Shown here: piece after piece, positions 1 to 64,000 of the stretch | Position numbering within the stretch: position 1 is the first letter of the stretch | Layout of the letters: every line of letters starts with the position of its first letter | NCBI GenBank assembly: GCA_039588075.1 | Contig: JBDHAL010000001.1 | Span: forward strand, 7,027-71,026 | DNA length: 64,000 bases | Reading direction: 5' to 3' | DNA from: Gemmatimonadota bacterium | GTDB lineage: Bacteria > Gemmatimonadota > Gemmatimonadetes > Palauibacterales > KS3-K002 | Notes under the pieces: model-generated | Databases searched by the model: none | The model's input: the letters and a program-made list of their open reading frames with translations, nothing else | What the model was told of the DNA's origin: nothing | Position numbers and translations under genes: made by a program

Positions 1-524
1 CCGAGGTTCTTGAGATCGCCGGTGGAGTCCTTGATGCCGACGATGTTCGGGTGGCTGCCCAGTTCGGCCAGCAGGCCGGCGGTGATGTCGACGGGGACGA
101 ACTTGGGCACGTTATAGAGTATGACCGGCACCGGGACGGAATCGGCGACGACCTCGAAGTGGTGGCGAACGGTTTCGGGATCCATGCGGCCGCGGTAGTA
201 GGCCGGGGGCCGGACGAGAACGGCGTCGGCACCCGCCTCGGCGACGGCCCGCGACATGCGCGCCACGGCCCGCGTCGCTTCGGCGCCCGTACCGGCGATG
301 ACGGTTCGTTCCGGCGGCACCACATCGCGCGCCCACTCGACGAGCTGGACGATCTCGGCTTCGTCCAGCAAGGGCGCTTCGCCGGTCGAGCCGGCGATCA
401 CGAAGCCGTGAACGCCCGCTTCCAGCCAGGCCCGCATGTTGTCCCGGAAGGATACCGGTGCGATGGCGCCGGTGGCGCCGTCGAACGGCGTGGTCACCGG
501 CAGTATGACGCCTTCTGGCCTCAA
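1..524 (-). CDS. dapA: 4-hydroxy-tetrahydrodipicolinate synthase, partial (C-terminus runs off the window start)
   Basis: The minus-strand translation reads LRPEGVILPVTTPFDGATGAIAPVSF...GFVIAGSTGEAPLLDEAEI...VLVRPPAYY, which matches the DapA/NAL family. It starts at a TTG whose TTGA overlaps the pilT stop. Confidence 0.8.
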   Translation of the reverse strand, partial: MRPEGVILPVTTPFDGATGAIAPVSFRDNMRAWLEAGVHGFVIAGSTGEAPLLDEAEIVQLVEWARDVVPPERTVIAGTGAEATRAVARMSRAVAEAGADAVLVRPPAYYRGRMDPETVRHHFEVVADSVPVPVILYNVPKFVPVDITAGLLAELGSHPNIVGIKDSTGDLKNL

Positions 525-1612
525 ATCAGCTCCTGCACCAGGGAGTCTTCACCCAGCGTCTTCATCCGCAGCTCGAAGTCGGCCGGGTTGGATGCCGCGT
601 TCTTCGCTTCATCGTAGTCGACCAGCCCCTCCTTGACCAGCTGCATCAAGTTCTGGTCGAATGTCTGCATTCCGTACTGCTGCCGGCCTTCCTCCATCAG
701 GTCTCGGATCTCTCCCAGCTTCTCCGGCTCGAGGATGCAATCGCGAATCGCGCCTGTCACCACCATGATCTCGGAGGCCAGGACGCGGCCGCTCTCGTCC
801 GCCTTGGGCAACAGGCGCTGAGAAACCACGGCGGCCAGCGACTCGCCCAGGCGTACGCGCAGCATCTCCTGCTCCTCCGGCGGGAACACGGAGATGGTGC
901 GGCTGATGGTGGTCGCGGCGTCCGGCGTGTGCAGAGTGGAGATGACGAGGTGCCCGGTCTCGGTCGCCTTGATCGCCGTGTCGATCGTCTCGGTGTCGCG
1001 CATCTCACCGATCAGGATCACGTCGGGGTCCTCGCGCAACGCCGCCCGCAGGCCGGTCTGGAACGAGCTGGTATCGCTGCCGATCTCGCGCTGTGTGATC
1101 GAGCAGTTGATGTCGCGGTGCAGGTACTCGATGGGGTTCTCCAGCGTGATGATGTGGCGGCGGAAGTTCTGGTTGATGTGGTGGATCATCGCCGCCTGGG
1201 TCGTCGTCTTACCGGAGCCGGTAACGCCGGTCACCAGGATGAGGCCGCGGGGCAGTGACGAGATGTCTGGCAAGGCGGGCGGCAGGCCGAGCTCTTCAAA
1301 CTTGGGGATCTCGACCGGGATGATGCGCAGCACGATCATGAAGCTGCCGCGCTGTTTCAATATGTTGACGCGGAAGCGGCCGAGGCCCGGCACGCCCCAG
1401 GCGCAGTCGTAGTCGGTGATCCGGTCGATGTTGTTGCGATCGCGCTCGTTCGGGATGAGGCGCATGGCGACCTCGCGCGTCTGCTCCGGCGTCAGAAGCT
1501 GCTTGGTCATGGGGACCAACTCGCCGTGGATCCGAGCCCGGAACACATCGCCCGCCTTGATGTGAAGGTCGCTGGCCCCGCGCTCGATCGCCGTCCTCAG
1601 AATTTTTTCCAT
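521..1612 (-). CDS. pilT: type IV pilus twitching-motility ATPase PilT
   Basis: 363-aa ORF with a Walker A motif (GVTGSGKTTT), an Asp box and a His box, typical of the PilT/PilU family. Confidence 0.9.
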   Translation of the reverse strand: MEKILRTAIERGASDLHIKAGDVFRARIHGELVPMTKQLLTPEQTREVAMRLIPNERDRNNIDRITDYDCAWGVPGLGRFRVNILKQRGSFMIVLRIIPVEIPKFEELGLPPALPDISSLPRGLILVTGVTGSGKTTTQAAMIHHINQNFRRHIITLENPIEYLHRDINCSITQREIGSDTSSFQTGLRAALREDPDVILIGEMRDTETIDTAIKATETGHLVISTLHTPDAATTISRTISVFPPEEQEMLRVRLGESLAAVVSQRLLPKADESGRVLASEIMVVTGAIRDCILEPEKLGEIRDLMEEGRQQYGMQTFDQNLMQLVKEGLVDYDEAKNAASNPADFELRMKTLGEDSLVQELI

Positions 1613-1621
1613 AACCCGCTC

Positions 1622-2674
1622 CTAATAACCCGCTGCCTTGTTCACCCTGTTGAGCATCGGCTCTCCCGCCAGGTAGCGCCGCGCGTTCTCAACGATCAGT
1701 TCGGTCTCCCGCTCCCAGAAACGCGGGCTGACGCCGGCGATGTGCGGGGTCACGCAAACGTTGTCCAGTTCCCACAAGGGGCTCGCCTCGGGGAGTGGCT
1801 CCTCCAAAAAAACATCCAGCCCGGCTCCCCGGATCGACCGCGTCCGCAGCGCCTCGATCATCGCCGCCTCTTCCACGATCCTGCCGCGGGCCACGTTGAT
1901 CAGGACCGCCCCCTTCTTCATCACCGCCAGTTCGGCGGCGCCGATCAGCAGGTCGGTCTCCGCCGTGTGCGGGACGGTTAGCACCACGTAGTCGCTACCC
2001 GCCAGCAGGTCCCGGAGATCCTCCGGGCCCAACAGCCGATCGACCTCCCCAGGGGCCGCGCCCTCCGGGTGGCGCTTCAGGGCCCACACCTTCATCCCCA
2101 GGCCCCTGGCGCGCCGCCCCACTTCCCGGCCGATGCCGCCGTAGCCGATCACGCCGACCACGGCGCCCGCCAGCTCACTCACCGGGCCCGGGCCGCCGGC
2201 AACACGGTCACGGTCCCACAGAGCGCCGCGCCGCCGGCTCGCCTCCACCTGGTCCAGCCCGCGGGCGAAGTAGAACATCAACGCCACCACGTGCTCCGCC
2301 ACCGGCACACCGTGCGTGCCCGCCGAGTTGGTGAAGATCACGTCGCTCTTCGCCATCTCGCCGTGGAGCGAGCCGCCGACACCCGCCGCCCCCGAGTGCA
2401 CCCAGCGGAGCCGGCCCGAGGCCTCGAAGATCTCACGCGGGATGCCGAACCCCACGTAGACCTCCGCATCTGTCAAAGACTCTCGCAACGACGCCGTCAT
2501 CCGTAGCGCGCCGTCGCCGGAACCATCCGCCTCCTCCAAGACGCGGACCAGCTCCCAGTCTTTCGGAAGCGAGGCGCGAATCCGCCCCGTGTCCTCATCG
2601 GGCATGCACCACAAGGGGTGGCTGGAGGAGTACATGTCGATGACGAAACGGCGGGCGGGAGGGGGATCTGTCAT
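1622..2674 (-). CDS. D-isomer-specific 2-hydroxyacid dehydrogenase family protein (NAD-binding)
   Basis: Contains a GxGxxG Rossmann motif (GVIGYGGIGREVG) and a catalytic region typical of D-2-hydroxyacid dehydrogenases. The true start may be an internal Met. Confidence 0.75.
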   Translation of the reverse strand: MTDPPPARRFVIDMYSSSHPLWCMPDEDTGRIRASLPKDWELVRVLEEADGSGDGALRMTASLRESLTDAEVYVGFGIPREIFEASGRLRWVHSGAAGVGGSLHGEMAKSDVIFTNSAGTHGVPVAEHVVALMFYFARGLDQVEASRRRGALWDRDRVAGGPGPVSELAGAVVGVIGYGGIGREVGRRARGLGMKVWALKRHPEGAAPGEVDRLLGPEDLRDLLAGSDYVVLTVPHTAETDLLIGAAELAVMKKGAVLINVARGRIVEEAAMIEALRTRSIRGAGLDVFLEEPLPEASPLWELDNVCVTPHIAGVSPRFWERETELIVENARRYLAGEPMLNRVNKAAGY

Positions 2675-2710
2675 ATTATAATGCCGGCCGGCCTCGCGCG
2701 TGTAGGTTGG

Positions 2711-3391
2711 CTAATGAACCGTAATCCGTCTCACACCCTCCGATGCCGCAAGCTCTTTCAGCGCCACATCTCTCTTGGCCGCCGAGCCGTAGACCTCGTA
2801 GGAAGCTCGGAAGCGCTCGTGTTGTTTTTCGACTTTCGACGGCAAGGCGCGGAGCCCGTACTTGTTGAACAGTTGGGCGATATCTTCGAGCAACTCGGGA
2901 TTGGGATCCAGCGTCACATCCAGCTGGATGGACTTGCGACGCTTGAAGACGAATTCTTCGATCCAGCCGAGCAGGACGAGGGTACCGCCGACCAGGGCGG
3001 TGGTACCGACCGCCTCGACGTAGGCGTGGGCGCCCACTGCCAGACCTATGGCAGCGACGACCCACAGAGTCGCGGCGGTCGTGAGCCCGACGATCGAGCC
3101 TCGCTCGACCAGGATGGTGCCGGCACCGATGAAGCCGATACCGGTCACGACCTGCGCGGCGATGCGCCCGGGGTCGGCCGGCCCGACGACGGCCGTCGCC
3201 GCCACCGATCGGGAGAGATCCATTAGCAGGGCCGCGCCGACGCAAATCAGGATGTTCGTCCTCAGACCTGCCGGCTTGCCGGAAAACTCGCGCTCCAGCC
3301 CAATCAGGCCGCCGAGCACCGCCGCCAGGACCAGGCGGCCGAACAGGCCGAGCTGCAGCGTTTCGATCAGTCTCGGGTCTAGCCAATCCAC
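2711..3391 (-). CDS. mgtC: MgtC/SapB family membrane protein
   Basis: Hydrophobic N-terminal MgtC domain (ERE...GLRTN...GIGFIGAGTI) followed by a soluble C-terminal ACT-like domain. Confidence 0.75.
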   Translation of the reverse strand: MDWLDPRLIETLQLGLFGRLVLAAVLGGLIGLEREFSGKPAGLRTNILICVGAALLMDLSRSVAATAVVGPADPGRIAAQVVTGIGFIGAGTILVERGSIVGLTTAATLWVVAAIGLAVGAHAYVEAVGTTALVGGTLVLLGWIEEFVFKRRKSIQLDVTLDPNPELLEDIAQLFNKYGLRALPSKVEKQHERFRASYEVYGSAAKRDVALKELAASEGVRRITVH

Positions 3392-3413
3392 GATTTGACC
3401 CTCCTGATTGGCG

Positions 3414-4430
3414 TCAGTCTACTTCCGCGGGCCGGACCGCCGCCGTCGGTACGAGGCCCATGCGTTTCCGCACCTCGGTCATCGTCCGCCCGGCGATCTC
3501 GCGACAGTACCGCGCGCCGGCGCCCAGCACCTCGATGACGTACTCCGGGTTCTGCTTCAACTCGGCCGCCCGCTCGCGGATCGGCCGCAGTCTCTCGATC
3601 ACGTTGTCGGCCAAACGCCGCTTGCACTCGACGCAGCCGATCCCGGCGCTGCGACAGCCCGCGTCGGCCCACGCCACGTCCTCGTCACTCGAGAAATGCC
3701 GGTGCAGGCTGAAGATGTTGCAGACGTCCGGGTTGCCCGGATCGTCACGCCGCTTGCGCGCAGGGTCCGTCAGACCGATGCGGATCTTCTCCCACACCTC
3801 AACCGGCGACTCGAGCAGGCCGACCGTGTTGCCCAGCGACTTCGACATCTTCGCCTGGCCGTCCAGGCCCAGCACGCGCCGCACCTTGCCCACCAGCGCC
3901 TGGGGCTCCGGGAAATACTCGCCGTAGCGCGCGTTCCACTTGCGGGCGATCTCGCGCGTCAGCTCGACGTGCTGCACCTGATCCTCGCCGACCGGCACCG
4001 CGTCGGCATGGTAAAGCAGGATGTCCGCCGCCTGCAGCACCGGGTAGTTCAGAAGACCGGCCAACACCGATTCCTGTCGCACCGACTTGTCCTTGTACTG
4101 GGTCATCCGCTCCAGCTCGCCCAGCGGCGTCACCGTATTGAAGACCCAGGCCAGCTCGGCGTGCTCGGGTACCTGCGACTGGACGAAGATCGTGCACTTC
4201 TCAGGATCCAGCCCAGCCGCGATCAGCGTCAGCGCCATGTCATATACCCGGCTCGGCATCTCCGCTAAATCGTACGGCTGCGTGATGGCGTGAAGATCGA
4301 CGATGCTGAAGAAGCACTCGTACTTCTCCTGCAACTCGACCCAGTTCATCACCGCGCCCAGGTAATTGCCGATGTGCAGCTCGCCCGAGGGCTGGATTCC
4401 GCTGAAGACTATCTTCTTCTTATCTGCCAT
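3414..4430 (-). CDS. trpS: tryptophan--tRNA ligase
   Basis: Class I HIGN motif (GELHIGNYLG), a KMSKS motif (KMSKSLGN) and overall TrpS architecture. Confidence 0.95.
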   Translation of the reverse strand: MADKKKIVFSGIQPSGELHIGNYLGAVMNWVELQEKYECFFSIVDLHAITQPYDLAEMPSRVYDMALTLIAAGLDPEKCTIFVQSQVPEHAELAWVFNTVTPLGELERMTQYKDKSVRQESVLAGLLNYPVLQAADILLYHADAVPVGEDQVQHVELTREIARKWNARYGEYFPEPQALVGKVRRVLGLDGQAKMSKSLGNTVGLLESPVEVWEKIRIGLTDPARKRRDDPGNPDVCNIFSLHRHFSSDEDVAWADAGCRSAGIGCVECKRRLADNVIERLRPIRERAAELKQNPEYVIEVLGAGARYCREIAGRTMTEVRKRMGLVPTAAVRPAEVD

Positions 4431-4488
4431 ATCTCGCTTTCTCGTTACAGCAGCTTAAGTTACCCGGCGTCATCAACCCGATCAAGCG

Positions 4489-5289
4489 ATGAGCTCACTC
4501 GACGACCTGCTGCACGCCGCCCAGAACGCCGCCCGCGTCGCGGCCGATATCCACCGCCGCTCCGGCCGCCTCGATCCGGCTTCCTGGACCGAGAAAGGCC
4601 ACGCCGACTGGGTCAGCGAGATCGACACCGCCGCCGAGCAGGCCGCCGTCGCCGAGATCCGCGACGTCTTCCCCGATCACGCCATCGCCGCCGAGGAACG
4701 CGACTGGGGCGGCCCCGACCCGGAAGATGCCGAGGTCACCTGGTACATCGATCCCCTCGACGGCACCACAAACTTCCTCCACGGCTACCCCTACCACGCG
4801 GCCTCCGTCGCCGCCGTCGATGCCCTGGGACCCGCCGCCGCCGCCGTCATCAACTCCGCCCGCTGGGAGACCTTCCTCGCCCAACGCGGCGAAGGCGCCT
4901 CGATGGACGGTCACCCGATATCGGTCTCCAGCGTCGGCGAGCTCAAGCTCGCCCTCATCGGCACCGGGTTCCCATTCAAGAAGACGGAACTGCTCGATAC
5001 GTACCTGGCCCAGTTCCAAGCCATCCTGCCCCTGACCAGCGGCGTCCGCCGCACCGGCTCCGCCGCCATCGATCTCTGTGACCTGGCCTGCGGCCGCCTC
5101 GACGGCTTTTGGGAACTCCACCTGGCGCCGTGGGATGTCGCCGCGGGCGTTTTGATACTCAGAGAGGCGGGCGGCCTCATTACCGATCTTGATGGAGACG
5201 AGGATGTCGTGAAGCATGGCGGGTTCTTGGCGGGGAACCCTGGGGTTTATCGGGAGCTCAGGAGAGTTTTGTCGAACATCGAACATTGA
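4489..5289 (+). CDS. suhB: inositol monophosphatase family protein (SuhB-like)
   Basis: IMPase motifs: EERDWG metal-binding region, IDPLDGTTNF and WDVAAG. Confidence 0.85.
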   Translation: MSSLDDLLHAAQNAARVAADIHRRSGRLDPASWTEKGHADWVSEIDTAAEQAAVAEIRDVFPDHAIAAEERDWGGPDPEDAEVTWYIDPLDGTTNFLHGYPYHAASVAAVDALGPAAAAVINSARWETFLAQRGEGASMDGHPISVSSVGELKLALIGTGFPFKKTELLDTYLAQFQAILPLTSGVRRTGSAAIDLCDLACGRLDGFWELHLAPWDVAAGVLILREAGGLITDLDGDEDVVKHGGFLAGNPGVYRELRRVLSNIEH

Positions 5290-5486
5290 CCATCGTCCAT
5301 CGAACGTCGACCCGTACTTCCCGACTCCGAACATCGAACGTCGAGCAGCAAACATCGAACCTCGAAGCCCGTCAGCCCCCATGTACAACGCGTCAACGTT
5401 CAACGTGCGGTCCTCGATGTTCGACATCGAACGTCGGGCCGTATTCTCGACGTTCGATGAACGATGCTCGATGTTCAATGTTCACT
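5271..5486. repeat. about 215-bp imperfect palindromic element built from CGAACATCGAAC / GTTCGATGTTCG motifs, sitting between convergent genes
   Basis: The left arm 5271-5312 (GTCGAACATCGAACATTGACCATCGTCCATCGAACGTCGAC) is the near reverse complement of the right arm 5445-5486. There are at least six internal copies of the CGAAC(A/G)TCGA motif. Confidence 0.5.
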
Positions 5487-6723
5487 GCAAATAATCAAGG
5501 ATCCCCACATCCCCAAGCGCTCGCCGCTCAACCCACCTCTCCATGAACGGACTGTCGAACCCATAAAGGCCTTCCCCTCGCTTCACTACCAGATCCGCAT
5601 CGATCAGCGCCTCCAGCGCCGACGCTACGTAAGAGCTCCCCCGCAATCCGTACCGCTCCCGCGCCGCCTCCGAGTAAAGCTTCTTCTCCCCGGCGGCGAT
5701 CGCCCGCAGCACGTTCTGCTGAAGCGCCGTGCGCCGGTCCCATTCTCCACGCAGCAGATCGCCCTCGACATCCACCACGAGATCGAGGGCCCGCGCCGCG
5801 TCGCCTTCCACCAACTTCCCCGCCGCGGCACCTACCTGGAACGCGGCGCGCGCCAGCTGCACGATGTCCCGGGTCCGAGGACGCGCCAGCTCCACGATCC
5901 GCTTCCCCATACCCCCCGCATCCACACCGCGCGTCTCCATCCGCGACTCGATCCAGCGCGCCATGTGATCCTCGTCGATCGGGCCGAACGGCAGGAGCTC
6001 GAACAGCTTGAAGAACGCGCGGTTCTTCTCCGTCATCGCCAGCATCAAGCTTTCCTTCGAGCCGGCCAGAACGTAGCTGACGTGCTTGTGCTTCTGGATC
6101 ACCCCCCGAAGGTGCCATTCGGCGTCCGCGCCGCCGAATCGATGGATCTCCTGAAACTCGTCCAGCACCACCGCGATCGTCTTCTTGCGCGCCTCCGCCA
6201 GCCGGTCTATCGCGTCCAGCGTCTCGGCCAGCGTCACCCGCTGCTCCTCCAGCGGCGCGTTCCGACGCGCCACGTCCAATATCAGCGTCGGGTTCCCCGA
6301 CCCCGCCTCGTACACCACCCGGACCCCGACCCGCAGGTGGTTCACCAGGTCTCCCACCACGTTCTCCCACGTCGGCCTCAACTGGCGCGCCGCCGCCTGC
6401 AGGATCCGCGTCGCCATGTCCGCCAGCACCGTCGTCGCCGACATGTCCGCCATCACCGCCGGCTGCCGCTTCCGCCGCGCACGCTGCACCGCCGTCTCCA
6501 GCGCCGACGACTTCCCCATCCCCCGCGGACCGTACACCAGTAGCTTCGACTGCGCCGCGCCTAATCCGCCCTCGATCCGGCGAAGCTCCGACGCCCGATC
6601 GGTGAAGTACTCCCCGACTACCGTGCCTCCGACTCGAAACGGGTTCACCAGCCCGGCTCCGGGCCGCGGCGGCAAGAGACCGGCGCCAACAAGCGCGGCC
6701 CGGCTGCCCGTAATCCACGCCAC
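5482..6723 (-). CDS. ATP-binding protein (archaeal-type ATPase domain with C-terminal DUF234-like region)
   Basis: Walker A (GPRGMGKSS), Walker B (VVLDEFQE) and the characteristic DUF234 tail. Confidence 0.7.
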   Translation of the reverse strand: MAWITGSRAALVGAGLLPPRPGAGLVNPFRVGGTVVGEYFTDRASELRRIEGGLGAAQSKLLVYGPRGMGKSSALETAVQRARRKRQPAVMADMSATTVLADMATRILQAAARQLRPTWENVVGDLVNHLRVGVRVVYEAGSGNPTLILDVARRNAPLEEQRVTLAETLDAIDRLAEARKKTIAVVLDEFQEIHRFGGADAEWHLRGVIQKHKHVSYVLAGSKESLMLAMTEKNRAFFKLFELLPFGPIDEDHMARWIESRMETRGVDAGGMGKRIVELARPRTRDIVQLARAAFQVGAAAGKLVEGDAARALDLVVDVEGDLLRGEWDRRTALQQNVLRAIAAGEKKLYSEAARERYGLRGSSYVASALEALIDADLVVKRGEGLYGFDSPFMERWVERRALGDVGILDYLQ

Positions 6724-6894
6724 ATAGCGAGGTAAGTGATCACTGACTCAGTTATTAATTAGCTAATATGATAAGTGTGCTATTAGTTACTACCATAATG
6801 ACTCGCTGAGTCGATCGCAAGCGGCCGGCTCGCACTACATCTGGCGGCGACCGAATGGTTATCTTTCGCGTGGCAACCGAGGCGGGGAGGGATA
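6724..6894. promoter_or_regulatory. AT-rich divergent intergenic region with TGACTCAG / GCTGAGTC palindromes; likely promoters/operator
   Basis: GC content drops sharply here (ttattaattagctaatatgataagtgtgctattag). Inverted repeats tcactgactcagtta ... gactcgctgagtcga. The downstream RBS GGGGAGGGATAATG precedes the 6895 start. Confidence 0.3.
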
Positions 6895-7590
6895 ATGGAC
6901 GACGGCCGGCCGACGCGGCTCCCCACGGACGAGTTGGAACCTCGCAGCTGGCATCTCGCGACGTGGTTCTACGCACTGCTTTACGCCCTATCGCGGAAGC
7001 GGGAGGTGCAGGGCGTGTCGGTCGCGGCGCTGAAGGTGGGCGATCACGATCAGCAGGCCTCGCTGCGCAGTGTGGACGAGGCGCTGCAGCTGATCAGCGA
7101 GCACGACCCGCGGTGTTTCGCACGGCTGCAGAAGCACGTACGCAGCATCTGGGTGGGTCCGATCCCGAACTATGCGCGCGGCCAGTGGATAGAGGACCTT
7201 CGGATGTGCATGCTACGAGATTCGTACGTGAGCTCGGATGAGACGTCGGTAGCGCACGTCGCATCGATCATCGTGCACGAGTCGACGCACGCGTGGCTGG
7301 AGCAGGCGGGGTTCGGATACGACGAGCGGGTTCGGGCGCGAGTCGAGCGCATCTGCATCAGGTCACAACTCGCGTTCGCCCGGAAGCATCCCGATGGCGC
7401 GCGGCTGATTGAAGCACTCGAGGAAAGGCTGGCGCGGGACGATGCCTGGTGGTCGGACGCCCGGTTGCGGAACACGCAGCTGGGAGTATTGGAGGAGATG
7501 GGAACGCCGGGCTGGTTCAGGCGAATGATAGACCGAATGACACGGAACCGACCGGTGGGACCTAAGCGGCCCGCCAGTTCAGCAGAATGA
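6895..7590 (+). CDS. hypothetical protein with an HExxH (HESTH) zinc-metallopeptidase-like motif
   Basis: 231-aa ORF with a strong Shine-Dalgarno sequence. It has the single motif IIVHESTHAWLE and no other family I recognise. Confidence 0.5.
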   Translation: MDDGRPTRLPTDELEPRSWHLATWFYALLYALSRKREVQGVSVAALKVGDHDQQASLRSVDEALQLISEHDPRCFARLQKHVRSIWVGPIPNYARGQWIEDLRMCMLRDSYVSSDETSVAHVASIIVHESTHAWLEQAGFGYDERVRARVERICIRSQLAFARKHPDGARLIEALEERLARDDAWWSDARLRNTQLGVLEEMGTPGWFRRMIDRMTRNRPVGPKRPASSAE

Positions 7591-8932
7591 GCGTGCTGAC
7601 GGCCAGCCAGATGGCGACCAGGGCGCCGAAAAGCCAGTACTCGATGGACCGGAACCTCTGGCGCCCTTTCTTGCCGTGGAACCATGCGCCGACGAACACG
7701 GCGGGCAAGCCGGTGAGCACGGCGACCAGCGTCAGACGGTAGGACACCTCAGGCAGGATGTCGCGGTCGGCCAACTGGTCGGAGACCTGCAGCGCGCCCC
7801 AGCCGATGAGCAGGTACCCCAACATGATTTGCGGCAAGTAACGCTCTTTGATCTTCGAGAAGAGCCCGGTCGATCCGACGCCGTGAATCGGCGGGACCGA
7901 GGGGATCGGAGTCGCGTCGCCGGAAGACAGCCCGGCCAGGCGCCGGGCCACGTCGGCGGCGCTGGGCCGATGCTCGGGCTCCTTCTGAAGGCAGCGGCCG
8001 AGCACCTGCTCCAACTCCGCATCGACGTCTGCACGAAGTTCGGAGAGCTTTTTCGGCTCCTGCTGAACGTGGGCCGTGAACATCTCACGCTTCGAGCTTG
8101 CCTCGTAGGGCCCGCGTCCGGTCAGCAACTCGTAGCCAAGTAACCCGAGCGCGTACACGTCGCTGCGCTCAGTCACCTCGCCGCCCATCAACTGTTCGGG
8201 GCTCATGTAGCTGGGGTCGCCGACCAGCTCGCCCGTCCTCGTGATACGCTGCGGCTGGCTGCTGTCGCCTCGTGCCAGGATCCCCGCGATGCCGAAATCG
8301 CTGAGCAGCGCCCGGCCCGACTCCTCCTCGTAAAGCACGTTGTCCGGCCGGATATCCCGGTGCACGAAACCCTTCTTGTGCGCCGCGGCGACCGCGGACG
8401 AGACCTCGGCGATCACGCGCCGCGCCTCATCGACGGCCAGCTTCCCGTGCGCCTGGATCCGGCTCGCCATCGTCGTCCCCTGCACGTACTGCATGACGAT
8501 GTAGGGGAGGTCGTTGGACAACCTGCCGACTCCGTAAACCGCGACGATGTTGGGGTGCGAGAGAGAGGCCGCCGACTGGGCCTCGCGCTCGAAGCGGGCG
8601 CGGGCCTGCGCGTCCCGGGCAAGCTTGGGAGACAGGACCTTCACGGCCACGAGGCGCTTGAGCTGCGATTCCCGCGCCAGATAGACGTTCCCCATCGAGC
8701 CGCGGCCGAGCCGCCGCACCACCTGCAGCTCCGGCGCCAGCTCCTTGCGGAGCAACTCTTCCAGCTCGTCCGCCGACCCCTTCCCCGAATGCTGCTCCGG
8801 GGGAGGAGTCACATCCGGATCGAGCTCGTTATCGCTCCGATCGCCGGGGGTCTCGTCAGACGACATATCCGGGTTCAGCCCGCCAGGTGTCCATGATTTG
8901 GGTTTTTTGCGGAATTCTTCGCACCGCTGCAC
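7562..8932 (-). CDS. serine/threonine protein kinase with C-terminal transmembrane segments
   Basis: Hanks-type kinase motifs (GRGSMGNVY, VAVK, HRDIRPDNVL, DFG, SPE) followed by two C-terminal hydrophobic helices. The start could alternatively be at 8865. Confidence 0.85.
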   Translation of the reverse strand: MQRCEEFRKKPKSWTPGGLNPDMSSDETPGDRSDNELDPDVTPPPEQHSGKGSADELEELLRKELAPELQVVRRLGRGSMGNVYLARESQLKRLVAVKVLSPKLARDAQARARFEREAQSAASLSHPNIVAVYGVGRLSNDLPYIVMQYVQGTTMASRIQAHGKLAVDEARRVIAEVSSAVAAAHKKGFVHRDIRPDNVLYEEESGRALLSDFGIAGILARGDSSQPQRITRTGELVGDPSYMSPEQLMGGEVTERSDVYALGLLGYELLTGRGPYEASSKREMFTAHVQQEPKKLSELRADVDAELEQVLGRCLQKEPEHRPSAADVARRLAGLSSGDATPIPSVPPIHGVGSTGLFSKIKERYLPQIMLGYLLIGWGALQVSDQLADRDILPEVSYRLTLVAVLTGLPAVFVGAWFHGKKGRQRFRSIEYWLFGALVAIWLAVSTLILLNWRAA

Positions 8933-8977
8933 CGCGGAGGTTACGCCGCACCGCTCGGCTTAGCAAGGGTGGGATCG

Positions 8978-9113
8978 GATGGGGACTGTGTCGATCACGT
9001 CAACGACAACGACAATGAGAAGCGAGAATCCTGCGGTCCCGTTTTCTCGCTTCTCGCTGTGGTTGTCGCTGTCGTTATCGTTGTCGTTGTCGTAATCGAC
9101 ACAGTCCCCATCC
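8978..9113. repeat. palindromic (AACGAC)n-GAGAAGCGAGAA element, copy 1, immediately 3' of the BNR gene
   Basis: ggatggggactgtgtcgat...(aacgac)n...gagaagcgagaa | ttctcgcttctc...(gtcgtt)n...atcgacacagtccccatcc. This is a near-perfect inverted repeat of about 136 bp. Confidence 0.7.
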
Positions 9114-9116
9114 TTA

Positions 9117-12100
9117 CTAGCCCTCCCGAATAATCACAGCCGGGACCCCGTGCCCCGCGACCATCTCGTTGAACGCCGGGATCTCGGTGGCCACGACCTC
9201 GGCCAGCCGGTCGAGCTGGACCTGGAGCTGGGCCGACAGCTCCTCGTAGACGTCGTGCGACTGCCGGGTCGGCTTTCCGTCTCCCCTGCTGACCACGCCT
9301 GACAGCGCCGCGATCTTGTTGTTCAACTTGATCGGGAAGTTGAGCGGGTCCTGTCGGCTACGGTTCTTGGTCTGGTAGACTTCGTTCTCGATCTCCGACA
9401 GGGTCTTCTTGATCTGCTCCGCCTGCTCCGAAACCTCTTCGGCGTACGGCTGGCCCTTCGTCCGCTCCACGGCACCGTCGATCTGGCCGCGGATGTCGCG
9501 GATGCGCGTCACGGCATCGTTCGCCTCGCTGACCCGATCGCGGATCCGGATGAGGAACTCGAACTGCTCCTGCAGATCCGCCTCGCTGGCGGAGACTCGC
9601 GGGTCCTTCATCACTGTGAACGACTCCGTGTACGTCTCATCGCCCGCGCTGAGCCGCACCTGATACGACCCCGGCGCCGCCCGCGGGCCCGCCGTGCTTC
9701 CGCCCCACATGATCAAGCCGGGGAAGTCGCTCGCGTCGGGATAGCGGAGATTCCATACGAAGCGGTTCATCCCGGCGCTCTTGGGCACCGCCGCTCCGCC
9801 GGGGCGTCCCGGACCACCCGGGCCGCCGGCGCGGCCACCCCGGCCCTCGCTGGTGTACTCGCGGATCAGCGTGCCGTCTTCCTGGAGGAACTCCAGCTTC
9901 ACCGCGCCGCCCGGCTCGTCCTTCAGGTAGTAGTAAACCACGGCGCCGCTGGGCGGGTTGGCGCCAACGCCGGAAGCGCCGCCTCCGAAGCCACCGAAGC
10001 CGCCCAGCCGGTAGGTGTCGCGCGGCTTGAACAGGTGAGCGTCGGCGGCGGCGACCTCGTCGCTCAACTGGCGGAGCGGCGTGAGGTCGTCGAGAATCCA
10101 AAACGAGCGGCCGTGGGTGCCGAGCACCAGGTCGTCGTCCTTGACGACCATGTCTCGGATCGGCACGACGGGCAAGTTCAGCTGCAACGACTGCCAGCGC
10201 TCGCCGTCGTCGAACGAGACGTAGACGCCGAACTCGCCGCCGGCGTAGAGCAGGCCGCGCCGCTCCGGGTCCTCGCGCACGACCCGGATGTAGTGACCGT
10301 CGGGAATGCCGCGGACGATCTTCTCCCAGCTGTTCCCGTAATCTTCCGTCTTGAATATGTAGGGAGCGAAGTCATCCAGCTTGTAGCGGTTCACCGCGAC
10401 GTACGCGACGCCCGGCTGGTGGGCCGACTCGTCGATGATGCTGACCAGCCCCCACTCCGGCATGTCCCTCGGCGTCACGTTCTCCCAGCCCTGACCGCCG
10501 TCGCGGGTTACGTGGACCAACCCATCGTCGGAGCCAACCCAGATGACGTCGCGGTCGTGCTGTGACGGTACCAGCGCGAAGATCGTGTTGTAGTACTCGA
10601 CGCTGGTGTTGTCCTTCGTGATTGGGCCGCCCGACGGGCCCTGCTTGCTCTTGTCGTTGCGCGTCAGGTCCGGGCTGATCGCGTCCCAAGTTTGACCTTC
10701 GTCGTGCGTTCGGAAGACGACGTTGCCGCCGATGTAGAGCTCGTTCGGGTCGAACGGCGACAAGACGATCGGGAACGTCCACTGGAACCGGTACCGGAGC
10801 TCCGCGGCTCCCCAACCCATGGGATTGTCGGGCCAGGCGTTGATCGCCTGCGTTTGGCCGCTGTGCCGGTCGAAACGCGTCAGGAAACCGTCGTAGCTCC
10901 CGGCATACACGACATCCGGATCGTCGGGCCGCGGCGCGATATAGCCGCTCTCACCGCCGCCCACCGCATACCAGTCTTGATCGGTTATCCCGGAGCCGCC
11001 GGTGCGACTGGCGATGCACATCGTGCTGTTGTCCTGCTGCGCGCCGCACACCTTGTACGGGAAGTGATCCGTTGTGGTCACGTGATAGAACTGGGCTGTA
11101 GGCTGATTGTCCTGTCGCGTCCAGGTTCTGCCACCGTTGTACGTCACGTTGGCGCCGCCGTCGTTGCCTTCGACCATGCGGTGCGCGTTGTTCGGGTCGA
11201 TCCAAAGGTCGTGGTTGTCCCCGTGCGGAGTACCGATGGTTTCGTAGGTGCGGCCACCATCGGTCGACTTGTAGAAGCGCACGTTCAGGACGTAGACCGT
11301 ATTCTCGTTCTCGGTATCGGCGTAGATGTGGGTGTAGTACCAGGCGCGCTGCCGCAGGCTGCGATCGTCGTTCACCCGCGCCCACGTCGCGCCGGCGTCG
11401 TCCGATCGGAACACGCCGCCCTCATCGGCCTCGACTATCGCCCAAACTCGCTCCGAGTTGACCGGCGAAATCGTCACGCCGATTCGGCCCAGCATGCCCT
11501 CCGGAAGGCCGTCGTTGCGGCTGATCTCAGTCCAGCTGTCGCCGCCGTCGGTTGACTTGAACAGACCACCGCCCGGACCGCCGCTCTCCATCCCCCAGGG
11601 CATGCGCCGCGCCTGCCAGAACGCCGCGTACAGGACCCGCGGGTTGTTCGGATCCATAGCCAGGTCGACGGCCCCGGTGTTCTCATCTCTGTAGAGGATC
11701 TTCTCCCAATTGACTCCTCCGTCCTTCGACCTGAAGACGCCACGCATCTCGTTGGGTCCGAAGGCGTGGCCGAGCACCGCGACGTACACGATGTCCGCGT
11801 CGTTGGGATGGACCACGACGCCGCCGATCTGACCGGCGTCCCGCAGCCCGGCCCGCTTCCACGTCTTGCCCGCATCCATCGACACGTACATCCCGTCGCC
11901 CGGCGACGTGTTGCCGCGTATGCACGCCTCGCCCATCCCCACGTACACCACGTTCGGATCCGACGGCGCAACGGCTATCGCTCCGACCGAGCCCGCCTCC
12001 AGGTAATCGTCGGTGACCGGCTCCCAAATCGCTCCGCCGTCCACCGTCTTCCACACGCCACCACCCGTGGCGCCCATGTAGTAGACGTACGGCTGGTCCA

Positions 12101-12251
12101 CCACACCGGCGACGGCCACCACTCGTCCGCCCCGGTACGGTCCGATGTTCCGCCACTCGAGGGCGTCGAACAGGCTCTCGTCGTAGGCCTGAGCGCTGAG
12201 GTTGCTCACGGACAAGATCATCGCGACAGAGGCGATGGCGATTTGTTTCAT
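9117..12251 (-). CDS. secreted BNR/Asp-box repeat protein (sortilin/VPS10- or GH74-like beta-propellers)
   Basis: 1044-aa ORF with a signal peptide. It contains many S-x-D-x-G-x-T-W BNR motifs. It is paralogous to 58165-61494. Confidence 0.85.
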   Translation of the reverse strand: MKQIAIASVAMILSVSNLSAQAYDESLFDALEWRNIGPYRGGRVVAVAGVVDQPYVYYMGATGGGVWKTVDGGAIWEPVTDDYLEAGSVGAIAVAPSDPNVVYVGMGEACIRGNTSPGDGMYVSMDAGKTWKRAGLRDAGQIGGVVVHPNDADIVYVAVLGHAFGPNEMRGVFRSKDGGVNWEKILYRDENTGAVDLAMDPNNPRVLYAAFWQARRMPWGMESGGPGGGLFKSTDGGDSWTEISRNDGLPEGMLGRIGVTISPVNSERVWAIVEADEGGVFRSDDAGATWARVNDDRSLRQRAWYYTHIYADTENENTVYVLNVRFYKSTDGGRTYETIGTPHGDNHDLWIDPNNAHRMVEGNDGGANVTYNGGRTWTRQDNQPTAQFYHVTTTDHFPYKVCGAQQDNSTMCIASRTGGSGITDQDWYAVGGGESGYIAPRPDDPDVVYAGSYDGFLTRFDRHSGQTQAINAWPDNPMGWGAAELRYRFQWTFPIVLSPFDPNELYIGGNVVFRTHDEGQTWDAISPDLTRNDKSKQGPSGGPITKDNTSVEYYNTIFALVPSQHDRDVIWVGSDDGLVHVTRDGGQGWENVTPRDMPEWGLVSIIDESAHQPGVAYVAVNRYKLDDFAPYIFKTEDYGNSWEKIVRGIPDGHYIRVVREDPERRGLLYAGGEFGVYVSFDDGERWQSLQLNLPVVPIRDMVVKDDDLVLGTHGRSFWILDDLTPLRQLSDEVAAADAHLFKPRDTYRLGGFGGFGGGASGVGANPPSGAVVYYYLKDEPGGAVKLEFLQEDGTLIREYTSEGRGGRAGGPGGPGRPGGAAVPKSAGMNRFVWNLRYPDASDFPGLIMWGGSTAGPRAAPGSYQVRLSAGDETYTESFTVMKDPRVSASEADLQEQFEFLIRIRDRVSEANDAVTRIRDIRGQIDGAVERTKGQPYAEEVSEQAEQIKKTLSEIENEVYQTKNRSRQDPLNFPIKLNNKIAALSGVVSRGDGKPTRQSHDVYEELSAQLQVQLDRLAEVVATEIPAFNEMVAGHGVPAVIIREG

Positions 12252-12261
12252 GTTGGACCCT

Positions 12262-12360
12262 CCGGTTAGAAGGTAATCGGTGACCGGTGACCGGTAAGTT
12301 CGAAATTCGAGATCATGAGTTACCGGTAACCGGTCACCGGTTACCGATTACCTTCAGTCA
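12262..12360. repeat. GGT[AG]ACCGGT-based palindrome (hairpin; probably terminator of the upstream gene and repeat family member)
   Basis: ccggttagaaggtaatcggtgaccggtgaccggtaag ... cttaccggtaaccggtcaccggttaccgattaccttc, a near-perfect inverted repeat. Confidence 0.5.
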
Positions 12361-12363
12361 GAC

Positions 12364-12912
12364 CTACGGCCACAGCCAGCCAAACACCCCACCGGTCAGC
12401 AACCCAAAGACCAACCCATCGATCACACTTTTGAGAGTGCTGCTCCAGGAGAAGCCGTACCAGATCGATGTGGGGATCAGGGCCGCGCTGTAGGCGAGGA
12501 ACGCGACGGTACCCAGCACGCGGAAAACGTGGAGGTAGTCTGTTCCCGCCGCGATCGTGACGTATCCGATATAGGCGACCATGAACGAGATGCCGAGATT
12601 GTAGACGAAATAGAAACCGAGCGACTTGCCCATGTTGGGCGCGCCCATGACGACCATGGAGCCGATCGGGCCTTCCGTGGCCTTCTGCCGTTCCTCCTTG
12701 TCGCGAGACATCATGGCCGCCGGGAACATGTACTGGCCGCGACCGAGCCCGCTGCTGCGTATCGCGTTGAGCAGCGAATCCTCGTCGGGGATCTTCGCCC
12801 AGTCGGACTTGTGGTGCGGCAGCACCATCCAGGCAACGAACGCCGCGAAGAAGACGATCACAGCGGACAGCAGAATCGGTAACCAGAGGGAAACGAGGCT
12901 GACTTGTTCCAT
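12364..12912 (-). CDS. hypothetical integral membrane protein
   Basis: Start chosen at MEQVSLVSLWLP, which has a GGGAGG Shine-Dalgarno sequence. Four to five predicted transmembrane helices. The longer 225-aa ORF start lacks an RBS. Confidence 0.55.
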   Translation of the reverse strand: MEQVSLVSLWLPILLSAVIVFFAAFVAWMVLPHHKSDWAKIPDEDSLLNAIRSSGLGRGQYMFPAAMMSRDKEERQKATEGPIGSMVVMGAPNMGKSLGFYFVYNLGISFMVAYIGYVTIAAGTDYLHVFRVLGTVAFLAYSAALIPTSIWYGFSWSSTLKSVIDGLVFGLLTGGVFGWLWP

Positions 12913-13134
12913 GCTGACCTCCCGGGGGAAAGAGGGAACCGGCACCGCACCAGGCCGGCCCAGCTGGTCCGCGGCCGCCCTGTAGGACTTCTGGCTGTTC
13001 TTGAGACGCTGAATTATACGGCGGTTGATGCGTGTGCGCATTCCCTGCTAGAATAGGCCCTCGATGACGCCACCCTCGCCATCCCGGTACAGGGCGCCAT
13101 CGGCTGGTGGGCTTTCAGGACACTGAAGCGGTCG

Positions 13135-14118
13135 ATGATGGCCACGATCGCCGAGGATCTGCGGACGATCCTGGACGCCGACGTCACGGCGCTGACGATC
13201 TGGCTGCAGTCTCAGGTCGTGGCGGCCGGTGTCGCCGCCGAGGAACCGCTGGTGAGGGGCGCCGTGGAACGTCTGATCGACCTGGAGGAGCGGATCGGCG
13301 TCGACCGGGCGGCGCTTCTCGCTTCGCCAGCCCAGTCAGAGCTTCGCACTTACCTGGAACCCCTGATGCGGGCGAACGAGTACCTCGGTTTCGCCGTGAT
13401 CGACCGACAGGGCAAGATCCTGGCCTCTCGCTACGACGATGCGGTTGGAAGCCCGCTGAGCGCCAGCACATCCAGCCTCACCGAATTGGCGGAAAAGGGC
13501 GTCGCCACCGTTTCGCATCCGTTCATCCCGGAAACGTCGCTGCGCGACAGGAACGGCGTCTTGCAGCCCGGCGACCCGGCGATGGTCGCGATGGCGCCGG
13601 TGCGCAATGCCGACGGTGCCGTGGTTGCCAGCCTGCTTTTCAGAATGGACCCGGAGGATCAGTTCACGCGCATCTTGAGGACGGCGCGCTACGGCGAGAG
13701 TGGAGAGACCTACGCCTTCAACGCCAACGGCTTGCTGCTCTCGGAGAGCCGCTTTGACGATGAGCTGCGTGAACTGGGGCTCATCGCCGCAGACAGTCGA
13801 TCCCACAGCATTCTCCAGGTCCAGATCCGCGACCCCGGCGGCAATATGCTGGACGGGTTCCGGTCCAGCGTCCCGCGCGACGAGCAGCCGCTGACGCGGA
13901 TGGCCGCCGCGGCAATGCGCGGTCGCGACGGTGTCGATGTGGACGGCTACCGTGACTACCGGGGCGTGCCGGTGGTGGGCGCGTGGCCTTGGCTGGGGGT
14001 CGAACACCCGGATCGGCCGGAGGAAAGGCCGAAGGATGGGTCAGGGTCGACGGATTCGGGGAAGTTGGCGCCGACAATGGCGGTGGCGCTGTCAGACAGG
14101 GATTTATCGAACGAGTGA
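13135..14118 (+). CDS. periplasmic Cache-like sensor domain protein, apparently truncated (possible remnant of a chemoreceptor/sensor kinase)
   Basis: Sensor-domain-like sequence (YLGFAVIDRQGKILASR...YRGVPVVGAWPWLGVE) ends abruptly just before MITE copy 1, and no transmembrane or signalling domain follows. Confidence 0.45.
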   Translation: MMATIAEDLRTILDADVTALTIWLQSQVVAAGVAAEEPLVRGAVERLIDLEERIGVDRAALLASPAQSELRTYLEPLMRANEYLGFAVIDRQGKILASRYDDAVGSPLSASTSSLTELAEKGVATVSHPFIPETSLRDRNGVLQPGDPAMVAMAPVRNADGAVVASLLFRMDPEDQFTRILRTARYGESGETYAFNANGLLLSESRFDDELRELGLIAADSRSHSILQVQIRDPGGNMLDGFRSSVPRDEQPLTRMAAAAMRGRDGVDVDGYRDYRGVPVVGAWPWLGVEHPDRPEERPKDGSGSTDSGKLAPTMAVALSDRDLSNE

Positions 14119-14149
14119 ATTCGAAATTAGCGAATTCAAATCAGCGAAT

Positions 14150-14360
14150 TCGCAAGGAATTTTGAACACCGCACACCGAACACCGCCTTTCGAAGGTTAC
14201 ACGACAAGGCTTGATCACTAATCACTGAGATCGAATCGCTGATGATCAGGGTGCCCGTGGAGCCTTGGTCTCTTCAGCATCAGAGATTCGGTCTTGATGA
14301 TCAATGATTGAAGTGCGCCCTTCGAAAGGCGGTGTTCGGTGTGCGGTGTTCGAAATTGCC
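14150..14360. mobile_element. MITE copy 1 (about 210 bp) with about 32-bp terminal inverted repeats GCAATTTCGAACACCGCACACCGAACACCGCC; reverse orientation relative to copies 2 and 3
   Basis: Left end gaattttgaacaccgcacaccgaacaccgcctttcgaagg; right end ccttcgaaaggcggtgttcggtgtgcggtgttcgaaattgc. It has no coding capacity. Confidence 0.65.
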
Positions 14361-14377
14361 CTCGCCATTCTTAATTC

Positions 14378-15814
14378 CTATTGCATCTCAAACGCCAAAA
14401 ACATCAGTTGCCCACGACGCTCCACCTGAAGCACGACCGGCGCACCCGATCTCACGGCTTCAATCTGCGCGCGCAGATCGGAAAGGCTCGTGACCGGCTC
14501 GCGGTTCATCATGTGGATCACGTCACCCGGGACCAGCGCGACCCGGCCATAGGACGCGTCTGGTGCGCGAGCCGCGACCAGCACGCCTTGAGTACTTCGC
14601 AGGTTTGGGAGTAGCGCCGCGATCTGAGGCGTGAGGTCGATCACCAGGATGCCGAGGCGCGGAATCAGGTTCTCCTCCGGCGTCACCATGGGGGAGAAGC
14701 GATTCAAATCGTCCGGCCGCTCGTAGACGGCGACCGATACCGTACGCGTCTCTTCCCCGCGCAGGATCTCCAGCGAGACGATTTCGCCCACGGGCCGGCC
14801 GTACAGGCCGACGTCGAATTGACGGCCGTTCTCCATCACCTTGCCGTTCATGCTCAGCACGATGTCGCCGATGCGCAGCCCGGCCTGGAATGCAGGGGCG
14901 TTGGGATAGACGTCGCCGAGAACCACGCCCCACTCGCGGGTGATACCCAGGCCGGCCGCCAGCGTCGGAGTGACCGTCTGGGCATGCACGCCAATCACTC
15001 CGCGCCGCACGTAACCCGAATCTCTGATCTGTTGATAGACGTTGCGGACGATATTGCTCGGCGCCGCGAACCCGAGGCCCTCGCTGCCGCCCGACTGCGA
15101 AAAGATCAGCGTGTTGATCCCGACCACTTCGCCCATCGCGTTGACCAACGGTCCGCCGCTGTTGCCCGGATTGATCGGCGCGTCGGTCTGGATGTAGATC
15201 ATCGGGTCTTCCGGCCGCAGTTGCCGCGCGACGGCGCTCACCACGCCCATCGTCACCGAGTTTTCCAAACCCAGCGGCCCGCCGAACGCGAAGACCAGCT
15301 GACCCGTCCGAACGTCGTCCGAGTCACTCAATCGGACGGCCGGAAGCCCCGTCTCGGCGACTTTGAGGACGGCGAGGTCGGTCTCGCGATCGACCCCGAC
15401 GATCTGGGCGCCGACGATCCGGCCCTGCGGTTTGAGTATCGATTCGCCCGGCGGCGCGTCTTCCGCCGGAACCGCCAGACGTACCTGCACCCGCGTGGCA
15501 CCTTCCACGACGTGGAAGTTGGTGATGATGTAGCCGTCCGGGTCGAGGATCACACCCGACCCTCCAACCTGCCGCCGGCTCAGCAGGCCCGAGCCCGGAG
15601 CGTCGGTGGCCTGCAGCGGCTGGTAGCCCGTCGCCAGAATCTGCACCACGGCCGGGTTCACCCGCTCCGATAGCGCCTCGAACGATTCGCTGAGCCCAGC
15701 CAGCGCGGTCAGCGCCCGGTCTCTCGATCCCCGTTGCGCCGCCGCCTCCGAGGGGAGGATCAGGACGAAACACACGATCACCGCAAAGAACGTCAGGCCG
15801 ATCTTTCGATTCAT
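14378..15814 (-). CDS. degP: DegP/HtrA-family periplasmic serine endoprotease with two PDZ domains
   Basis: Catalytic triad context (HVVEGA, D, GNSGGPL) and two PDZ regions. Start chosen at MNRKIGLTFF, which has a GGAAGAGAG RBS. Confidence 0.9.
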   Translation of the reverse strand: MNRKIGLTFFAVIVCFVLILPSEAAAQRGSRDRALTALAGLSESFEALSERVNPAVVQILATGYQPLQATDAPGSGLLSRRQVGGSGVILDPDGYIITNFHVVEGATRVQVRLAVPAEDAPPGESILKPQGRIVGAQIVGVDRETDLAVLKVAETGLPAVRLSDSDDVRTGQLVFAFGGPLGLENSVTMGVVSAVARQLRPEDPMIYIQTDAPINPGNSGGPLVNAMGEVVGINTLIFSQSGGSEGLGFAAPSNIVRNVYQQIRDSGYVRRGVIGVHAQTVTPTLAAGLGITREWGVVLGDVYPNAPAFQAGLRIGDIVLSMNGKVMENGRQFDVGLYGRPVGEIVSLEILRGEETRTVSVAVYERPDDLNRFSPMVTPEENLIPRLGILVIDLTPQIAALLPNLRSTQGVLVAARAPDASYGRVALVPGDVIHMMNREPVTSLSDLRAQIEAVRSGAPVVLQVERRGQLMFLAFEMQ

Positions 15815-15927
15815 GTTCCCACTCTCTTCCTGCAACTCGTCGTCCGTTGGCATGGTCAGTGTAGTGGGAAGGATACTGCAGGTGTCTGATGCGTGCCAGT
15901 TGGCTGGACGCCGCTTGACACACCGCG

Positions 15928-15957
15928 CGTCCGCGTTCTATGCATAGCCGATAGCGC
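15928..15957 (+). promoter_or_regulatory. candidate sigma70-like promoter for the RND efflux operon
   Basis: TTGACA, then a 17-nt spacer, then cTATGCAT, lying in the divergent degP/acrA intergenic region. Confidence 0.3.
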
Positions 15958-15999
15958 AAAGCATGTAGCACGTAGCCGTTCGGCGCCCACACTTCCCCG

Positions 16000-17115
16000 A
16001 TGAGGATCAAAGTGTCCCACCACACCCGTTTTCTCGTGGCAGGATTCGCTCTGCTCGGCGCCTCGCTCACCCTGGGCTGTGCCAAAGAGGAAGAGCCCGA
16101 ACCGGTCATCCGTCCGGTCCGCTACCAACAAGTATTCTCCACCGGGGGAAGCCGAGTACGGGCGTTTTCGGGCGTCGCCCAGGCCGGCGTCGAGTCGAGG
16201 TTGAGCTTCAGGGTGGCGGGGACGGTCCGCCGTGTTCCGGTCGGGGTCGGGGACAACGTGGGGGCCGGTCAGCTGATCGCGGAGCTCGATCCCGAGGACT
16301 ACCGGGTCCAGTCGCAGCGAGCCGAGGCGGCGCTGGGTCAAGCGCGCGCCCAGGCGCGTAACGCACAGGCCGCTTACTCGCGCGCCCGGCAGCTCTACGA
16401 GAACGGCAACCTCTCGATAAGCGAGCTCGACGCGGCACGGGCCGCGTCGGAGTCGGCGGAATCGTCCGTGAGCGCCTACGAACAGGAGCTGGAGCTGGCC
16501 CGCCTCCAGTTGAGCTACACGCGCCTCACCGCTCCTGTGGCCGGCTCCGTCGCCTCGGTGAACGTCGAGGTGAACGAGAATGTCCGAACCGGCCAGGTCG
16601 TCGTTCTGCTGACCTCGGGGTCCAACCTGAAGGTCGAGGTCGCCGTTCCCGAGGTGCTCATCGCCCAGATCCGCGAGGGCGCCGGCGTCTCGGTCGGCTT
16701 CGATGCCCTGCCGAATCGCAGTTTCCAGGGCCTCGTGACCGAAGTCGGCGTGGCCGCCACCGGCGCCGGGATGACCTACCCGGTCACGGTCCGGCTCGAG
16801 GAAGTCGATCCCGACATCCGCTCCGGTATGGCGGCCGAAGTGGGATTCCTGTTCGAATCGCAAAGCCAGCGAGTCCTCTACCTCTTGCCGCCGGCGGCGG
16901 TCGGCGAGGACCGGGACGGCCGTTTCGTCTTCGTGGTCGAACCGACCGGCGCGGGATTGGGGATCGTCCATCGCAGGCCGGTCGAGGTCGGCGAACTGAC
17001 GACCGATGGGCTCGAGGTGCTCGAGGGGCTCTCCGACGGCGATCGAGTCGTCACCGCTGGTTGGAGCCAAATCGAGGATGGCCTGCAGGTCAGAGCGCCC
17101 GACAGCGGGCTCTGA
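16000..17115 (+). CDS. RND efflux membrane fusion (periplasmic adaptor) lipoprotein, HlyD/AcrA family
   Basis: Lipobox LTLGC, coiled-coil and beta-barrel adaptor motifs. An alternative GTG start at 16012 has a GAGGA RBS. Confidence 0.85.
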   Translation: MRIKVSHHTRFLVAGFALLGASLTLGCAKEEEPEPVIRPVRYQQVFSTGGSRVRAFSGVAQAGVESRLSFRVAGTVRRVPVGVGDNVGAGQLIAELDPEDYRVQSQRAEAALGQARAQARNAQAAYSRARQLYENGNLSISELDAARAASESAESSVSAYEQELELARLQLSYTRLTAPVAGSVASVNVEVNENVRTGQVVVLLTSGSNLKVEVAVPEVLIAQIREGAGVSVGFDALPNRSFQGLVTEVGVAATGAGMTYPVTVRLEEVDPDIRSGMAAEVGFLFESQSQRVLYLLPPAAVGEDRDGRFVFVVEPTGAGLGIVHRRPVEVGELTTDGLEVLEGLSDGDRVVTAGWSQIEDGLQVRAPDSGL

Positions 17116-17127
17116 GGCGAGCCAACA

Positions 17128-20100
17128 ATGAACATCACCCGCGCTGCAATCGAGAAGAATCGCATCACGCTGGTCGCCCTTGTCGTCATCCTGTTCTCCG
17201 GCCTCGCCGCCTTTGCCAACATGTCCCGGTCCGAGGATCCGGGCTTCGTCGTGAGAACCGCCCAGGTGATGACCATTTTCCCCGGCGCCAGCCCTTCCCG
17301 CGTCGAGATGCTGGTCACCGACAAGCTGGAGAAGACGATCCAGGAGATGCCGGAGCTCGACTTCGTCGTTAGCGAATCGAAGGGCGGCGTCTCTGTGATC
17401 TACGTCAACATCAAGCAGAGCTACAAAAAGATGCGGCCGATCTGGGACGACCTGAGGCGCAAAATCGACCGCGCCGCGTCGGATCTCCCCGACGGCGTCA
17501 TCGGGCCCGTTGTAAACGACGACTTCGGTGATGTCTTCGGCACCGTCATCGCCCTCACCGGCGAAGGTTTCTCGTACGCCGAGCTCAAGGACATCGCCGA
17601 CCAGGTGCGCGACGAACTGCTGCTCATCGACGAGGTCGCCAAAGTCGACATCTACGGGGCGCAGGAAGAACGCCTCTTCGTCGAGTACAACAACGCGCGC
17701 CTCGCCGAGCTCGGCCTCTCACCCATCAGGCTGGGCCAGATCCTCGAGAGCCGCAACATCGTGCTCCCGGGCGGCGCGGTCACCGCCGGCGCCGAGCGCA
17801 TCGCCCTGGAACCATCGGGCAACTTCGAGACCCTGGACGATCTTCGCCGCACGGTGATCAGCCTCCCGGGAAGCGGCGAGGTCGTGTACCTGGAAGATAT
17901 CGCGGCCATCCACCGCGGTTACATCGATCCACCCGAGAACAGTGTCACCGCTACCGGCGTTCGCGCCCTCGCCCTGGCGGTCTCGCTTCGCGAGGGCGGA
18001 AACATCATCGAGCTCGGCCGAGCGGTCAGGGCCAGCGTAGCGCGCCTGCAAACGGTTTACCCCATCGGCATCGAGTTCAATATCGTGGCCTTCCAGCCGG
18101 ACGAGGTGAACCGAAGCGTCAACGACTTCGTGAACAATCTCCGGCAGGCCATTTTCGTCGTTGTCTTCGTGATGCTCCTCTTCCTCGGCCTGCGCACTGG
18201 CCTGGTGGTGGCGAGCCTCATCCCGATGGCGATCGTCATGGCTTTTCTGGTCATGTCGTTCTTCGGAATCGGGCTCAACATCGTATCGCTGGCCGCACTG
18301 ATCATCGCGCTCGGCCTGCTGGTGGACAACGCCATAGTGATGGTGGAATCCATCATGGTGCAGATGGCGGAGGGCAAACCGGCGAAGCAGGCCGCCATCG
18401 ATTCGGCAGGAGAACTTCGCGCTCCGCTGCTCATCTCGTCGGCCACCACGGCCGCCGCCTTCTTGCCCTTCTATCTCGCCGAGTCCGATACCGGCGAGTA
18501 CGTCGCGCCGCTCTTCTACGTGGTCACCATCACCCTGCTCTGTTCCTGGATCCTCGCGCTCACGATGATCCCGCTGCTCGCCGTGAGGTTCGCGAAGGCG
18601 AAGGCGAAGGCGGACGCCGGACGAGACAGCTACGATAACAGGTTCTACGCTGCGTATCGCAACGCGCTGCTCTTCGGACTCAGGCATCGGCTCCTCACCG
18701 TGGGCGGGGCGCTCGCTTGTTTCGTTCTGGCAATCGTCGGCCTGGGGTTCGTGCCCCAAATCTTCTTCCCGTCCACCGACAAAGCTTTCTTCAAAGCCGA
18801 GTTCGAGATGCCGATCGGAACGTCGATCGAGCGGACCCAAGAAGTCATCGCGGGGATAGAGGATTTTCTGACTCGAGAGTTGCTTGTAGGACCCGACCGG
18901 CCGGAAGGCGTCACGAGTTGGGCCTCGTTTGTTGGGCAAGGAGGACCGCGGTTCATGCTCAGTTACAACCCGGAGCCGCCCAGTCCCAACTATTCGTTCC
19001 TGCTCATCAACACCAGTTCCTACGAGCCGATCAATCAGTACGCCGCCAGGATCGATTCCTTCACGTTCGAGACGTACCCCGACCTCGAGTCTACCACGAG
19101 GCGTCTGGATTACGGGCCGCCCGTCGAGGCGCCCGTTCAGGTTCGGGTCCTCGGCCGCGACCCCGACGTCCTCTTCACCATCGTCGACCAGCTCAAGGAG
19201 CAACTTCGCGCCACTCCCGGTACCCGCAACGTCACCGACGACTGGGGTCGGCGCGTCAAGAAGCTAAACGTGAGGGTCAACCAGCCGCGGGCTCGTCGGG
19301 CCGGCGTGACCAGCCAGGACATCGCCCTGTCGCTGCAGGCCGGACTCAGTGGCTTCGAGATGAGCGAGTTTCGCGAGCAGGAAGAGCTCATACCCATGTC
19401 GGCAAGCTCGAGAGCCTCAACGTCTTCGCGCAGGCGACCGGACAATCGGTGCCGCTGAAGCAGGTCGCCGATGTCGAGGTCAGCTGGGAGGCGGCGAAGA
19501 TCCTCCGCCGGGACAGGCTGAGGACGGTGACGGTGGGTTCACAGCTGCAGCCGGGCTATACCGCCTTCGAGGTGATCGGGGTTCTCACGCCATGGTTGGA
19601 ACAGGAAAGCACCGGCTGGGACGTCGGCTATCGCTACGAAGTGGGCGGAGAGGTAGAGACGTCCGGCGAGGCGAACCAGTCGATCGCCGATAAGCTGCCC
19701 CTTGCGACGTTGATCATCATTATGCTGCTCGTGATCCAGTTCAATTCGATTCGCCGCCCGGCGATCATATTGATGACGATCCCGCTCGGCATGATCGGCG
19801 TATCGATCGGGCTGCTCGCCGCGCGATCGTACTTTGGCTTCATGACGCTGCTGGGGATCATCGCGCTGGCCGGCATCGTCATCAACAACGCCATCGTTCT
19901 GATCGACCGGATAAGGATCGAGATAGAGACGAACGGTCTCGAGCCAAGACGTGCCATCGTCGAGGCCGCGCAAAGGCGGCTACGGCCCATTCTGCTCACC
20001 ACCGCCACGACCATCTGCGGATTGCTACCGCTTTGGCTGGGCGGCGGTCCCATGTGGGAGCCGATGGCTATCTCGATCATCTTCGGCCTGCTGTTCGCGA

Positions 20101-20198
20101 CGGTCCTCACCCTGGGGCTCGTGCCGGTCCTGTACTCGTTGCTGTTCCGCGTTAGCTTCAGGGGGTTCAGCTACGATACACACACGGCAAGATCATGA
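17128..20198 (+). CDS. RND efflux permease (AcrB/HAE1 family), interrupted by an apparent frameshift near 19395
   Basis: The N-terminal roughly 760 aa are in frame 1 (17128-19458). The C-terminal roughly 265 aa continue in another frame (ending FRVSFRGF, stop at 20198). The combined length of about 1020 aa is typical of AcrB. Confidence 0.8.
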
Positions 20199-21910
20199 GC
20201 GATACGAGGGCCATCCAGGAGCCGACCTCTCTGACCAGCGCAACCGGCGGATCCTTCGAACAGGAATTGCGGGATCTGCTCCGGCAGAGGACGCGGCTGA
20301 TGCTCACCGTCGTCCTGGTGGTTGCAGTCGTTGCCCAGGCGGTCAACGCCTTCCTGGTCGCGGTGCCGTCAGCCATCCAGACCGGCCTGGTGCCGTGGAA
20401 GGAAGAGCTCCGCCTGTTGCACATCGTCTCGCTCGCCGTGGCGCTGCTGCTCACCTACTCGCTCAAGGGGAAGGCCCGCCAGTTTCAGCTGTTAGCCTTC
20501 TGGGTCGTAGCGTTCAACATGGTCCTCGCGATGGCCGTCCTCGCCTCGGACAGTCCGGCCGAAGAACCGTACCTGGTTTGTGCGCTGACGCTCTTCCTCT
20601 ACGCGGCGTTCATCCCGTCTCCGGCCCGCTACCCAATCATCCTGGCGCTGGTGGCCGTGGCCGGCTTCGATCTCTCGGCCGTCCTTACTTATGCCTATGT
20701 CCCGGAGGCTCAGGGCTACTGGGCGGAAATCGGTGCGGTGACCGAACTCAGCGGCCTGGCTGCACTGGGGAACCACCTGATCCTCGGGACCACGGGGGTA
20801 GCGATACTCGGCTTCGTGGCTCACGCGGTTAGCCGGACGCTGTACTCCCTGCGGCAAACGGCGCACAAAGCGCAGAGGATGGGCAACTACTTCATCGAGC
20901 AGGAATTGGGCGCCGGCGGGATGGGGCAGGTGTACCGCGCCAGGCACGCGCTGATTCGCCGGCCCACCGCCGTCAAGGTGATGCAGGTGGCAGGAGAGGA
21001 GCAACAGGCGGCGATCAAGCGATTTGAACGAGAAGTGCAGGTGTCGGCGACGCTGTCGCATCCCAACACCATCACGATCTACGACTTCGGGCACACGCCG
21101 GACAACAAGTTCTACTACGTGATGGAATACTTGGACGGACTGGATCTCCAGGAGGCAGTAGAGCGATTCGGACCACTGACGGCCGAACGCGCCGTGTTCA
21201 TCCTGGCGCAGGTCTGCAGCGCCATGGGCGAAGCTCACGCGCGCTCCATCGTGCACCGCGACATCAAGCCGTCGAATATCTACCTGACCCATCGCGGTGG
21301 CCTGTACGATTTCGTCAAAGTCCTCGACTTCGGGCTGGCCAAGCAGCTCGAGGTACAGGAGAGCGTGGCGCTGACCAAGACCGGCGTCGCCGTCGGCACG
21401 CCGCGTTACATCTCGCCCGAAGCGATCAAGGGCGCCGAGAATATCGATGGGCGCTCCGACCTGTACTGCCTCGGCGCGGTAGCCTACTGGATGATTACCG
21501 GGCGACCGGTCTTCGATTCGTCATCCAGCGTCGAGTTGATGATCGACCATATGAGGGCCATCCCCAGCCCGCCTTCGCAGGTGACGGAGCTGTCGATCCC
21601 GCGCGATCTGGAAATCATCGTCATGCAGTGCCTGTCCAAGGATCCGAATGACCGCTTCCAAACCGCGGAGGAGATGGAGCTCGCCCTCCGCGCCATCCAC
21701 TTCGAGGAACCCTGGACCCAGCAGAAGGCACGCGAGTGGTGGGATCTCCACGGACTGGTCAGCGAGACTCCGCCTGACCTGCCACGCCCCAAGCAGAACG
21801 AGACCGATCTGCTCAGCCCCGGGATCTCCCAGCCTCTCCTAAACTCGTTTCTCGTTTCTCACTGTCGTTGTCATTGTCGTTGCCGTTGTCGTTATCGACA
21901 ACGACAGTGA
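20195..21910 (+). CDS. membrane-anchored Ser/Thr protein kinase (N-terminal about 6-TM domain plus Hanks kinase)
   Basis: GAGGMGQVY, AVKVM, HRDIKPSN, DFG and SPE motifs. The C-terminal residues CRCHCRCRCRYRQRQ are encoded by the palindromic repeat. Confidence 0.85.
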   Translation: MSDTRAIQEPTSLTSATGGSFEQELRDLLRQRTRLMLTVVLVVAVVAQAVNAFLVAVPSAIQTGLVPWKEELRLLHIVSLAVALLLTYSLKGKARQFQLLAFWVVAFNMVLAMAVLASDSPAEEPYLVCALTLFLYAAFIPSPARYPIILALVAVAGFDLSAVLTYAYVPEAQGYWAEIGAVTELSGLAALGNHLILGTTGVAILGFVAHAVSRTLYSLRQTAHKAQRMGNYFIEQELGAGGMGQVYRARHALIRRPTAVKVMQVAGEEQQAAIKRFEREVQVSATLSHPNTITIYDFGHTPDNKFYYVMEYLDGLDLQEAVERFGPLTAERAVFILAQVCSAMGEAHARSIVHRDIKPSNIYLTHRGGLYDFVKVLDFGLAKQLEVQESVALTKTGVAVGTPRYISPEAIKGAENIDGRSDLYCLGAVAYWMITGRPVFDSSSSVELMIDHMRAIPSPPSQVTELSIPRDLEIIVMQCLSKDPNDRFQTAEEMELALRAIHFEEPWTQQKAREWWDLHGLVSETPPDLPRPKQNETDLLSPGISQPLLNSFLVSHCRCHCRCRCRYRQRQ

Positions 21911-21948
21911 CAACGACAGTGAGAAACGAGAAGCGAGGGGGAGCGCCC
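21845..21948. repeat. palindromic (GTCGTT)n/(AACGAC)n-GAGAAACGAGAAGCGAG element, copy 2, between the tandem kinases
   Basis: ctcgtttctcgtttctcactgtcgttgtcattgtcgttgccgttgtcgttatcgacaacgacagtgacaacgacagtgagaaacgagaagcgag. Confidence 0.6.
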
Positions 21949-21982
21949 GCGGTAGACCGCCCGCCGGCCAACAGCTAACATT

Positions 21983-23638
21983 ATGGCTATGCCAGAGCAC
22001 GTGCCTACCGTCGAGCGGGCGATATCCGGGCCCTTCTCAACCACGGCCTCGTTCGAGGATGAGCAGCTTGAGCTGCTGTGGGAACGCTGCCGCCTGCTGT
22101 TCGTTACCGGGCTGGCTATCTGCGGTATCGCCTTCGTAGTGAATTTGCTGATCCCCGAATACAAGCTGTATCTCGAGAGCCCGCTGCTTCGCTTCAAGTG
22201 GGCGACCAGCGCGGCGGCCCACGCCGCTTCGTTCCTCGTTGCGCTGGGGCTGCTCTATCTGTTCTGCAGGCGCAGTCCTAAGTACCTGCACGCCATCGCC
22301 TATGCCACGATGGCATTCAACATCGTTCTGCTCACATCCGGTCACGTGGCATTTCAGCCCGATAAAGATCCCGGCCTCGGCGTCTCGTTGTTGCTGTTTC
22401 TCGCCGCGGCGTTCATTCCCTGGCGACCCAGCTATCAGTGGGCGCTGGCAGCGATGGCAGCCATCTGGTTCCTGCTGTTGCAGGGCTTGCTACAGGCGAC
22501 GCTATCCGAGTTTCAGCTTTTCTGGGCCCAACGCGGTGGCGCAGAGGCGGCGCGCGCCAATGTCATCTGGGGTGTCACCGCCATCGCGATGCTGGGCGGT
22601 GCCTCGGCAATGGTGAGCCATACGCTGTACAACCTGAAGAAGACGGCCCACCGGGCGAAGCGGCTGGGCAAGTACCTGATCCACGGAGAGATCGGTGAAG
22701 GCGGCATGGGCCAGGTATACTTCGCCCAACATTCATTGATCTGCCGGCCGACGGCCGTCAAAGTCATGCGACCGTCGGAGGACGGGCGAACGGCGCTGGC
22801 GCGGTTCGAGCGAGAGATCCGCGTCTCGGCAACGCTCACGCACCCGAACACGATAACGATCTACGACGTCGGCTGGACGCCGGAACGAAGCCTGTATTAC
22901 GCGATGGAGTACCTGGAGGGTTTGGACCTGCAGCAGCTGGTGGAGAAATACGGGCCACTATCTCCGGAGCGCGTCGTCCATATCCTGAAGCAGGCCGCGG
23001 GCTCGCTCGAGGAAGCGCATTCCCGAAACATCATCCACCGCGATATCAAGCCGTCCAACATCTTCCTGACGCGTCGCGGCGGCATCTACGATTTCGTGAA
23101 GGTTCTCGACTTCGGGCTCGCCAAGCAAATCAAGTCGGACACGGCCAGCGCAATCACGAAGACGGGCATGCTGTTCGGGACACCGCGCTACCTGGCGCCC
23201 GAAACCGTCTATGGAACCGAGAAGATAGATGGACGAGCCGACCTCTACTGCCTCGGCGGCGTGGCGTATTGGATGCTCACCGCGCGACCCGTGTTCACTT
23301 CTGAGACGAGCGTCGAGGTCGTCATCGATCACGTCAAGACGATACCGGATCGACCGTCCGAGGTTTCCGAGGTTTCGATCCCTGCGGAGCTGGAAGACAT
23401 CGTGATGAGATGCCTGGAGAAGAAGCCGTCCGACCGCTATCAGACGGCCCGCGATCTCGAGTCCGCGCTGGATGCCGTTCCCTTCTCGGATTCGTGGAAC
23501 CGGTCGAAGGCGGAGGATTGGTGGAACCTGCACGGCATCATCGGCGACGGCGCTCGCGACTACGATTGCTACTTCCCGGGAAGTGATTTCGAGGCTGAAG
23601 AAGAAGTTCCCCTCGGCACCGCTGAACCCGCTGCATAG
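21983..23638 (+). CDS. membrane-anchored Ser/Thr protein kinase, tandem paralog of 20195-21910
   Basis: Same architecture as the upstream kinase. The kinase-domain blocks align closely (HPNTITIYD, YDFVKVLDFGLAKQ). Confidence 0.85.
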   Translation: MAMPEHVPTVERAISGPFSTTASFEDEQLELLWERCRLLFVTGLAICGIAFVVNLLIPEYKLYLESPLLRFKWATSAAAHAASFLVALGLLYLFCRRSPKYLHAIAYATMAFNIVLLTSGHVAFQPDKDPGLGVSLLLFLAAAFIPWRPSYQWALAAMAAIWFLLLQGLLQATLSEFQLFWAQRGGAEAARANVIWGVTAIAMLGGASAMVSHTLYNLKKTAHRAKRLGKYLIHGEIGEGGMGQVYFAQHSLICRPTAVKVMRPSEDGRTALARFEREIRVSATLTHPNTITIYDVGWTPERSLYYAMEYLEGLDLQQLVEKYGPLSPERVVHILKQAAGSLEEAHSRNIIHRDIKPSNIFLTRRGGIYDFVKVLDFGLAKQIKSDTASAITKTGMLFGTPRYLAPETVYGTEKIDGRADLYCLGGVAYWMLTARPVFTSETSVEVVIDHVKTIPDRPSEVSEVSIPAELEDIVMRCLEKKPSDRYQTARDLESALDAVPFSDSWNRSKAEDWWNLHGIIGDGARDYDCYFPGSDFEAEEEVPLGTAEPAA

Positions 23639-23707
23639 AAGCCGGCCGCTCCGCACGAACCCGAGAACCGCCCCCATCGAGCGGGGCGCAGAGAACTGCT
23701 ACGTCGC

Positions 23708-25978
23708 ATGAAGCTGTCACAGCGCATCGAGGAGTGGCTGAACATCCGCCCCAACGAGGTGAGGAACGTCGCTCTCTCGTTCGCCGGCGCGTTCCTCGTG
23801 ATCAGCTTCCTCATCCTCGCCCGCGCGCTGCGGGAGGCACTCTACCTCACCATCTTCGACATCGAGACGCTACCCTACATGATGGCGGCGGTGGCCATTC
23901 TCAGCATACCGACGGTGGCAGTCTTCGCGCGGCTGCTGGCACGCTACTCTCCCAAGAACGTCTTGCTGGCCCTCGTCCTCGTGGTGGCAGCGGGCCTGAC
24001 CGTCATCCTCCTTTTGTCATTCGGTTCAGGATCGCAGTTGCAGATCAACATCGGCGTCGTCGGTTTCTACCTGTGGACCGCGTTGGGGACTCTTCTTCTC
24101 ACGTCCGGGTTCTGGGTCCTGACGTCCGAGTACTTTGCCGTTCGCGGTGCCAAGCGCCTGTTCGGATTGATCGGCGCCGGCGGTACGGCAGGCGCCATGG
24201 TGACGGGCAACTCGCTGGTCTGGCTAAAGACTCTTGACGTTTCCTGGCTCATCGCCATCCTCATCGCCATCATCGCCTTCTTCGCCATCAGCCAGCAGTT
24301 CCTGCCCAAGCTCGAAGAAAGCACCGCGGCGGAAGACAAAGGCAGCTCGATGGTCGAGAGCCTGACCCTCGTATGGCGATCCCCACACCTGCGGACGATC
24401 GCCCTGATCGTTTTTGTCGTGGCCATCGCGACGACCCTGCTCGACTACCAGTTCAAGGAGGCGGCGCAGGCGCGGTTCGATACGAGAGAGTCGTTGACGA
24501 GCTTCTTCGGCGCCTTCTACGGCTGGACCGGCGGCATCGCGCTGCTGCTCCAACTCGCGCTCGTCGCCCGGATTCTGGCCGTCGCCGGCGTAGCGTGGGC
24601 ACTCGCCATCGTCCCGCTCACGCTCCTCTTCGGGTCCGTTGGCATGCTCGTGTTGCCCAGCCTCGTGCTCGTCACTGCCGTGCGCGGCGCCGACGCGTCG
24701 CTGCGCAAGTCGCTCTATCGATCGGCGCTGGAAGTCCTCTTCGTGCCGGTCCCAACGCTGGAGCGCCGCAAGACCAAAACGTTCATCGACTCGGTGATCG
24801 ACTCGTTCGGCGAGGGACTGGGGGCCATCGTCATCTTGGTTTGGGTGACTTCGTTTGGATTCCAGTCGCGCTACCTGTCCGTCTTTATCATCGCAGCATC
24901 GATCGCGCTGATCTCTTTTAGCCGACGAATGGGTCGCAGGTACCTCTCCACCGTGGCCGAGCAGCTTCAGCAAAGCGGGACTCGGGAGGACGTGCGCAAG
25001 GCGCGCGTCGAGCTCGACGGTCGCGACCTGCTCAGCGGTACCTTCACCCGGCTCGATATCAGATCGCTCATCCAGGACGGCGAGCAGACGCCGGAGGTCG
25101 ACCGCGCACCGGCTGCGGGCGCGGGACCTCCCGCAAGCCAGGCGGACGCGATCATGGCCGCCCTCGAGTCCACGGACCTGACGACGGTTGCTCGCGCGCT
25201 GGAGGAGACCCCGGCCTGGGACGAGCGTCAGATACCGGTCCTTGTCCGCCTGCTGGCTCGCGATCAGCTGTTCGACCGGGCCGCGCTCGCTCTGCTGACC
25301 GCCGGCGAGGCCGCCGTCCCGCTGCTCACGAAGATGCTCGGCGATGAGAGCACCGACTTCGTCGTCCGACGCCGAATCCCTCGCGTGCTAGGGCGGATGG
25401 GAGGTGAAGAAGCCGACGATGCCCTACTGGACGCGCTCGCCGCGAACCGCTTCGAGGTGCGTTATCGATCGGCGATCGCTTTGGTTCGCCGGCGGCGGCG
25501 CGGGCTGCCCACGTCTCGACGGGAGAAGGAGCCCCTGATCTGGACGGCGGTCCGCGCCGAGGTTGGCCGCGGCCGCCCCGTCTGGGAGATACAGAAACTC
25601 CTCGACGAGGAATCGGAGGCCGACGACCTGGTGGCCGAACGGGTCGGCGCGCGGGGCGAGCTGAGCCTGGAGCACACGTTCCGCCTACTGAGCCTGGTCC
25701 TGGAACCCGAGGTGGTGCGAGCCGCGTTTAATGGTGTCATACTCGATGACGACAAGCTCAAGAACTTCTCGCTGGAATTCTTGGAGCAGGTGCTTCCGGC
25801 AGACGTGCGCAACAAGCTGTGGCCGTTCATAGGGGACATCAGCGAGCGACAGCGCGAAAAATCGTTGAGACCGCTGGGCGACGTGGTTTCCGATCTGATG
25901 ACCACGGGCGCGACGCTGTTCGCCGACGAACAGCACCAGGAGGCCCTGAAACGCATCCTCGAGGAGCAAGAAGACTGA
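23708..25978 (+). CDS. TLC/Npt1-Npt2-type (ATP:ADP antiporter-like) membrane transporter fused to C-terminal HEAT/PBS-lyase repeats
   Basis: About 12 TM helices over the N-terminal roughly 430 aa, followed by HEAT-like repeats (VRRRIPRVLGRMGGEEA..., EVRYRSAIAL). Confidence 0.7.
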   Translation: MKLSQRIEEWLNIRPNEVRNVALSFAGAFLVISFLILARALREALYLTIFDIETLPYMMAAVAILSIPTVAVFARLLARYSPKNVLLALVLVVAAGLTVILLLSFGSGSQLQINIGVVGFYLWTALGTLLLTSGFWVLTSEYFAVRGAKRLFGLIGAGGTAGAMVTGNSLVWLKTLDVSWLIAILIAIIAFFAISQQFLPKLEESTAAEDKGSSMVESLTLVWRSPHLRTIALIVFVVAIATTLLDYQFKEAAQARFDTRESLTSFFGAFYGWTGGIALLLQLALVARILAVAGVAWALAIVPLTLLFGSVGMLVLPSLVLVTAVRGADASLRKSLYRSALEVLFVPVPTLERRKTKTFIDSVIDSFGEGLGAIVILVWVTSFGFQSRYLSVFIIAASIALISFSRRMGRRYLSTVAEQLQQSGTREDVRKARVELDGRDLLSGTFTRLDIRSLIQDGEQTPEVDRAPAAGAGPPASQADAIMAALESTDLTTVARALEETPAWDERQIPVLVRLLARDQLFDRAALALLTAGEAAVPLLTKMLGDESTDFVVRRRIPRVLGRMGGEEADDALLDALAANRFEVRYRSAIALVRRRRRGLPTSRREKEPLIWTAVRAEVGRGRPVWEIQKLLDEESEADDLVAERVGARGELSLEHTFRLLSLVLEPEVVRAAFNGVILDDDKLKNFSLEFLEQVLPADVRNKLWPFIGDISERQREKSLRPLGDVVSDLMTTGATLFADEQHQEALKRILEEQED

Positions 25979-27291
25979 TCACGCGAAAAACCGGCCGGCT
26001 GCTTCTGTGTACTGCGGTCGCTCTATCTAGCGCCTTCGGGTCTCAGCGCACCGCGCGGGCACAAGACGGGAGCAGTGGCGGCCCGGTTTCGCCGGACAGC
26101 GCCCATGCCATCCGCGACACGCTGCAACGGCCACCGGCGACGCCCCCGTTTGATGTGGTCGATGGCGTGGCGCTTCCCTTCCGCATTCTCGTGCTGCCGC
26201 TGCGAGCCGTCGGCTGGGCGCTCGCGGAGGCCGCCGGCCTTCTCGTTACCAAGGACCCGAAGGGCCTTCCGCCGTTCGTTCAGTCGATCATCGATAACGG
26301 TGTTCAACCGGGCCTGGGCACGATCGGACCGCGAAGCGGCGTCGCGGCACGCGTCAGGTACGTAGGGCTCAGCCCGTTCTTCCTGACGGCGGCGTTCTCC
26401 ATTCGGACATCGCAGCGGTACCAGGCGGGTCTGCGCTTCGATAGCCAGGTCGGCCGGTTCCTCGAGGCCAGCTACACGTTTCAGCGCGACGCCGCTCCTC
26501 ACTTTTGGGGCGTGGGTCCGAGTACGTCGAAAGGCGCGGTCACCGACTACCTCTGGGATCACCAACGAGCCTCGGCCCTCTTTGGCACCCGCATCGCGAC
26601 GGTCCGCCTGTTCGTCGACGGCGGCTACGAAGACAATCGGGTCGATCGCAGCAAGGGACGCGAATCTGACCTGCAGGACAACGCGGCCTTCGATTCTCTC
26701 TACGGGGTCAACGAACGCGTGAAGTACGGCATGGGTACGGTTTCCCTGGCCCTGGATTTCACGCGCCAGGTCGATTTCCAGACGGAGGGGATCTTCCTCC
26801 AGCTCGGAACGAGTATTTTCCGCGGCATCGACGCCACCGATTCCGATTTCCACCGTTTCGGCTTGCTGCTTCGAAGCTACATACCTCTGAACGCCAGACA
26901 GATGGTCGCGCTCCAGATCATGGCCTCGGAGAACAAGCCGGACGGCGGACAGGGCGTTCCCTTCTACCACCTGGCCAGGTTGGGAAGCGAAGACGGCACC
27001 CGCTCCTTGAGTCAGGATCGCTACCGCGACCTCGCCATGGCGGCGCTGATGAGCGAGTGGCGCTACGAAGTCTGGCGCGAGCTTCACGGTCGATCCCGCG
27101 TCGAGGCCTTCTTCCTGTTTGATATCGGCGCCGTCCAATCGAGCATCAGCAGGCTCAGCTGGAGCGATAACATCAAGAGCCTTGGCTTCGGTTGGCGCGT
27201 CGTCACTCAGCGCGACGCTATGTTCCTCAGCTATCTGGCCTTTGGGCCGGATGGGCTGCGATTTCGCGTGAAGTTCAGTACGGCGTTTTGA
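25975..27291 (+). CDS. hypothetical outer-membrane/secreted protein (signal peptide, C-terminal aromatic residue)
   Basis: The signal peptide RKTGRLLLCTAVALSSAFGSQRTARAQ begins right at the stop of the upstream gene. The first ATG of the ORF (25819) would overlap the upstream gene by 160 nt, and no canonical start codon lies near 25975. Confidence 0.5.
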   Translation: MITRKTGRLLLCTAVALSSAFGSQRTARAQDGSSGGPVSPDSAHAIRDTLQRPPATPPFDVVDGVALPFRILVLPLRAVGWALAEAAGLLVTKDPKGLPPFVQSIIDNGVQPGLGTIGPRSGVAARVRYVGLSPFFLTAAFSIRTSQRYQAGLRFDSQVGRFLEASYTFQRDAAPHFWGVGPSTSKGAVTDYLWDHQRASALFGTRIATVRLFVDGGYEDNRVDRSKGRESDLQDNAAFDSLYGVNERVKYGMGTVSLALDFTRQVDFQTEGIFLQLGTSIFRGIDATDSDFHRFGLLLRSYIPLNARQMVALQIMASENKPDGGQGVPFYHLARLGSEDGTRSLSQDRYRDLAMAALMSEWRYEVWRELHGRSRVEAFFLFDIGAVQSSISRLSWSDNIKSLGFGWRVVTQRDAMFLSYLAFGPDGLRFRVKFSTAF

Positions 27292-29012
27292 TGATGATGC
27301 GAGTACGATTACGAGCGGAAGTAGGAGCGCGAGTCGGGATAGGCGTGCTGGCGGGGCTCGTGCTGGCAGGCTGTGGATCGTCGCGGACAACGCACTCGTT
27401 GCCGCTCGAGCCCATCGCGTACGTCGATACGTTGCCGAGCTTGCGGCCGAGGGAGCGGGAGCCCAAGGAGGTGAGCCGGCTGTTGAAGATCTCGGTGGGC
27501 GGCGAGATCGGATACGGCTTCAGCCTGCGGAGGTGGGTGGGCGAGCTGCACGAGGCGCTCAACGTTACACGCTTCGACGACGTGGTGAATTCGGCCTGGT
27601 TCGAGCACCGTATCGGCCTGGGCGCTATGACGCCCGAGGATGTGGCACGGGGCTCGACCACCATCGGTCCGGACACGGCCCGCGCGCTCACAGTCATCGC
27701 CGGCAAGGCGGCCGGGATCTCGCCAGGGTTCACGGTCCGCGACGCGAGCGGGACCACGTTTCTCTTCAAGTTCGACCCGAAGGGGAACCTGCATCTGGCC
27801 AGCGCCGCGGGCGTGATCTCCTCACGACTTTTCTACGCGGCGGGCTACCACACGCCCGAGGACTACATCGTCGTGTTCGATCCGGCGCGGCTCGCCCTCG
27901 ACCCGGAGGCGGAGATAACCATCGGTCTCGTGGAGCGGAAGATGACCGAGGATGATGTCCTCGATATCCTCTCGCTCACCGACTCGCTTCCCGATGGCCG
28001 TTACATCGCCCTGGCAAGCAAATTCGTTCCCGGTCGGCCCCTGGGCCCGTTCTACTTCTCGGGCGTGCGTAAGGACGACGACAACGACTACTACCATCAC
28101 CAGTATCGTCGCGAACTGCGCGGCCTCTACGTAATGTCGTCCTGGCTCAACCACGTCGACATGCGCTTCGCCAACACGCTCGATGTTTGGATCGATCCGC
28201 CGGGCTACGTCCGGCACTACCTGATCGACTTCGCCGCAACGCTGGGCAGCGGCACAATCCGGCCCCACAGTCCGCGTGAGGGGAGCGAGTACAACTTCGC
28301 TTTCTGGCCATCGATGGCCCGGGTTCTCACACTGGGCTTCTACAAGAAGGGTTGGGAGGAAGCCGAGTACGAGATCCTCGATCCGTCAATCGGCTGGATG
28401 CCGGTGGAGACGTTCAATCCAGGTACCTGGCGAGCCAACTGGCCGAACGGGGCGTTCACGTGGTCGACCCCGGCCGACGCATATTGGGGCGCCAAGATCG
28501 TCGCATCGTTCAGCGACGATGACATCCGCGCGACGGTCGCCGAAGGCGCTCTCCCCAGCCGGGAGGCTTCCGACCTGCTCGCCGATATCCTCATCACTCG
28601 ACGTGACAAGATCACCGTCTATTGGTACGGACAGGTCACGCCGATCGAGGACGTCGAAGCACGGCTGCTGTCATCGAGCGGGCCGACGCTGGAGCTGTCG
28701 TTCGAGGACCTCGGGTTGAGTGAGGCCTTGTGGACGGCGGACCAGACGCGCTACCACTGGAAGTTCAAGGACGAGTACTTAGGCTTCGAGGCGGCCGCGG
28801 AGAATGCGGCAACGCAGGGTCGGCGTCAGGTGCTAGCCATCGACCTGGAAGGAGTCGATAGCGGCGTCCCGGGGGTTGCCGGTAACGAGGCCACGGCGAC
28901 GCTGAGCGTGACCGTCGAGCGCGCCGGCACAAACGTGAGGCGCGAGGCGGTCATTCAATTGCGCTGGGAAGGGTCAGGCCGCGGCTACAGCGTCGTCGGT
29001 TTGAAGCACTGA
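27291..29012 (+). CDS. hypothetical lipoprotein
   Basis: Starts MMMRVRL...LAGLVLAGCGSS, which contains a lipobox. The ATG overlaps the upstream stop as TGATG. No domain I recognise. Confidence 0.6.
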   Translation: MMMRVRLRAEVGARVGIGVLAGLVLAGCGSSRTTHSLPLEPIAYVDTLPSLRPREREPKEVSRLLKISVGGEIGYGFSLRRWVGELHEALNVTRFDDVVNSAWFEHRIGLGAMTPEDVARGSTTIGPDTARALTVIAGKAAGISPGFTVRDASGTTFLFKFDPKGNLHLASAAGVISSRLFYAAGYHTPEDYIVVFDPARLALDPEAEITIGLVERKMTEDDVLDILSLTDSLPDGRYIALASKFVPGRPLGPFYFSGVRKDDDNDYYHHQYRRELRGLYVMSSWLNHVDMRFANTLDVWIDPPGYVRHYLIDFAATLGSGTIRPHSPREGSEYNFAFWPSMARVLTLGFYKKGWEEAEYEILDPSIGWMPVETFNPGTWRANWPNGAFTWSTPADAYWGAKIVASFSDDDIRATVAEGALPSREASDLLADILITRRDKITVYWYGQVTPIEDVEARLLSSSGPTLELSFEDLGLSEALWTADQTRYHWKFKDEYLGFEAAAENAATQGRRQVLAIDLEGVDSGVPGVAGNEATATLSVTVERAGTNVRREAVIQLRWEGSGRGYSVVGLKH

Positions 29013-29027
29013 GGCACGTTGCTCACC

Positions 29028-29855
29028 TCACTCGCACAACCTTCGCACTCCGGCCACCCGCCCGGCGAGCGAGCGTTCCAGTTCCGAATCCCCGTTCAGG
29101 CTGTCCTCCCGCACGTCGCCGTTGGCCTCCGCCGCGTGGAGGATCGCCGGTCCGCCGAGCGAGAACGCCACGTGCACGACGCGCCGGGAATCCCGCGCAT
29201 GGAAGAACAGCAAGTCGGACGGCCGCACCGCTTCGAAGTCCGGACCGGCGTTTACCGATTCACCGACCTCGATCTGCTGGTAGCTGTCACGCGGCAGCAC
29301 GAGGCCGTGGGTTCGATACACGGCCTGGACGAAGCCGGAGCAATCGGCACCCCAGCGCGTCCGCCCGCCCCATAGGTAAGGCACGCCCATCCACCCTGAC
29401 GCCGTCTCCATCACCGCCGGCGCCTCGCGCGGGAAACCGCTGGCCGCTTCCTCCCAGGGGATAAGGCGACCGGCGCCCAGCCGCCCGTCGCGACCGTCGG
29501 GCAGGCGGACGACGGATCCCAGAAGCGCCACACGGGCGCCCCACGGTAGGCGAGCCACCGGCGCACCGGAATCATCCACCACCGTCGCATCGTGGGCGAC
29601 AGCGAGGACGCCGCCCAGGTCGTCCCACCAGGCCTGGGCCCGCTCGGCGGAGCGGAGCAGGAGGCCGCCCACACCGACCCACCCTTCATAGCCGTCCTCG
29701 CCGCGGCAGTGGACCCACTCGTCGCGGCGCTCGCGGATCTCCAGCACCGAACCGAGCGGCTCTTGCGAGGTCAGCTCCGCCCGCAGGTTCGCGTCAGCCC
29801 TAACCGATGCCAGGGCCGTCCGCACGATCGCGTGTGTCGCATCCACGTGGCTCAC
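29028..29855 (-). CDS. NlpC/P60 (C40) cell-wall peptidase with N-terminal SH3b-like region
   Basis: GVPYLWGGRTRWGADCSGFVQAVY...HVAFSLG, i.e. a Cys-His catalytic core. The GTG start overlaps the aminotransferase stop as GTGA. Confidence 0.75.
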   Translation of the reverse strand: MSHVDATHAIVRTALASVRADANLRAELTSQEPLGSVLEIRERRDEWVHCRGEDGYEGWVGVGGLLLRSAERAQAWWDDLGGVLAVAHDATVVDDSGAPVARLPWGARVALLGSVVRLPDGRDGRLGAGRLIPWEEAASGFPREAPAVMETASGWMGVPYLWGGRTRWGADCSGFVQAVYRTHGLVLPRDSYQQIEVGESVNAGPDFEAVRPSDLLFFHARDSRRVVHVAFSLGGPAILHAAEANGDVREDSLNGDSELERSLAGRVAGVRRLCE

Positions 29856-31042
29856 CCTCCGCCCGCCAGGGCCGAGTCGAGGACCGATATCATTCGCTCG
29901 ATCTCTTCCCGGCTGTTGAACGCATGCATCGCCGCTCTTATCGCGCCCTCGCGCACCGACACCGTGATGCCGGCGGCCCGGAGATGCTCGTCCACGCGCT
30001 CCGGGTCGCCGACCCTGAAGGCCAGAATGCCCGATCGGCGCCCCGGGCTCGTATCGCTCACCCACTCCACGTCGTCGCGCCCCTCGACCCATTCGACCAG
30101 TGGCTGCTGGACCGCGCGCACGTGCCTCTCTATGTCGCTGATGCCCAGCTCCAGCAGCAACGACAGCGACTTGTTGAGACCGCGGAGGCAGTAGAACGGC
30201 AGCGACCCGAGCTCGAAGCGGCGCGCGTCCTCCAGCGGTTCGAGGGAATAGTTCACCAGGTTGGTGAAATCCTGGGATGGTTTGAAGCTCAGCCAGCCCA
30301 CCGTAACGGGATCCAGCTCTTCGATGAGCCCCTCGCGAACGTAGACGAAGCCGGCGCCGTTCGGACTGAGCAGCCACTTCTGACCGCCGCAGGCGAGGAT
30401 ATCGATCTGCGTGGCCGAGACATCGAGCGGGACCGCGCCCAGCGCTTGTATTCCATCGACGACAAGGTATGTTCCGTGCCGCCGGCACTCGCGCGAGATC
30501 GCATCGAGATCGAGACGGTAGCCCGAAAAGAAGTTCACCAGCGAGCCGGAGAACACCCGCACGTCGCCTCGCGCCAGTCGCTCGAGCGCGGCCCGCTCGT
30601 CGGGCAGTCCCCGTTCGTCGCGAGGTACGAACTCGACGCTGACGCCGCGGCGCTCCATGTTCAGCCACGGGTAAACGTTGGCCGGGAACTCGCCGTCGAG
30701 CAGCAGAACGCGGTCGCCGGGTCCCAGGCGTAGCGCGGTGGCGGCCAGAGCGAGACCGAACGTCGTGTTGCCGCCGAGTGCTATCTCGTGCGGCCTGGCG
30801 CCGATCAACTCGGCGCACAGTTCTCGAGCCGTGTCGGGGATCTCGATCACGTATTCGTGCACCCGATGATCGGGAGTCCGCGCCTCTTCCATGAACTCCA
30901 GCAGCGCGAGTCGCGTCCGCTCCGGGAGCGGCCCGACCGAGGCCGAGTTGAGGTAGGTTGCACCGCGTTCGCCGAAGGCGGGAAACTCCCGGCGCCTCAG
31001 CGCGCTGACGTCGTACGGCGATAACTCGGCGATCTCGGTCAT
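29852..31042 (-). CDS. class V aminotransferase (cysteine desulfurase/epimerase-like, PLP-dependent)
   Basis: The YLNSASVGPL N-terminus and overall fold fit the class V aminotransferases. The longer ORF start at 31111 is also possible. Confidence 0.75.
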   Translation of the reverse strand: MTEIAELSPYDVSALRRREFPAFGERGATYLNSASVGPLPERTRLALLEFMEEARTPDHRVHEYVIEIPDTARELCAELIGARPHEIALGGNTTFGLALAATALRLGPGDRVLLLDGEFPANVYPWLNMERRGVSVEFVPRDERGLPDERAALERLARGDVRVFSGSLVNFFSGYRLDLDAISRECRRHGTYLVVDGIQALGAVPLDVSATQIDILACGGQKWLLSPNGAGFVYVREGLIEELDPVTVGWLSFKPSQDFTNLVNYSLEPLEDARRFELGSLPFYCLRGLNKSLSLLLELGISDIERHVRAVQQPLVEWVEGRDDVEWVSDTSPGRRSGILAFRVGDPERVDEHLRAAGITVSVREGAIRAAMHAFNSREEIERMISVLDSALAGGG

Positions 31043-31065
31043 CACTAAGGCTCTCGATTGAATAC

Positions 31066-32064
31066 TTGCGAACCGCGCTACCCGGCTCTCGACGAGGCGG
31101 TCGAACAGCACTTAATATCGGACGCACTTTGACGAACCGACAGTCGGGCAACCCGAGCTACTCGCGGACCTATCTCGCCCTGGCCGCCCTGATCTTCATC
31201 TGGGCCTCGAATTTCTCGGTGGTCAAGTTCGCGCTCCGCGACATGTCGCCGCTCGCCTTCAACGGCATGCGGTTCGCCGTCGCATCGACGGTGCTCTGGG
31301 TGACCGTGAGGGTCGGCGGTATTACGACCACCATCCCTCGGCGCCACTGGCCCGCGTTGATCGGACTGGGCGTGCTCGGCAACACCGTCTACCAGATCCT
31401 CTTCATCTACGGAATCGACTGGACGCTCGCCGGCAACGCCAGCCTGATGCTGGCGGCCACTCCGATCTTCACCACGCTGCTCTCAGTGATGTTCCGCCAG
31501 GAACGAATCGCCCTCCTGGCCTGGTCGGGCGTGTCGATCTCCGTTGTCGGCATCGCCCTCGTCGTATGGGGCGGCACCCAGGCGGTGAGCTTCAGCTCCG
31601 AAACGGTGCGTGGCGACCTCACCGTGCTCTGCGCCGCGGTCGCCTGGTCCGCCTACACGGTGGGCGCGAACCCGCTGGTGCGCCGTTACGGCGCTCTGCC
31701 GGTCACCGCCGTGACGATGTGGGTCGGCGGCGTGGGACTCCTGGCCGCCTCCGTGCCCGCCTTCCTGGCGCAGGACTGGTCGGCCGTACGACCGGTCTCG
31801 TGGCTCGCGCTCATCTATAGCGGCGCCTTCGCCATCGCCCTGGCCTACTTCATCTGGTATTACAGCATCCATCAGATCGGAACCACGCGAACCGCGGTCT
31901 ACTCCAACTTCATCCCGGTCGTCGCGCTGGTCATCGCGTGGCTGGCGCTGGGCGAGCTGCCCACCTGGCTGCAGATAGTGGGCGCAGCGGGCATCGTCGC
32001 GGGTACGATCCTGGTCCGGCTCGGCAGGATAGAGAGGTCCGCCATCGGTCCTCCGGCCGAGTAA
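31066..32064 (+). CDS. DMT superfamily (EamA-like) transporter
   Basis: Two EamA repeats with 10 TM helices. An alternative TTG start exists at 31129. Confidence 0.75.
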   Translation: MRTALPGSRRGGRTALNIGRTLTNRQSGNPSYSRTYLALAALIFIWASNFSVVKFALRDMSPLAFNGMRFAVASTVLWVTVRVGGITTTIPRRHWPALIGLGVLGNTVYQILFIYGIDWTLAGNASLMLAATPIFTTLLSVMFRQERIALLAWSGVSISVVGIALVVWGGTQAVSFSSETVRGDLTVLCAAVAWSAYTVGANPLVRRYGALPVTAVTMWVGGVGLLAASVPAFLAQDWSAVRPVSWLALIYSGAFAIALAYFIWYYSIHQIGTTRTAVYSNFIPVVALVIAWLALGELPTWLQIVGAAGIVAGTILVRLGRIERSAIGPPAE

Positions 32065-32140
32065 GCGCGGTGGCCCGTCCCGCCTACTTGCCCGTCCGGC
32101 GCGACATGGAGCGAGGTGGCCCCTGTCGCACCCCGCACTC
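32060..32140. repeat. GC-rich modular repeat unit (TTGCCCGTCCGGCGCGACATGGAGCGAG...) overlapping the luxC 3' end
   Basis: Same unit as at 37230-37265, 39880-39910 and 40675-40710. It encodes the last roughly 18 aa (PPRSMSRRTGK) of the LuxC-like ORF. Confidence 0.5.
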
Positions 32141-33571
32141 ACCACGCGTCACATCAAGATCAACGAACCGGACCAAGTCCTGGAATTGAAACCGCCCATC
32201 GTGGTGCCAGTGCGGTGCGGGCCAGGCCGCCTCGCCGATGGGAACGATCCGCGTGGCTCCGGCCGCGCCGAGCTGAGCCGCGAGAACCGCCACCTCGTCC
32301 GGCGTCGCTGCCACCGCCACGGTCTGAAGCCGGTGCCCCACCCGCTCCAACGCCGACAGCGCTTCCGACAGCTCGCCGACCGGGCGGACGTGTATGACCC
32401 GATTGAGCGGCGACGGCTCGAACTCCGGACGCTCTTCGATGATCACCGTCCACTCGGTTCCGCGCTGGCCGGCCAGCACAGTCGCCCCGCGGATCTCCGC
32501 CTGCGCCCGCAACTGGTGGATCAGAGTCGATTCGCCGGGCGTCATCGTGCCGCGCGGGATCTCGGTCGAGAGCCGCTCCAGGGCCGCGGCGAGCAGGTTC
32601 GCGAACTCGAGCGGGCTCACCGCACCCCCGTCTTCCACGTAGATGGCGTGCGGCGAAACGCAGCCCTGCTGGTCGAAGGTCACGACATCGAGAGCGGCGT
32701 CGCGTGCTAGACTCTCCGTGTCGCCGGCGCCGAGCCCGTTGCGGGAGATCAGCGCCGCACCAACGCGGTTGGGGTAGGCGATGAAACGGACCTGGGGCGG
32801 TACGTGGCAACCGATTCGGCCGATCGTTTCGTCGCTACCGTAGGCGATCACCACCTCGGCCTCCGAGAACGCCACAGCCTCCAGATCGTCCGATCCGCCC
32901 GGCCAATAGGTGACGCCCAGACAACCGGCCAGCTCCGGGTCCTCTTCCGCCAGCGCCCGGGCGAAACAGACGGCGACGTACGGTTCGCCGGCCGCCGTCT
33001 TGCCGAAGCCTGCCGATTTCACGCAGAGCGAGCGGATCAGGCTACTCACCGACACGCCGGGGATATTGCCGCTGAACACGTGCACCGTGAGCGAGGGGCC
33101 GAATGCGCGTTCGAGGCCGCCGGATGTGCGGACGCGGAAATCATCGAGAACGTCGAGGCCTTTGAATTCGTCCTCGAGCGCACCGCGCAGCGCGCCGGCC
33201 GTCCAACCGGCTCCCATCCGCTCCAACCCGATCTCGATCATCTCCCGAGAGTACCCGGTGAGTCCGGGCAACACCTCGAGGAGTTCGGCATGCAGCGGTT
33301 CGCCCTGCCGGACGAGGCGCCGAGATGCGCGTTCGATCGTATCGAGGAGCTCGGCCACAGGTCGTTCGGCCAAGACCTCGGCTCGCTTCCTGCGCATGTC
33401 GATCAGCACGTCTCGCAGGGCGTGCGGCGTCAGCGTGGGAACGCGCAGCGGGATGTGGCCCGGGCCGAATGCGCGCTCGGCGACCTCGAAGCCCGGCCCG
33501 CGGAGCGCGTCGGTCGGTCGGTCGTGGAGCGCCGGTAACCAGAAACCGTCTAGCGTTGTGCCGTCAGCCAT
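32084..33571 (-). CDS. LuxC-like long-chain acyl-CoA/acyl-protein reductase
   Basis: LuxC family architecture (aldehyde-dehydrogenase-like fold with a conserved Cys region). It overlaps the upstream luxE-like gene by 22 nt. Confidence 0.75.
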   Translation of the reverse strand: MADGTTLDGFWLPALHDRPTDALRGPGFEVAERAFGPGHIPLRVPTLTPHALRDVLIDMRRKRAEVLAERPVAELLDTIERASRRLVRQGEPLHAELLEVLPGLTGYSREMIEIGLERMGAGWTAGALRGALEDEFKGLDVLDDFRVRTSGGLERAFGPSLTVHVFSGNIPGVSVSSLIRSLCVKSAGFGKTAAGEPYVAVCFARALAEEDPELAGCLGVTYWPGGSDDLEAVAFSEAEVVIAYGSDETIGRIGCHVPPQVRFIAYPNRVGAALISRNGLGAGDTESLARDAALDVVTFDQQGCVSPHAIYVEDGGAVSPLEFANLLAAALERLSTEIPRGTMTPGESTLIHQLRAQAEIRGATVLAGQRGTEWTVIIEERPEFEPSPLNRVIHVRPVGELSEALSALERVGHRLQTVAVAATPDEVAVLAAQLGAAGATRIVPIGEAAWPAPHWHHDGRFQFQDLVRFVDLDVTRGECGVRQGPPRSMSRRTGK

Positions 33572-34662
33572 TGGTCCATTGCGATCGAGCAGCCGCGCAA
33601 CTCGGCTCCAGCGGCTCGCCCCAGTATCTCGAAGCCGCCAGCGCCGGCGACTCCGAGGTCGTCTGTTTGGATCGCCATCACCGAGTCGAAGTTAGCCAGA
33701 TCGAAGTGCCGCAGCACACCTACCCGACCCTCGGGAAGCAGCTCGAGCGTCTCGGCATCCACGACCTGCGTGCGCACCCAGGGCGGAACGACCTTGTAGC
33801 GATACCCCGGCGAACGCCCGAGCGATCGCTCCCTCAATACATTGTCATAGAACTGTGAGCACATCTCAGTCATCCCGTACTCGGCCACGCAGTACAGCTC
33901 CGACAATCCCAATCGATCGCGCAACATCGAGTACAGCTGATCTCTCGGAATCTCCCTGCGATAGCGCTTGAAGCCCCCCGTCTCCATCGCCCGCGAGCCC
34001 GCCGGCAACCTGAAGCGCCGGCCGCTCCCTTCCATCGTCTCCAACAGGTGAGCATACGCCGCCGCCGTCCCCAGCAACATCGCAGGTACACCTCGCGCCT
34101 CCACCAACTCGAGCGCCGAACCCAACCGCTCGAGGCTCAGCCCTTCCCCGTCGACGAAGTAGGCGCTATCCGGCGCCCCGTACTCTCGACGCACCAGCTC
34201 GAACATCCAGCTGAGCGACGAGTCGGGCGCCAGCTCGGGTGACGGCCCGAGGATCAGCGTCCGCAAGCCCGTCACACCGGGAAGCATGTGCTCTCGGAAA
34301 TTGGGAAGCGCGGCAGCCCTGTAAAAGCCCAGGTCGAGCACGTGGTGGGCGCCTCTGCGCTCAGGGCCCTGGCTCGTTCCGCTCGTCCGGAATACGATCT
34401 CCGCCGCGTCGGCAGCGCCGCAGACCAGGGCCGCCTCCTTGAACGCGGCCGTGGGTACCGCCGGAATCTCGGACCAACCCCCCACCCTCTCCGGCGTTCC
34501 GCCACGCCCCTCGCAGAACCGGCGATACGGCTCGTTCTCCGCGAATTGACGCTCGTAGACCTTCAGCGCCAGCTCCTCGAAGCTCCCGCCCTCGGGAGCC
34601 CGCAAGCCGCGCCCGATATACCCCAGGACCTCACCGCGAAGACCGTCGACCGCTGTCATCAA
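33550..34662 (-). CDS. LuxE-like acyl-protein synthetase
   Basis: LuxE-family adenylating enzyme, sitting immediately upstream of the LuxC-like gene in the same operon. Confidence 0.75.
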   Translation of the reverse strand: MMTAVDGLRGEVLGYIGRGLRAPEGGSFEELALKVYERQFAENEPYRRFCEGRGGTPERVGGWSEIPAVPTAAFKEAALVCGAADAAEIVFRTSGTSQGPERRGAHHVLDLGFYRAAALPNFREHMLPGVTGLRTLILGPSPELAPDSSLSWMFELVRREYGAPDSAYFVDGEGLSLERLGSALELVEARGVPAMLLGTAAAYAHLLETMEGSGRRFRLPAGSRAMETGGFKRYRREIPRDQLYSMLRDRLGLSELYCVAEYGMTEMCSQFYDNVLRERSLGRSPGYRYKVVPPWVRTQVVDAETLELLPEGRVGVLRHFDLANFDSVMAIQTDDLGVAGAGGFEILGRAAGAELRGCSIAMDQWLTAQR

Positions 34663-34764
34663 CTCAAATACTAATGGTCCCGACGCCCTCCGGCACGCCT
34701 GGAGCGGAAACTCTATATCTGTGATTGGGATTCGCTGATTCGGGGGGGCTCAGAAAGCTCTCTT

Positions 34765-35709
34765 CTATTTGTCTTCCTCCTCCTCTTCTTCTTCCTCCTC
34801 CTCCTCCTCTTCTTCTTCTTCCTCCTCCTCCTCCTCTTCTTCTTCCTCCTCCTCCTCCTCCTCCTCCTCTTCTTCCTCTTCTTCTTCTTCTTCGCCTACA
34901 TCCTCATCCTCTTCTTCTTCCTCTTCTTCCTCTTCCTTCTTTTTCGCCTTGGCCTTCGCCGCTTCTTCACTAGCCGCCGCCGCCGCCATTGCCGCCGCCG
35001 CAGCCGCCGCAGCCTCTGGATCAAACAACAGCGCGTCGAAGTCATCCACCGCCAACTCATCGGTGGGCGCCTTGATCTCCACCCCCTTGTCGGCAGCGCG
35101 CCGCAGCTCGTCCGGCGTGAGCATGGCGGCGAAAACGACCGGTGTCCAGCCGGCGGCGCGAACGCCCTCGGTCGCCTTGCCCTCGCGAACTCGTTCGGCC
35201 GAATCCTCATCGCCCAAGTCGGCGAGTTTCTCAGCCAGGAACTCGCGGAAATCGGTCCGCTCGACGTACTGGCTCATGAGAAGGAGGTGCTGCACGGCGA
35301 GCAACTGCAGCCCGGATTCGACGGAGGCCGAGCAGTAGGCATCGATGTGCTCGCGGGCGATCTCGAGGAAGCCCTTTCCCAAGCAGAGCCAAGCGAGCGT
35401 GCGGCGCGTGCGGATTACCTCAGGGACGACCCGGATGATCTTGCGGCAGACCGCCATGGCGTTGTCGTACTCGCCGGACTGCAGGTAGGCGTCGATGGCA
35501 TTGCCGTAGCGTGCAAGAGCGCTCTGGCGGTCCCCTTTGACGAGGTAGAGATCGCCGGCACGGTTGAGCAGGCGCGCCGCCTCGTAGCCGTGCCCCAGCC
35601 TCTCCAGCTCCTTCTCTATCCGCTCGAGATCATCGCTGGCCATGACCGGAGTGGAAGCGTCCGGATCCTGGTCGGCGCCGCCGAATACTTTCTTAAAGAA
35701 ACCGAGCAT
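34765..35709 (-). CDS. TPR-like protein with an about 70-residue poly-Glu C-terminal tail
   Basis: N-terminal TPR-like helical repeats. The C-terminal tail reads EEEEEEEEEDEDVGEEEE...EEEDK. Confidence 0.7.
   Translation of the reverse strand: MLGFFKKVFGGADQDPDASTPVMASDDLERIEKELERLGHGYEAARLLNRAGDLYLVKGDRQSALARYGNAIDAYLQSGEYDNAMAVCRKIIRVVPEVIRTRRTLAWLCLGKGFLEIAREHIDAYCSASVESGLQLLAVQHLLLMSQYVERTDFREFLAEKLADLGDEDSAERVREGKATEGVRAAGWTPVVFAAMLTPDELRRAADKGVEIKAPTDELAVDDFDALLFDPEAAAAAAAAMAAAAASEEAAKAKAKKKEEEEEEEEEDEDVGEEEEEEEEEEEEEEEEEEEEEEEEEEEEEEEEEEEEEEEEDK
34768..34930. repeat. (CTC/CTT)n trinucleotide microsatellite (GAG/GAA on the coding strand) encoding the poly-Glu tail
   Basis: About 160 bp of cttcctcctcctc repeats. 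Confidence 0.75.
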
Positions 35710-35877
35710 CAGACACCCAGTGTGCCGTTGTCGACCGAGATTCTCTCATAACCGGCCACGGCGGCCGGGGACCGCTTCGCTTGCGACGGGGGTTGGACGC
35801 GGCTCAAATTAGACCGCGTAGCCCAAAGGGTCAACCGATGGAGCGGAGGGGCCCGACCCATTCACGCGGGAGAACTC

Positions 35878-36099
35878 ATGCACGTAAGCATCGAATACTG
35901 CGTCGTTTGAAACTACGAACCCCGTGCCGCCAGTTTGGCGGACATTCTCCGGTCACGGTATGACGGGATCGAGGTCGAGCTCATCGAGAGCGGGGGCGGC
36001 GCCTTTGAAGTACGCCATGAAGGTGAGCTAGTTTACTCGAAGCTCCGCGAAGGGCGCTTCCCGAACGACGAGGAGATCTTCGAACTCCTGGGGGGCTGA
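35878..36099 (+). CDS. selW: SelW/Rdx-family selenoprotein with an in-frame UGA (Sec) codon at 35908-35910
   Basis: Translates as MHVSIEYCVV-U-NYEPRAASLADILRS...GGGAFEVRHEGELVYSKLREGRFPNDEEIFELLGG, with the CxxU redox motif and SelW-like blocks. A GGGAGA RBS precedes the start. The hairpin ccgtg-ccgcc-agttt-ggcgg...cacgg lies 8-50 nt after the UGA and is a SECIS candidate. Confidence 0.75.
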
Positions 36100-36115
36100 T
36101 ACTCGGCGCGGGCGG

Positions 36116-36391
36116 CTAATCCCAGTAGGGCTCAGACTCGTCCCAGGTCTCCGTCCAGAACCGCTCCTCCTCCTTGGAGATCTCGTCCATATCCAGGGCC
36201 TCCTCCGGGACGAAGACGCCGCTGAGCGAGCCGTACCTGATGATATCACCCACCATCTCGTCGGTGAGCCAACCTTCTTTTGGCAGGGCGTCCTCGCGGC
36301 GCCGGCGTAACACGGCGAAGACCCCTGCAAGCATCACGAGAGCGAGCAGGAGCAGCGTCAATGAAAGGCCGAGCCACTGAGAGACCGTCAT
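36116..36391 (-). CDS. small hypothetical membrane protein
   Basis: Start chosen at MTVSQWLGLSLTLLLLALVML; one TM helix followed by an acidic tail. Weak RBS. Confidence 0.4.
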   Translation of the reverse strand: MTVSQWLGLSLTLLLLALVMLAGVFAVLRRRREDALPKEGWLTDEMVGDIIRYGSLSGVFVPEEALDMDEISKEEERFWTETWDESEPYWD

Positions 36392-36639
36392 AGCATCCGA
36401 GCGATAAGTGCGGGAGACGGCGCAAGCGCGCCTGCAACTATATTCCGGTCCAACGCCGCAGTTGTCAATCACCGCTCGCGGTCGGGGATCATAGGTTCCC
36501 CGGAGCGCAGGAGCGAACGCCTGCCGCAGGCCATTCATCTTCGTGGATACCAACGCGTTAAGCGATAGGCGGGTTCCGGTACGTCTCTAGTCCCGGTGAC
36601 TCACGGGTCGCGGAGTGATGCCACTACTCGCGGCAGTGG

Positions 36640-36963
36640 TCATACTGGCGCGGCGGGATGGTGGATCGACGTTCCGTAGCAGACTGCTAGCTGATGACCG
36701 CGTCCACCACGATGAAGATGTGGCTCCTCATCAACTCGTCGTCCATGTATACCTCGACTTCCCAGCGTCCCACCGGCGCGAACGATCACGAAGATGTCGG
36801 TGATCCCGAGCGGCGCTCCGTCAACGATGTCGAGGGCGAGCTGGGACTCCTGCACGCGCGGGCCGACCAACGGCCCGACGACTATGCCTGAAACGTTGCT
36901 GTCCTCGCACGACGTGAGCGCGAGGACGCCGAGGCAGACGGCTGCCAAGATTCGAAGTCTCAT
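36640..36963 (-). CDS. small hypothetical lipoprotein
   Basis: Signal peptide with a lipobox (MRLRILAAVCLGVLALTSC). The remainder is low-complexity. Confidence 0.35.
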   Translation of the reverse strand: MRLRILAAVCLGVLALTSCEDSNVSGIVVGPLVGPRVQESQLALDIVDGAPLGITDIFVIVRAGGTLGSRGIHGRRVDEEPHLHRGGRGHQLAVCYGTSIHHPAAPV

Positions 36964-36975
36964 GTGACTCGAAGA

Positions 36976-37289
36976 TTAACCCGGTTCGGGCGTTCGCGAA
37001 AGACGCGGCGGTGGTGCGGGATGGGGCGGGGTCATCTCGCTCCAGGTCGCGCCGGACGGGCGGACGGGCGGGACGGGCAAACCGCGCTCCAACTTGCGCT
37101 CGACGACCCCCGCCCCATCCCTTGAGGCCGCGGTAATGACTGCAAGTTCGAACTTTGTTACCGCGAATAGGAGGGCGCAGCGGGGACCCTCGAGCGGATA
37201 TTTGGAGCGCCCCGGCCCGTCACGCGCTCCAGCCCGACCGGCGCGACATGGAGCGAGAGGGTCCCCGTTGTGCCCGACCGCCAACCGCG
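36976..37289. repeat. composite array of GC-rich modular hairpin repeats, just 3' of dnaE2
   Basis: Contains a GGGATGGGGCGGGG unit, its reverse complement CCCCCGCCCCATCCC, the hairpin gcggtaatgactgcaagttcgaactttgttaccgc and the unit GCGCGACATGGAGCGAGAGGGTCCCCG. Confidence 0.6.
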
Positions 37290-41096
<3,807 letters not shown>

Positions 41097-41180
41097 AAAA
41101 GCCCCACACTCGATGGGTGGGGAGCCAGGGCGGAGGGTTGCGCTTCAAAGGTGGGGGGAGTGGGTGTCCCTCCGCCCTGG

Positions 41181-41204
41181 GAAACCGAATATATACCGAA
41201 ATGC
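41181..41204 (-). promoter_or_regulatory. candidate promoter/operator of dnaE2 (ACCGAA-tatat-ACCGAA direct repeat with TATATA box)
   Basis: This is the only AT-rich stretch in the 160 bp between dnaE2 and MITE copy 2, and it lies 85-108 nt upstream of the start. Confidence 0.25.
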
Positions 41205-41254
41205 GCCTCCGCGCAAGGACTTTACCCCCGAGGGAAAACCGAAGACTTCAAAAG

Positions 41255-41435
41255 GCAATTTCGAACACCGCACACCGAACACCGCCTTTCGAAGGGCGCA
41301 CTTCAACCTCTAATCACCAAATGATGGATCGCCAATCCTTAAGACTTATGGGCATTTGGTCTTAGGGGGTTAGCGATTTGTCATTGCCGTGCCACCTTCG
41401 AAAGCCGGTGTTCGGTGTGCGGTGTTCGAAATTGC
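41255..41435. mobile_element. MITE copy 2 (181 bp), immediately upstream of dnaE2
   Basis: Terminal inverted repeats gcaatttcgaacaccgcacaccgaacaccgcctttcgaagg / ccttcgaaagccggtgttcggtgtgcggtgttcgaaattgc. Its interior is about 90% identical to copy 3. Confidence 0.7.
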
Positions 41436-41514
41436 AGTCCCCCAGGGCCAACCGCGGCCCACTCTATAGGACAAAGTACTTGACAACCCCAACCAAGAAC
41501 CATAGCATTCGACC

Positions 41515-42129
41515 ATGGAAAACGACGCCTCGCAATCTAAGACCTCTTCCGGCTCCCCCAACTCCCAGTCGCAAGCGATAGAAGATCTCCGCTACATCAG
41601 GGAGACGATGGCGCGGGCAAGCTCGTTCACGGCGGTGCCCGGCTGGGGCACGGTGGCGATCGGGGTGACGGCGGTGGGGGCGGCAGCGATCGCCCACGGC
41701 CAGGCGACACCCGAGGTGTGGCTGCTGACCTGGCTGGCGGAGGCGGTTCTCGCCGTCGCGATCGGTAGCGCCGCGATGGTCCGGAAGGCCCGAACGGTGG
41801 GGGCGCCGCTGTTCAGCGGCGCCGGGGCGCGCTTCGTGCTGGCCTTCCTCCCTCCCCTCGTAGCCGGCGCCGTACTGACGGCCGCGCTGCACTTGTCGAA
41901 CCGGTTCGACCTGATGCCGGGGACGTGGCTGTTGCTGTATGGGACCGGGATCACGACCGGCGGAGCATTTTCGGTGCGGGTCGTGCCAGTGATGGGTCTC
42001 TGCCTGATGGTGTTGGGGGTTGTGGCATTCGCGGCGCCGGCCGGGTGGGGCGACGCACTGCTGGCGATCGGGTTCGGCGGCCTGAGCATCGTCTTCGGGA
42101 CAGACATCGCCCGACGCTATGGCGGTTAA
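41515..42129 (+). CDS. hypothetical membrane protein
   Basis: Four to five predicted TM helices. It pairs with the downstream winged-helix regulator (overlap GTTAACGG). Confidence 0.55.
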   Translation: MENDASQSKTSSGSPNSQSQAIEDLRYIRETMARASSFTAVPGWGTVAIGVTAVGAAAIAHGQATPEVWLLTWLAEAVLAVAIGSAAMVRKARTVGAPLFSGAGARFVLAFLPPLVAGAVLTAALHLSNRFDLMPGTWLLLYGTGITTGGAFSVRVVPVMGLCLMVLGVVAFAAPAGWGDALLAIGFGGLSIVFGTDIARRYGG

Positions 42130-42427
42130 CGGACCAGCGGATCTCGATCGACTCATTCACCAGCGGGTTCGTCTAGGAATCATGAGCGCGCTGGCCGTGA
42201 ACGAGTCGCTGACCTTCAACGATCTGAAGGGGCTGCTCGAGATCACGGACGGGAACCTGAGCGTTCACGCGCGAAAACTGGAAGAGGCCGGTTACGTCCT
42301 GTGCAACAAGTCATTCGAGGGTCGCATGCCAAAGACGGAGTATCGGCTCAGCCGGAGCGGTCGCCGAGCGCTGGAGAGCTACCTGGATCGAATGGAAGAC
42401 CTGATCCGCCTGACACGCGGGGTATAA
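42119..42427 (+). CDS. winged-helix (HTH_34-like) transcriptional regulator
   Basis: HQRVRLGIMSALA...NDLKGLLEITDGNLSVHARKLEEAGYV. Confidence 0.7.
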   Translation: MAVNGPADLDRLIHQRVRLGIMSALAVNESLTFNDLKGLLEITDGNLSVHARKLEEAGYVLCNKSFEGRMPKTEYRLSRSGRRALESYLDRMEDLIRLTRGV

Positions 42428-42445
42428 GGAAAGTCGGTTAGTGAC

Positions 42446-43990
42446 ATGAACGGAGTATCGAAGCTCGTATTACAGATTTTGCCGATCGCGGTCGTGCTCG
42501 GGGTGCTTGGGGACTGGTTGTTGCGGGCCACTCCGTGGGGTTTGAACGTTCCGTTGTGGACGCTGGCGGTGTTGGCGAGCGCCGTTGTCTTGTCGATCAG
42601 GCATCGAATCGATGGCGCGCGCCACATCTTCTGGCTCGCCCTCCCTGTGCTCTTGTTCGCCATCGGATTCGCCTGGCGCGATTCGCCGGCGGTGCAGTTC
42701 TTCGACGCCTTCGCAGTGATGGTGGCCGTCTCGATCTGGAGTGGGAGCCGGGAGGGCAGTCGAATCCACAGTTGGGGAGTGCTGGACTGCTTGCGTGGGC
42801 TTCTGAACACGGGGGTCGCGGCCGTTGCAGGCGCCGCGCTGCTGCCGCACAAGGAAATCGTCTGGCCGGCGATGCCGGGTACTGCCAAATGGAAATACGC
42901 GCGGTCCGGCGCGCTGGGCCTGCTGATCGCTTTACCGCTCCTATTCGTGTTCGGCGGCCTGCTCATGGCGGCGGACGCCGTGTTCGACCAGATGGTGACC
43001 GACGTTCTCGACATCGATTTCGCCAGCATCTTCTCGCACTCGACGCTGACGGTCTTTTTCGCATGGACCGTCTGCGGTTTTCTCCTTCTGCTGTTCGGGA
43101 TCAGCAGACCCGCGGTCAGCGAATCTCAGCGAGTCGATAGGCCGGGCTTGGGGATCGTCGAAATCGCCGTTCCGCTCGCCCTGATCGACCTGCTTTTCGT
43201 CGCTTTCGTGATCGTGCAGCTGCGCTACCTGTTCGGCGACTCGTCGTTGGTGGAGACGACCACCGGGCTCACCTATTCGGAGTACGCGCGCCGCGGGTTC
43301 TTCGAGCTGGTGACCGTTGCGTTCCTCGCGCTTCCGCTCCTGCTTCTCGGCGACTGGGTGCTGGCCGAGGCGGACAGTCGCAGCCGACGCGTCTTCCAGG
43401 GCCTCGCGGGCGTGCTCCTGCTGTTGCTCGCGGTCATCGTGGCCTCGGCGATCCAGCGCATGCGTCTTTACCAGGTCGCCTACGGTCTCACGGAGCTCCG
43501 CCTTTACACCACCGCGTTCATGACCTGGATAGGAGCCGTACTGGCCTGGTTTGCCGTCACCGTACTGCGCGGCCATCGCCGGCCCTTCGCCGCGGGAGCC
43601 GCGATCGCCGGCTTCTGTGTCATAGCCGCCCTCAACGTCCTGAACCCCGACGCTCTCATCGCGAAGGTGAACACCGACCGGGCCCGGGCGGGCGAGGAGT
43701 TCGACGTGTACTACGCGACGCGACTGAGCGCGGATGCCGTGCCCACGCTCCTGTCCGCTCTTCCGACGCTCGACCTCGAGGATCGATGCGTAGCTGCGGC
43801 CCGCCTGCTGGAGCGTTGGACGCCGCCGGAAGACAAGGACTGGCGGACCTGGAACCGGGGGCGGTTGACGGCCTGGCGAGTTGTCGACGATGCATCGGCG
43901 CGGCTCAGCGCGCTGGCATGTGAGGTCCCCGTGCCGACCGACGACCACCTTCCTGGCACGAGCCCGGCGGACACAGCGCAAGAGCCATAG
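42446..43990 (+). CDS. DUF4173-like polytopic membrane protein
   Basis: About 12 TM helices. Commonly found next to HTH_34-type regulators. Confidence 0.6.
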   Translation: MNGVSKLVLQILPIAVVLGVLGDWLLRATPWGLNVPLWTLAVLASAVVLSIRHRIDGARHIFWLALPVLLFAIGFAWRDSPAVQFFDAFAVMVAVSIWSGSREGSRIHSWGVLDCLRGLLNTGVAAVAGAALLPHKEIVWPAMPGTAKWKYARSGALGLLIALPLLFVFGGLLMAADAVFDQMVTDVLDIDFASIFSHSTLTVFFAWTVCGFLLLLFGISRPAVSESQRVDRPGLGIVEIAVPLALIDLLFVAFVIVQLRYLFGDSSLVETTTGLTYSEYARRGFFELVTVAFLALPLLLLGDWVLAEADSRSRRVFQGLAGVLLLLLAVIVASAIQRMRLYQVAYGLTELRLYTTAFMTWIGAVLAWFAVTVLRGHRRPFAAGAAIAGFCVIAALNVLNPDALIAKVNTDRARAGEEFDVYYATRLSADAVPTLLSALPTLDLEDRCVAAARLLERWTPPEDKDWRTWNRGRLTAWRVVDDASARLSALACEVPVPTDDHLPGTSPADTAQEP

Positions 43991-44069
43991 CGGGGCCTCG
44001 TCCCGCGTCCAGCGGATGATTATGTTCCCCGGCCAGGCCCAATCTTATCCTTCTTAGGCTGGTGAGCAT

Positions 44070-45260
44070 GTGACAACCCGGTGGATTCGGCTACCGCTGG
44101 CAGCGATGTTGATGCTGGCCGGCTGCCGCAGCGAGAGTGTAGACCAGGCCATATTGGCGCGCGATAGCGCCGGCGTCCAAATCGTCGAGAACACCGCTAC
44201 GGCCGAAATGGATCTGGCCGAATGGCGACTATCTGATTCGACGCAGCTCGAGATCGGCAACACCCAGCTCTCGCGCGCGGCAACTCCGCTTCGCCTCTCC
44301 GACGGACGCGTCGTCGTTGCCAATGCCGGCACCAACGAGCTTCACTTTTACGATGAGTCGGGCAGGCTCATCCGGACCGTAGGCCAGGCGGGCAGCGAGC
44401 CGGGTGATTTCGGAGCTTTGATGTGGGTGGCGCGGCTGGCCGCCGACTCTCTCGTCGCCTGGGACTCCGGAAACAGGCGCTTCCACTTCTTCGACGACCA
44501 GGGGAACTTCGCTCGATCTTTCGATCTCGTCGAGTGGGAGGACATCTCCTTCCCCTTGCCCATCGGCTTCTTCGACGACGGCACGCTCCTCGCCTACGGC
44601 AGCGTCCTCTTCGGACCCGGCGCCCAGGGCGGCCTCCATCGTGACTCCTTCCCCACCTTCGTCTTCGACGAGCACGGCGAACCCCTCGCTGGACTGGGGC
44701 CCTATATCGGCGACGAAATCTTTTTCCTCATGCGCGGCAGCCAGACCCGCTACGCCGATGTCATCCCCTTCGGACGCGTATCCCAGTGGGCGGTTCGCGG
44801 CGACCGATACTATTTCGGCACCTCCGATCGCTACGAGATCGGCGCCTACTCCAGGCGTGGCAGACTGGTGAGGCTGATTCGACGACAATACGACAGGCCC
44901 CCGGTCGCACCCGAAGACATCAGCATGTACCGACGCGCCCGCATGGCGCGAACCTCCGACCCGTACTGGCGCGAGGTGATCGCCCAATGGCTGGTCGCAT
45001 CTCCCTACGCCCAGACCATGCCCGCCTACGGGCCTTTCATGGTGGACGCCGATGGCAACCTGTGGGTCAGAGATTACCTGACTCGGGATGACGGAACGGC
45101 AGAATGGACGGTCTTCGACCCCGAGGGCCGGATCACCGCAACCGCGGAAACACCCCCCGGTCTCCTGTCCCTCGATGTCGGCTCCGACTACGTCCTTGGG
45201 ATCTGGCAAGACCAGATGGGCGCCCAGTCAATCCGCCTCTACGGCCTTCTAAAGGAGTAG
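44070..45260 (+). CDS. hypothetical lipoprotein, probable 6-bladed beta-propeller (NHL/TolB-like)
   Basis: Lipobox (MLMLAGC). Repeated GxxxxYxFDxxG-like blades. Confidence 0.6.
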   Translation: MTTRWIRLPLAAMLMLAGCRSESVDQAILARDSAGVQIVENTATAEMDLAEWRLSDSTQLEIGNTQLSRAATPLRLSDGRVVVANAGTNELHFYDESGRLIRTVGQAGSEPGDFGALMWVARLAADSLVAWDSGNRRFHFFDDQGNFARSFDLVEWEDISFPLPIGFFDDGTLLAYGSVLFGPGAQGGLHRDSFPTFVFDEHGEPLAGLGPYIGDEIFFLMRGSQTRYADVIPFGRVSQWAVRGDRYYFGTSDRYEIGAYSRRGRLVRLIRRQYDRPPVAPEDISMYRRARMARTSDPYWREVIAQWLVASPYAQTMPAYGPFMVDADGNLWVRDYLTRDDGTAEWTVFDPEGRITATAETPPGLLSLDVGSDYVLGIWQDQMGAQSIRLYGLLKE

Positions 45261-45266
45261 CGAATA

Positions 45267-45300
45267 GCCGCGCCGCAAGCGCGGAGTCATCTTTACATAG
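45267..45300 (+). terminator. candidate intrinsic terminator after the lipoprotein gene
   Basis: Stem CCGCGC, loop cgcaa, stem GCGCGG, followed by agtcatcttt. Confidence 0.3.
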
Positions 45301-45427
45301 TAAAGTTCACTCGGCCTGGGCCACCCGACCCCGGTGAGGCCCGGGTTGAACCGCTCCGCGCCTGATCCTAGTCTTATGTGGGTGGAGCGTGAGATTCTCC
45401 TTAGGTGAGATTCTCCTTAGTATTACT

Positions 45428-45606
45428 GCAATTTCGAACACCGCACACCGAACACCGCCTTGAGAAGGGGGCACTTCAACTTCTAACCGTCAAATGACAA
45501 ATCGCCAATCGTTAAGACTTATGGCATTTGGCCTTAGGGCTTAGCGATTTGTCATTGCCGTGCCACCTTCGACAGGCGGTGTTCGGTGTGCGGTGTTCGA
45601 AATTGC
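45428..45606. mobile_element. MITE copy 3 (179 bp), immediately upstream of the SDR gene
   Basis: Same terminal inverted repeats and interior as copy 2. It is preceded by the direct repeat gagattctccttag, present twice. Confidence 0.7.
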
Positions 45607-45658
45607 AGTAGAAGCAAGAGTACGAGTAAATAAACGCGGAAGATCTGGAGGTAGCCGG

Positions 45659-46450
45659 ATGGAGCTGGGGATAGAAGGCAAGGTAGCGGCGGTCGGTGGG
45701 GCGAGTACCGGGCTGGGAAAGGCGATCGCCTGGGCGTTGGCTCGTGAGGGCGCGCGGGTAGCGATCTGCGCGCGCGAGCGAGAGCAACTGGAGCACACAG
45801 CAACCGCGATCAACCGGGCCTCGGGCCGTGAGATCCTCGCGCACCCCTGCGACCTGGCGACGGCGGATGGCCCGACGGGCTTCGTCGAGGCGACGGCGAA
45901 ACGCTTCGGCAAGCTGGATATCCTGGTCACCAACGCCGGGGGGCCGCCGGCCACGATCAGCTCGAAGACGCCGGCGGAAGCCTGGGCTGAGGCGCTGGAG
46001 TTGAACCTGCTAAGCACGATCCGCCTCGCCCAAGCGGCGATCCCCTACATGCGCCGCAACAGCTGGGGGAGAATCGTCTGCATCACCTCGATCTCGGTGA
46101 AGTCTCCGCTCACCGGAATGGTCCTCTCGAACACGGTGCGGCCCGGCGTGGTGGGCTACGCCAAGACGGTGTCCCAAGAGTTCGCCCAGGACGGGATCAC
46201 GGTCAACGTCATCTGCCCCGGCTACATGGCCACGGACCGGGTCAACGAGCTGGGCGAGACGCGCGCCGCCCAGTCGGGCCAGAGCGTGGAAGAGGTGATG
46301 GAAGGACTGGTGGCCAACATACCGATGGGCCGTATGGGCGACCCAAAGGAATTGGGTGACCTGGTCGCTTTCCTCGCCTCGGAACGCGCCGCCTACATCA
46401 CCGGAACGACGATCCAGATCGACGGTGGTTACGTCAGAGCGCTGATGTAA
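45659..46450 (+). CDS. SDR-family oxidoreductase (3-oxoacyl-ACP reductase-like)
   Basis: Cofactor motif TGLGKAI; NAG and YxxxK catalytic motifs. RBS GGAGGTAG. Confidence 0.85.
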   Translation: MELGIEGKVAAVGGASTGLGKAIAWALAREGARVAICAREREQLEHTATAINRASGREILAHPCDLATADGPTGFVEATAKRFGKLDILVTNAGGPPATISSKTPAEAWAEALELNLLSTIRLAQAAIPYMRRNSWGRIVCITSISVKSPLTGMVLSNTVRPGVVGYAKTVSQEFAQDGITVNVICPGYMATDRVNELGETRAAQSGQSVEEVMEGLVANIPMGRMGDPKELGDLVAFLASERAAYITGTTIQIDGGYVRALM

Positions 46451-46656
46451 GCCGGGCCGGTTGCGATCGGTCGCTCCGCAGCGGGCCTGAAACCTCGTTT
46501 ACAGCCATTCGTAGTGTGCTCTAGACACAGCAAGCAACGTTGGCCCCAACGGCATTGTCATACTGGGAGGGGGCCGGATGCAGGCTGGGCCTGGGGTGGC
46601 GGGCACCCTCTCTCTCCTTGTGGTTACAAAAGGACCGATCTAAACGGAGCAGTAGC

Positions 46657-47748
46657 ATGAGACGACGGACCAAAGTGGCCCTCGGCATCGTCACCGTTGC
46701 CGTTGTCGGCGTTGGCGTCGTAGCGGCGGTGAAGAACGGCAACTCCGACGACGAAGGGCTCCGCACCGTAGAGGTCGAGCGCGGCGAGATCGTCGACAAG
46801 GCGCTCGCCGTCGGCCGCGTCGAACCCGAGGTCGAGATCAGCGTCAAGTCCAAGATCTCCGGAGTCGTGAGCAGAGAGTTCGCCGAAGTTGGCGCCTTCG
46901 TGCGCGCCGGCGCCCCGCTCCTCGAGATCAAGCCGACGCCCACACCTCTCGAGCTCGTCGAGACTCGCCGCCAGCTCGAGCTGCGCCAGCTCCAGCTCGA
47001 GAACCAGCGCAAGGAGCTCAACCGCCAGCACAGTCTGATGGACCAGGGACTCATCCCTCAGGATCGGTACGAGGCCACCGAGCGGGCCTTCGCCGAGGCC
47101 GAGCTCAACGTCAGGCTGGCGCAAGAGCGGCTGGCCCTTCTGGAAGACGGTAAGGTCACTATCGCCGACCAGGACATCGAGGCCGTGGTCAAGTCGCCCA
47201 TCGACGGCTTCATCCTGGAGAAGAACGTCGAGATCGGCGACCCGGTCACCCCCCTCAACCCCTATCAAGAGGGGACGGTGCTCATGACCATGGCGGAGAT
47301 GAGCTCGCTCATCTTCCGCGGCACCGTCGACGAGATCGATGTGGGCCGGCTGAGCGAGGGCATGCCGGTCGAGATCAAAGTCGGCGCTTTGCCCAACGCA
47401 AACGTCACGGGCGTACTCACCAAGATCTCGCTCAAGGCGCGCACCGAGGACAACTCCACCGTCTTCCCCATCGAGATCGACCTGGCAGAGTCCGATGTCG
47501 TGCTGCGCGCCGGCTATTCCGCCAACGCAGACGTGATCATCGACAGGCGCGAAGACGTAATCATGATTCCCGAGCGGCTCGTCACTTTCTCCGGTGACAC
47601 GGCGAAGGTCACCGTGCTGCTCGACGACGGCACGCAGGAAGAACGCATTATCGAGACCGGCCTCAGCGACGCCATCAACATCGAGATCATCTCCGGCCTC
47701 GAGGTCGGCGAGAAAGTCGTCGAGGAACCACCTAGGGAAATCGAGTAA
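46657..47748 (+). CDS. HlyD/MacA-type efflux membrane fusion protein
   Basis: N-terminal TM anchor, then coiled-coil, then beta-barrel adaptor. RBS AAACGGAG. Confidence 0.8.
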   Translation: MRRRTKVALGIVTVAVVGVGVVAAVKNGNSDDEGLRTVEVERGEIVDKALAVGRVEPEVEISVKSKISGVVSREFAEVGAFVRAGAPLLEIKPTPTPLELVETRRQLELRQLQLENQRKELNRQHSLMDQGLIPQDRYEATERAFAEAELNVRLAQERLALLEDGKVTIADQDIEAVVKSPIDGFILEKNVEIGDPVTPLNPYQEGTVLMTMAEMSSLIFRGTVDEIDVGRLSEGMPVEIKVGALPNANVTGVLTKISLKARTEDNSTVFPIEIDLAESDVVLRAGYSANADVIIDRREDVIMIPERLVTFSGDTAKVTVLLDDGTQEERIIETGLSDAINIEIISGLEVGEKVVEEPPREIE

Positions 47749-47803
47749 CCGGTGACCGATTACTTGCCGACTGCAGAACCAACGCCGAACGGAACAACGA
47801 GCC

Positions 47804-49033
47804 TTGCGAGTACTCGGAAGCTTTAAAGACTTCTTCAGCGACATCCGGACCCAGCGGCTGCGGACGGTCCTAACCATCATGGGCATCACCTGGGGTACCG
47901 TCGCCGTCGTGGTGTTGCTCGCCTTCGGGGTCGGTATGGAGAAGCAGACACGCAAGCGCATGCACGGCCTCGGCGAGCGGATCGTGATTCTGTTCGGCAA
48001 TCGCACGACGAAGACGTTCGCCGGGTTTCCGGAGGGCCGCTACATCCGCTTTCAGGAGGAAGACGTCCACCTGCTGCAGCGCGAGATCCCCGATATCGTG
48101 GAGATCAGCCCGGAGTTCAGCACGCGGCGCGTTCCGGCGCGCCGTGGCAGGAACAGCGCATTCCCACTCATCACCGGCGTCTACCCGGTCTATGCCGGCA
48201 TGCGCAACGTGATCGCTGATTGGGGTGGCCGTTTCATCACCCAGACCGACCTCGACGAGCGACGGCGGGTCGCGTTCCTGGGTAACGAGCTCGAGCAGTT
48301 GCTGTTCGAGGACGAGGACGCGATTGGCAAGACGGTGTTCATAGGCGATGTCCCGTTCACGGTGATCGGCGTATTGAAGGAGAAACAGCAGAACTCGTCG
48401 TACAACTCACGGGACCGCGACCGTGTGTTCATCCCGTCCACCACTTACCAAGCGATTTTCGGTGACCGGTATATAAACAACATCGTTTATCGGACCAGCA
48501 GGCCAGAAGTCGTGGCAGCGGTGGAACGCAGCGTCAACGAGGTCCTCGGGCGCAAGTATCGCTTCGACCCCACCGACGAGGACGCTATCTGGGAGTGGGA
48601 TACCAGCGAGTTCGAAACGATCCTAAAGGCGATATTCCTCGGCATGAACATCTTCCTCGGTGTCGTCGGTGCCTTCACGCTCACCGTCGGCGGCATAGGC
48701 GTCGCCAATATCATGTACATCGTCGTGAAAGAGCGGACCCGCGAGATCGGCATCCGTCGCTCGATCGGCGCCCGCAAGCAAGACATCATGCTGCAATTCC
48801 TCGGTCAGACCTTCGTGGTCGTCGGCTCCGGAGCCGCCCTGGGATTCCTCGTCTCGTTCGGCCTGGTCAAGATCGGACAGTGGATGCCGCTCAAGGAGTT
48901 CATCGGCGTCCCCACGATCTCACCGGTCGTCGCCATCTCGACGGTCACCCTGTTGACGGCCGTCGCGCTACTCGCCGGGTATTTCCCCGCTCGCCGAGCA
49001 GCGAACCTGGACCCGGTGGAGTGCTTGAGGTAA
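47804..49033 (+). CDS. ABC transporter permease, FtsX/MacB-type (no ATPase domain)
   Basis: MacB-type periplasmic domain plus a C-terminal FtsX 4-TM bundle (EIGIRRSIGARKQDIM). Confidence 0.85.
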   Translation: MRVLGSFKDFFSDIRTQRLRTVLTIMGITWGTVAVVVLLAFGVGMEKQTRKRMHGLGERIVILFGNRTTKTFAGFPEGRYIRFQEEDVHLLQREIPDIVEISPEFSTRRVPARRGRNSAFPLITGVYPVYAGMRNVIADWGGRFITQTDLDERRRVAFLGNELEQLLFEDEDAIGKTVFIGDVPFTVIGVLKEKQQNSSYNSRDRDRVFIPSTTYQAIFGDRYINNIVYRTSRPEVVAAVERSVNEVLGRKYRFDPTDEDAIWEWDTSEFETILKAIFLGMNIFLGVVGAFTLTVGGIGVANIMYIVVKERTREIGIRRSIGARKQDIMLQFLGQTFVVVGSGAALGFLVSFGLVKIGQWMPLKEFIGVPTISPVVAISTVTLLTAVALLAGYFPARRAANLDPVECLR

Positions 49034-49085
49034 AGAGGGAAGTCCGAACCGAAGTCTTAGTAGAACGAATACTTGGGCAAGAGAC

Positions 49086-50330
49086 ATGTGGAGAATCCTG
49101 CTCGGCGAGTTCATAGGTGATCTAAAGGAGCAGAAGACGCGGGTTCTGCTCACCATGTTCGCCATCACGTGGGGCACGATCGCGGTGGTGTTGCTGCTAG
49201 CGTTAGGCGAAGGGCTACGCCAGTCCATCGTCAGAGGATTGCTGAACGCCGGCGAGCGCATCTTTATGGTTTATGGCGGCACGACAAGCCAGGAGTTCGA
49301 GGGGCTGCCTAAGGGCCGGCGCATCCGTCTCAGCGAAGAGGACCTCGATCTCATCCAGCGCTCGATAGAGGAGATCGACGTGGTAAGCCCGTCCTACGGG
49401 CGCTGGGGCGTCACACTCGAATACGGCGATAACAAGACGACCACTTACATGGAAGGGGTATGGCCGACGTTCGAGGGAATGCGCCGCATGTTCCCGCAGC
49501 TGGGCAGCCGCTTCCTCAACGAGCGCGATATCGATGAACGACGTCGGGTGTTGTTCTTGGGAAACGAGATCGCCGAGGAACTGTTCGGCAGCGAGGACCC
49601 GATCGGCAAGACGGTGATGCTCGATGACTTGCCCTACACCGTCATCGGCGTCATGCAGAAGAAGTTCCAGGACAGCATGAACAACGGGCCCGACTCGCGT
49701 CGGGCGATCATCCCGGCCTCCACGTTCAGGACCGTGTACGGCCGCCGCCATGTATCCCACCTGTTACTGAGGCCTCGCGACCCGGGCCGAGCGGAGTTCG
49801 TCAAGGCCGAACTGTTCCGGGTGATGGGCGCCCGATACAAGTTCGATCCGGAAGACGAGCGCGCGCTTCCCATGTGGGACTTCATCGAGGACGAGAAGCT
49901 GTCGAACCAGATCGGACTGGGCATCGAGATCTTCCTCGGCCTGGTCGGCGTGCTGACGCTTCTCGTCGCCGGCGTCGGGGTCGCCAACATCATGTATGTC
50001 GTGGTGAAGGAGCGCACCAAGGAGATCGGGATCAAGCTCTCGATCGGCGCCAAGAAGCATCACATCATGTGGCAATTCATCTTCGAATCGCTGGCCCTCA
50101 CCCTGCTAGGCGGCGGCTTTGGGCTCGCCTTTTCGGCGACCGTCGTTTGGCTGGTCGACAGCCTGCCCGCCGACGACGGCGCGATGGTCTACCTGGCCAA
50201 CCCCAAGCTCTCCTGGCCCATCGCCCTTACATGCGCCGGCGTGCTCGTCATCATTGGGCTCACCGCCGGAGTGCTTCCGGCGCGCCGTGCGGCCAAGGTC
50301 GATCCCGTCGAATCACTGCGCTACGAGTAA
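49086..50330 (+). CDS. ABC transporter permease, FtsX/MacB-type, paralog of the upstream gene
   Basis: Same architecture (EIGIKLSIGAKKHHIM). Confidence 0.85.
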   Translation: MWRILLGEFIGDLKEQKTRVLLTMFAITWGTIAVVLLLALGEGLRQSIVRGLLNAGERIFMVYGGTTSQEFEGLPKGRRIRLSEEDLDLIQRSIEEIDVVSPSYGRWGVTLEYGDNKTTTYMEGVWPTFEGMRRMFPQLGSRFLNERDIDERRRVLFLGNEIAEELFGSEDPIGKTVMLDDLPYTVIGVMQKKFQDSMNNGPDSRRAIIPASTFRTVYGRRHVSHLLLRPRDPGRAEFVKAELFRVMGARYKFDPEDERALPMWDFIEDEKLSNQIGLGIEIFLGLVGVLTLLVAGVGVANIMYVVVKERTKEIGIKLSIGAKKHHIMWQFIFESLALTLLGGGFGLAFSATVVWLVDSLPADDGAMVYLANPKLSWPIALTCAGVLVIIGLTAGVLPARRAAKVDPVESLRYE

Positions 50331-50439
50331 GAGTAGAAAGGGCTCCCAACCCTGTTCGAAGCTGCGTGATCTCATCTTGTAGAAGCCATAAAACCCGTCG
50401 GTAGGCGGGTCCGGGAGAACAAGGCTTCGGGAGGCGCTT

Positions 50440-51030
50440 GTGAGAGAGAACGCTACTGGTTCTGGACGCGTTTCCATCCGTCGCATGGCTCTGGCGGTTG
50501 GCCTGATCCTCTGCACGGTGGCGGCCGCCGCCGGTCAGGGGCTCACGCTCGAGCAACAACGTTATTTCCTGGCCTGCCAGCTGTCGCTGAACGTCACGGA
50601 GACAGACTATGCCGTCATCTCCGACTACAGCGTGGCGTCGGGCACGCAGGAGCGCTGGCAAGGCTACCAGGGGTTCCGTTCGGTCAGCGAAGACGAGTTC
50701 TTCATGGCCGCCGGGTACGTTGAGGAGGCATCACTGGCGCGGCGCCACCAACAGGAGTACCGGGCGACGTCCATCGGCGGTGTCTTCGCCACCGTTCTCG
50801 GCGTCGCGATCATGCTCGGGGGAGAGGGTGAAGCGGCAATCCTGGGAGGCGGCGTTCTGGCGGCGATAGGCGCCGGAGTCGTCGGCTACGCCAACCACCG
50901 CCTCGATCGCAACTGGGCGCCATACGCGCTCGCCGCCGAGGCGGCGGACCAATACAATGCGGAGCTGCGGCGGCAGCTACCCGGCGATCTGAACCGGCAG
51001 TCGAGCTTCGACTGCCCGCGGGTTCGGTAA
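50440..51030 (+). CDS. hypothetical secreted/membrane protein
   Basis: Signal-like segment MALAVGLILCTVAAAAGQG and a Gly-rich TM segment. The start may be at 50485. Confidence 0.45.
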   Translation: MRENATGSGRVSIRRMALAVGLILCTVAAAAGQGLTLEQQRYFLACQLSLNVTETDYAVISDYSVASGTQERWQGYQGFRSVSEDEFFMAAGYVEEASLARRHQQEYRATSIGGVFATVLGVAIMLGGEGEAAILGGGVLAAIGAGVVGYANHRLDRNWAPYALAAEAADQYNAELRRQLPGDLNRQSSFDCPRVR

Positions 51031-51075
51031 CTGAAGAATCGGTGACCGGTAACCGGTAACCGGTAACAGAATAGT
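51028..51075. repeat. GGTGACCGGTAACCGGTAACCGGTAAC tandem/palindromic repeat (same family as 12262-12360)
   Basis: ggtaactgaagaatcggtgaccggtaaccggtaaccggtaacagaatag. Confidence 0.4.
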
Positions 51076-51192
51076 CAAATACCGCGTTAGGGAGGGCGCG
51101 GCGGTCCCCGCCGCGCCCGACCGCTCTTGACGCGCCATGGCGCTGTCCGCATTATCGCCCCCGTCAGCCCCATCAAAACGGAGCTTCATCAC

Positions 51193-51885
51193 ATGAAGAA
51201 ACTGATCGGAGTCGTGGTATTGGCGCTGATCGCCGCGCCGCTGGTGAGACCCGCGGCGGCACAGACGGTCTACGGCGCCCGGGGAGGGCTGAACATCGCG
51301 ACCATCGGCGGCGACGCGGACCTCGATTCGCGGCTCGGGATCTACGTCGGCGTCTTCGCCGGCTTGGGTTTCGGCGAGTTCTGGAGCCTGCAGCCGGAGC
51401 TGGCGTTCTCGCAAAAGGGGATGAAGGACTTCATCTCGCGCGCGGACCCGGACAACCCCGGTCAGGGAATAGTCGGCGACAGAACGGTGACCATGAACTA
51501 CCTGGAGCTGCAGGTCCCGCTCGTGCTGACGCCGAAGATCGACTCCGAGATGTTCAAGTTTCGCCTGTACGGCGGTGCGACGATCGCGTACATGCTGAGC
51601 TGCAGCACCAAGCTGGAAGACCCGTTTCTGAGCAACAGTTTTTCCTGCGACGAGAATACCGACCTGATCGACCCACCTGGCCCCGCTTTCACATTGATAA
51701 GTAGCTTCGACTACGGGGTGGTGCTGGGCGCTGGCCTCGATATCGGGTCGGGACCGAGCGTGTTTTCGATCGACGTTCGCTACGATGCCGGGCTCGCCGA
51801 CATTCACGATGTCAATCAAGGGGCCAAGCTGAAGAACCAGGTCTACCAGCTCTTGATCGGATACGCGCACCGCAAGATGCCCTGA
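51193..51885 (+). CDS. outer-membrane beta-barrel protein (PorT/OmpA-like beta-barrel family)
   Basis: Signal peptide MKKLIGVVVLALIAAPLVRPAAAQ. The alternating beta-strand pattern ends in an aromatic-rich C-terminus. Confidence 0.7.
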   Translation: MKKLIGVVVLALIAAPLVRPAAAQTVYGARGGLNIATIGGDADLDSRLGIYVGVFAGLGFGEFWSLQPELAFSQKGMKDFISRADPDNPGQGIVGDRTVTMNYLELQVPLVLTPKIDSEMFKFRLYGGATIAYMLSCSTKLEDPFLSNSFSCDENTDLIDPPGPAFTLISSFDYGVVLGAGLDIGSGPSVFSIDVRYDAGLADIHDVNQGAKLKNQVYQLLIGYAHRKMP

Positions 51886-51925
51886 ACCAGCGGCGCGGGG
51901 CCGGCGCGAGCCGGCCCCTTTTCAT

Positions 51926-53092
51926 CTACTCCGCAGCGACTAATCGATAGACGCGCCCGTTAGCCGACAAGATGTAGAGCTCTCCGGATGAATCCTGCCC
52001 GAGGGAGAGAACGCGCCCGATATCGCCCACGTCCCAATCTTTCTCGTCCATGATCGAGTTGCCGAGCAACCTGAAGCTGCGCAGAAAGCCGCTGCAGTGG
52101 TCGGAGTAAAAGTAGTGGCCGCGGATCGCCGGGATGCCGCTGCCTCGATACGCGTAGCCGCCGGTGATGGAACACCCCTCGGAGTGCCCGTACTCGAGCA
52201 CGGGCAGGACCAAGCCCGAGGTGTCGCAGGGATCGGCTGCAAAACAGTGCCGGCCCTCCATGATGTTCCACCCGTAGTTCGCGCCGCCCAGGTCGTCCGG
52301 TACCGCGCTGACCTCTTCCCAAGCGTTTTGGCCTACATCGGCCACGTATAGCACGCCGCTCGTTTCATCGAACGAGAAGCGCCACGGGTTGCGGAGACCG
52401 TATGCCCAGATCTCGTCGCGGCCCGCGACGCCGACATACGGGTTATCCCCAGGGATCGCATACGGGTTACCCCCGTCCACATCGATACGCAGTAACGTGC
52501 CGAGCAGTGTGCCCACGTTCTGGCCGTTTCCCTGCGGGTCACCGCCGCCGCCTCCGTCGCCCAACCCGACGTAGAGCATTCCGTCCGGTCCAAACTCGAT
52601 CTGACCGCCGTTGTGATTGACGAACGGTTGCTCCAGCGTAAAGATCACTCTATTCGCCAGCGGCTCCGCGACATTCGGATCGGCGCTCGCGCTGTAGCGT
52701 TCGATTCGTGTGTCACCGTCGGGCTGAGAACTGTAGCTCACGTAGAAGAACCCGTTCGATGCATACCCAGGATGAAACGCCATGCCGAGCAGGCCCCGCT
52801 CGCCGCCGCTGCGCACGCTATCGCTGATATCCAGGAATGGCTCGCTCAGCAACTCGCCGTTCCCGATGATCCTGATTCGGCCCGGCTGCTCGACCACGAA
52901 CAGTCGCGCATCGCCGACCGGTGCCGTTAGATAGAGCGGGCTCTCTAGCCCCCCGGCAGTGACCTCTACCGCGAGCCCAACTTCGTTGATAGGTGGCCCG
53001 TCGCCGTTCGACCCATCACCGGGCTCCGTCGAATCCGAACATCCGGCGATCGCCAAGAATCCCAACAGCAACATCAACAAACTCGGCATCAT
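51926..53092 (-). CDS. PQQ-dependent sugar dehydrogenase (soluble glucose/sorbosone dehydrogenase family) lipoprotein
   Basis: GSDH-B-type beta-propeller motifs (HNGGQIEFGPDGMLYVGLGDGG, NYGWN). Start at MMPSLLMLLLGFLAIAGCS with a GGGGAGG RBS. Confidence 0.8.
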   Translation of the reverse strand: MMPSLLMLLLGFLAIAGCSDSTEPGDGSNGDGPPINEVGLAVEVTAGGLESPLYLTAPVGDARLFVVEQPGRIRIIGNGELLSEPFLDISDSVRSGGERGLLGMAFHPGYASNGFFYVSYSSQPDGDTRIERYSASADPNVAEPLANRVIFTLEQPFVNHNGGQIEFGPDGMLYVGLGDGGGGGDPQGNGQNVGTLLGTLLRIDVDGGNPYAIPGDNPYVGVAGRDEIWAYGLRNPWRFSFDETSGVLYVADVGQNAWEEVSAVPDDLGGANYGWNIMEGRHCFAADPCDTSGLVLPVLEYGHSEGCSITGGYAYRGSGIPAIRGHYFYSDHCSGFLRSFRLLGNSIMDEKDWDVGDIGRVLSLGQDSSGELYILSANGRVYRLVAAE

Positions 53093-53216
53093 CCTCCCCG
53101 CGTTATCCCTCTTACTTCTACTCGTAGTCGTATCCGTACTCCTGTCTCGGATGCGGCCGCTCACGATTGCGACGAGTAGGAGTACGAGTACGAGTAGGAG
53201 TACGAGTAGGGACCGA

Positions 53217-53675
53217 TCAGTCGGAGTCTGTTGAACTCCGATCGGCAGAAGCCGCGCCGGTCTGGACCAAGCGGCCCAACACGAACAACTGAACGCAGAT
53301 CACCACGACAATCGTCGCCCACGCCGCCACCTCCCACCAACCTTCCAAGCGCAGAAAACCGAAGGCGACTGCCGCAATGGCCAGCGTGAACCAGAGCGCG
53401 GCGAAGAAGCCGAAGACCGAAGTCGAAAGATAGCTGGCCATGCGCGCCTGGTGACGTCGTCGTATCACGTAGACCCGGGCCTGGGTGAACGCGTACAGAG
53501 TGCAGAAGATCGCGAAGAACCAACGGCTGAGGAAACCGACCGCGGCATCGAGCGCACCGCTGGCCGGGATGAGGAGGGCGAGCGCGAAGGCACCGATGGT
53601 GGCCACCAGGACGATGACCGTTATCGACGTCTGCTTGCGCTTGTCCACGCCTGTGGGTCCGCCGGGATTATCCAT
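53217..53675 (-). CDS. hypothetical small membrane protein (4 TM)
   Basis: Four hydrophobic helices. It overlaps the upstream TonB-dependent receptor gene end by a few nt. Confidence 0.5.
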   Translation of the reverse strand: MDNPGGPTGVDKRKQTSITVIVLVATIGAFALALLIPASGALDAAVGFLSRWFFAIFCTLYAFTQARVYVIRRRHQARMASYLSTSVFGFFAALWFTLAIAAVAFGFLRLEGWWEVAAWATIVVVICVQLFVLGRLVQTGAASADRSSTDSD

Positions 53676-53681
53676 GTCGAC

Positions 53682-55685
53682 TCAGAAGATACTCATTTGC
53701 AGCAGCAGCCGCCGCCCGGGCTGCGGTAGCCCGCACTGATCGTAGGCTATGGCGTCGGTCGAGTTGGTCACGCCAGCCAGCAACTCCATTCGCCGCCCCG
53801 AATAGGAACTTCCCAGGTTGAAGCCGTAGCCCAGCTCGACGTTCGCCCAGGTGTCCGCCCCGAGGCGCAGGTCGCGATCGAAATCGGGGTGCACACAGTA
53901 GCGCGGCCCCAGATGCTCGACGCGTCCGGAGGCCCAGAAGCCGGAACCCAGGACCGCCTTCAGCCCCAAGCCGCCGGCGATCCAAGGCTGGTACTCGGGT
54001 TCGCGCTGTCCGACTGGCTCGCTCGGATCCTCCTGAGTAACATCCTTGATCGTCAGGTCGCCCGCCAACGTGAAGCGTGTCCAAGAATAGCTAGCCAGGA
54101 TCTCTAATCCCAGACTACGGATGATCTCCCGGTTCTGCCGCTGCAACCTGCCGTCGCCCAGGCTGACACGAACGATGGCATCGCTGAGGCGCTGGAAAAA
54201 ACCCACCGCCTGCGCCTCGAGGCCGCCGAGTTGACCGGTTACGCCCAGCTCGCCGACAAACAGCACCTCTGGATTCAACGCCGGATTCACCTCGAATCGG
54301 CCCAGCGCGCCGGAGTAGAGCTCGCGCAGGGCCGGGAAGCGAACGCGCCGGCTCACTCCGCCGTGCAACAGGAAGTTGCCCTCTCCCAGCAGCTGGGTTA
54401 CGCCGGCCCGCGCTCCCCAGGCAAGGATGGGATCGCGCGGCGGCGCCCCACCGGTCTCCGGCGTATCGGCACCATCGAGGCTCGCGCCGATGCTCACCCG
54501 GGTCCGCGACGACGCGCCGCCTAGTGGCTGCTCCGTCTCGAGTCCGAAGCTCCAGAGGCGTTGCCTGTAGGTGAGAGGGTTCGCGCCAGCCTGCGTATCG
54601 ATATGGCGGGTCTCCGCGAAAGTGAAGGCGCCGCGAAGGATTCCCATCTTCAGAGTGTGGTCGCCCAGCAGGCGGAAGGTTCGGGTCCGATCTTCACCCC
54701 GCTCACCGCCGGTGATCGAATCGTAGGCGAAGCTCTCGTAAGTATCGATTTCCGTTTCGCCGAAGTCGAGACCGACGCTCGCCTCGAGGTCGCCCTCACC
54801 CCACGGAGTATCACGCCAACCGGTCCCACCCGAGATCGCTGTCACCCAGCGCCACGTGGTCGGATACCGCCACAGTCGCGGCTCCTCCACGTTCAGTTCG
54901 GGTGGCACGCCTCTTTCCGCCTGGAACCCGAACGTTGAAAGCGATACCCAGAGACCATCTTCGACCTGGTAACGGGCCGACAGGAAGGCATTTCCCAACT
55001 CGAAGTCGCTGTTCAGCCGTTCGTCGGCGACCGCGGGTGACGGCTGCGCCACTCCATCCGGCACGGGGTAGGCGGAACGATTCCTGTAGCCTCCACCGGC
55101 CCTGACCAGAAAGTCACTCGAGGCACCGCTAAACACCTTTGCCAGCCCGATGGCGATGGCGCTGCTGCCCAGTTGGTCGACACCAGCGGAGAATTGGAAA
55201 GGCGAAACGTCGAGCCGGATGTTCGGGCCATCGGCGATACCGACCAGCACCACTCCGCCGAGCGCGTTGGGACCATGCAACACGGAAGAGAGGCCGCGCA
55301 CGAGCGTGAGATTGCGTGCCGCGGTCACCGGAACGATCGACAGGTCGGTTCGATTGTCCCAGCCCAGCGTGAGCGGCACTCCATCTACGAGCACGGCGAC
55401 GCGCCTCGACTCCATCCCGCGGATCTGAGGCTGAGCCTCTCCCCTCGAATTCTCGCGGATCAGGATGAGCGGTGACTGGCGCAGCACGTCGGAAAGCGAC
55501 GGCGACGGGCCCACTGCCAGTGAGTCGAGCGCGATACTAATCGCTGCCGCGCCACCCGCCGTCGCCACCGGCCGAGCCACGCTGACCTTGATCTCCTCTA
55601 TCCTGTACACGCTGTCGGGCGGCGGGACGGTGTCCCTCTCTTCCTGAGCCGCAGCCACCGCGGGCAACAAGAACGCCGCCAGCAT
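53682..55685 (-). CDS. TonB-dependent outer-membrane receptor
   Basis: Plug domain (LVDGVPL), beta-barrel repeats and a C-terminal QMSIF. Start chosen at MLAAFLLPAVAAAQ, the signal peptide. Confidence 0.8.
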   Translation of the reverse strand: MLAAFLLPAVAAAQEERDTVPPPDSVYRIEEIKVSVARPVATAGGAAAISIALDSLAVGPSPSLSDVLRQSPLILIRENSRGEAQPQIRGMESRRVAVLVDGVPLTLGWDNRTDLSIVPVTAARNLTLVRGLSSVLHGPNALGGVVLVGIADGPNIRLDVSPFQFSAGVDQLGSSAIAIGLAKVFSGASSDFLVRAGGGYRNRSAYPVPDGVAQPSPAVADERLNSDFELGNAFLSARYQVEDGLWVSLSTFGFQAERGVPPELNVEEPRLWRYPTTWRWVTAISGGTGWRDTPWGEGDLEASVGLDFGETEIDTYESFAYDSITGGERGEDRTRTFRLLGDHTLKMGILRGAFTFAETRHIDTQAGANPLTYRQRLWSFGLETEQPLGGASSRTRVSIGASLDGADTPETGGAPPRDPILAWGARAGVTQLLGEGNFLLHGGVSRRVRFPALRELYSGALGRFEVNPALNPEVLFVGELGVTGQLGGLEAQAVGFFQRLSDAIVRVSLGDGRLQRQNREIIRSLGLEILASYSWTRFTLAGDLTIKDVTQEDPSEPVGQREPEYQPWIAGGLGLKAVLGSGFWASGRVEHLGPRYCVHPDFDRDLRLGADTWANVELGYGFNLGSSYSGRRMELLAGVTNSTDAIAYDQCGLPQPGRRLLLQMSIF

Positions 55686-55820
55686 TGCCGATCCGGCGGC
55701 GTGTCGCCACACGGAGCGGCGCGCCGGCCTCAGCGCTACCCGCGATGCCAAACCCCACCTACTCCGCAAGATAGAAACAGCCTCCCGTTTTTCGGCCACT
55801 CCTTCGGCGGTACCTATTAT

Positions 55821-55862
55821 CCATACAAAACCCGGGGAGATTACATTCGCAACCTCCCCGGT
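55821..55862 (-). terminator. intrinsic terminator downstream of arsM
   Basis: On the minus strand: CCCGGGGAG, loop gttgcgaatgtaat, CTCCCCGGG, then UUUUGUAUGG. Confidence 0.5.
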
Positions 55863-55899
55863 GGCAACGGCCGAGCCGAGCGAGCGGACTAGCCTGCGC

Positions 55900-56718
55900 T
55901 CAGACCGGACGACTCGCCCGGACAAACGCCGAGGCGAATTTCCCCTCGGCCAACCAGCTATCCTCCACCTCGATTCCGAAGTCCCGGCCGAGCTTCTTCA
56001 GCTCCTCACCCTCATAAACCCGGGTGATCTCTACATCAATATCTACGAAGCCCGAGTCGGCAAGTTTCGATCGGTACTCGTCCTCGTGCAACGCACCCGC
56101 TATGCAGCCGCTCCACGCCTCGATGCTCCGACGGAGCGTCTCCGGAATCCGACCCTGGAATACGACGTCCGATACCGCGAAGCGGCCGCCCGGCCGCAGC
56201 ACTCTGAACGCCTCACGCAGCACCCCGTCCTTGTCTGGTGACAGGTTGATCACGCAGTTCGAGATGATCACATCCACACTCTCGTCCGGAAGCGGCACCT
56301 CCTCGATCGTACCCTTCAAGAACTCCGCGTTCTCGATCCCCGCCTCGCGCTGGTTGCCGCGCGCCAGCTCCAGCATCTCGTCCGTCATGTCCAGCCCGTA
56401 TGCTTTTCCTTCAGGGCCCACGCGCCGCGCCGACAGCAACACGTCGATCCCGCCGCCCGAACCCAGGTCCAGGACCACCTCGCCCGGATTCAACTCCGTC
56501 AACGCCGTTGGGTTCCCACAACCCAGCGACGCCAGCGCCGCCGCGTCCGGTACCTCCGCCAACTCGTTCGCCGAGTATAGGTCCCGCGTTATTACGCTCT
56601 TCTCCGACCCGCAGCACTCCGTCGGCCCACAGCAGCTCGCCTGCCGCGAGTCTCCGACCGTCCGCGCCGCCGCAGCGTAACGCTCTCTTACAGCCTCTCT
56701 GACTTTCTGGTCACTCAT
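55900..56718 (-). CDS. arsM: arsenite S-adenosylmethionine methyltransferase (ArsM-like)
   Basis: SAM-binding motif (VLDLGSGGG) and conserved Cys residues (CCGPTECCG ... SGC). Start at MSDQKV with a GGAGAG RBS; upstream ORF sequence is repeat-derived. Confidence 0.8.
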   Translation of the reverse strand: MSDQKVREAVRERYAAAARTVGDSRQASCCGPTECCGSEKSVITRDLYSANELAEVPDAAALASLGCGNPTALTELNPGEVVLDLGSGGGIDVLLSARRVGPEGKAYGLDMTDEMLELARGNQREAGIENAEFLKGTIEEVPLPDESVDVIISNCVINLSPDKDGVLREAFRVLRPGGRFAVSDVVFQGRIPETLRRSIEAWSGCIAGALHEDEYRSKLADSGFVDIDVEITRVYEGEELKKLGRDFGIEVEDSWLAEGKFASAFVRASRPV

Positions 56719-56732
56719 TGTTCTCTCCGTTG

Positions 56733-56787
56733 CCGTTTTCTCGTTTCTCGCTGTCGTTGTCGTTGTCATTGTCGACATAGTCCCTAC
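56733..56787. repeat. half copy of the (GTCGTT)n-GAGAAACGAG palindromic element, copy 3, between arsM and marR
   Basis: ttctcgtttctcgctgtcgttgtcgttgtcattgtcgacatagtccctacc. Confidence 0.5.
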
Positions 56788-57323
56788 CGCTCTTCTTGCC
56801 CCGGGAGCGGGACGCTGCAGCAGCTCCCGCCACCCGCCACGATCCAGGACGCCGCCGCCTCGGACAGCCGCCCGATCAACTGCACCATCGATTCCCGAAC
56901 CTCATGATCGAAATCCGACAGCAGCATCCGCTCCTGGGCCAGCATCTCCTTCTCGATCAAACCCTGCAGCCCGGCCCCCGCCTTCGTCACGCTCAACCGC
57001 ACCGCACGACCATCCTCCGGGTGCCGCGCCCGCTCCACATAGCCTTTCCGCTCCAGCGCGTTCACCACCCGGCTCGCCGTGCTCTTGTCCAGGTACAGCT
57101 CCGCCGCCAGCTCGTTCAGCGTCAGGTCCCCCTTGCCCACCAGGATCTCCAACGCCCACGACTGCGTCACCGATATGTCGTGACAGCAGATCCGGTCCCG
57201 GTCGCGGAACTGGTACACGCGCTTGAGCTCCTGCAGGACTCCGTGCAGCGCCGCCGTATCCGCATCCAGCACACGGGCGGCCTGCCTCTCGTGTTGCGGT
57301 TTGGAAGCTGTCGTCCCAGCCAT
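56784..57323 (-). CDS. MarR-family transcriptional regulator (Cys-rich; likely metalloid-responsive)
   Basis: MarR winged helix (LTLNELAAELYLDKSTASRVVNALERKGYV) with paired Cys residues (ICC, SCCS). Start at MAGTTASKPQ. Confidence 0.7.
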   Translation of the reverse strand: MAGTTASKPQHERQAARVLDADTAALHGVLQELKRVYQFRDRDRICCHDISVTQSWALEILVGKGDLTLNELAAELYLDKSTASRVVNALERKGYVERARHPEDGRAVRLSVTKAGAGLQGLIEKEMLAQERMLLSDFDHEVRESMVQLIGRLSEAAASWIVAGGGSCCSVPLPGQEER

Positions 57324-57332
57324 AGCGCACCT

Positions 57333-57416
57333 ATTGTTGTTAGTGCCAATGTTGTCACTCACAACAGTAACGCCCACACTCTTATTTGTCAACACCCCGG
57401 GGGGGCGGGGGGGGGC
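57333..57416. promoter_or_regulatory. divergent control region: operator-like palindrome TTGTTGTTAGTG...CACTCACAACAG plus a G7-C-G9 homopolymer tract
   Basis: Inverted repeat at 57333-57370; poly-G tract ccccgggggggcgggggggggc at 57395-57416. Confidence 0.35.
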
Positions 57417-57497
57417 ACGCCGCCTTATTGACGCCCTGCCTGGCAACGCCCAACTTGCCCCAAATTCATAGGATCCTACAAGCGAGGGAGGGGCCTG

Positions 57498-57992
57498 ATG
57501 AGAAGACTTTTACTAGCTGCTAGCTTTTCGCTGTTCGCGCTGACGCCGGGCGCGCTTAACGCTCAGGTGGCGTTGGGCGGGCAACTCAACTGGGGTTTCA
57601 GCGATGCCGACGCCGGAGTGGGCGCCCGAATCTCGGGCATGGCGGTCCGCAACTATGGTCTCGAGCTCATGGGTAGTTTTGATTACTTCTTCCCCGGCGA
57701 TAATGTCGACTACTGGGAGGTCAACCTGAACTTCGCCTATGCGATCCCCGGGGTAACCAGCACTGAGATCGAGCCGTACGCGGGTGCCGGGATCAACATT
57801 GCCAATGCGTCGGTAGACGTGGGCGGCGCAGTGGGTACGGCATCGAATACCGACGTGGGCGCGAACCTGTTGGCCGGCATAAAGTACCCGATCGGCAACG
57901 CGATGACGTTTGGCGAAGTGCGACTCGAGCTGGGAGGCGGCGAGCAGTTCGTGGTCACGGGCGGGGTGATGTTCAACGTCTGGTCGCCTTAG
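57498..57992 (+). CDS. small outer-membrane beta-barrel protein (OmpW/porin-like)
   Basis: Signal peptide; alternating beta-strands; C-terminus ends MFNVWSP. Confidence 0.6.
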   Translation: MRRLLLAASFSLFALTPGALNAQVALGGQLNWGFSDADAGVGARISGMAVRNYGLELMGSFDYFFPGDNVDYWEVNLNFAYAIPGVTSTEIEPYAGAGINIANASVDVGGAVGTASNTDVGANLLAGIKYPIGNAMTFGEVRLELGGGEQFVVTGGVMFNVWSP

Positions 57993-58028
57993 CTGCGGGT
58001 TGTTGAGGTCGGCGGTCAGTGAGAAGAC

Positions 58029-58157
58029 CCCGACAAAGACAACGATAACGACAACGACAACGACAACGACAGCGAGAAACGAGAAGCGAGCGCTCCGAAC
58101 AACAGTGCCGTTTTCTGGTTTCTCGCTGTCGTTGTCGTTATCGAAATAGTCCCTACC
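58029..58157. repeat. palindromic (AACGAC)n-GAGAAACGAGAAGCGAG element, copy 4, immediately 3' of the second BNR paralog
   Basis: gacaaagacaacgataacgacaacgacaacgacaacgacagcgagaaacgagaagcgag | ...ttctggtttctcgctgtcgttgtcgttatcgaaatagtccctaccc. Confidence 0.65.
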
Positions 58158-58164
58158 CTATTTC

Positions 58165-61100
58165 CTAGCGCGACGGAACCTGAAGCTCCTCCTTCGGCTT
58201 GAGGAACTCGAGGTTCGCCGCCTCGACCTGGCCTCTGAACGCGGCGACATCCTCACCGAACACGCGATTGATCTCGGCAACGACCTCCTGCAGCTCCGCC
58301 TCGGCCTGAGCCAGGTAGGTCTGCTGCGCGCCGGTGGGGGCATCCCACGAAGAATTGAGCGAGCCGTACACATACCGGATCTTGGAGAACACGGTGGTAT
58401 CGGCCACGATCCCCTTCGTGGTTCCCGGCGGGACCCAGAACCGCTCCTCCAGCTGCGTGAGCGTCCTGTTCAGGCTACGCCCCGCCGTCATCAACTCCTC
58501 GTTTCCATTATCGTCGCCGTTCGAGCCCTGGCCGTTCGTCGCCGTGGTCGTTTCCGGCTCGTCACTCCTTGCCATCTGGAGGACATCGTCGACCTCGGTG
58601 CGCGTCTGACGGATGCGTTCGATCGCCCCGGTCGCCACTTCCTGTAGCGCGCCGGCGTGCATGATGGCATCGAACTTCGCCACCCGTACGGCGTGCGGGA
58701 TATCGAAGCGCGGGTCGGCCAAGACGTTGAGGCTGCCACTGACTTCGTGGTCACCGTACTTGATCTTGACCGTGTAGGCGCCCGGCAGGACCTCGGGGCC
58801 ACCGCCACCGCCGAAGAAGCCACCACCACCCTGGCCAGTGCTGGGCCGCTCGAAGCCGTCGCGCCGCAGGTTCCAGAAGGCGCGGTTCACTCCCAGCTTC
58901 ACCGGGCTCTGGAAGGTACGTATCACTTCGCCGTCCGAGTCGCTGATCTCTATGTCGACCTGCGGCCCGCTGGATCGAGCCCCGGGTCCACCAAAGCCAC
59001 CCGGGCCACCGCGACCGCCCGCGCCCCGGCGAGCCGCCGGCCCGCGAGCCGGCTGTTCCTCGGTTTCGCCGGCCTCGCGCCGCGCGGCCTTGCGCTGGCG
59101 CTCGATCTCGTCATTGGGATGCTCGAGATCGTCGGCGTTGAGTGAGAAGGTGAGCATCGCACCGTAGCGGCGGTTCTCACCCCGGTACTCGCCGTTACCC
59201 GGGAAGCGCGAGGCGCCGGTCTGTTTGACCCGGTACTGCTGCGCATCGGGCATGGCGAACAGGTGGATCGGCTCGGCCATCGTCTCGGCCGAAATGCTGC
59301 GTAGCGGGCTGATGTCGTCCAGCACGTAGGCCGCGCGCCCGTGCGTCCCGATCACCAGGTCGTTCTCCCGCGGGTGCACGACCAACGCCATCGCCGAAAC
59401 CGTCGGGAAGCCGTGGGTCCACTTCACCCACTGCGCACCGCCATTGACGCTGACGTAAAGGCCGAACTCGGTGCCGAGGAAAAGCAGGTCTTCCTTCACC
59501 GGGTCCTGCTCGATGACGAGGGTGTAGCCCCACAGGTCGTCGGTGGCCAGGCTCTTCCAGCTCTTCCCGTAATTGCTCGTCACGTAGACGTAAGGAGTCC
59601 AATCCGAGCGCCGGTGGTTGTCGAACACGATGTAGGCCGTCGCCGGGTCGTACTTCGACGGCTCGATGTGCGGGACCCAGCTGTTCTCGGGCACGCCCTT
59701 GATGTTGGCCTGGACGCTCTGCCAGCTCGCGCCGCCGTCCTGTGTCACGTGCACGCGGCCGTCGTCGGTGCCGGCCCAGATCACGCCGCGCTCCAAAGCG
59801 CTCGGCGCGATCGTCATGATCGTCGTGAAGTTCTCGGCGCCGGTGACGTCCAGAGTCAGGCCGCCGCTCTCCGCCTGCTTCTGCCACTCGGGGTTGTTGG
59901 TGGTCAGGTCACCGCTGATCAGCGCCCAGTGGTCGCCCCGGTCGTTGGACTTGTGCACGAACTGACTGCCGTAATAGACGGTATTCGCATCGAACGGGTC
60001 GATGGCGATCGCCGCGTTCCAGTTGAAGCGCAGCGGCACGCCGTCGGGGTGCGCCGGCCGGACGTCCTTGCGCTCCCCCGTACGCAGGTCGTAGCGCCGC
60101 AGGAAACCCTCCTGACTCATCGAGTACCCGGCCATCGGTTCGTTGGGATCCGCCAGCACCGCGAAGCCGTCGCCGAAGCCAACCTCTTCCCAGTGGTGGT
60201 TGCGGATGCCGCCGTTCTCCCATACGGAGCTCGGGCCACGCCAGGATCCGTTGTCCTGCATTCCGCCCAGCACGTTGTACGGCTGTTCCATGTCAACGCT
60301 GATGTGGTAGAACTGAGCCAGCGGCAGGTTGAAGACGAAGCGCCAGGTTGTCCCGTAGTCTCGGCTCACGTAGACGCCGCCGTCGTTCCCATCGATGATG
60401 TGCGAGGGATCGCTCGGGTTGATCCACATGGCGTGGTGGTCGGGGTGAGGCCCACCGAAGTAGCCGCCCGGACTCTCGAAGTTCCTGCCCCCGTCCGTCG
60501 ATACGCTGATTCGCGACCACAGGCTGTAAACGCGGTTCGCGTCCTTGGGGTCGACGCGCAGGTCGGCGTAGTAAAAGGGACGGTTTCCGATGTTATCGCC
60601 GTCGCTCGCCATGCTCCAGCTGTAGCCGCCGTCTTCCGACTTGTAGAGGGCGTTTTCCTTCGCCTCGACCAGCGCGTACACGATGTTCGGGCTGGATGGC
60701 GCGATGGCGAGCCCCGTACGACCCAGCTCGCCTGCGGGCAACCCATCCTCCTCCGTCAGTTTCTTCCAGTTCCTGCCGCCATCCACCGTGAGGTAGATAC
60801 CCGAGCCGGGTCCGCCGGAGTTGAAGAACCACGGCCAGCGGCGGTACTCCCACATCGCCACGATCAGCTTGTTCGGGTTCGTGGGATCCATCTCCATGTC
60901 GGCGACGCCGGTCTTCTCGTCGATGTAGAGGATCTTGCTCCACGTCTTGCCGCCGTCCTCCGTCTTGTAGACGCCGCGCTCTGGGTTCTCGCCCCACAGC
61001 GCCCCCATCGCCGCCACGTAGGCGACGTCCGGATCGCTCGGGTCGAGGTAGATGCGGTGGATTCGCTCGGTCTTGTCGAGGCCCGCGTGGGTCCACGTCC

Positions 61101-61494
61101 GGCCTCCATCCATCGACCGGTAGACACCGTTGCCCACCGATACGCTGTTGCGCGTGTTCCCTTCACCCGTCCCGATCCAGACGATGTCCGGGCTCGCCTG
61201 ATAGATCGCGATCGCTCCGATCGCCGCTACCGGCTGGTCGTCGAAGATCGGCTCCCACGTCAGCCCGCCATTCTCCGACTTCCACAGGCCGCCCGTCGCG
61301 GCGCCCACGTACACGATGTCCGGATTCGAGTCGACGGCCTTGACCACGGCCACCCGGCCGCTCATTCCGGCAGGCCCAATCGATCGGGCCTGCATGCCGG
61401 CGAGCAGCTCCATGTCGATCTGCCCGTGCAGCGGCGCAGCCAGGCCGGCCGGCAGCACCCAGATCACACCTCCGAAAAACAGACGGCGGAGCAT
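58165..61494 (-). CDS. secreted BNR/Asp-box repeat protein (sortilin/VPS10- or GH74-like), paralog of 9117-12251
   Basis: Start at MLRRLFFGGVIWVLPAGLAA with a GGAGG RBS. BNR motifs run throughout, and the C-terminal domain is homologous to that of the first paralog. Confidence 0.85.
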   Translation of the reverse strand: MLRRLFFGGVIWVLPAGLAAPLHGQIDMELLAGMQARSIGPAGMSGRVAVVKAVDSNPDIVYVGAATGGLWKSENGGLTWEPIFDDQPVAAIGAIAIYQASPDIVWIGTGEGNTRNSVSVGNGVYRSMDGGRTWTHAGLDKTERIHRIYLDPSDPDVAYVAAMGALWGENPERGVYKTEDGGKTWSKILYIDEKTGVADMEMDPTNPNKLIVAMWEYRRWPWFFNSGGPGSGIYLTVDGGRNWKKLTEEDGLPAGELGRTGLAIAPSSPNIVYALVEAKENALYKSEDGGYSWSMASDGDNIGNRPFYYADLRVDPKDANRVYSLWSRISVSTDGGRNFESPGGYFGGPHPDHHAMWINPSDPSHIIDGNDGGVYVSRDYGTTWRFVFNLPLAQFYHISVDMEQPYNVLGGMQDNGSWRGPSSVWENGGIRNHHWEEVGFGDGFAVLADPNEPMAGYSMSQEGFLRRYDLRTGERKDVRPAHPDGVPLRFNWNAAIAIDPFDANTVYYGSQFVHKSNDRGDHWALISGDLTTNNPEWQKQAESGGLTLDVTGAENFTTIMTIAPSALERGVIWAGTDDGRVHVTQDGGASWQSVQANIKGVPENSWVPHIEPSKYDPATAYIVFDNHRRSDWTPYVYVTSNYGKSWKSLATDDLWGYTLVIEQDPVKEDLLFLGTEFGLYVSVNGGAQWVKWTHGFPTVSAMALVVHPRENDLVIGTHGRAAYVLDDISPLRSISAETMAEPIHLFAMPDAQQYRVKQTGASRFPGNGEYRGENRRYGAMLTFSLNADDLEHPNDEIERQRKAARREAGETEEQPARGPAARRGAGGRGGPGGFGGPGARSSGPQVDIEISDSDGEVIRTFQSPVKLGVNRAFWNLRRDGFERPSTGQGGGGFFGGGGGPEVLPGAYTVKIKYGDHEVSGSLNVLADPRFDIPHAVRVAKFDAIMHAGALQEVATGAIERIRQTRTEVDDVLQMARSDEPETTTATNGQGSNGDDNGNEELMTAGRSLNRTLTQLEERFWVPPGTTKGIVADTTVFSKIRYVYGSLNSSWDAPTGAQQTYLAQAEAELQEVVAEINRVFGEDVAAFRGQVEAANLEFLKPKEELQVPSR

Positions 61495-62025
61495 AATCGT
61501 CCTCCAGTTTTGTGGATCAGAAGCTCGGTTCTGTGGGGCGTGACAACATAGGGTACGGCCGCGGCACAGGCCAGCGATGCCGCAAGACACCCTACCTGGG
61601 TGTCCGAGGTCGTAGCCCGCACCGGCACGCGTTCGAGCAGGGCACAACGCAAAGCTTGCGGCGATTTGCAAGCACTTGATCCCGGCGAATCTGCCGCTTC
61701 GTCCGCAGGCTCGAACCTTCTACCTGTCTGCCCGACACCCACTTAAGGCGAAAGTACGAAGCACGCCCCGGCGCTCGGCACGCGGCTTGCCCTTTGGGCA
61801 TGCTACCACCCCGCCGCAAGTTGAGCTCAACACGGCGGTGGTTATGTCGATTAAATCGGCTCGCTCGCAACGACATGCCTGGCTGGCTGGGGTTGTGACG
61901 ACTTGGATCTGACCGGCCCAATCGGCGCGGGCGAGCCGATCAATTTCCGTGACATGAAATTCGGCGAACTCGAAGACGCGTAGCGGTCTGGCGTCGGGAA
62001 CCTGCACTGCCGTCTGTCATTCTGA

Positions 62026-62062
62026 GAGGTGAGGAGCTAAACTCCTCACCTCTTCGCTTTTG
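62026..62062 (+). terminator. perfect 11-bp stem hairpin plus T-tract, 30 nt upstream of the rhodanese start (attenuator/riboswitch expression platform or terminator of an unannotated sRNA)
   Basis: GAGGTGAGGAG, loop ctaaa, CTCCTCACCTC, then ttcgctttt. Confidence 0.4.
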
Positions 62063-62090
62063 CCCCGGTCAGCGAACGAAAGGGCCCGCC

Positions 62091-62999
62091 ATGTCTGACT
62101 TCGCCAAGGCGCTACGCTATGCACTCGTCCTGGTCGCCGGCACAATCTCTCTCGTCTCGTGCACCGCCGACGCCGAATCCCCCATGGTCGTTTCCACCGA
62201 CTGGGTGGCGGAACGACTCGATGACGACAACCTCGTTCTGATCCAGGTCGGAGAGAAAGAACTCTACGACGCCGCCCACCTGCCCGGCGCTCACCACATG
62301 ACACGCGAGATGATCGCCATCACCTCAGACGATGATCTCTCCGTCGAGTTGCCTCCCGTCGCCCATCTCGACTCCGTCTTCGAGTCCATCGGCGTCTCCG
62401 ACGACTCCCGCATCGTCCTCTACTGGGGCGAGGACTGGGTCACCACTACGGCCCGCGTCTTCTTCACGCTCGACTACCTCGGCCTCGGCTCGCGTACCTC
62501 CATCATGGACGGCGGCCTGCCCGCGTGGGTCGACCAGGGACGCATCATTACCGCCGCGCTGCCCGAGGCGCACATGGGCTCGATCACGCCCAACCCGCGC
62601 CAGGATCTCGTCGTTCACGCCGATTGGCTCGCCGATCGCCTCGATGACCCCGCTGTCGTCCTCCTCGACGCCCGAGGCCCCGAGTATTTCACCGGCGAAT
62701 TAGCCCCCGATGGCTACCGCGCCGGCCATATCCCCTCCGCCTTCAGCATGCCCTACGAAGACCTGCTCGATCAGGAGACCCTGACTTTCAAGGACGCCGA
62801 AACGCTCCAGGCTCTCTTCGCTTCCGCCGGCGCCGGGCCTGACTCTCGGCTCGTCTCCTATTGCCACGTCGGACAACGCGCCAGCGTCGTCTATTTCATC
62901 GCCCGCACTTTGGGCTACGACGTCAGCCTCTACGATGGTTCCATCAACGATTGGGGCCACCGCGAGGACCTCCCGATGCAGACCTCTACTGGCATCTGA
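62091..62999 (+). CDS. tandem-domain rhodanese (thiosulfate/3-mercaptopyruvate sulfurtransferase) lipoprotein
   Basis: Two rhodanese domains; the active-site loop is CHVGQRAS. Lipobox LVSC. Confidence 0.85.
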   Translation: MSDFAKALRYALVLVAGTISLVSCTADAESPMVVSTDWVAERLDDDNLVLIQVGEKELYDAAHLPGAHHMTREMIAITSDDDLSVELPPVAHLDSVFESIGVSDDSRIVLYWGEDWVTTTARVFFTLDYLGLGSRTSIMDGGLPAWVDQGRIITAALPEAHMGSITPNPRQDLVVHADWLADRLDDPAVVLLDARGPEYFTGELAPDGYRAGHIPSAFSMPYEDLLDQETLTFKDAETLQALFASAGAGPDSRLVSYCHVGQRASVVYFIARTLGYDVSLYDGSINDWGHREDLPMQTSTGI

Positions 63000-63118
63000 A
63001 TGACGAGGAGTGTCTTCGTCGCCATCGTCGCCGGCCTGACGCTCTGCGGCTTCTTAGCCGCAGAATGGGTCGAAGACCGTCAGAGCGCAGAGCCCTGACC
63101 CGAACACGGAGCCCCTGC

Positions 63119-63481
63119 ATGCTGGACAAGGTGAACCTGGCCGAGAAGTTCTCGCTCTTCAGCGAGCATTGGAGCCCCAAGATCGTCGGGGAGCTGAACG
63201 ACTTCCACGTGAAACTCGCCAGGCTGAAAGGCGAGTTCGTTTGGCACCATCACGAAGACGAGGACGAGTTGTTCCTCGTCGTAAAGGGCAGGCTCCAGAT
63301 GCGGCTTCGCGACCGCGACATCTGGCTCGAAGAGGGAGAGTTCGTGATCATCCCGCGCGGCGTCGAGCACCTGCCGGTGGCTCCTGAGGAAGCGCAGGTA
63401 CTCCTGTTCGAGCCAAAGTCGACTCTCAACACCGGAAACATCCAAAACGAACGGACCGTCGGCGAGCCCGACAGGATCTAG
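63119..63481 (+). CDS. cupin-domain protein
   Basis: Cupin motifs (HHHEDEDELFLVVKG, IPRGVEH). Confidence 0.7.
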   Translation: MLDKVNLAEKFSLFSEHWSPKIVGELNDFHVKLARLKGEFVWHHHEDEDELFLVVKGRLQMRLRDRDIWLEEGEFVIIPRGVEHLPVAPEEAQVLLFEPKSTLNTGNIQNERTVGEPDRI

Positions 63482-64000
63482 GCGGTTTCACGGCCCGTCA
63501 CCTCCGTGTGCGCCGCCCCCGGCACGGGCGTCCGGCGCCGCAAGCCGACCGCGAGCGTACCCAGGACCACGAACAGAGAGCCGATCCAGCTCCACAGATT
63601 CAAGAATTCGCCGAAGAACAACATGCCCCACAACGCTACTAACAGGATCTGCGAGTAGCCCACGGCCATCGCACGCCCGGCGCGCTCGAGGCTCAAGCCC
63701 TTGGTGAGGTAGACCTGTGCGATCTGCGTGCTGACGCCAACGCCGATCAACAGAAGCCACTGCCCGCCCTGCGGCCAGGTGAAGCCGGAGATGAAGGGCA
63801 GAGTGGCCGGAACCGTGACCAGCGGAAAGTAGAAAACGATGACCAGCGGGTGTTCGGTCTTGCTCGCCTCCCGCACCGCCACGTAGGCGAGCGCGCTCAC
63901 CATAGCGCCGGCAAGAGCGACGCCGACGCCGACGGGATCGATCTGCGACGCAGCGTTTCCGAACAGGAAGCCCGGCCGCACCACGAGGACGACGCCCAGG
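63478..64000 (-). CDS. EamA/DMT-family transporter, partial (N-terminus beyond the window end)
   Basis: Hydrophobic EamA-type helices. The ORF is open to the end of the window. Confidence 0.65.
   Translation of the reverse strand, partial: LGVVLVVRPGFLFGNAASQIDPVGVGVALAGAMVSALAYVAVREASKTEHPLVIVFYFPLVTVPATLPFISGFTWPQGGQWLLLIGVGVSTQIAQVYLTKGLSLERAGRAMAVGYSQILLVALWGMLFFGEFLNLWSWIGSLFVVLGTLAVGLRRRTPVPGAAHTEVTGRETA

Follow-up and report, generated by a model that had tools for sequence, protein, structure and literature searches.

What is the imperfect palindrome that lies between suhB and a convergently oriented ATPase gene on a Gemmatimonadota contig, and does it do anything for the two genes that end in it? 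In the 64-kb stretch of DNA analysed here (the window), the first-pass annotation had offered a bidirectional terminator, a MITE and an iterated protein-binding site, the latter with an eye to LexA.

An inverted-repeat search of the window bore out the annotated palindrome of ~215 bp at 5271-5486 and resolved it into a nested, imperfect structure. Its outer arms (5274-5310 and 5447-5483) are 37 nt long and 89% complementary, with pairing that extends in folds to about 5270-5313 and 5444-5487, and enclose an inner inverted pair (5329-5365 with 5388-5424); complementarity across the nested arms ranges from 73 to 89%. TRF identified a period of 7 with 13.7 copies at 5272-5366, and a GAAC pattern of the same period is present at 5274 and 5329 (+ strand) and at 5466 (- strand). 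Approximately 20 converging 7-bp units lie in the element, and about half of them deviate from TCGAACR. That the arms are heptanucleotide tandem repeats is a point the earlier annotation had missed. The claim of at least six CGAAC(A/G)TCGA units held, as six copies of CGAACRTCGA lie inside 5273-5456, compared with eight in the whole 64 kb (1.06 expected by chance; a count of eight was reached by none of 100 shuffles). Furthermore, CATCGAACGTCG occurs five times in the element when up to one mismatch is allowed. The motif TCGATGTTCGACATCGA, which had been called palindromic, is an interrupted palindrome with 7-nt arms flanking TCG and not a perfect one. ORFs within the element are spurious overlaps only, and it lacks coding capacity.

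The inner left arm repeats the outer left arm in direct orientation (79% over 38 nt), and the inner right arm likewise repeats part of the outer right arm (77%). The outer right arm mirrors the left unit for unit, including two irregular units, TYGASCA and TCGTYCA, which the heptamer parse shows to be in register with each other in the two outer arms; the arms are therefore not independent slippage products. They are copies of one another, and the element consists of four homologous arm copies of ~38 nt, the first two direct and the last two inverted, all composed of degenerate TCGAACR units (Table 1). The two direct-repeat copies match at about 83% when read by eye, and a small local hairpin is associated with the second of them (5425-5436 with 5448-5459, 12 nt at 100%, 11-nt loop).

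Table 1. Features of the palindromic element and its two flanking genes (positions in the window).
Feature	Position	Strand	Composition	Basis
suhB-like inositol monophosphatase	4489-5289	+		Pfam Inositol_P, E=1.6e-56
Outer left arm	5271-5313		six heptamers: TCGAACA TCGAACA TTGACCA TCGTCCA TCGAACG TCGACCC	inverted repeat, TRF, heptamer parse
Direct-repeat copy 1	5298-5325	+	CATCGAACGTCG, then loop-like ACCCGTACTTCCCGAC	direct-repeat family
Inner left arm	5328-5367		CGAACAT CGAACGT CGAGCAG CAAACAT CGAACCT CGAAG	direct and inverted repeats, parse
Central spacer	5368-5392		apical region of the long hairpin	folds
Inner right arm	5393-5424		GTTC orientation, paired with 5329-5365	direct/inverted repeats, folds
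Direct-repeat copy 2	5425-5451	+	CATCGAACGTCG, then GGCCGTATTCTCGAC	direct-repeat family
Outer right arm	5447-5486		reverse complement: GTGAACA TTGAACA TCGAGCA TCGTTCA TCGAACG TCGAGAA	inverted repeat, parse
STAND/AAA-type ATPase	5482-6723	-		Pfam ATPase_2, AAA_22, AAA_16 and nSTAND1, in this frame only

Both flanking genes indeed end within the element. The suhB stop codon (TGA, 5287-5289) lies inside the left arm, the first three heptamers of which supply this TGA together with the last five SuhB codons (SNIEH), and the stop codon of the ATPase gene (TGA, 5482-5484, - strand) forms the beginning of the right arm's first heptamer. With a stop codon inside each of its ends, the element thus occupies the convergent spacer in full. 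None of the six reading frames is closed by perfect CGAACAT or CGAACGT arrays, so that such arrays can run into gene ends harmlessly. In an alignment with 15 homologues, the part of SuhB that follows ...LRRVL is a variable tail. For the suhB locus alone the practical effect is small, namely a change in the last five residues of SuhB and perhaps the insulation of two convergent genes.

The gene order TrpRS-suhB-ATPase-kinase-sortilin is common to the window and a syntenic relative (L125), in which the product of the ATPase_2 gene ends in ...DVGIILT* as opposed to ...DVGILDYLQ* in the window. The suhB-ATPase spacer aligned to the orthologous spacer of this relative with a score of 13, which is within the range of shuffled sequences (mean 10, maximum 16) and hence gives no detectable homology. 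As the relative carries an unrelated spacer at the same position, the element is lineage-specific. SuhB identity to the closest relatives does not exceed 80%.

Folding of 5260-5500 confirmed stable hairpins on both strands. The RNA folds reached -98.9 kcal/mol (z -7.7) for the + strand and -120.7 kcal/mol (z -8.3) for the - strand, the DNA fold reached -50.8 (z -4.9), and in none of the three cases did a shuffled sequence match the native fold. Each strand forms an imperfect hairpin of about 100 bp.

Because its arms are heptanucleotide tandem repeats, the element belongs to the inverted pairs of heptameric SSRs, a known and functionally unexplained class of which it is a newly found case: it has a 7-nt tandem unit, two converging arrays and an intergenic location at the 3' ends of ORFs. 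Among the long SSRs of prokaryotes, those with heptanucleotide units are reportedly the most over-represented (Mrazek 2007, cited in PMC4679880 and PMC4692102), and they have so far been given no function (PMC4692102, PMC4679880). Each Xanthomonas genome has 70-75 convergent inverted pairs of GGGAATC heptamers (Rehm et al. 2015, PMC4692102). Their distance from the ORF upstream averages 28 nt, they are under-represented between divergent ORFs, and most of them are transcribed (PMC4692102). The element shares with these and with the GGGGAYT pairs of Nostoc (PMC4692102) degenerate 7-nt units, converging arrays and stem-loop potential, an intergenic location tens of nucleotides or less past the ORF, rarity between divergent ORFs, and a rapid turnover of length and sequence between related genomes. 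It differs from them in its Gemmatimonadota host, in being a nested double pair laid over two stop codons, and in its TCGAACR unit, which is met in many phyla and in a phage and contains no G-tracts, and thus has no G-quadruplex potential.

Broader kin are the prokaryotic heptanucleotide long SSRs at large and the cyanobacterial STRR. Geobacter metallireducens possesses heptanucleotide families with four GGACCGG units and with five MTYCTGA units drawn as looped pairs (PMC2700814), and Beggiatoaceae carry TAACTGA arrays that are mostly direct, in sense orientation and located just upstream of start codons (PMC4679880). Like these repeats, the element's arrays are multi-copy heptamer arrays in non-coding DNA; the G. 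metallireducens and Beggiatoaceae heptamers have been proposed to be regulatory or RNA elements, without experimental test (PMC2700814, PMC4679880). In contrast to the TAACTGA arrays, those of the element are inverted and placed at 3' ends, and the unit sequences differ.

Bacterial MITEs and palindromic repeats (Correia/NEMIS, ERIC, Nezha and RPE, as well as REP/BIME/REPIN) are non-coding sequences of 100-250 bp with terminal inverted arms, which form hairpins when co-transcribed, are tolerated at gene 3' ends, sometimes alter C-termini, and occur as clustered units in alternating orientation. The element is similar to them in its size of ~215 bp, lack of coding capacity, terminal inverted arms, 3'-end site and alternating units, and the related TCGAACR hairpins found elsewhere are, like MITEs, dispersed families with conserved loops. 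Unlike MITEs, its arms are simple-sequence arrays and not unique TIRs, and target-site duplication, a second copy in the window and a transposase or RAYT in view are all lacking. The flanks ...GAGTTTTG and CTGCAAATAA..., as read in the sequence, are complementary and extend the palindrome, and are not direct repeats. Neither the element nor its arm has a second copy in the 64-kb window, and none of the 15 window genes scanned matched a transposase, RAYT/Y1_Tnp or RHH. The MITE proposed at the outset is still live through the element's dispersed relatives and their conserved loops, although this copy shows neither a recognisable target-site duplication nor a repeat of itself within the 64 kb.

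Units of REP/BIME/REPIN are imperfect palindromes of 20-40 nt with a conserved 5' tetranucleotide, mobilised by RAYT, a Y1 transposase. This assignment was rejected, since the 38-nt arm unit of the element is a heptamer run that is not itself palindromic, and no Y1_Tnp was found among the scanned genes. Likewise, no curated Rfam 15 family was identified at gathering score in the window or at E<=1 within 5150-5600. A metagenome scan with the internal 27-nt unit (CATCGAACGTCGNNCCGTA...CGAC) returned a sole match, in coding DNA and attributable to chance, and a literature search for GAACATCGAAC retrieved unrelated primer sequences only.

The window contains about ten further hairpins of 6- or 7-nt repeats, situated 0-50 nt from stop codons. 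Their units (such as CGGTGAC, CGACAA, GAGAAGC and ACGAGT) are unrelated to TCGAACR, and related Gemmatimonadota have the units GGTAGTG and GGGAGTA; unit sequences vary from site to site both in the window and in these relatives. The CGAAC core also recurs in MITE TIRs, as had been noted: three MITE-like copies in the window have TIRs composed of GAAC-type heptamers. Over window positions 1-20000, hairpin-plus-U terminators are no more frequent than expected by chance (10 found vs 10.5 expected), and no tRNA or tmRNA genes were found.

A genome scan identified TCGAACR arrays and hairpins at no fewer than 120 loci in many phyla, plus one phage, in genomes of 35% to 68% GC. The contig that carries the window is not among the loci listed. 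Among the matches listed, the GAAC arm is the 5' arm in 48 pairs and the 3' arm in five; the hairpins occupy 13 convergent, 18 tandem and two divergent spacers, and unpaired arrays 16 convergent and five divergent ones. The unpaired arrays listed are split without bias between the two orientations relative to transcription (22 against 19), and the depletion at promoters could simply be tolerance of a selfish or neutral repeat. On average, the 12 nt upstream of these hairpins contain 4.8 A (2.8 expected; 2.4 in the reverse control) and the 12 nt downstream 5.0 T (2.8 expected; 2.3 in the reverse control), and this order of A-tract, hairpin and T-tract is the layout of bidirectional intrinsic terminators. 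Loops are conserved among the copies in a Lentisphaerae MAG and in Desulfobacterota MAGs, and also among the at least nine copies in the compact 40-kb genome of a phage (contig IMGVR_UViG_3300012347_000612), while homologous copies in related families differ by whole units. No protein family recurs at more than eight loci among the 739 ORFs around the arrays (at least 120 loci listed), and Rfam yielded no match in 18 related loci. The present loci add the recurrence of the TCGAACR unit as hairpins across many phyla and in a phage, with fixed chirality and terminator-like A/T flanks.

With moderate confidence, we regard the element as a lineage-specific compound TCGAACR palindrome of the MITE-like heptamer-SSR class that acts as a U-tract-independent barrier to convergent transcripts, and thus probably as a terminator, an insulator or a 3'-end hairpin. 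Each of the two convergent transcripts would enter the element and fold into the imperfect ~100-bp hairpin, which may form a barrier without the need of a U-tract. Read-through towards the opposing gene would be halted or slowed, and exonucleases would be kept away from the mRNA 3' end; the net effect would be that of a bidirectional terminator, insulator or 3'-end stabiliser. Both transcription through the element and termination or stabilisation by it are inferred. The arms of class hairpins would gain and lose whole units through slippage, their families being dispersed in MITE-like fashion, and the element itself may have originated by slippage plus inverted duplication, or by transposition.

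The likeness to bidirectional intrinsic (Rho-independent) terminators lies in the stable stem-loop exactly between convergent stops and in the A-tract and T-tract flanks of the related TCGAACR hairpins. Typical terminators, however, have stems of roughly 5-15 bp, compared with ~100 bp in the element, and no U-tract follows its stem on either strand, where the downstream sequences are CUGCAAAUAAUC (+) and CAAAACUCUCC (-). Its flanks, TTTTG upstream and CAAATAA downstream, are the reverse of the class pattern. Outward-facing terminator-like sites were found at neither end of the element, the nearby matches being one internal to it (- strand, 5371-5356) and one inside suhB. In vitro, intrinsic termination is poor at hairpins that lack a U-tract. 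The bidirectional terminator of the first-pass annotation is still live with respect to the layout of the class, and this copy departs from it in lacking the U-tract. Other results also count against a barrier: the orthologous spacer of the syntenic relative is only weakly structured (z -1.9), the unpaired arrays listed favour neither strand, no second copy of the arm lies in the window, and a test of G-U versus A-C mismatches in 24 hairpins gave no signature of selection at the RNA level, with 37 G-U-compatible mismatches on the sense and 28 on the antisense strand (not significant); the element itself (5271-5486) has three and nine, respectively. In this GC-rich genome, simple-repeat hairpins stand at many gene ends and canonical terminators are not enriched. 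If such hairpins end or insulate transcripts, this would help to account for the persistence of 7-nt repeats and for the way in which genes are delimited where a lineage has few hairpin-plus-U terminators.

It is possible, although we consider it doubtful, that the same heptameric palindrome, MITE- or REP-like in kind, is without function. It would then have arisen as a selfish or neutral sequence when replication slippage, inverted duplication or transposition occurred, and would persist between convergent gene ends because insertions there are harmless. Its absence from the syntenic relative, where the spacers share no detectable homology, the variation of unit sequences by site in the window and in related Gemmatimonadota, and the missing U-tract are all consistent with this reading, as are arrays without transcribed-strand bias (among the matches listed), mismatches without G-U bias, six open frames that render gene-end overlap harmless, and the lack of any function for the class in the literature (PMC4692102, PMC4679880). 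The A-tract/hairpin/T-tract layout and the 48:5 chirality among the matches listed are, however, difficult to account for by neutrality alone. The presence of at least nine copies in a compact 40-kb phage genome and the position of the window hairpins, almost exactly at stop codons throughout, also speak against it. A bolder form of the barrier reading would treat all TCGAACR hairpins as portable bidirectional terminators or insulators that belong to a single superfamily and spread horizontally. Such elements would be small and non-autonomous, carried by phage among other vectors, spread over at least eight bacterial phyla, and characterised by fixed chirality (A-tract, GAAC arm, loop, GTTC arm, T-tract) and stem lengths changing in 7-nt steps; the Gemmatimonadota copy would be degenerate and nested, and a putative machinery would mobilise the elements or copy arm onto arm. 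We regard this extension as speculative and rather unlikely. Still less probable is an array on double-stranded DNA whose heptads are bound cooperatively by a protein, for instance a ribbon-helix-helix protein like omega of pSM19035, a nucleoid-associated protein, or a transposase recognising sub-terminal repeats. Approximately 20 converging 7-bp units, the recurrence of the TCGAACR heptamer in genomes from 35% to 68% GC, and the use of the GAAC heptamer as TIRs of a multi-copy MITE-like family in the window, which fits a shared end-binding protein, would suit it. The degeneracy of the units, about half of which are off TCGAACR, and the 3'-end site devoid of a promoter do not, and the unrelated units in neighbouring hairpins and in related Gemmatimonadota argue against one sequence-specific partner; moreover, no protein family recurs beside the arrays (among the at least 120 loci listed) and no transposase or RHH matched among the 15 window genes scanned.

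A non-coding RNA locus, in which the long hairpin would be processed, e.g. by RNase III, to a small RNA or antisense regulator, is very improbable. Convergent transcription would produce the hairpin, which is very stable on both strands, but it is a low-complexity repeat with no strand-specific bias in its mismatches, is not conserved in the syntenic relative, has no Rfam match at gathering scores or E<=1, and has no promoter-like site in or beside it. The suggestion that CGAAC marks half-sites of a Cheo-type LexA operator cluster, giving SOS control, draws on nothing but the abundance of CGAAC and GTTCG pentamers and was effectively refuted by the Cheo-box scan: the element contains no CGAAC-N4-GTTCG dyad even with one mismatch, its adjoining pentamers stand in the order GTTCG-N4-CGAAC (5418-5431), the three dyads elsewhere in the window are fewer than expected by chance (3 vs 4.6), and the site comprises the 3' ends of both genes with no promoter-like site. 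Equally implausible is an assembly or amplification artefact such as a chimeric inverted duplication, a concern raised by the metagenome-assembled origin of the contig. The arms are nested and 73-89% complementary, which is no clean fold-back, both flanking genes are intact and in the same TrpRS-suhB-ATPase-kinase-sortilin order as in the relative, and many similar hairpins occur in the window and in independent assemblies.

The convergent spacer between the gene for a suhB-like protein and that for a STAND NTPase is occupied in its entirety by a compound heptamer palindrome, which can fold on either strand into a hairpin of very high stability. The first-pass annotation had placed the palindrome at 5271-5486 and had both flanking genes ending there, and indeed both stop codons lie within its arms. 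These TGA stops are supplied by the variant units TTGACCA and GTGAACA, and perfect CGAACAT or CGAACGT arrays are stop-free in all six frames. Translation of the heptamers yields the C-terminal SNIEH residues (five) of SuhB, and the tails of SuhB homologues are variable at this point. When both strands were folded (5260-5500), as the annotation had proposed, each RNA yielded one long imperfect hairpin, with -98.9 kcal/mol (z -7.7) for the + strand and -120.7 kcal/mol (z -8.3) for the - strand; the DNA fold gave -50.8 (z -4.9), and no shuffle was as good in any of the three cases.

CGAACRTCGA occurs eight times in the whole 64 kb (1.06 expected; no shuffle reached eight), and six of these lie within the element, matching the minimum of six such units counted previously, while CATCGAACGTCG is present there five times. 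The earlier description of the palindrome was correct and overlooked that its arms are heptamer arrays, for which TRF reports a period of 7. Two irregular units occupy matching positions in the left and right outer arms, which indicates that the arms were copied from each other and are not products of independent slippage. The inner arms are direct copies of outer-arm sequence, and a segment of about 27 nt, comprising CATCGAACGTCG and a loop-like CCGTAYT..CGAC, is duplicated, one copy forming a small local hairpin. The resulting layout, arm-spacer-arm-loop-arm'-(short arm + spacer)-arm', is nested, as would result from insertion or duplication within an older, simpler hairpin. Differences of whole units among homologous copies point to slippage in the origin of the element, and the unit-for-unit mirroring of the arms points to inverted duplication or arm-to-arm copying. 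Transposition is also possible for this copy; terminal inverted repeats (TIRs) are present as in a MITE, and no target-site duplication was seen.

Coordinates of the element, its flanking genes and other simple repeats in the window
Feature	Position	Strand	Remarks
Inositol_P (suhB-like) protein	4489-5289	+	upstream gene; stop 5287-5289
ATPase_2/AAA/STAND NTPase	5482-6723	-	downstream gene; stop 5482-5484
Outer inverted repeat	5274-5310 / 5447-5483		37 nt, 89% complementarity
Outer left arm in register			TCGAACA TCGAACA TTGACCA TCGTCCA TCGAACG TCGACCC
Outer right arm in register, reverse complement			GTGAACA TTGAACA TCGAGCA TCGTTCA TCGAACG TCGAGAA
Inner inverted pair	5329-5365 / 5388-5424		73-81% complementarity
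TRF array	5272-5366		period 7, 13.7 copies
Inner left arm (D2)	5328-5367		79% direct copy of outer left arm
Inner right arm (D3)			77% direct copy of part of outer right arm
Segment of ~27 nt (D1)	5298 and 5425		direct copies; hairpin I13 at 5425
(CGACAA)n + (GAGAAGC)n hairpin family	8977-9113, 21844-21937, 56740-56780, 58042-58150		
(CGGTGAC)n hairpin	12269-12355		96% complementarity; adjoins stop codon
Lone (CGGTAAC)4 array	51040-51067		adjoins stop codon
ACGAGT hexamer hairpin	53109-53209		pyrimidine-rich arm 5'; adjoins stop codon
MITE-like copies (n=3)	14158-14357, 41255-41435, 45424-45610		~180-200 bp
(TCC)54 repeat	34775-34937		within ORF 34765-35709 on the - strand

Comparison with SuhB homologues places the window in a Gemmatimonadota MAG: one of them, on a 106-kb contig, is 100% identical to the window protein, and the named relatives are Gemmatimonadota, Gemmatimonadales and Longimicrobiales. 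The complete genome CP070815.1 encodes a SuhB with 76% identity and shares the gene order TrpRS, suhB, ATPase_2, Pkinase, Sortilin-Vps10 with the window. Its 236-nt suhB/ATPase spacer is weakly structured (z -1.9), contains no CGAACAT units and has no detectable homology to the window spacer; two further relatives carry different genes downstream of suhB. From these comparisons it follows that the element is lineage-specific. In CP070815.1, an ACCGAYC heptamer array (locus L125, 13927-13957) lies at the Sortilin-Vps10 stop codon, in the spacer that in the window contains the hexamer hairpin 8977-9113, so that the place is kept and the unit differs. Another related Gemmatimonadota genome (locus L123) has heptamer inverted pairs at gene ends, GGTAGTG/TACCCAC and GGGAGTA/CTCCCCA (13050-13157 and 15852-15924).

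The window contains several more long inverted repeats of 6- or 7-nt tandem units. According to GC3-based gene calls, the hairpins at 8977-9113, 12269-12355, 21844-21937, 53109-53209 and 58042-58150 and the three MITE-like copies are all separated by 0-50 nt from a stop codon and occupy convergent or tandem spacers, with the possible exception of 41255-41435, where the neighbouring gene call is ambiguous and the spacer may be divergent. Canonical hairpin-plus-U terminators show no enrichment in 1-20000 (10 found, 10.5 expected). Two of the MITE-like copies show homology from end to end and the third has only the arms in common; their ~45-nt TIRs (AATTTCGAACACCGCACACCGAACACCGCCTT...) consist of CGAACAC/CGCACAC heptamers, in line with the CGAAC core noticed earlier. 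In the window, the period-7 GAAC pattern is confined to the element and these three sets of TIRs, always with the GAAC arm 5' and the GTTC arm 3'. The CGACAA/GAGAAGC family has conserved unique ends (GGGGACTGTGTCGAT / ATCGACACAGTCCCC) and its copies and arms differ by gaps of 18 or 24 nt (whole units); in one copy the halves are swapped, and another consists of one half. The (TCC)54 repeat can also be read as six units of 27 nt; the stretch that it would encode is of low complexity and either acidic or rich in glycine.

When one genome per species was scanned with GTSGAACATYGAACATYGA, at least 120 loci were returned, compared with about 35 expected by chance according to our own estimate. The matches listed are real arrays, mostly intergenic, at loci of 35-68% GC in Verrucomicrobiota, Lentisphaerota, Kiritimatiellota, Planctomycetota, Desulfobacterota, Bacteroidota, Acidobacteriota, Gemmatimonadota and others. 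Period 7 dominates their tandem repeats (394 of ~900 arrays, roughly half with other units). Among these matches, 209 GAAC-type arrays include 48 pairs arranged 5'-(GAAC)n...(GTTC)n-3' and five reversed; by crude ORF calls, the hairpins occupy 13 convergent, 18 tandem and two divergent spacers. For unpaired arrays the counts are 16 convergent and five divergent spacers, and in tandem spacers there is no sense-strand preference (22 vs 19); no protein family recurs beside the listed arrays. The 12 nt upstream of hairpins contain 4.8 A and the 12 nt downstream 5.0 T (2.8 expected for each; reverse controls 2.4 and 2.3), a composition that reproduces the arrangement of a bidirectional intrinsic terminator, with an A-tract, a hairpin and a T-tract in succession. 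Copies from a single genome, or from related MAGs, have their loops in common and differ by whole heptamers, as in a dispersed, MITE-like family. Two such families in Desulfobacterota MAGs (L030, L036, L091, L116, L119; and L007, L012, L024, L107, L117) have loops conserved across species, the second also conserved upstream flanks; these hairpins have AAAAG...CTTTT flanks, and one whole GTTCGAT unit differs between right arms of homologous copies. Five of 14 viral loci (L127, L128, L129, L131, L140) are pieces of one 40.5-kb phage contig (IMGVR_UViG_3300012347_000612), which encodes a large terminase, portal protein and head protease and contains at least nine pattern matches and at least 16 intergenic TCGAACR arrays, several of which form full hairpins whose purine-rich loop (GAAGTGAAGAGGAAGAGGAAGAGAATGAAGAAGCGCGAAGCATATTCC) is conserved. 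The suhB/ATPase locus is modestly interesting in itself; follow-up value lies in the cross-phylum and phage distribution, fixed chirality and terminator-like flanks of TCGAACR hairpins.

According to Mrazek (2007), as quoted in PMC4679880 and PMC4692102, no long SSRs are more over-represented in prokaryotes than heptanucleotide repeats, and polymerase slippage has been proposed as their cause. The GGGAATC repeats of Xanthomonas (~185 per genome, 70-75 converging pairs capable of forming stem-loops) follow ORFs at a mean distance of 28 nt, are under-represented between divergent ORFs, mostly transcribed and variable among close relatives; the study identified no function for them (PMC4692102). 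Families of four or five heptanucleotide repeats, some of them depicted as looped pairs, are present in Geobacter metallireducens (PMC2700814), and in Beggiatoaceae TAACTGA arrays precede start codons (PMC4679880). The element shares all structural features of this known, functionally unexplained heptamer-repeat class and is an additional member of it. It matches no Rfam family and does not qualify as a REP sequence.

On balance, we favour a function at 3' ends, in which transcripts from either gene would fold into the hairpin, blocking read-through and 3' exonucleases. This is suggested by the terminator flanks of related hairpins, the lack of excess canonical terminators and the position of such hairpins beside stop codons throughout the window. 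Against it, this copy differs from a canonical intrinsic terminator in having no U-tract, and there is neither a G-U bias of mismatches on the sense strand nor a strand bias of arrays. A selfish or neutral repeat tolerated at 3' ends would account for much of the distribution, and we regard absence of function as a rather unlikely but serious reading. A protein-binding array, an sRNA locus, LexA and an assembly artefact jointly share the small remainder. The LexA reading of the first-pass annotation was wrong, as the element fails comparison with the Cheo box (CGAAC-N4-GTTCG); its hairpin, terminator and MITE readings stay plausible.

In Opitutaceae MAG_27 (L105, 5454-5563), a TCGAACR hairpin apparently lies within a long ORF, which may reflect an in-frame insertion like Rickettsia palindromic elements or a wrong ORF call.

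Follow-up and report, generated by a model that had tools for sequence, protein, structure and literature searches.

What are the short palindromic elements, built from (AACGAC)n tracts, that trail several genes of this Gemmatimonadota genome, including both of its paralogous Sortilin-Vps10/BNR genes? In the window (the whole 64,000-nt stretch of DNA that was analysed), they occur at four loci, whose boundaries were redrawn as 8977-9113 (copy 1), 21844-21937 (copy 2), 56738-56787 (copy 3), and 58029-58160 (copy 4). The original prediction had located all four, and had described them as a dispersed palindromic family assembled from common blocks and comparable to REP/BIME or Correia-type elements. 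This description holds, as the motif counts are far above chance: TTCTCRCTGTCGTTGTC has five perfect matches, and 20 when as many as three mismatches are allowed, all within the four loci (0.36 in shuffles); GTCGTTGTCGTT at no more than one mismatch has 19 matches where 0.34 are expected, with 17 of the 19 in the four loci; and TCGAMAYAGTCCC has four, compared with an expected 0.24. An nhmmer profile of the arms, run on the window together with L088 and L090, retrieved family arms only (E 4e-7 to 2e-16). Independently assembled sequences from other samples (99.6-99.7% identity) carry the elements unchanged, which excludes an assembly artefact. The four loci are confirmed as genuine copies of a small, dispersed REP/MITE-type repeat that forms hairpins, and the copies are mutually homologous.

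All loci share a module of 50-75 nt, TTCTCG(Y)TTCTCRCT-(GTCGTT)n-ATCGACAYAGTCCC, also written GGGACTRTNTCGA-(AACGAC)n-AGCGAGAARCGAGAA, which is not self-complementary. Nine such arms are distributed over five loci in ~77.5 kb, i.e., the four in the window and a further one, copy 5, located 1.1 kb outside it. They are arranged as head-to-head inverted pairs (copies 1, 4, and 5), a tail-to-tail pair (copy 2), and a singlet (copy 3). The hairpins measure 94-141 nt, with arms of 31-66 nt that are 74-94% complementary, and identity from arm to arm is 77-95%, the non-periodic flanks included. All copies follow the 3' end of a gene, and the spacers that contain them separate co-directional or convergent genes. 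The sequence of the arms repeats every 6 nt, and the hexamers could be read as DNA-level arrays of binding sites for a regulatory protein or for a nucleoid or gyrase/IHF-like one, for which the BIMEs of E. coli, bound by IHF and gyrase, offer a precedent. Such a role is very unlikely here, since hexamer number and phase vary freely from arm to arm and the elements are not associated with either promoters or divergent spacers; to our knowledge, there is no candidate binding protein for these arrays.

Folding of copies 1, 2, and 4, all annotated without a strand, yields hairpins with stems of 40-55 bp (z -7.4 to -13.7). Copy 1 is a head-to-head hairpin of 137 nt with GGGACTGTGTCGA at its base and the GAGAAGCGAGAA/TTCTCGCTTCTC blocks adjoining the loop; its right arm is about three hexamers longer than the left one, and it folds at -87.3/-90.4 kcal/mol (z -11.9/-13.7). 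Copy 2, of 94 nt, is a tail-to-tail hairpin (-75.8/-68.6 kcal/mol) whose 42-nt arms, 93% complementary and spaced by 10 nt, meet at ATCGAC, have the GAGAA blocks at the base, and both lack the outermost CAYAGTCCC. The opposite arm order of copy 2 had been noticed before and is real; it had also been called unusual for a REP element, but dimers of either kind, head-to-head or tail-to-tail, are ordinary among REP-type repeats (PMC3733652). Copy 4 is a head-to-head hairpin (-60/-64.2 kcal/mol) with unequal arms, i.e., ~7.5 hexamers on the left versus ~2.5 on the right, and its outer left end has no complementarity to the right end. Copy 5, at the DUF456-purA site, is again a head-to-head hairpin and has the same left/right asymmetry as copy 1, namely, ACAATGAGAAGCGAGAAT on the left versus CTCGCY on the right. 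Copy 3, on the forward strand, is a single arm that carries the loop-proximal CCGTTTTCTCG and is the equivalent of the right arms of copies 1 and 4 (95% identical to that of copy 4); with its flanks (71 nt), it has no partner arm and no fold (-7.3/-5.9 kcal/mol, z -0.03/+0.69).

The flanking genes are those named in the original prediction: two Sortilin-Vps10/BNR genes, Pkinase genes, a gene for an arsM-like SAM methyltransferase, and one for a MarR-family regulator. Copy 1 lies between the stop codon (9117-9119) of BNR1 (9117-12251, reverse strand, 1044 aa) and the ATG (~8893) of a co-directional Ser/Thr kinase gene (7562-8893, reverse strand); relatives share this gene order, and the ATGGACACC start of the kinase agrees with its orthologues. 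Copy 4 lies between convergent genes, namely, that of a small OMP-like protein with a signal peptide (57498-57992, forward strand, stop codon at 57990-57992) and BNR2 (58165-61494, reverse strand, 1109 aa in the JGI call, stop codon at 58165-58167). The predicted closeness to the two BNR stops was confirmed, at distances of 3 nt (copy 1) and 7 nt (copy 4), and all copies are within 0-8 nt of a stop codon. Copy 2 separates the gene for Ser/Thr kinase 1 (20195-21910, forward strand) from that for Ser/Thr kinase 2 (21983-23638, forward strand), which starts 45 nt beyond it. The kinase 1 ORF extends 66 nt into the element, up to a TGA at 21908-21910, so that its last ~20 codons are the left arm; the L004 orthologue ends in ...GISRFFIEP, where the protein in the window runs on as FLVSHCRCHCRCRCRYRQRQ, confirming that copy 2 provides this tail, as had been proposed. 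Copy 3 fills the spacer between the marR stop codon (gene 56784-57273, reverse strand) and the RBS and ATG of the arsM-like gene (55900-56718, reverse strand; methyltransferase domains), immediately upstream of the latter. Judged from the sequence, the arsM-like gene probably starts with the ATG at 56716-56718, which follows a GGAGAG. The marR stop TAG (56784-56786) overlaps the outer end of copy 3, being the TAG within GGTAGGGACT.

Each of the two BNR paralogues has one of the five copies at its 3' end, and it had been suggested that the element co-duplicated with the gene, i.e., that it belongs to an ancestral BNR gene block. However, BNR1 and BNR2 share 39.6% amino-acid identity over 770 aa, as against the 77-95% nucleotide identity of the arms, and the copies are far younger than the BNR duplication. 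The BNR1 orthologues of three related species (L003, L004, and L005; 74-78% identity) have no element downstream: BNR1 and the kinase gene are separated by 30 nt in L003 and by 56 nt in L004, versus 223 nt here, and the 204-nt spacer of L005 is unrelated in sequence. Absence from orthologous spacers of related species extends to the tandem kinases, whose spacer in L004 is 38 nt and element-free. Moreover, in a set of 80 related loci, no Gemmatimonadota BNR locus contains a member of the family, three of the five copies are unconnected with BNR genes, and no larger duplicated block was found, while other copies do exist. Segmental duplication with the BNR genes was rejected on the mismatch between gene and element similarity and on the element-free orthologues, and an ancestral BNR block is extremely improbable.

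The other role that had been put forward was that of a shared hairpin terminator. A stable hairpin directly past the stop codon is what Rho-independent terminators have, and dedicated, possibly bidirectional intrinsic terminators, in which the hairpin is selected as a stop signal and spread by gene conversion or convergence, would agree with the position of all copies just 3' of stop codons, with copy 4 being placed between convergent genes, and with the very stable stems. Canonical terminator-like sites occur in the window at chance frequency only, and at the DUF456-purA site L003 and L004 hold different hairpins that are unrelated to copy 5, which also favours this reading. Against it, no U-tract or T-run follows any copy on either strand, and the stems of 40-55 bp compare with 5-15 bp in Rho-independent terminators. 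The gene pairs interrupted by copies 1 and 2 have only 30-56 nt between them in relatives and so are probably co-transcribed there; copies 1-3, all between co-directional genes, are probably inside operons, and copy 3 is without a hairpin. Canonical terminators of good quality are present in the genome, e.g., at 51897-51918, and one with a GC stem and T5 (GCCCCC-GGAAC-GGGGGC-TTTTT) is found 65 nt past copy 5. A terminator scan did not flag the copies, except for an incidental loop match at 58096-58083. A terminator role is not supported and appears unlikely. The main yield of the analysis is this correction of the first reading, in which co-duplication with the BNR genes is refuted and a dedicated terminator is left without support.

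Among known repeat systems, REP/BIME elements and REPINs (PMC3733652, PMC3116915) resemble the family in their intergenic location at gene 3' ends in co-directional and convergent spacers, in their head-to-head dimers, tail-to-tail dimers, and singlets (here three, one, and one), with dimers forming hairpins of ~100 nt, in lacking target-site duplications, in repeat ends that can supply a TAG stop, and in forming species-specific families, several per genome. As in REPINs, two inverted units with a short spacer form a hairpin that is copied as a unit. In contrast, the unit here is 50-75 nt with a hexamer tandem repeat as its core and no stem-loop of its own, and the copy 3 arm is not a self-folding imperfect palindrome of 20-40 nt with a 5-13-bp stem, as a REP sensu stricto would be. 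The conserved GTAG or CGTC end tag of REPs is absent as well: of the four GGGACT-type ends examined, those of copies 3 and 4 are preceded by GTAG, that of copy 1 by GATG, and that of copy 5 by AATT. The ~78 kb of genome read revealed neither a transposase nor a RAYT, and Gemmatimonadota are outside the phyla surveyed for these repeats. Here, the MarR regulator and the OMP-like protein form the pair bracketed by copies 3 and 4; the latter (57498-57992) was considered as a transposase and rejected, being OMP-like rather than HUH.

Long-TIR MITEs such as ERIC/IRU, Correia/NEMIS, and RUP (definition in PMC11602168) are likewise non-coding and lie in transcribed intergenic locations, where in-frame fusion to ORF ends can occur. 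With 94-141 nt made up almost wholly of inverted repeat, the hairpins are within the MITE limits (TIRs of at least 10-15 bp, 50-800 bp in total). They differ from MITEs in that the 2-10-bp target-site duplication is missing, with no direct repeat of >2 nt in the flanks of copies 1, 2, 4, and 5, in that no parent IS is recognisable in the part of the genome read, and in that their low-complexity periodic arms have no sequence similarity to the three families named. Acidobacteria, a related soil phylum, contain long-TIR repeat families linked to Y1 transposases (PMC3733652). These TIRYT-associated repeats, also described in Stenotrophomonas, are moderately abundant long inverted repeats that form dimers and clusters in REP fashion, but their GGGGWSAS motif is absent here.

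We consider it probable that the elements are short palindromic repeats of a non-autonomous, lineage-specific family with a REPIN-like or long-TIR MITE-like architecture. Whole hairpins have been copied as units, given that copies 1 and 5 have the same arm asymmetry. The copies may have inserted into the very short gene-trailing spacers (6-56 nt) of a compact genome, which would account for their location within a few nucleotides of stop codons, and the insertion of copy 2 would have replaced the kinase 1 stop codon, adding ~20 residues. Insertion without target-site duplication would fit a single-strand HUH/Y1 enzyme (RAYT/TIRYT-like) or another hairpin-recognising mobiliser. No presence/absence polymorphism was found among strain variants at 99.6-99.7% identity, and recent mobility is thus not indicated. 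The hexamer tracts may later have changed length by slippage, as hexamer counts differ by up to five units between the arms of one hairpin.

Such unequal counts would also be produced if the palindromes had arisen locally, by fold-back or template-switch inverted duplication of a microsatellite spacer followed by slippage growth, with similarity between loci maintained by ectopic gene conversion and no transposition involved. Private variants common to both arms of one hairpin (CTCACT in copy 2, CACAGTCCCCATCC in copy 1) are compatible with local inverted duplication, the centre of symmetry can be at either end of the module (head-to-head or tail-to-tail), and periodic arms are found in 30% of long hairpins at Gemmatimonadota/Acidobacteriota loci, compared with 0.5% of control segments. 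This origin is nevertheless doubtful, for the non-periodic flanks GGGACTRTNTCGA and AGCGAGAARCGAGAAAACGG are common to five unlinked spacers, copies 1 and 5 are asymmetric in an identical way, and a mechanism of dispersal would still be required. As to the effects of the repeat family proposed here, elements transcribed with the upstream gene would, by analogy with REP/BIME and ERIC, form RNA hairpins of 40-55 bp in 3'UTRs or intercistronic regions, and these would act as a barrier to 3'-5' exonucleases or cause a partial attenuation of read-through. Sense-strand RNA stability has no consistent bias across the hairpin families of this genome, so that a function at the RNA level is suggested by analogy only; most copies may be nearly neutral.

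So far, the family is restricted to one uncultured Gemmatimonadales MAG. Searches for members yielded no matches in 185,579 species genomes or in a metagenome contig collection (where a second pattern gave two chance matches, both coding), no true matches in a viral contig collection, and none in 1.5 Mb of related loci; Rfam 15 had no match to the whole window at the gathering score. It is a new repeat family of an ordinary kind, added from a little-studied, uncultured soil phylum, and it illustrates that, in a compact GC-rich genome, such repeats can fill most of the spacers at gene 3' ends. They also have practical consequences: gene calls are distorted, e.g., by the tail of 20 residues on kinase 1 and by an arsM-like start mis-called within copy 3, and the elements break metagenome assemblies, with contig L088 ending 93 nt from a hairpin of such kind. 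Several hairpin families of this type are present in the genome, with a density of roughly one hairpin in 5-7 kb, versus 0.07 per 10 kb in sampled relatives, and periodic-arm hairpins recur across Gemmatimonadota and Acidobacteriota. Tentatively, the (AACGAC)n family might be one case of an undescribed class of periodic-arm hairpins in these two phyla, with stems of tandem 6-10-nt units that would lengthen and shorten by slippage. If this architecture does represent a distinct route of generation or mobilisation, the range of bacterial miniature repeats would be broader. An outer T(G/T)TCGA(A/C) box is common to several of the hairpin families of this genome; it could be the mark of one mobilising enzyme, or of a form of stem growth distinct from REP/RAYT and IS-derived MITEs.

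Direct reading of the window confirmed the four loci of the original prediction as described, and the boundaries of this palindromic repeat (here referred to as family A) were redrawn to 8977-9113 (copy 1), 21844-21937 (copy 2), 56738-56787 (copy 3), and 58029-58160 (copy 4). A fifth copy, arranged head-to-head, lies roughly 1.1 kb outside the window start, at 6307-6446 of L088, a locus scanned beside the window that overlaps it at positions 1-5179 with 99.8% identity. The counts of the constituent motifs are far above chance: TTCTCRCTGTCGTTGTC with at most 3 mismatches gave 20 matches (5 exact), all of them in the four loci, versus 0.36 expected from shuffles, GTCGTTGTCGTT with at most 1 mismatch gave 19 (17 of them in the four loci) versus 0.34, and TCGAMAYAGTCCC gave 4 versus 0.24. 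An nhmmer profile of nine family A arms found no further match in the window, L088, or L090, another locus scanned alongside.

The family A unit reads, 5' to 3', (CCGTT)TTCTCG(Y)TTCTCRCT-(GTCGTT)n-ATCGACAYAGTCCC(YAYCC) and is not self-complementary. Copies 1 and 4 consist of the reverse complement of the unit, a loop, and the unit, a head-to-head arrangement in which the GAGAA blocks are located at the loop. In copy 2, the unit is instead followed by its reverse complement (tail-to-tail), with the junction at the TCGA of ATCGAC and the outermost CAYAGTCCC absent from both arms, and copy 3 is a single unit. Copies 1, 2, and 4 form hairpins of 40-55 bp (-87/-90, -76/-69, and -60/-64 kcal/mol, respectively; z -7.4 to -13.7), and copy 3 gave no fold in the same test. 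After removal of differences in hexamer number, arm-to-arm identity is 77-95%. Within one hairpin the arms differ in length by up to 5 hexamers, and thus the tracts have slipped over evolutionary time. These hexamer-periodic arms are the unusual feature of the family. Hypervariability of the hexamer tracts between strains was ruled out, as copies 3 and 4 are identical in variants of 99.6-99.7% identity. Since family A sequences are unchanged in independent assemblies from other samples (99.6-99.7% identity), the copies are not assembly artefacts.

All five copies lie in a spacer 3' of a gene, and the distance from stop codon to element start is 0-8 nt in every case. Copy 1 is located between BNR1 (9117..12251, minus strand), one of two Sortilin-Vps10/BNR paralogues, and a co-directional Ser/Thr kinase; copy 2 between the co-directional tandem kinases 1 (20195..21910, plus strand) and 2 (21983..23638, plus strand); copy 3 between marR and a co-directional SAM methyltransferase gene (probable ATG at 56716-56718, preceded by GGAGAG); copy 4 between the second paralogue, BNR2 (58165..61494, minus strand), and a convergent OMP-like gene; and copy 5 between DUF456 and purA. 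Gene order is conserved in related loci, where the spacers are very short. The BNR1-kinase spacer, which is 223 nt here with the element occupying 137 nt, measures 30 nt in L003 and 56 nt in L004, both without the element, and 204 nt of unrelated sequence in L005; the tandem-kinase spacer of L004 is 38 nt. The nearness to stop codons thus follows from insertion into tiny spacers, and special targeting is not needed to account for it. Two copies also overlap coding ends: the stop codon of marR (TAG) lies within the end of copy 3, GGTAGGGACT, and the original stop codon of kinase 1 has been replaced by copy 2, which, as had been predicted, supplies the tail of this protein, some 20 additional C-terminal residues (FLVSHCRCHCRCRCRYRQRQ) that are missing from the L004 orthologue. 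The orthologous DUF456-purA spacer holds three unrelated hairpins in three related species (L003 12426-12553, L004 22361-22497, and L088 6307-6446), which points either to rapid turnover or to a site preferred for insertion.

Two explanations had been offered for the position of the copies, namely, co-duplication with the BNR genes and a role as shared hairpin terminators. The first is refuted by the divergence of BNR1 and BNR2 (39.6% amino-acid identity over 770 residues), because non-coding DNA of that age could not have stayed 80-90% identical; furthermore, the element is missing from BNR1 orthologues, and three of the five copies have no connection with BNR genes. That the remaining two adjoin such genes is mildly unusual, and is a post-hoc observation. 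The terminator reading was not borne out either: U-tracts are absent downstream of all copies, copy 3 does not form a hairpin, copies 1, 2, and 3 separate co-directional, probably co-transcribed genes, and the gene pairs around copies 1 and 2 are only 30-56 nt apart in relatives. Moreover, a textbook terminator (GCCCCC-GGAAC-GGGGGC-TTTTT) is located 65 nt downstream of copy 5, and canonical terminators occur elsewhere too, e.g., at 51897-51918. Like REP/BIME and ERIC, family A elements resemble passengers carried in 3'UTRs and intercistronic regions. By analogy, their hairpins may serve as a barrier to 3'-5' exonucleases or as partial attenuators. When sense-strand bias in G-U pairing was assessed, the sense-strand fold was 2-5 kcal/mol more stable in family A, and other families showed the opposite or no bias.

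As to how family A spread, one left/right asymmetry of the arms (left ...ACAATGAGAAGCGAGAAT, right CTCGCY...) is common to copies 1 and 5, which shows that copying involved an entire hairpin that was already imperfect. Copy 3 and the right arm of copy 4 are 95% identical, the loop-proximal CCGTTTTCT included; copy 3 is therefore either a truncated element or a singlet. Alternatively, each palindrome may have arisen locally by fold-back duplication, in line with the private variants common to both arms in copies 1 and 2; however, the non-periodic flanks that the loci have in common would still call for a dispersal step. In copy 2, the reversed order of the arms, predicted to be unusual for a simple REP element, is normal for this class, as REP-type repeats comprise both HH and TT dimers, as well as singlets and repeat ends that supply a TAG (PMC3733652). 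Long-TIR repeat families tied to Y1 transposases have been described in Acidobacteria (PMC3733652). In the approximately 78 kb read here, no transposase was seen; the 164-aa protein encoded between copies 3 and 4 was rejected as a RAYT, having a signal peptide and being OMP-like. An integron attC reading was likewise rejected, as the flanking genes are syntenic chromosomal genes and there is no array of consistently oriented cassettes. In terms of MITE criteria (PMC11602168), family A has the TIRs and the size but no target-site duplications. Nor does it have a conserved terminal tag; GTAG forms the four bases ahead of GGGACT in only two of the four such ends examined. The original prediction thus stands as an observation and is only partly right in interpretation: family A is REPIN/MITE-like, outside the strict definitions of REP, MITE, and terminator, and is a new, lineage-restricted addition to the well-known intergenic palindromic miniature repeats of bacteria.

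The source lineage is reflected in the homologues of BNR1, which are annotated as Gemmatimonadales/Gemmatimonadota MAG proteins (best orthologue 78% identical), and matching contigs come from JGI metagenomes 3300041086, 3300041080, and 3300041082, with the proteins present in NCBI as well. A degenerate 24-nt pattern covering the GAGAA/hexamer junction, which matches six of the seven window arms, had no match in 185,579 species genomes, nor in the metagenome and viral collections. An outer-end pattern gave only two chance matches in the metagenome collection, both coding (WDCIDNDNDG), and a looser 17-mer gave 26 coding or unrelated matches in viral contigs. The latter include an IMG/VR contig (L099, 1450-1530) with a (GAGAANC)n / (CTCACTT)n periodic hairpin that has the GAGAARCGAGAA block in common with family A, lacks its hexamer tract and flanks, and is probably unrelated. 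No member was found in about 80 related loci (1.5 Mb, roughly half Gemmatimonadota), Rfam gave no match, and no description of Gemmatimonadota repeats or MITEs was found in literature searches. As far as available data show, family A is confined to one species-level lineage, itself absent from the collections searched.

Long hairpins in general are abundant in the window, with nine at a score of at least 20 and 12 at a score of at least 15, compared with 0 and about 0.1 in ten dinucleotide shuffles; their density is 1.4 per 10 kb, whereas other Gemmatimonadota loci, 679 kb in total, have 0.07 per 10 kb. They belong to families A, B, (CGGTRAY)n, (TCGAACA)n, and (ACGAGT)n, plus one GC-rich family, and in L088 four consecutive spacers carry one hairpin each. 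Periodic arms (at least 70% self-match at a period of 5-12, mostly 7) occur in 30% of 56 long hairpins from the window and L003-L087, versus 0.5% of control segments, e.g., (CGGTAAGGGG)n in L020, (CGGGAGG)n in L033, (AGTAGAC)n in L060, and (GTGATAA)n in L065 and L067. Acidobacteriota MAGs carry periodic-arm families of their own, of which (ACACAGAG)n is common to different MAGs (L078, L085). Literature searches found no description of periodic-arm hairpins from Gemmatimonadota/Acidobacteriota; that they represent a separate class, generated or mobilised by a mechanism of its own, seems rather unlikely.

Family B (ACACCGCACACCGAACACCGCC) comprises hairpins of 185-215 nt, with five copies in about 78 kb (14156-14360, 41255-41438, and 45424-45610; L088 5571-5780 and 9190-9401). 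Its arms begin GGAAT(T/G)TCGAACACCGCACACCGAACACCGCCTTTCGAAGG, the fold is -110 to -130 kcal/mol, and the four copies with assigned flanking genes (all except 41255-41438) are 3' of genes. Two of these hairpins adjoin short direct tandem repeats on their upstream side, (GAATTCGAAATCAGC)x2.5 and (GTGAGATTCTCCTTAG)x2 (14117-14152 and 45389-45420). The (CGGTGAC/CGGTAAC/CGGTGAT)n heptamer family has three copies (12269-12355; 51040-51067, a half copy; and L088 7852-7979), hairpins and a single arm, 8-10 nt past stop codons; a comparable GTAGTCGGTGGTCGGTGATCGGTAG tract is located past the stop of the BNR1 orthologue in L005, which is from another species. Convergent genes for an inositol phosphatase and an ATPase are separated by a (TCGAACA)n hairpin (5272-5483), which takes up the entire spacer and overlaps the stop codon of each; at the orthologous position, L004 and L003 have spacers of 6 and 30 nt, respectively. 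In an independently obtained assembly from this population, the sequence breaks off 93 nt from this hairpin (L088 start, window 5179), and such repeats appear to fragment metagenome assemblies. The (ACGAGT/AGGAGT)n hairpin at 53109-53208 lies between co-directional genes, 8 nt past a stop codon, and RNA folding favours its antisense strand by 11 kcal/mol. An outer T(G/T)TCGA(A/C)(C/A)A box is present in three otherwise unrelated families, for instance as ATGTCGACAA, ATGTCGAACA, and TTGTCGAACA (family A, 8990-8995 and 56772-56777; family B, 41262-41270 and L088 9197-9205; and 5272-5285), and could be either a recognition motif that they share or coincidental.

Repeats were also observed within coding sequence. 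The dnaE gene (37290-41096, minus strand) is an intact 1268-aa ORF with PHP, pol III alpha, finger, HHH, and OB domains, and has three insertions relative to Taq DnaE (approximately aa 112-182, 378-504, and 1000-1038). At the insertions lie copies of a GC-rich palindromic repeat that is present in intergenic DNA as well (intragenic and intergenic copies together: 32064-32148, 37004-37290, 38020-38059, 39676-39942, and 40600-40732; L090 7119-7500); hence, it appears that this repeat is translated as an in-frame part of an essential polymerase, comparable to RPE or intragenic REPs. One intergenic copy is 91% identical to a dnaE copy over 217 nt, and two of the three insertions encode the peptide LDDPRPI. 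Lastly, a 314-aa protein (34765-35709, minus strand) with a weak TPR match carries a long, acidic, Glu-rich low-complexity tract, which is encoded by a (TCC/TTC)n array (34775-34937) and matches the acidic tail of ribosomal 60S proteins.

Follow-up and report, generated by a model that had tools for sequence, protein, structure and literature searches.

A gene-encoded poly-glutamate tail of unusual length on a TPR-like protein from the Gemmatimonadota

The window (the whole 64,000-nucleotide stretch of DNA that was analysed) carries on its minus strand a 314-aa open reading frame (ORF), the 3' end of which is formed, in frame, by an array of GAG and GAA (GAR) codons. Tandem Repeats Finder (TRF) reported this array as a period-3 repeat at 34775-34937 (54.3 copies, plus-strand consensus TCC), overlaid by a higher-order period (27 nt x 6). 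The gene and its parts are listed below.

34765..35709, minus strand: whole gene, encoding the 314-aa TPR-like protein with its poly-Glu tail (ORF list, translation, 111 homologues)
35677..35709, minus strand: amphipathic motif at the N-terminus (MLGFFKKVFGG, residues 1-11), similar to the membrane-targeting sequence of MinD (family consensus)
35014..35655, minus strand: conserved all-helical core, residues 19-232, with TPR-like repeats and a small C-terminal helical module ending LLFDPE
34945..35013, minus strand: Ala-rich linker A8-M-A5-SEEAAKAKA, residues 233-255 (alignment, AF2)
34936..34944, minus strand: KKK, residues 256-258 (translation)
34909..34935, minus strand: first Glu run, E9, residues 259-267 (translation, run count)
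34894..34908, minus strand: interruption DEDVG, residues 268-272 (translation)
34774..34893, minus strand: second Glu run, E40, residues 273-312 (translation, runs test, TRF)
34768..34773, minus strand: terminal DK, residues 313-314 (translation)
34765-34767, minus strand: stop codon TAG (translation)

By codon count, the protein therefore ends ...AAKAKA-KKK-E9-DEDVG-E40-DK-stop. A preliminary description of this DNA had proposed a coding GAG/GAA microsatellite that gives a TPR-like protein a C-terminal poly-Glu tail, and TRF, translation and homology all agree with it. Its lengths needed correction: the long run, given as E58, is E40, and the tail, given as about 70 residues, has an acidic part of 56 residues (259-314), or 82 residues if counted from the last conserved core motif. 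Across the whole tail, Glu is encoded by 26 GAG and 24 GAA codons; E40 comprises 22 GAG and 18 GAA, arranged in homocodon blocks. The sense strand over E40 is a 122-nt pure purine tract, and the corresponding mRNA is without predicted structure (MFE 0 kcal/mol). In all frames of the window, Glu runs of at least eight residues occur solely in this tail. Plus-strand ORFs across the tract, which would encode poly-Ser and poly-Pro/Leu, were rejected as antisense or off-frame artefacts without homologue support. A promoter and terminator scan around the gene returned nothing that exceeded shuffled sequences.

A core-only query (residues 1-232) retrieved 111 homologues, with E-values down to 1e-115, and all those with an organism name were Gemmatimonadota MAGs. 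Similarly, a genome scan yielded 49 loci, all from Gemmatimonadota or Longimicrobiales, with Ca. Kutchimonas denitrificans among them. The closest relative in the GTDB genome scan shared 78% identity, and the metagenome scan likewise peaked at 78%; an exact-sequence look-up of the window protein returned no record, and no same-species copy was found in the metagenome and GTDB genome collections. An alignment of 55 sequences contains 25 invariant columns, including the block GEYDNAMAVCRKIIRVVPEVIRTRRTLAWLCLGKGFLEIAREHI, and the invariant core residues comprise N49, R50, R89, K90, R93, R100, R102 and K112. When the family profile was compared with 1.84 billion cluster representatives, 113 matched at E <=1e-30 (725 at E <=1e-10); most representatives of the family measure 190-235 aa and are thus without a long tail. 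GC3 of the gene (0.76) matches that of coding frames in the neighbouring genes. On these comparisons, the window protein is a member of a strongly conserved, uncharacterised family, the named members of which are all Gemmatimonadota.

The core is predicted to form stacked antiparallel helix pairs in a right-handed superhelix, as in TPR-type folds (AF2 mean pLDDT 83; core >90; tail residues 269-290 <50). Fold-search matches were TPR-like, at 8-17% identity, and included Sti1/Hop, kinesin light chain and sNASP. The window protein itself misses the Pfam TPR gathering score (best TPR_2, 20.6 bits vs a cut-off of 27). Several homologues have precomputed TPR matches (PF07719, PF13424 and PF14559), and one orthologue (L062) lies above the TPR_19 threshold. 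The earlier label of "TPR-like protein" is hence supported by both the fold matches and the TPR matches of homologues. NCBIfam is without any family for the core, and when PDB sequences were searched with the family profile, weak consensus-TPR matches alone were returned. In some Longimicrobiales MAGs (L076 5824-8172, L077 and L078), the family core forms the N-terminal part of a multi-TPR protein of ~780 aa. A Pfam match to Ribosomal_60s (29.8 bits vs a cut-off of 28.1), confined to residues 211-272 and to profile positions 22-84 of 88, was rejected as compositional, reflecting an Ala-rich hinge followed by an acidic stretch. Identity as a P1/P2 stalk protein was also rejected, given that the N-terminal 230 residues belong to the TPR-like family and that the protein ends in EEDK.

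The family also has a characteristic N-terminus, with the consensus M-x-GFLKR-x-FGG (MLGFFKKVFGG in the window), which was found in 81/108 homologues and reads MLGFLKRLFGG in three. The membrane-targeting sequence (MTS) of Escherichia coli MinD is KGFLKRLFGG (PMC5471200), to which the N-termini of these three homologues are identical across nine residues. The LGFFKKVFGG of the window shows the alternating bulky hydrophobic and K/R residues of MinD-type motifs. AF2 predicted a short helix at residues 4-9, at low confidence, and the hydrophobic moment of the N-terminal 10-mer did not discriminate. Peripheral membrane binding is suggested because the N-terminus nearly copies the MinD MTS, and the window protein is probably held at the membrane in this manner, through a MinD-like amphipathic N-terminal helix.

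In the close clade, gene order around the locus is conserved: a DnaE-like gene, a gene for a 145-aa membrane protein and a SelW/T/H selenoprotein gene face, in the opposite orientation, the TPR gene, LuxE-like and LuxC-like genes and EamA. The selenoprotein gene (35878..36099, plus strand) is of the SelW/T/H type, with an in-frame TGA at codon 11 and the motif CVVU, and its product matches NCBIfam SelTWH when U is read as C (E = 1.5e-28). As described previously, the TPR gene is divergent from it; the two opposed genes are separated by a 168-bp spacer. This adjacency reflects close-clade synteny and is absent in more distant family members, and it thus provides no functional link. A selenoprotein orthologue was cut to 54 aa by gene callers (Rdx). 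A CCGCC/GGCGG hairpin follows the selenoprotein TGA, with a fold no better than shuffles (z = -0.77), and Rfam gave no match over the whole window.

Directly downstream of the TPR gene, on the same strand, are genes for a LuxE-like acyl-protein synthetase and a LuxC-like acyl-CoA reductase (32084-34662, minus strand; ORFs overlapping by 22 nt). Both score above Pfam thresholds but far under NCBIfam equivalog cut-offs, and are therefore not considered true lux genes; they may be a fatty-aldehyde-forming pair. Synteny of the pair with the TPR gene holds across the close clade, and in some distant loci the two genes lie <5 kb from it. In Longimicrobiales-type relatives (35-41% identity), the family gene is found directly upstream of alternative complex III (ACIII) genes at nine loci (among L062-L075; e.g., actA, actB and actC at L062 5830-11836). 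The products of this operon are a multihaem cytochrome c7-like ActA, a 1066-aa molybdopterin/FeS ActB and an NrfD-like ActC; no ACIII genes were found in the window. Gene neighbourhood thus gave no consistent functional partner, as the SelW and TPR-LuxE-LuxC arrangement is restricted to the close clade and ACIII to Longimicrobiales. A family of dispersed GC-rich repeats of ~40-250 nt, both direct and inverted, was also noted in the window (32064-32148, 37004-37290, 38020-38090, 39686-39942 and 40598-40732), with copies in intergenic DNA. At least three further copies lie inside the 1268-aa DnaE-like ORF (37290..41096, minus strand), where the reading frame stays open and the translated inserts resemble "GDPLARCRAGRAEGGD" and "DDPRPI".

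A comparison of the tails of orthologues had been proposed earlier, and their lengths do differ among relatives, ranging from 0 to 135 residues after the core (median 18; measured from LLFDPE, the last conserved motif). A neighbour-joining tree of cores groups strongly acidic tails (with net charges from -11 to -78) in one subclade of ~30 distinct sequences, which includes the window. Tails in this subclade open with an Ala-rich helix (AAARAQMAEIEAAAQ...) and often end in [KR]D. The A8-M-A5 linker of the window aligns as a simplified version of the AAARAQMAEIEAAAQ helix of relatives, and a helix spanning it is predicted at residues 231-266 (AF2). A second origin of an acidic tail is seen in P0063/P0065, and distant cluster representatives (P0215, P0247 and P0205) have long D/E/A/S-rich acidic tails that end in a basic cluster. 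The longest Glu run outside the window is 25 residues, in a MAG chromosome (CP070812.1, L032), followed by 16 in L053 and 14 in L003/L004/L034 (Ca. Kutchimonas denitrificans), with the rest <=10. The unusualness claimed for the tract in the preliminary description accordingly holds for the length of E40, which is exceptional within the family. All 26 runs of at least six Glu in ORFs of >=80 aa, across 660 kb of related Gemmatimonadota DNA, fall in the TPR-like family, and confinement to one family indicates that the tract is a property of the gene rather than of the genomes. E40 is therefore the longest instance of an acidic tail that changes fast among close relatives, unusual in length and ordinary in kind.

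These comparisons also bear on whether the tail has any role. E40, and perhaps the whole acidic tail, could be a functionless by-product of slippage: it would stay acidic simply because GAR repeats give rise to further GAR repeats, and would be tolerated as an appendage at the C-terminal end of a folded protein. The tail is missing in most of the family, and tails cannot be aligned between relatives with 75-80% identical cores. The adjoining Ala-rich helix has also degenerated in the window lineage (to A8-M-A5, next to K-rich runs). Moreover, orthologue tails contain other triplet repeats, namely (AAG)n encoding K10, (GAT AAR)n encoding (DK)5-7 and (GCA GAG GAG)5 encoding (AEE)5, so that the whole tail region is a triplet-repeat hotspot in this clade. 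Coding microsatellites of these other kinds were seen at L035 (~1700-1790), the L041 tail end and the L033 tail. Nonetheless, acidic tails made of differing residues (E-rich, D/A-rich and D/E/S-rich) recur in separate branches and persist throughout the acidic-tail subclade, and the extreme C-terminal [KR]D is semi-conserved past the variable part. We therefore regard a functionless tail as the main rival reading, a real possibility though one that falls short of being probable.

A tract of this type invites the question of whether its length, or even its existence, is an expansion or collapse artefact of short-read assembly, which we consider very improbable. The GAR tract (~163 nt) exceeds a typical 150-nt read, and the exact protein and species are absent from the collections searched, which leaves no independent copy for comparison. 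However, exact repeated substrings within the tract reach no more than 35 nt, which makes every k-mer of >=36 unique in it and lets ordinary reads tile across. The frame is also intact to a DK-stop end that resembles the ends of relatives, and runs of E25 (CP070812.1), E16 and E14 occur at the same position in relatives that were assembled independently. Gross misassembly of the tract is hence unlikely, and the count of 40 is given as assembled.

Evidence for slippage comes from near-identical relatives. The contigs of L079 (GCA_041550415.1) and L053 (BHB10-38_Bin_112) share 98.7% identity over 2150 nt, and their copies of the gene differ by a single indel, of 18 nt (six GAR codons), which falls within the GAR run. 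At the protein level, P0005 and the protein of L053 agree at 282/285 positions, with a six-residue gap within the Glu run (E10 vs E16). An in-frame indel between such similar contigs demonstrates slippage directly in a sister lineage of the window, rather than at the window locus itself. As another example, L041 and P0033 have identical cores and (DK)n tracts that differ by one unit, whereas non-repetitive 25-residue tails are constant in length among relatives with 95-100% identity.

The codon composition of the window tail is consistent with the same process. GAA accounts for 48% of tail Glu codons, compared with 20% in five neighbouring genes (Fisher P = 2e-4). Codons in E40 follow the order A5 G1 A2 G8 A3 G5 A4 G5 A3 G3 A1 (A, GAA; G, GAG), which amounts to 11 runs against an expectation of 20.8 (runs test z = -3.2, permutation P = 0.001), and these blocks agree with a 24-27-nt higher-order period. 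The array thus has the form of a slippage-prone coding microsatellite, being tandem, of period 3, in frame and translated as homopeptides (E9 and E40), and it shows the homocodon blocks and deviant codon usage characteristic of a homopeptide low-complexity region (LCR). An excess of GAA together with homocodon blocks is expected as a mark of homocodon slippage or block duplication, and not of point substitution under codon-usage selection. With GAA being the rarer codon, these features suggest a mutational rather than selective origin and so favour a functionless tail; that every tract is in frame speaks against one. Classification as a phase-variable contingency locus was rejected, as the unit is 3 nt, the array lies at the 3' end of the ORF and every observed variant is in frame.

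We lean towards the reading that the tail is a disordered polyanion, the charge of which is kept while its length drifts by slippage, and which acts electrostatically on a scaffold peripheral to the membrane. One subclade of the TPR-like scaffold family would have inherited an acidic low-complexity C-terminus, and GAG/GAA homocodon blocks would have allowed it to grow and shrink in frame by replication slippage. In the window lineage, the tail would then have run away to E9 plus E40, the longest seen. Negative charge, rather than exact length, may be the retained feature, since acidic tails recur and persist even though their sequences are not alignable. How such a charge might act can be pictured in several ways: the tail may be a spacer that is repelled from an anionic membrane, or may compete intramolecularly for the cationic N-terminal helix or for basic residues that are invariant in the core (R50, R89, K90, R93, R100, R102 and K112). 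However, a picture of "basic domain plus acidic tail" would be too crude, because the core itself has a net charge of -13. Since most family members are without a tail, we infer that it is dispensable for core function, and this tail-less majority fits a functionless tail equally well.

The tail might alternatively have a specific job, for example, as a buffer of cations (Ca2+, Mg2+ or Fe), a mimic of polyphosphate or nucleic acid, a poly-D/E chaperone or an EEVD-like pseudo-ligand. The first three are of the kind that the preliminary description put forward. A pseudo-ligand would dock in the TPR groove of its own protein, either in cis (autoinhibition) or in trans (head-to-tail oligomers). 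Acidic C-terminal peptides are commonly bound by TPR grooves, and the fold matches include Sti1/Hop and kinesin light chain; the core provides invariant residues (N49 and the seven basic residues above), and many tails end in an Asp with a free carboxylate. Nonetheless, the window tail ends in DK rather than D, and AF2 gave low confidence for the tail and indicated no docking. Bulk ion effects are also unlikely, as a halophile-type acidic proteome is lacking. A salt-in halophile proteome was rejected, with the median pI of 5.5 over 43 window ORFs not showing the extreme acid shift expected. A specific job of this kind appears unlikely.

It is similarly improbable that the poly-Glu acts as a heritable electrostatic "rheostat", in which a length set by slippage would tune how strongly a phylum-specific TPR scaffold, anchored at the membrane in MinD fashion, binds the membrane or its partners, with the tail competing against the cationic N-terminal helix or the TPR groove of the same protein. 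If this were true, populations would gain a graded, reversible adjustment of a conserved cellular function.

Translation of the tail may carry a cost. Consecutive acidic residues destabilise translating E. coli ribosomes (intrinsic ribosome destabilization, IRD), which is countered when a non-acidic nascent chain occupies the exit tunnel (bioRxiv 10.1101/2021.02.02.429294). The C-terminal site of the Glu tract helps in this respect, but a run of 40 Glu would itself fill the tunnel. It is therefore conceivable, by analogy with E. coli, that the full-length product is made inefficiently and accompanied by heterogeneous truncated products.

If the assembly is correct, E40 is among the longest gene-encoded homopolymer runs that could be documented in a bacterial protein; a literature search for maximum homorepeat lengths in bacteria returned no usable number. 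The natural length series from E0 to E40 could be used to study the handling of long acidic nascent chains by bacterial ribosomes, the stability of long purine-pyrimidine GAR tracts in a genome of high GC content, and the possible modulation of membrane-peripheral scaffolds by disordered acidic tails. Arguably a more useful lead than the tail is the family itself, which joins a MinD-like N-terminal helix to a TPR core and, in Longimicrobiales, adjoins ACIII.

Several known systems share features with the window protein. At its N-terminus, the family matches the MinD MTS almost residue for residue (LGFFKKVFGG in the window; GFLKRLFGG in three relatives), although in MinD the MTS is at the C-terminus of a ParA-type ATPase, whereas here the motif, as read from sequence, is N-terminal and belongs to a TPR protein. 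Hop/Sti1 (with EEVD), kinesin light chain (with W-acidic or LFP-acidic peptides) and sNASP also pair a TPR-like superhelix with a disordered, acidic peptide; this likeness extends no further than fold class (8-17% identity), and in the window protein, the acidic peptide is homopolymeric and part of the chain that carries the superhelix. In the ribosomal stalk proteins P1/P2, too, an Ala-rich hinge leads into a C-terminal acidic stretch, but the window protein is without their N-terminal dimerisation domain and their terminal GFGLFD-type motif. Poly-Glu tails are also added post-translationally, by RimK to ribosomal protein S6 and in tubulin polyglutamylation. Both of these resemble the window tail as C-terminal poly-Glu of variable length that alters surface charge, but the window tail is encoded by the gene, has alpha-peptide bonds and changes length by mutation rather than by an enzyme. 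The closest parallel in kind is with homopeptide LCRs derived from coding microsatellites, a known phenomenon in prokaryotes (PMC6821194; PMC10120016), which, like the window tail, are in-frame with period 3, terminal, disordered, lineage-specific and slippage-driven, with codon homogeneity. The tail is thus of a kind already known in prokaryotes and is unusual mainly by its length, with 40 identical residues compared with at most 25 elsewhere in its own family, and with no run of six or more Glu outside that family in 660 kb of related DNA.

What the first reader, a model, noticed from the sequence alone, without database searches (positions are those of the whole stretch)
35878..36099. Hidden selenoprotein: SelW/Rdx-like gene with an in-frame UGA-Sec codon
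Reading from ATG 35878 through the TGA at 35908-35910 gives MHVSIEYCVV-U-NYEPRAASLADILRSRYDGIEVELIESGGGAFEVRHEGELVYSKLREGRFPNDEEIFELLGG. This carries the CxxU redox motif and the conserved SelW/Rdx blocks (IEYC, RA..LA, G.FEV, GELV.SK, GRFP). Homology continues past the UGA, so the stop codon is almost certainly recoded as selenocysteine. A candidate SECIS hairpin (ccgtg-CCGCC-aguuu-GGCGG...cacgg) follows the UGA. The gene is absent from the six-frame track because the ORF is split, and naive gene callers would miss it. It implies selABCD genes and a tRNA-Sec elsewhere in the genome.
Basis: partly seen in the sequence, partly recalled or inferred. Interest (0 to 1): 0.8.

Follow-up and report, generated by a model that had tools for sequence, protein, structure and literature searches.

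The report
SelW-like selenoprotein gene with SECIS
This is a genuine small redox-protein gene of the well-known bacterial SelW/Rdx family, in which an in-frame UGA followed by a conserved RNA hairpin almost certainly encodes selenocysteine; it is real but ordinary.

Summary
Window 35878-36099 (+) reads MHVSIEYCVV-UGA-NYEPRAASLA…LLGG-stop. With U read as C it scores 78.9 bits against Pfam Rdx (PF10262). It scores 98.8 bits against the NCBIfam equivalog NF041051, "SelT/SelW/SelH family (seleno)protein" (cut-off 88). All 80 related loci fetched from species-level genomes, mostly Gemmatimonadota MAGs, carry TGA at the same CxxU position. In 77 of 81 sequences a start codon lies exactly 10 codons upstream, and the pre-UGA codons vary with coding periodicity.

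A 6-bp hairpin with a 3-nt G-first loop sits 16 nt after the UGA (35927-35941). It is paired in 97.9% of cells and has compensatory changes at 4 of 6 pairs. UGA is otherwise a normal stop in this window.

No selA, selB, selD or tRNA-Sec lies in the 64 kb window or about 14 kb of extra flank, so the machinery in this genome is untested. In one relative (L077) the orthologue sits directly beside tRNA-Sec and a Sec-containing selD.

SelW-like CxxU proteins are already described as the most abundant prokaryotic selenoprotein family in marine metagenomes. JGI already labels the truncated 54-aa call a putative selenoprotein. Verdict: a new member of a known kind, of low interest.

The parts
35868..35872 (+). 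Shine-Dalgarno-like GGGAG, 5 nt upstream of the ATG
   Evidence: Read directly from the sequence. An SD-like tetramer lies at -16..-4 of the start in 57 of 81 homologous loci. No sigma-70-like promoter was found in 35600-36400.
35878..36099 (+). Full-length SelW/Rdx-like selenoprotein CDS: 73 residues, with Sec at residue 11 and terminal stop TGA at 36097-36099
   Evidence: Translation. PF10262 at 78.9 bits. NF041051 at 98.8 bits against a cut-off of 88, and TIGR02174 at 72.7 bits. In 77 of 81 homologs a start codon lies exactly 10 codons before the UGA, and the pre-UGA codons show 3-periodic variability.
35899..35910 (+). CxxU redox motif: TGC GTC GTT TGA = Cys8-Val-Val-Sec11
   Evidence: It aligns to the CxxC of human MIEN1/C17orf37 (2LJK) and Atu0228 (2FA8). 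C-x-x-TGA is present in all 80 related loci.
35908..35910 (+). In-frame UGA, inferred to be a selenocysteine codon
   Evidence: TGA is conserved in 80 of 80 related genomes. UGA is otherwise a stop here. It ends 10 of 28 Pfam-supported genes, and none of their 14,511 sense codons is an in-frame TGA.
35927..35941 (+). Bacterial-type SECIS core hairpin: 5' arm CCGCCA (35927-35932), loop GUU (35933-35935, G invariant), 3' arm UGGCGG (35936-35941). It lies 16 nt after the UGA and overlaps codons Ala-Ala-Ser-Leu-Ala.
   Evidence: RNAalifold predicts exactly these 6 pairs. They are paired in 97.9% of cells across 78 distinct sequences, and 4 of 6 pairs show changes on both sides. No shuffle of 500 reached the observed covariation score, and slid controls reach at most 0.081 against 0.200. 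Loops are GUU 46, GUC 26, GGU 8 and GGC 1.
35924..35945 (+). Possible window-specific extension of the hairpin: GUG/CAU with a bulged A35942
   Evidence: It appears in the MFE fold. The corresponding alignment columns 18/36 and 19/35 pair in only about half to two thirds of sequences, so this extension is weak.
35935..36099 (+). Truncated 54-aa ORF (TTG start) that automatic gene callers report in place of the full gene
   Evidence: Listed. It is identical to P0001, which JGI names 'selT/selW/selH-like putative selenoprotein'.

Best explanation
Window 35878-36099 (+) encodes a 73-residue thioredoxin-fold-type redox protein of the Rdx family (the SelT/SelW/SelH group, known as prokaryotic 'SelW-like'), and its active-site motif is Cys8-x-x-Sec11. 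The proposed mechanism has four steps. (1) Ribosomes start at ATG 35878, downstream of a GGGAG Shine-Dalgarno. (2) At UGA 35908-35910, the hairpin at 35927-35941 inside the coding sequence acts as a bacterial SECIS. Its small G-first loop recruits SelB·GTP·Sec-tRNA(Sec), which competes with RF2 so that selenocysteine is inserted. (3) Translation continues to the ordinary UGA stop at 36097-36099, which has no SECIS after it. (4) The mature protein cycles between a selenolate/thiol form and a selenenylsulfide form on the CxxU motif, and acts as a thiol-dependent oxidoreductase on an unidentified substrate. Steps shown here are family membership, conservation of the UGA, translation-type conservation of the pre-UGA decapeptide, and conservation and covariation of the hairpin. 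Steps inferred are actual Sec insertion, SelB binding and the redox chemistry. These follow from established knowledge of bacterial Sec decoding and of the Rdx family. The host is an uncultured Gemmatimonadota bacterium; the same sequence occurs in NCBI MAG GCA_039589535.1 and in JGI metagenomes 3300041079/80/82/86.
For: Family: PF10262 Rdx at 78.9 bits. NF041051 equivalog at 98.8 bits against a cut-off of 88, and TIGR02174 CXXU_selWTH at 72.7 bits. The closest solved structures are Rdx proteins (2LJK, 2FA8, 3DEX, 2OBK, 2P0G), and the CxxC motif aligns to CVV-U. Recoding: TGA is at the CxxU position in 80 of 80 related loci from distinct species-level genomes. A start codon lies exactly 10 codons upstream in 77 of 81 sequences. 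Column entropy by codon position in the pre-UGA codons is 0.73/0.52/1.25 bits, against a flat 1.86/1.86/1.82 upstream of the start. SECIS: a 6-bp helix at a fixed register is paired in 97.9% of cells, with compensatory double changes at 4 of 6 pairs. No shuffle of 500 reached the observed score, and slid controls are far lower. The first loop nucleotide is an invariant G. Amino-acid changes on the two arms are coupled through base pairing: AASLA becomes AFSLK, ASSLK or ASxLE. UGA is not reassigned globally. In relative L077 the orthologue is followed directly by tRNA-Sec (ARAGORN, anticodon TCA; Rfam RF01852 at 67.3 bits against 47) and by selD (TIGR00476 at 373 bits), which itself carries an in-frame UGA at the active-site position. 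[quoted passage not shown]
Against: No selA, selB, selD or tRNA-Sec was found in the 64 kb window or in about 14 kb of extra flank from the same organism. The rest of the genome could not be searched. The hairpin's folding energy in the single sequence is no better than shuffled sequence (z -0.6 to -0.7). No Rfam family matches the element. There is no direct evidence of expression or of selenium incorporation. The substrate and physiological role are unknown, and no neighbouring gene is conserved across clades.
Confidence: 0.93

Rival explanations
1. The UGA terminates translation, and the functional product, if any, is the 54-aa fragment started at TTG 35935, as gene callers predict. On this view the upstream decapeptide ORF is incidental or a leader peptide.
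For: This is what JGI, NCBI and other pipelines call (P0001-P0004). The post-UGA part alone still scores 55.7 bits to Rdx.
Against: The fragment lacks the family's defining CxxC/U motif and its first strand. The pre-UGA decapeptide is in frame, adds 16-23 bits of family score and shows third-position-biased variation. Its start codon lies at exactly -10 codons in 77 of 81 genomes. The internal TTG or ATG start is not at a conserved position (P0001-P0009 start at different residues).
Confidence: 0.03
2. The UGA is read through by a non-Sec mechanism, for example near-cognate Trp- or Cys-tRNA, or a suppressor, because the organism lacks or has lost the Sec machinery.
For: Sec machinery was not found in the accessible DNA of this organism. 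One database entry (P0005) translates the position as W, probably because a different genetic-code table was applied.
Against: UGA is a normal stop in this window: it ends 10 of 28 genes, with no in-frame UGA in 14,511 codons. The position is the Sec position of a known selenoprotein family. The conserved, covarying hairpin with an invariant loop G at a fixed distance has the form of a SelB-binding SECIS. A relative clusters the orthologue with tRNA-Sec and selD.
Confidence: 0.03
3. The gene is a pseudogene, or the stop codon is a sequencing or assembly error in an otherwise Cys-containing Rdx gene.
For: A single in-frame stop in a metagenome-derived sequence can be an error. The window contains at least one frameshifted gene (AcrB-like).
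Against: The same TGA occurs in 80 of 80 independent assemblies and in three further JGI contigs that encode the identical truncated product. A TGC-to-TGA error would not recur universally. Purifying selection acts on both sides of the codon.
Confidence: 0.01

Closest known systems
Prokaryotic SelW-like selenoproteins (Rdx family: PF10262, TIGR02174 CXXU_selWTH, NF041051 SelT/SelW/SelH family (seleno)protein)
   Same: It has the same size (about 70-75 aa), an N-terminal CxxU motif after a short first strand, and the conserved G-x-F-E-V and SK…GRFP blocks. The in-frame UGA is followed by a coding-region SECIS. HMM scores are above curated cut-offs. The family is described as the most abundant prokaryotic selenoprotein family in the Sargasso Sea and GOS data, with few Cys homologs in Sec-using organisms (PMC1088965, PMC2398784, PMC1794560).
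   Different: Nothing differs in kind. This copy comes from an uncultured Gemmatimonadota lineage, and I found no published selenoproteome description for that phylum in the searchable library. Its full-length form is not in the protein database searched; only truncated calls are.
Mammalian selenoprotein W / MIEN1 (C17orf37, PDB 2LJK) and other Rdx proteins
   Same: These are homologous over residues 3-70, at 52.8 bits to 2LJK. The redox motif is at the same position. From the literature on the Rdx family, they have a thioredoxin-like fold.
   Different: Eukaryotic SelW uses a 3'-UTR SECIS of a different architecture. MIEN1 and the solved bacterial members (2FA8, 3DEX, 2OJL, 2OBK, 2P0G, 2OKA) carry Cys rather than Sec and are about 100-117 residues long.
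Escherichia coli fdhF-type bacterial SECIS (SelB-binding hairpin immediately 3' of UGA)
   Same: It is a stem-loop inside the coding sequence just after the UGA, with a small apical loop and a conserved G. The fixed spacing to the UGA is conserved across orthologues.
   Different: The conserved part here is minimal: a 6-bp helix and a 3-nt loop (G-U/G-U/C), starting 16 nt after the UGA. No conserved bulged U was seen, and the lower stem is weak and clade-specific (62.5% paired). Binding to SelB was not tested.

Membership tests
Rdx / SelT-SelW-SelH family (PF10262; TIGR02174; NF041051) | Profile-HMM score above the curated family threshold over the full domain | tested here: met
   PF10262 at 78.9 bits (cut-off 22.6), covering profile positions 1-72 of 74. 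NF041051 at 98.8 bits (cut-off 88). TIGR02174 at 72.7 bits (cut-off 34.2).
Rdx / SelT-SelW-SelH family (PF10262; TIGR02174; NF041051) | CxxC/CxxU redox motif near the N-terminus, aligned with that of characterised members | tested here: met
   C8-V-V-U11 aligns with CEPC of 2LJK and CTQC of 2FA8. The motif is present in all 80 relatives.
Rdx / SelT-SelW-SelH family (PF10262; TIGR02174; NF041051) | Thioredoxin-like fold | not testable with these tools
The fold is inferred only from sequence homology to solved Rdx structures.
Bacterial selenoprotein gene (SelB/SECIS-dependent UGA recoding) | In-frame UGA at a position conserved as UGA (or Cys) in orthologues, with protein conservation on both sides | tested here: met
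   TGA in 80 of 80 loci. The start codon lies at exactly -10 codons in 77 of 81, and the pre-UGA codons show coding periodicity. The post-UGA part scores 55.7 bits.
Bacterial selenoprotein gene (SelB/SECIS-dependent UGA recoding) | [quoted passage not shown] From my own memory of the bSECISearch model, the UGA-to-loop distance is about 16-37 nt and the loop 3-14 nt. | tested here: met
   A 6-bp helix at 35927-35941 with a 3-nt loop whose first base is G in 81 of 81. There are 22 nt between the UGA and the loop.
Bacterial selenoprotein gene (SelB/SECIS-dependent UGA recoding) | Evolutionary support for the RNA structure (compensatory changes) | tested here: met
   4 of 6 pairs have changes on both sides. 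The covariation score is 0.200, against a shuffled mean of 0.106 (0 of 500 shuffles as high) and slid controls of at most 0.081.
Bacterial selenoprotein gene (SelB/SECIS-dependent UGA recoding) | selA, selB, selD and tRNA-Sec (selC) present in the same genome | not testable with these tools
   None is present in the 64 kb window or in flanks L084 and L086. There is indirect support: relative L077 has the orthologue next to tRNA-Sec and selD.
Bacterial selenoprotein gene (SelB/SECIS-dependent UGA recoding) | Selenium actually incorporated (75Se labelling or mass spectrometry) | not testable with these tools
   This needs an experiment.
Eukaryotic/archaeal-type SECIS (3'-UTR kink-turn element) | Match to an Rfam SECIS model downstream of the CDS | tested here: not met
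   No Rfam family reached threshold in the window. In 35700-36300 only chance-level hits appeared, at E of 0.12 or higher. This is expected for a bacterial gene.

The most novel reading that the evidence does not exclude
In this Gemmatimonadota clade the SelW-like selenoprotein may be a dedicated partner of its conserved neighbours. These are the divergently transcribed 314-aa protein with a poly-Glu tail, the LuxC/LuxE-type acyl-reductase/acyl-protein-synthetase pair upstream, and the convergent small membrane protein downstream. That synteny is kept in about 16 relatives. If the link is functional, it would give a first handle on the still-unknown substrate of bacterial SelW-like proteins. 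It would also mark Gemmatimonadota as a phylum that uses Sec widely, with SelW-like as a strictly Sec-retaining core selenoprotein (81 of 81 UGA, no Cys form among the best matches).
Probability: 0.1. Interest if true: 0.4.

Novelty: new member of a known kind. Interest (0 to 1): 0.15.

Why it matters
The practical value is in annotation. The true 73-residue product, including its catalytic CxxU motif, is missing from the protein database searched, which holds only 51-54-aa fragments. Recognising the gene implies that this uncultured Gemmatimonadota lineage, and dozens of relatives, decode UGA as selenocysteine. That bears on how selenium use is interpreted in sediment and marine communities. 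The alignment of 81 orthologues also gives a clean example of a coding-region SECIS constraining protein sequence, with coupled Ala→Phe and Ala→Lys changes forced by base pairing. None of this changes current understanding. The family, the motif and the recoding mechanism have been described since 2004-2008.

Tried and rejected
1. Single-sequence folding of 35905-35975 and 35908-35960 gave z-scores of -0.74 and -0.61. These are uninformative, so the SECIS case rests on comparative data.
2. Rfam scans of the whole window at gathering thresholds and of the locus at E≤10 found no relevant family.
3. A generic Python scan of the window for other read-through TGAs, with GC3 and hairpin filters, gave 298 raw candidates. 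These were dominated by spurious high-GC antisense ORFs, and the filter did not even recover the true locus, so I abandoned it.
4. Pfam annotation of about 50 ORFs across the window found no selA, selB or selD.
5. Walking off both ends of the window with the look-up of encoding contigs gave about 14 kb of extra DNA from the same organism, with no Sec genes.
6. A tblastn search with E. coli SelD and SelB sequences recalled from memory, used as rough probes only, covered all 480 kb of fetched loci and found one SelD, in L077. I then verified it with NCBIfam.
7. Using the L077 SelD to reach a Gemmatimonadota SelD failed, because the top 120 of 8000 hits are all close to the Verrucomicrobial query.
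9. All-vs-all clustering of flanking ORFs in the 80 loci was contaminated by spurious ORFs. It showed only clade-specific synteny, with no universal partner gene.
10. A lower stem (columns 9-12 with 41-44) is only 62.5% paired and at best clade-specific.
11. Literature searches for Sec use in Gemmatimonadetes/Gemmatimonadota found nothing specific.

Full report
**Observation.** Window 35878-36105 (+) translates as MHVSIEYCVV*NYEPRAASLADILRSRYDGIEVELIESGGGAFEVRHEGELVYSKLREGRFPNDEEIFELLGG*. The start ATG is at 35878, the Cys codon at 35899-35901, the in-frame TGA at 35908-35910 and the terminal TGA at 36097-36099. The mechanical ORF list shows only the split pieces, including a 54-aa ORF from TTG 35935.

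**Family membership.** With the UGA read as Cys, the 73-residue protein scores 78.9 bits (E 3.3e-22) against Pfam PF10262 (Rdx) over profile positions 1-72 of 74. It scores 71.8 bits with X at that position, and 55.7 bits for the post-UGA part alone.
- The ten pre-UGA residues therefore add 16-23 bits of family-specific signal in the same frame.
- NCBIfam gives 98.8 bits to NF041051, the equivalog "SelT/SelW/SelH family (seleno)protein" (cut-off 88), and 72.7 bits to TIGR02174 CXXU_selWTH.
- Overlapping ORFs in other frames and on the other strand match no family.
- The closest solved structures are all Rdx proteins: human C17orf37/MIEN1 (2LJK, 52.8 bits), Atu0228 (2FA8), 3DEX, 2OJL, 2OBK, 2P0G and 2OKA. 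Their CxxC motif aligns to C8-V-V-U11.

**Is the UGA a conserved, translated codon?** A scan of one genome per species (GTDB) found 303 relatives, and the best 80 loci were fetched. Most are Gemmatimonadota MAGs; the rest include Planctomycetota, Acidobacteriota, Latescibacterota, Poribacteria and Verrucomicrobiota.
- All 80 have TGA at the CxxU position, with an open and conserved frame on both sides.
- In 77 of 81 sequences a start codon (71 ATG, 6 GTG) lies exactly ten codons before the UGA.
- Column entropy in the nine codons between start and UGA is 0.73/0.52/1.25 bits for codon positions 1/2/3. The 24 nt upstream of the start are flat at 1.86/1.86/1.82.
- An SD-like tetramer precedes the start in 57 of 81 sequences. 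In the window it is GGGAG at 35868-35872.
- The decapeptide is therefore translated and under purifying selection, which excludes a pseudogene, an assembly error or a fortuitous upstream ORF.
- UGA is not reassigned in this organism. Among 28 Pfam-supported genes of the window, 10 end in TGA, and none of their 14,511 sense codons is TGA.

**The SECIS.** It starts 16 nt after the UGA, and 22 nt separate the UGA from the loop.
- On its own its energy is unremarkable, with z of -0.6 to -0.7.
- In the gap-free alignment of 81 orthologous segments (A1), RNAalifold predicts exactly these six pairs.
- They are formed in 97.9% of cells across 78 distinct sequences. Four of the six pairs show compensatory changes on both sides (C-G↔A-U/G-C/U-A, G-C↔U-A).
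- The covariation score is 0.200 against a shuffled mean of 0.106. No shuffle of 500 reached it, and structures slid by ±1-3 columns reach at most 0.081 (the 8-pair version is).
- The first loop nucleotide is G in 81 of 81. The loops are GUU 46, GUC 26, GGU 8 and GGC 1.
- The helix overlaps the codons for Ala-Ala-Ser-Leu-Ala. The compensatory changes therefore appear as coupled amino-acid replacements: AASLA becomes AFSLK, ASSLK or ASxLE. This is hard to explain other than by selection on the RNA.
[quoted passage not shown] They also match my recollection of the bSECISearch model.
A possible lower stem is only 62.5% paired. Neither is part of the conserved element.

**Sec machinery.** The window has no tRNA gene and no Rfam hit. 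Pfam annotation of about 50 ORFs shows no SelA, SelB or SelD.
- Look-ups with window proteins recovered further contigs of the same organism. These were JGI metagenomes 3300041079/80/82/86 and NCBI MAG GCA_039589535.1 contig JBDHHF010000147.1. They extend the view by about 14 kb, again without Sec genes or tRNA-Sec.
- There is indirect support. In L077 (a Chthoniobacterales MAG) the orthologue (3001-3201) is followed by tRNA-Sec at 3342-3438 (ARAGORN, anticodon TCA; Rfam RF01852 at 67.3 bits against gathering 47). Next comes selD (TIGR00476 at 373 bits), which itself has an in-frame UGA in "SAAG-U-ASK". That UGA aligns with Cys17 of the E. coli SelD sequence I recalled from memory.
- An attempt to use this SelD to reach Gemmatimonadota SelD proteins returned only close Verrucomicrobial relatives.

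**Context and function.** The gene lies between two others. Upstream is a divergently transcribed 314-aa protein (34765-35709, -) with a long poly-Glu tail. Downstream is a convergent small membrane-type protein (36116-36553, -). Further upstream are LuxE- and LuxC-like genes, and further downstream is dnaE.
- This order is kept in the roughly 16 closest relatives but not beyond. Gemmatimonadaceae have a different, phosphofructokinase-like neighbour.
- No neighbour therefore informs function across the family.
- The mechanism I commit to is the family's: a CxxU selenenylsulfide/selenol-thiol redox couple on a thioredoxin-like scaffold, with an unknown substrate. This is inferred, not shown.

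[quoted passage not shown] It was also the most abundant in GOS, with 427 selenoproteins against 56 Cys homologs (PMC1088965, PMC2398784). It is noted for having few Cys homologs in Sec-using bacteria (PMC1794560).
- JGI already labels the truncated 54-aa call "selT/selW/selH-like putative selenoprotein".
- Other pipelines also produce only 45-64-aa fragments. In one case (P0005) a full-length protein has W at the Sec position, probably because another code table was applied.
- I found no paper in the searchable library that describes selenoproteins of Gemmatimonadota specifically.

**Verdict.** It is a new member of a known kind. Its value is correct annotation, plus a tidy example of SECIS-imposed protein covariation. 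Interest is 0.15.

Noticed in passing
L077:3001-4606 (Chthoniobacterales MAG JBHENE010000035.1): A compact selenium cluster. A SelW-like gene with in-frame TGA (3001-3201) is followed by tRNA-Sec (3342-3438, anticodon TCA; RF01852 at 67.3 bits). Next comes selD, which itself has an in-frame TGA at the active-site position ('SAAG*ASK'; TIGR00476 at 373 bits). Gene callers truncate this SelD to 329 aa.
   Followed up: yes
window 17128-20198 (+): An AcrB/RND transporter gene is split by a frameshift. ORF 17128-19458 covers Pfam ACR_tran positions 2-761 of 1021. The remainder (767-1020) continues in another frame in ORF 18717-20198, so the shift lies near 19380-19458. It could be an assembly error, a pseudogene or a programmed shift; I did not resolve which.
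   Followed up: partly
window 34765-35709 (-): The gene divergent from the selenoprotein encodes a 314-aa protein whose C-terminal roughly 70 residues are almost pure Glu (more than 50 consecutive E). Its only Pfam hit is a marginal one from the acidic tail (Ribosomal_60s). The N-terminal roughly 220 residues are 71-80% identical in 16 relatives and always adjacent to the SelW-like gene.
   Followed up: partly
window 35927-35941 and alignment A1 columns 19-36: The SECIS helix forces coupled amino-acid substitutions in the protein. Ala-Ala-Ser-Leu-Ala becomes Ala-Phe-Ser-Leu-Lys, Ala-Ser-Ser-Leu-Lys or Ala-Ser-x-Leu-Glu in different lineages, each keeping base pairing.
   Followed up: yes
window 37290-41096 (-): The DnaE-type DNA polymerase III alpha subunit (1268 aa) has an unusual gap. 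The PHP domain matches only profile positions 1-94 of 164 (residues 18-113), and the next domain starts at residue 502. The intervening sequence is Gly/Arg/Ala-rich low complexity rather than an obvious intein.
   Followed up: no
protein P0005 (ENA, 77 aa): This is a full-length homolog in the protein database with Trp at the Sec position (MNIAIEYCVVWNYEP…). The UGA was probably translated under a code-4/25 table by the gene caller, so the selenoprotein is disguised as a Trp protein.
   Followed up: no
window 32084-34662 (-): A LuxC-like acyl-CoA reductase and LuxE-like acyl-protein synthetase pair lies next to an EamA transporter and a class-V aminotransferase. The LuxC/LuxE pair is syntenic with the SelW-like gene in about 15 close relatives, and its role is unknown.
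   Followed up: partly
window 20195-23638 (+); 9117-12251 (-) and 58165-61671 (-): Two tandem paralogous Ser/Thr protein kinases (571 and 551 aa) share the same architecture. Two very large Sortilin/BNR-repeat proteins (1044 and 1168 aa) lie at distant sites in the window.
   Followed up: no
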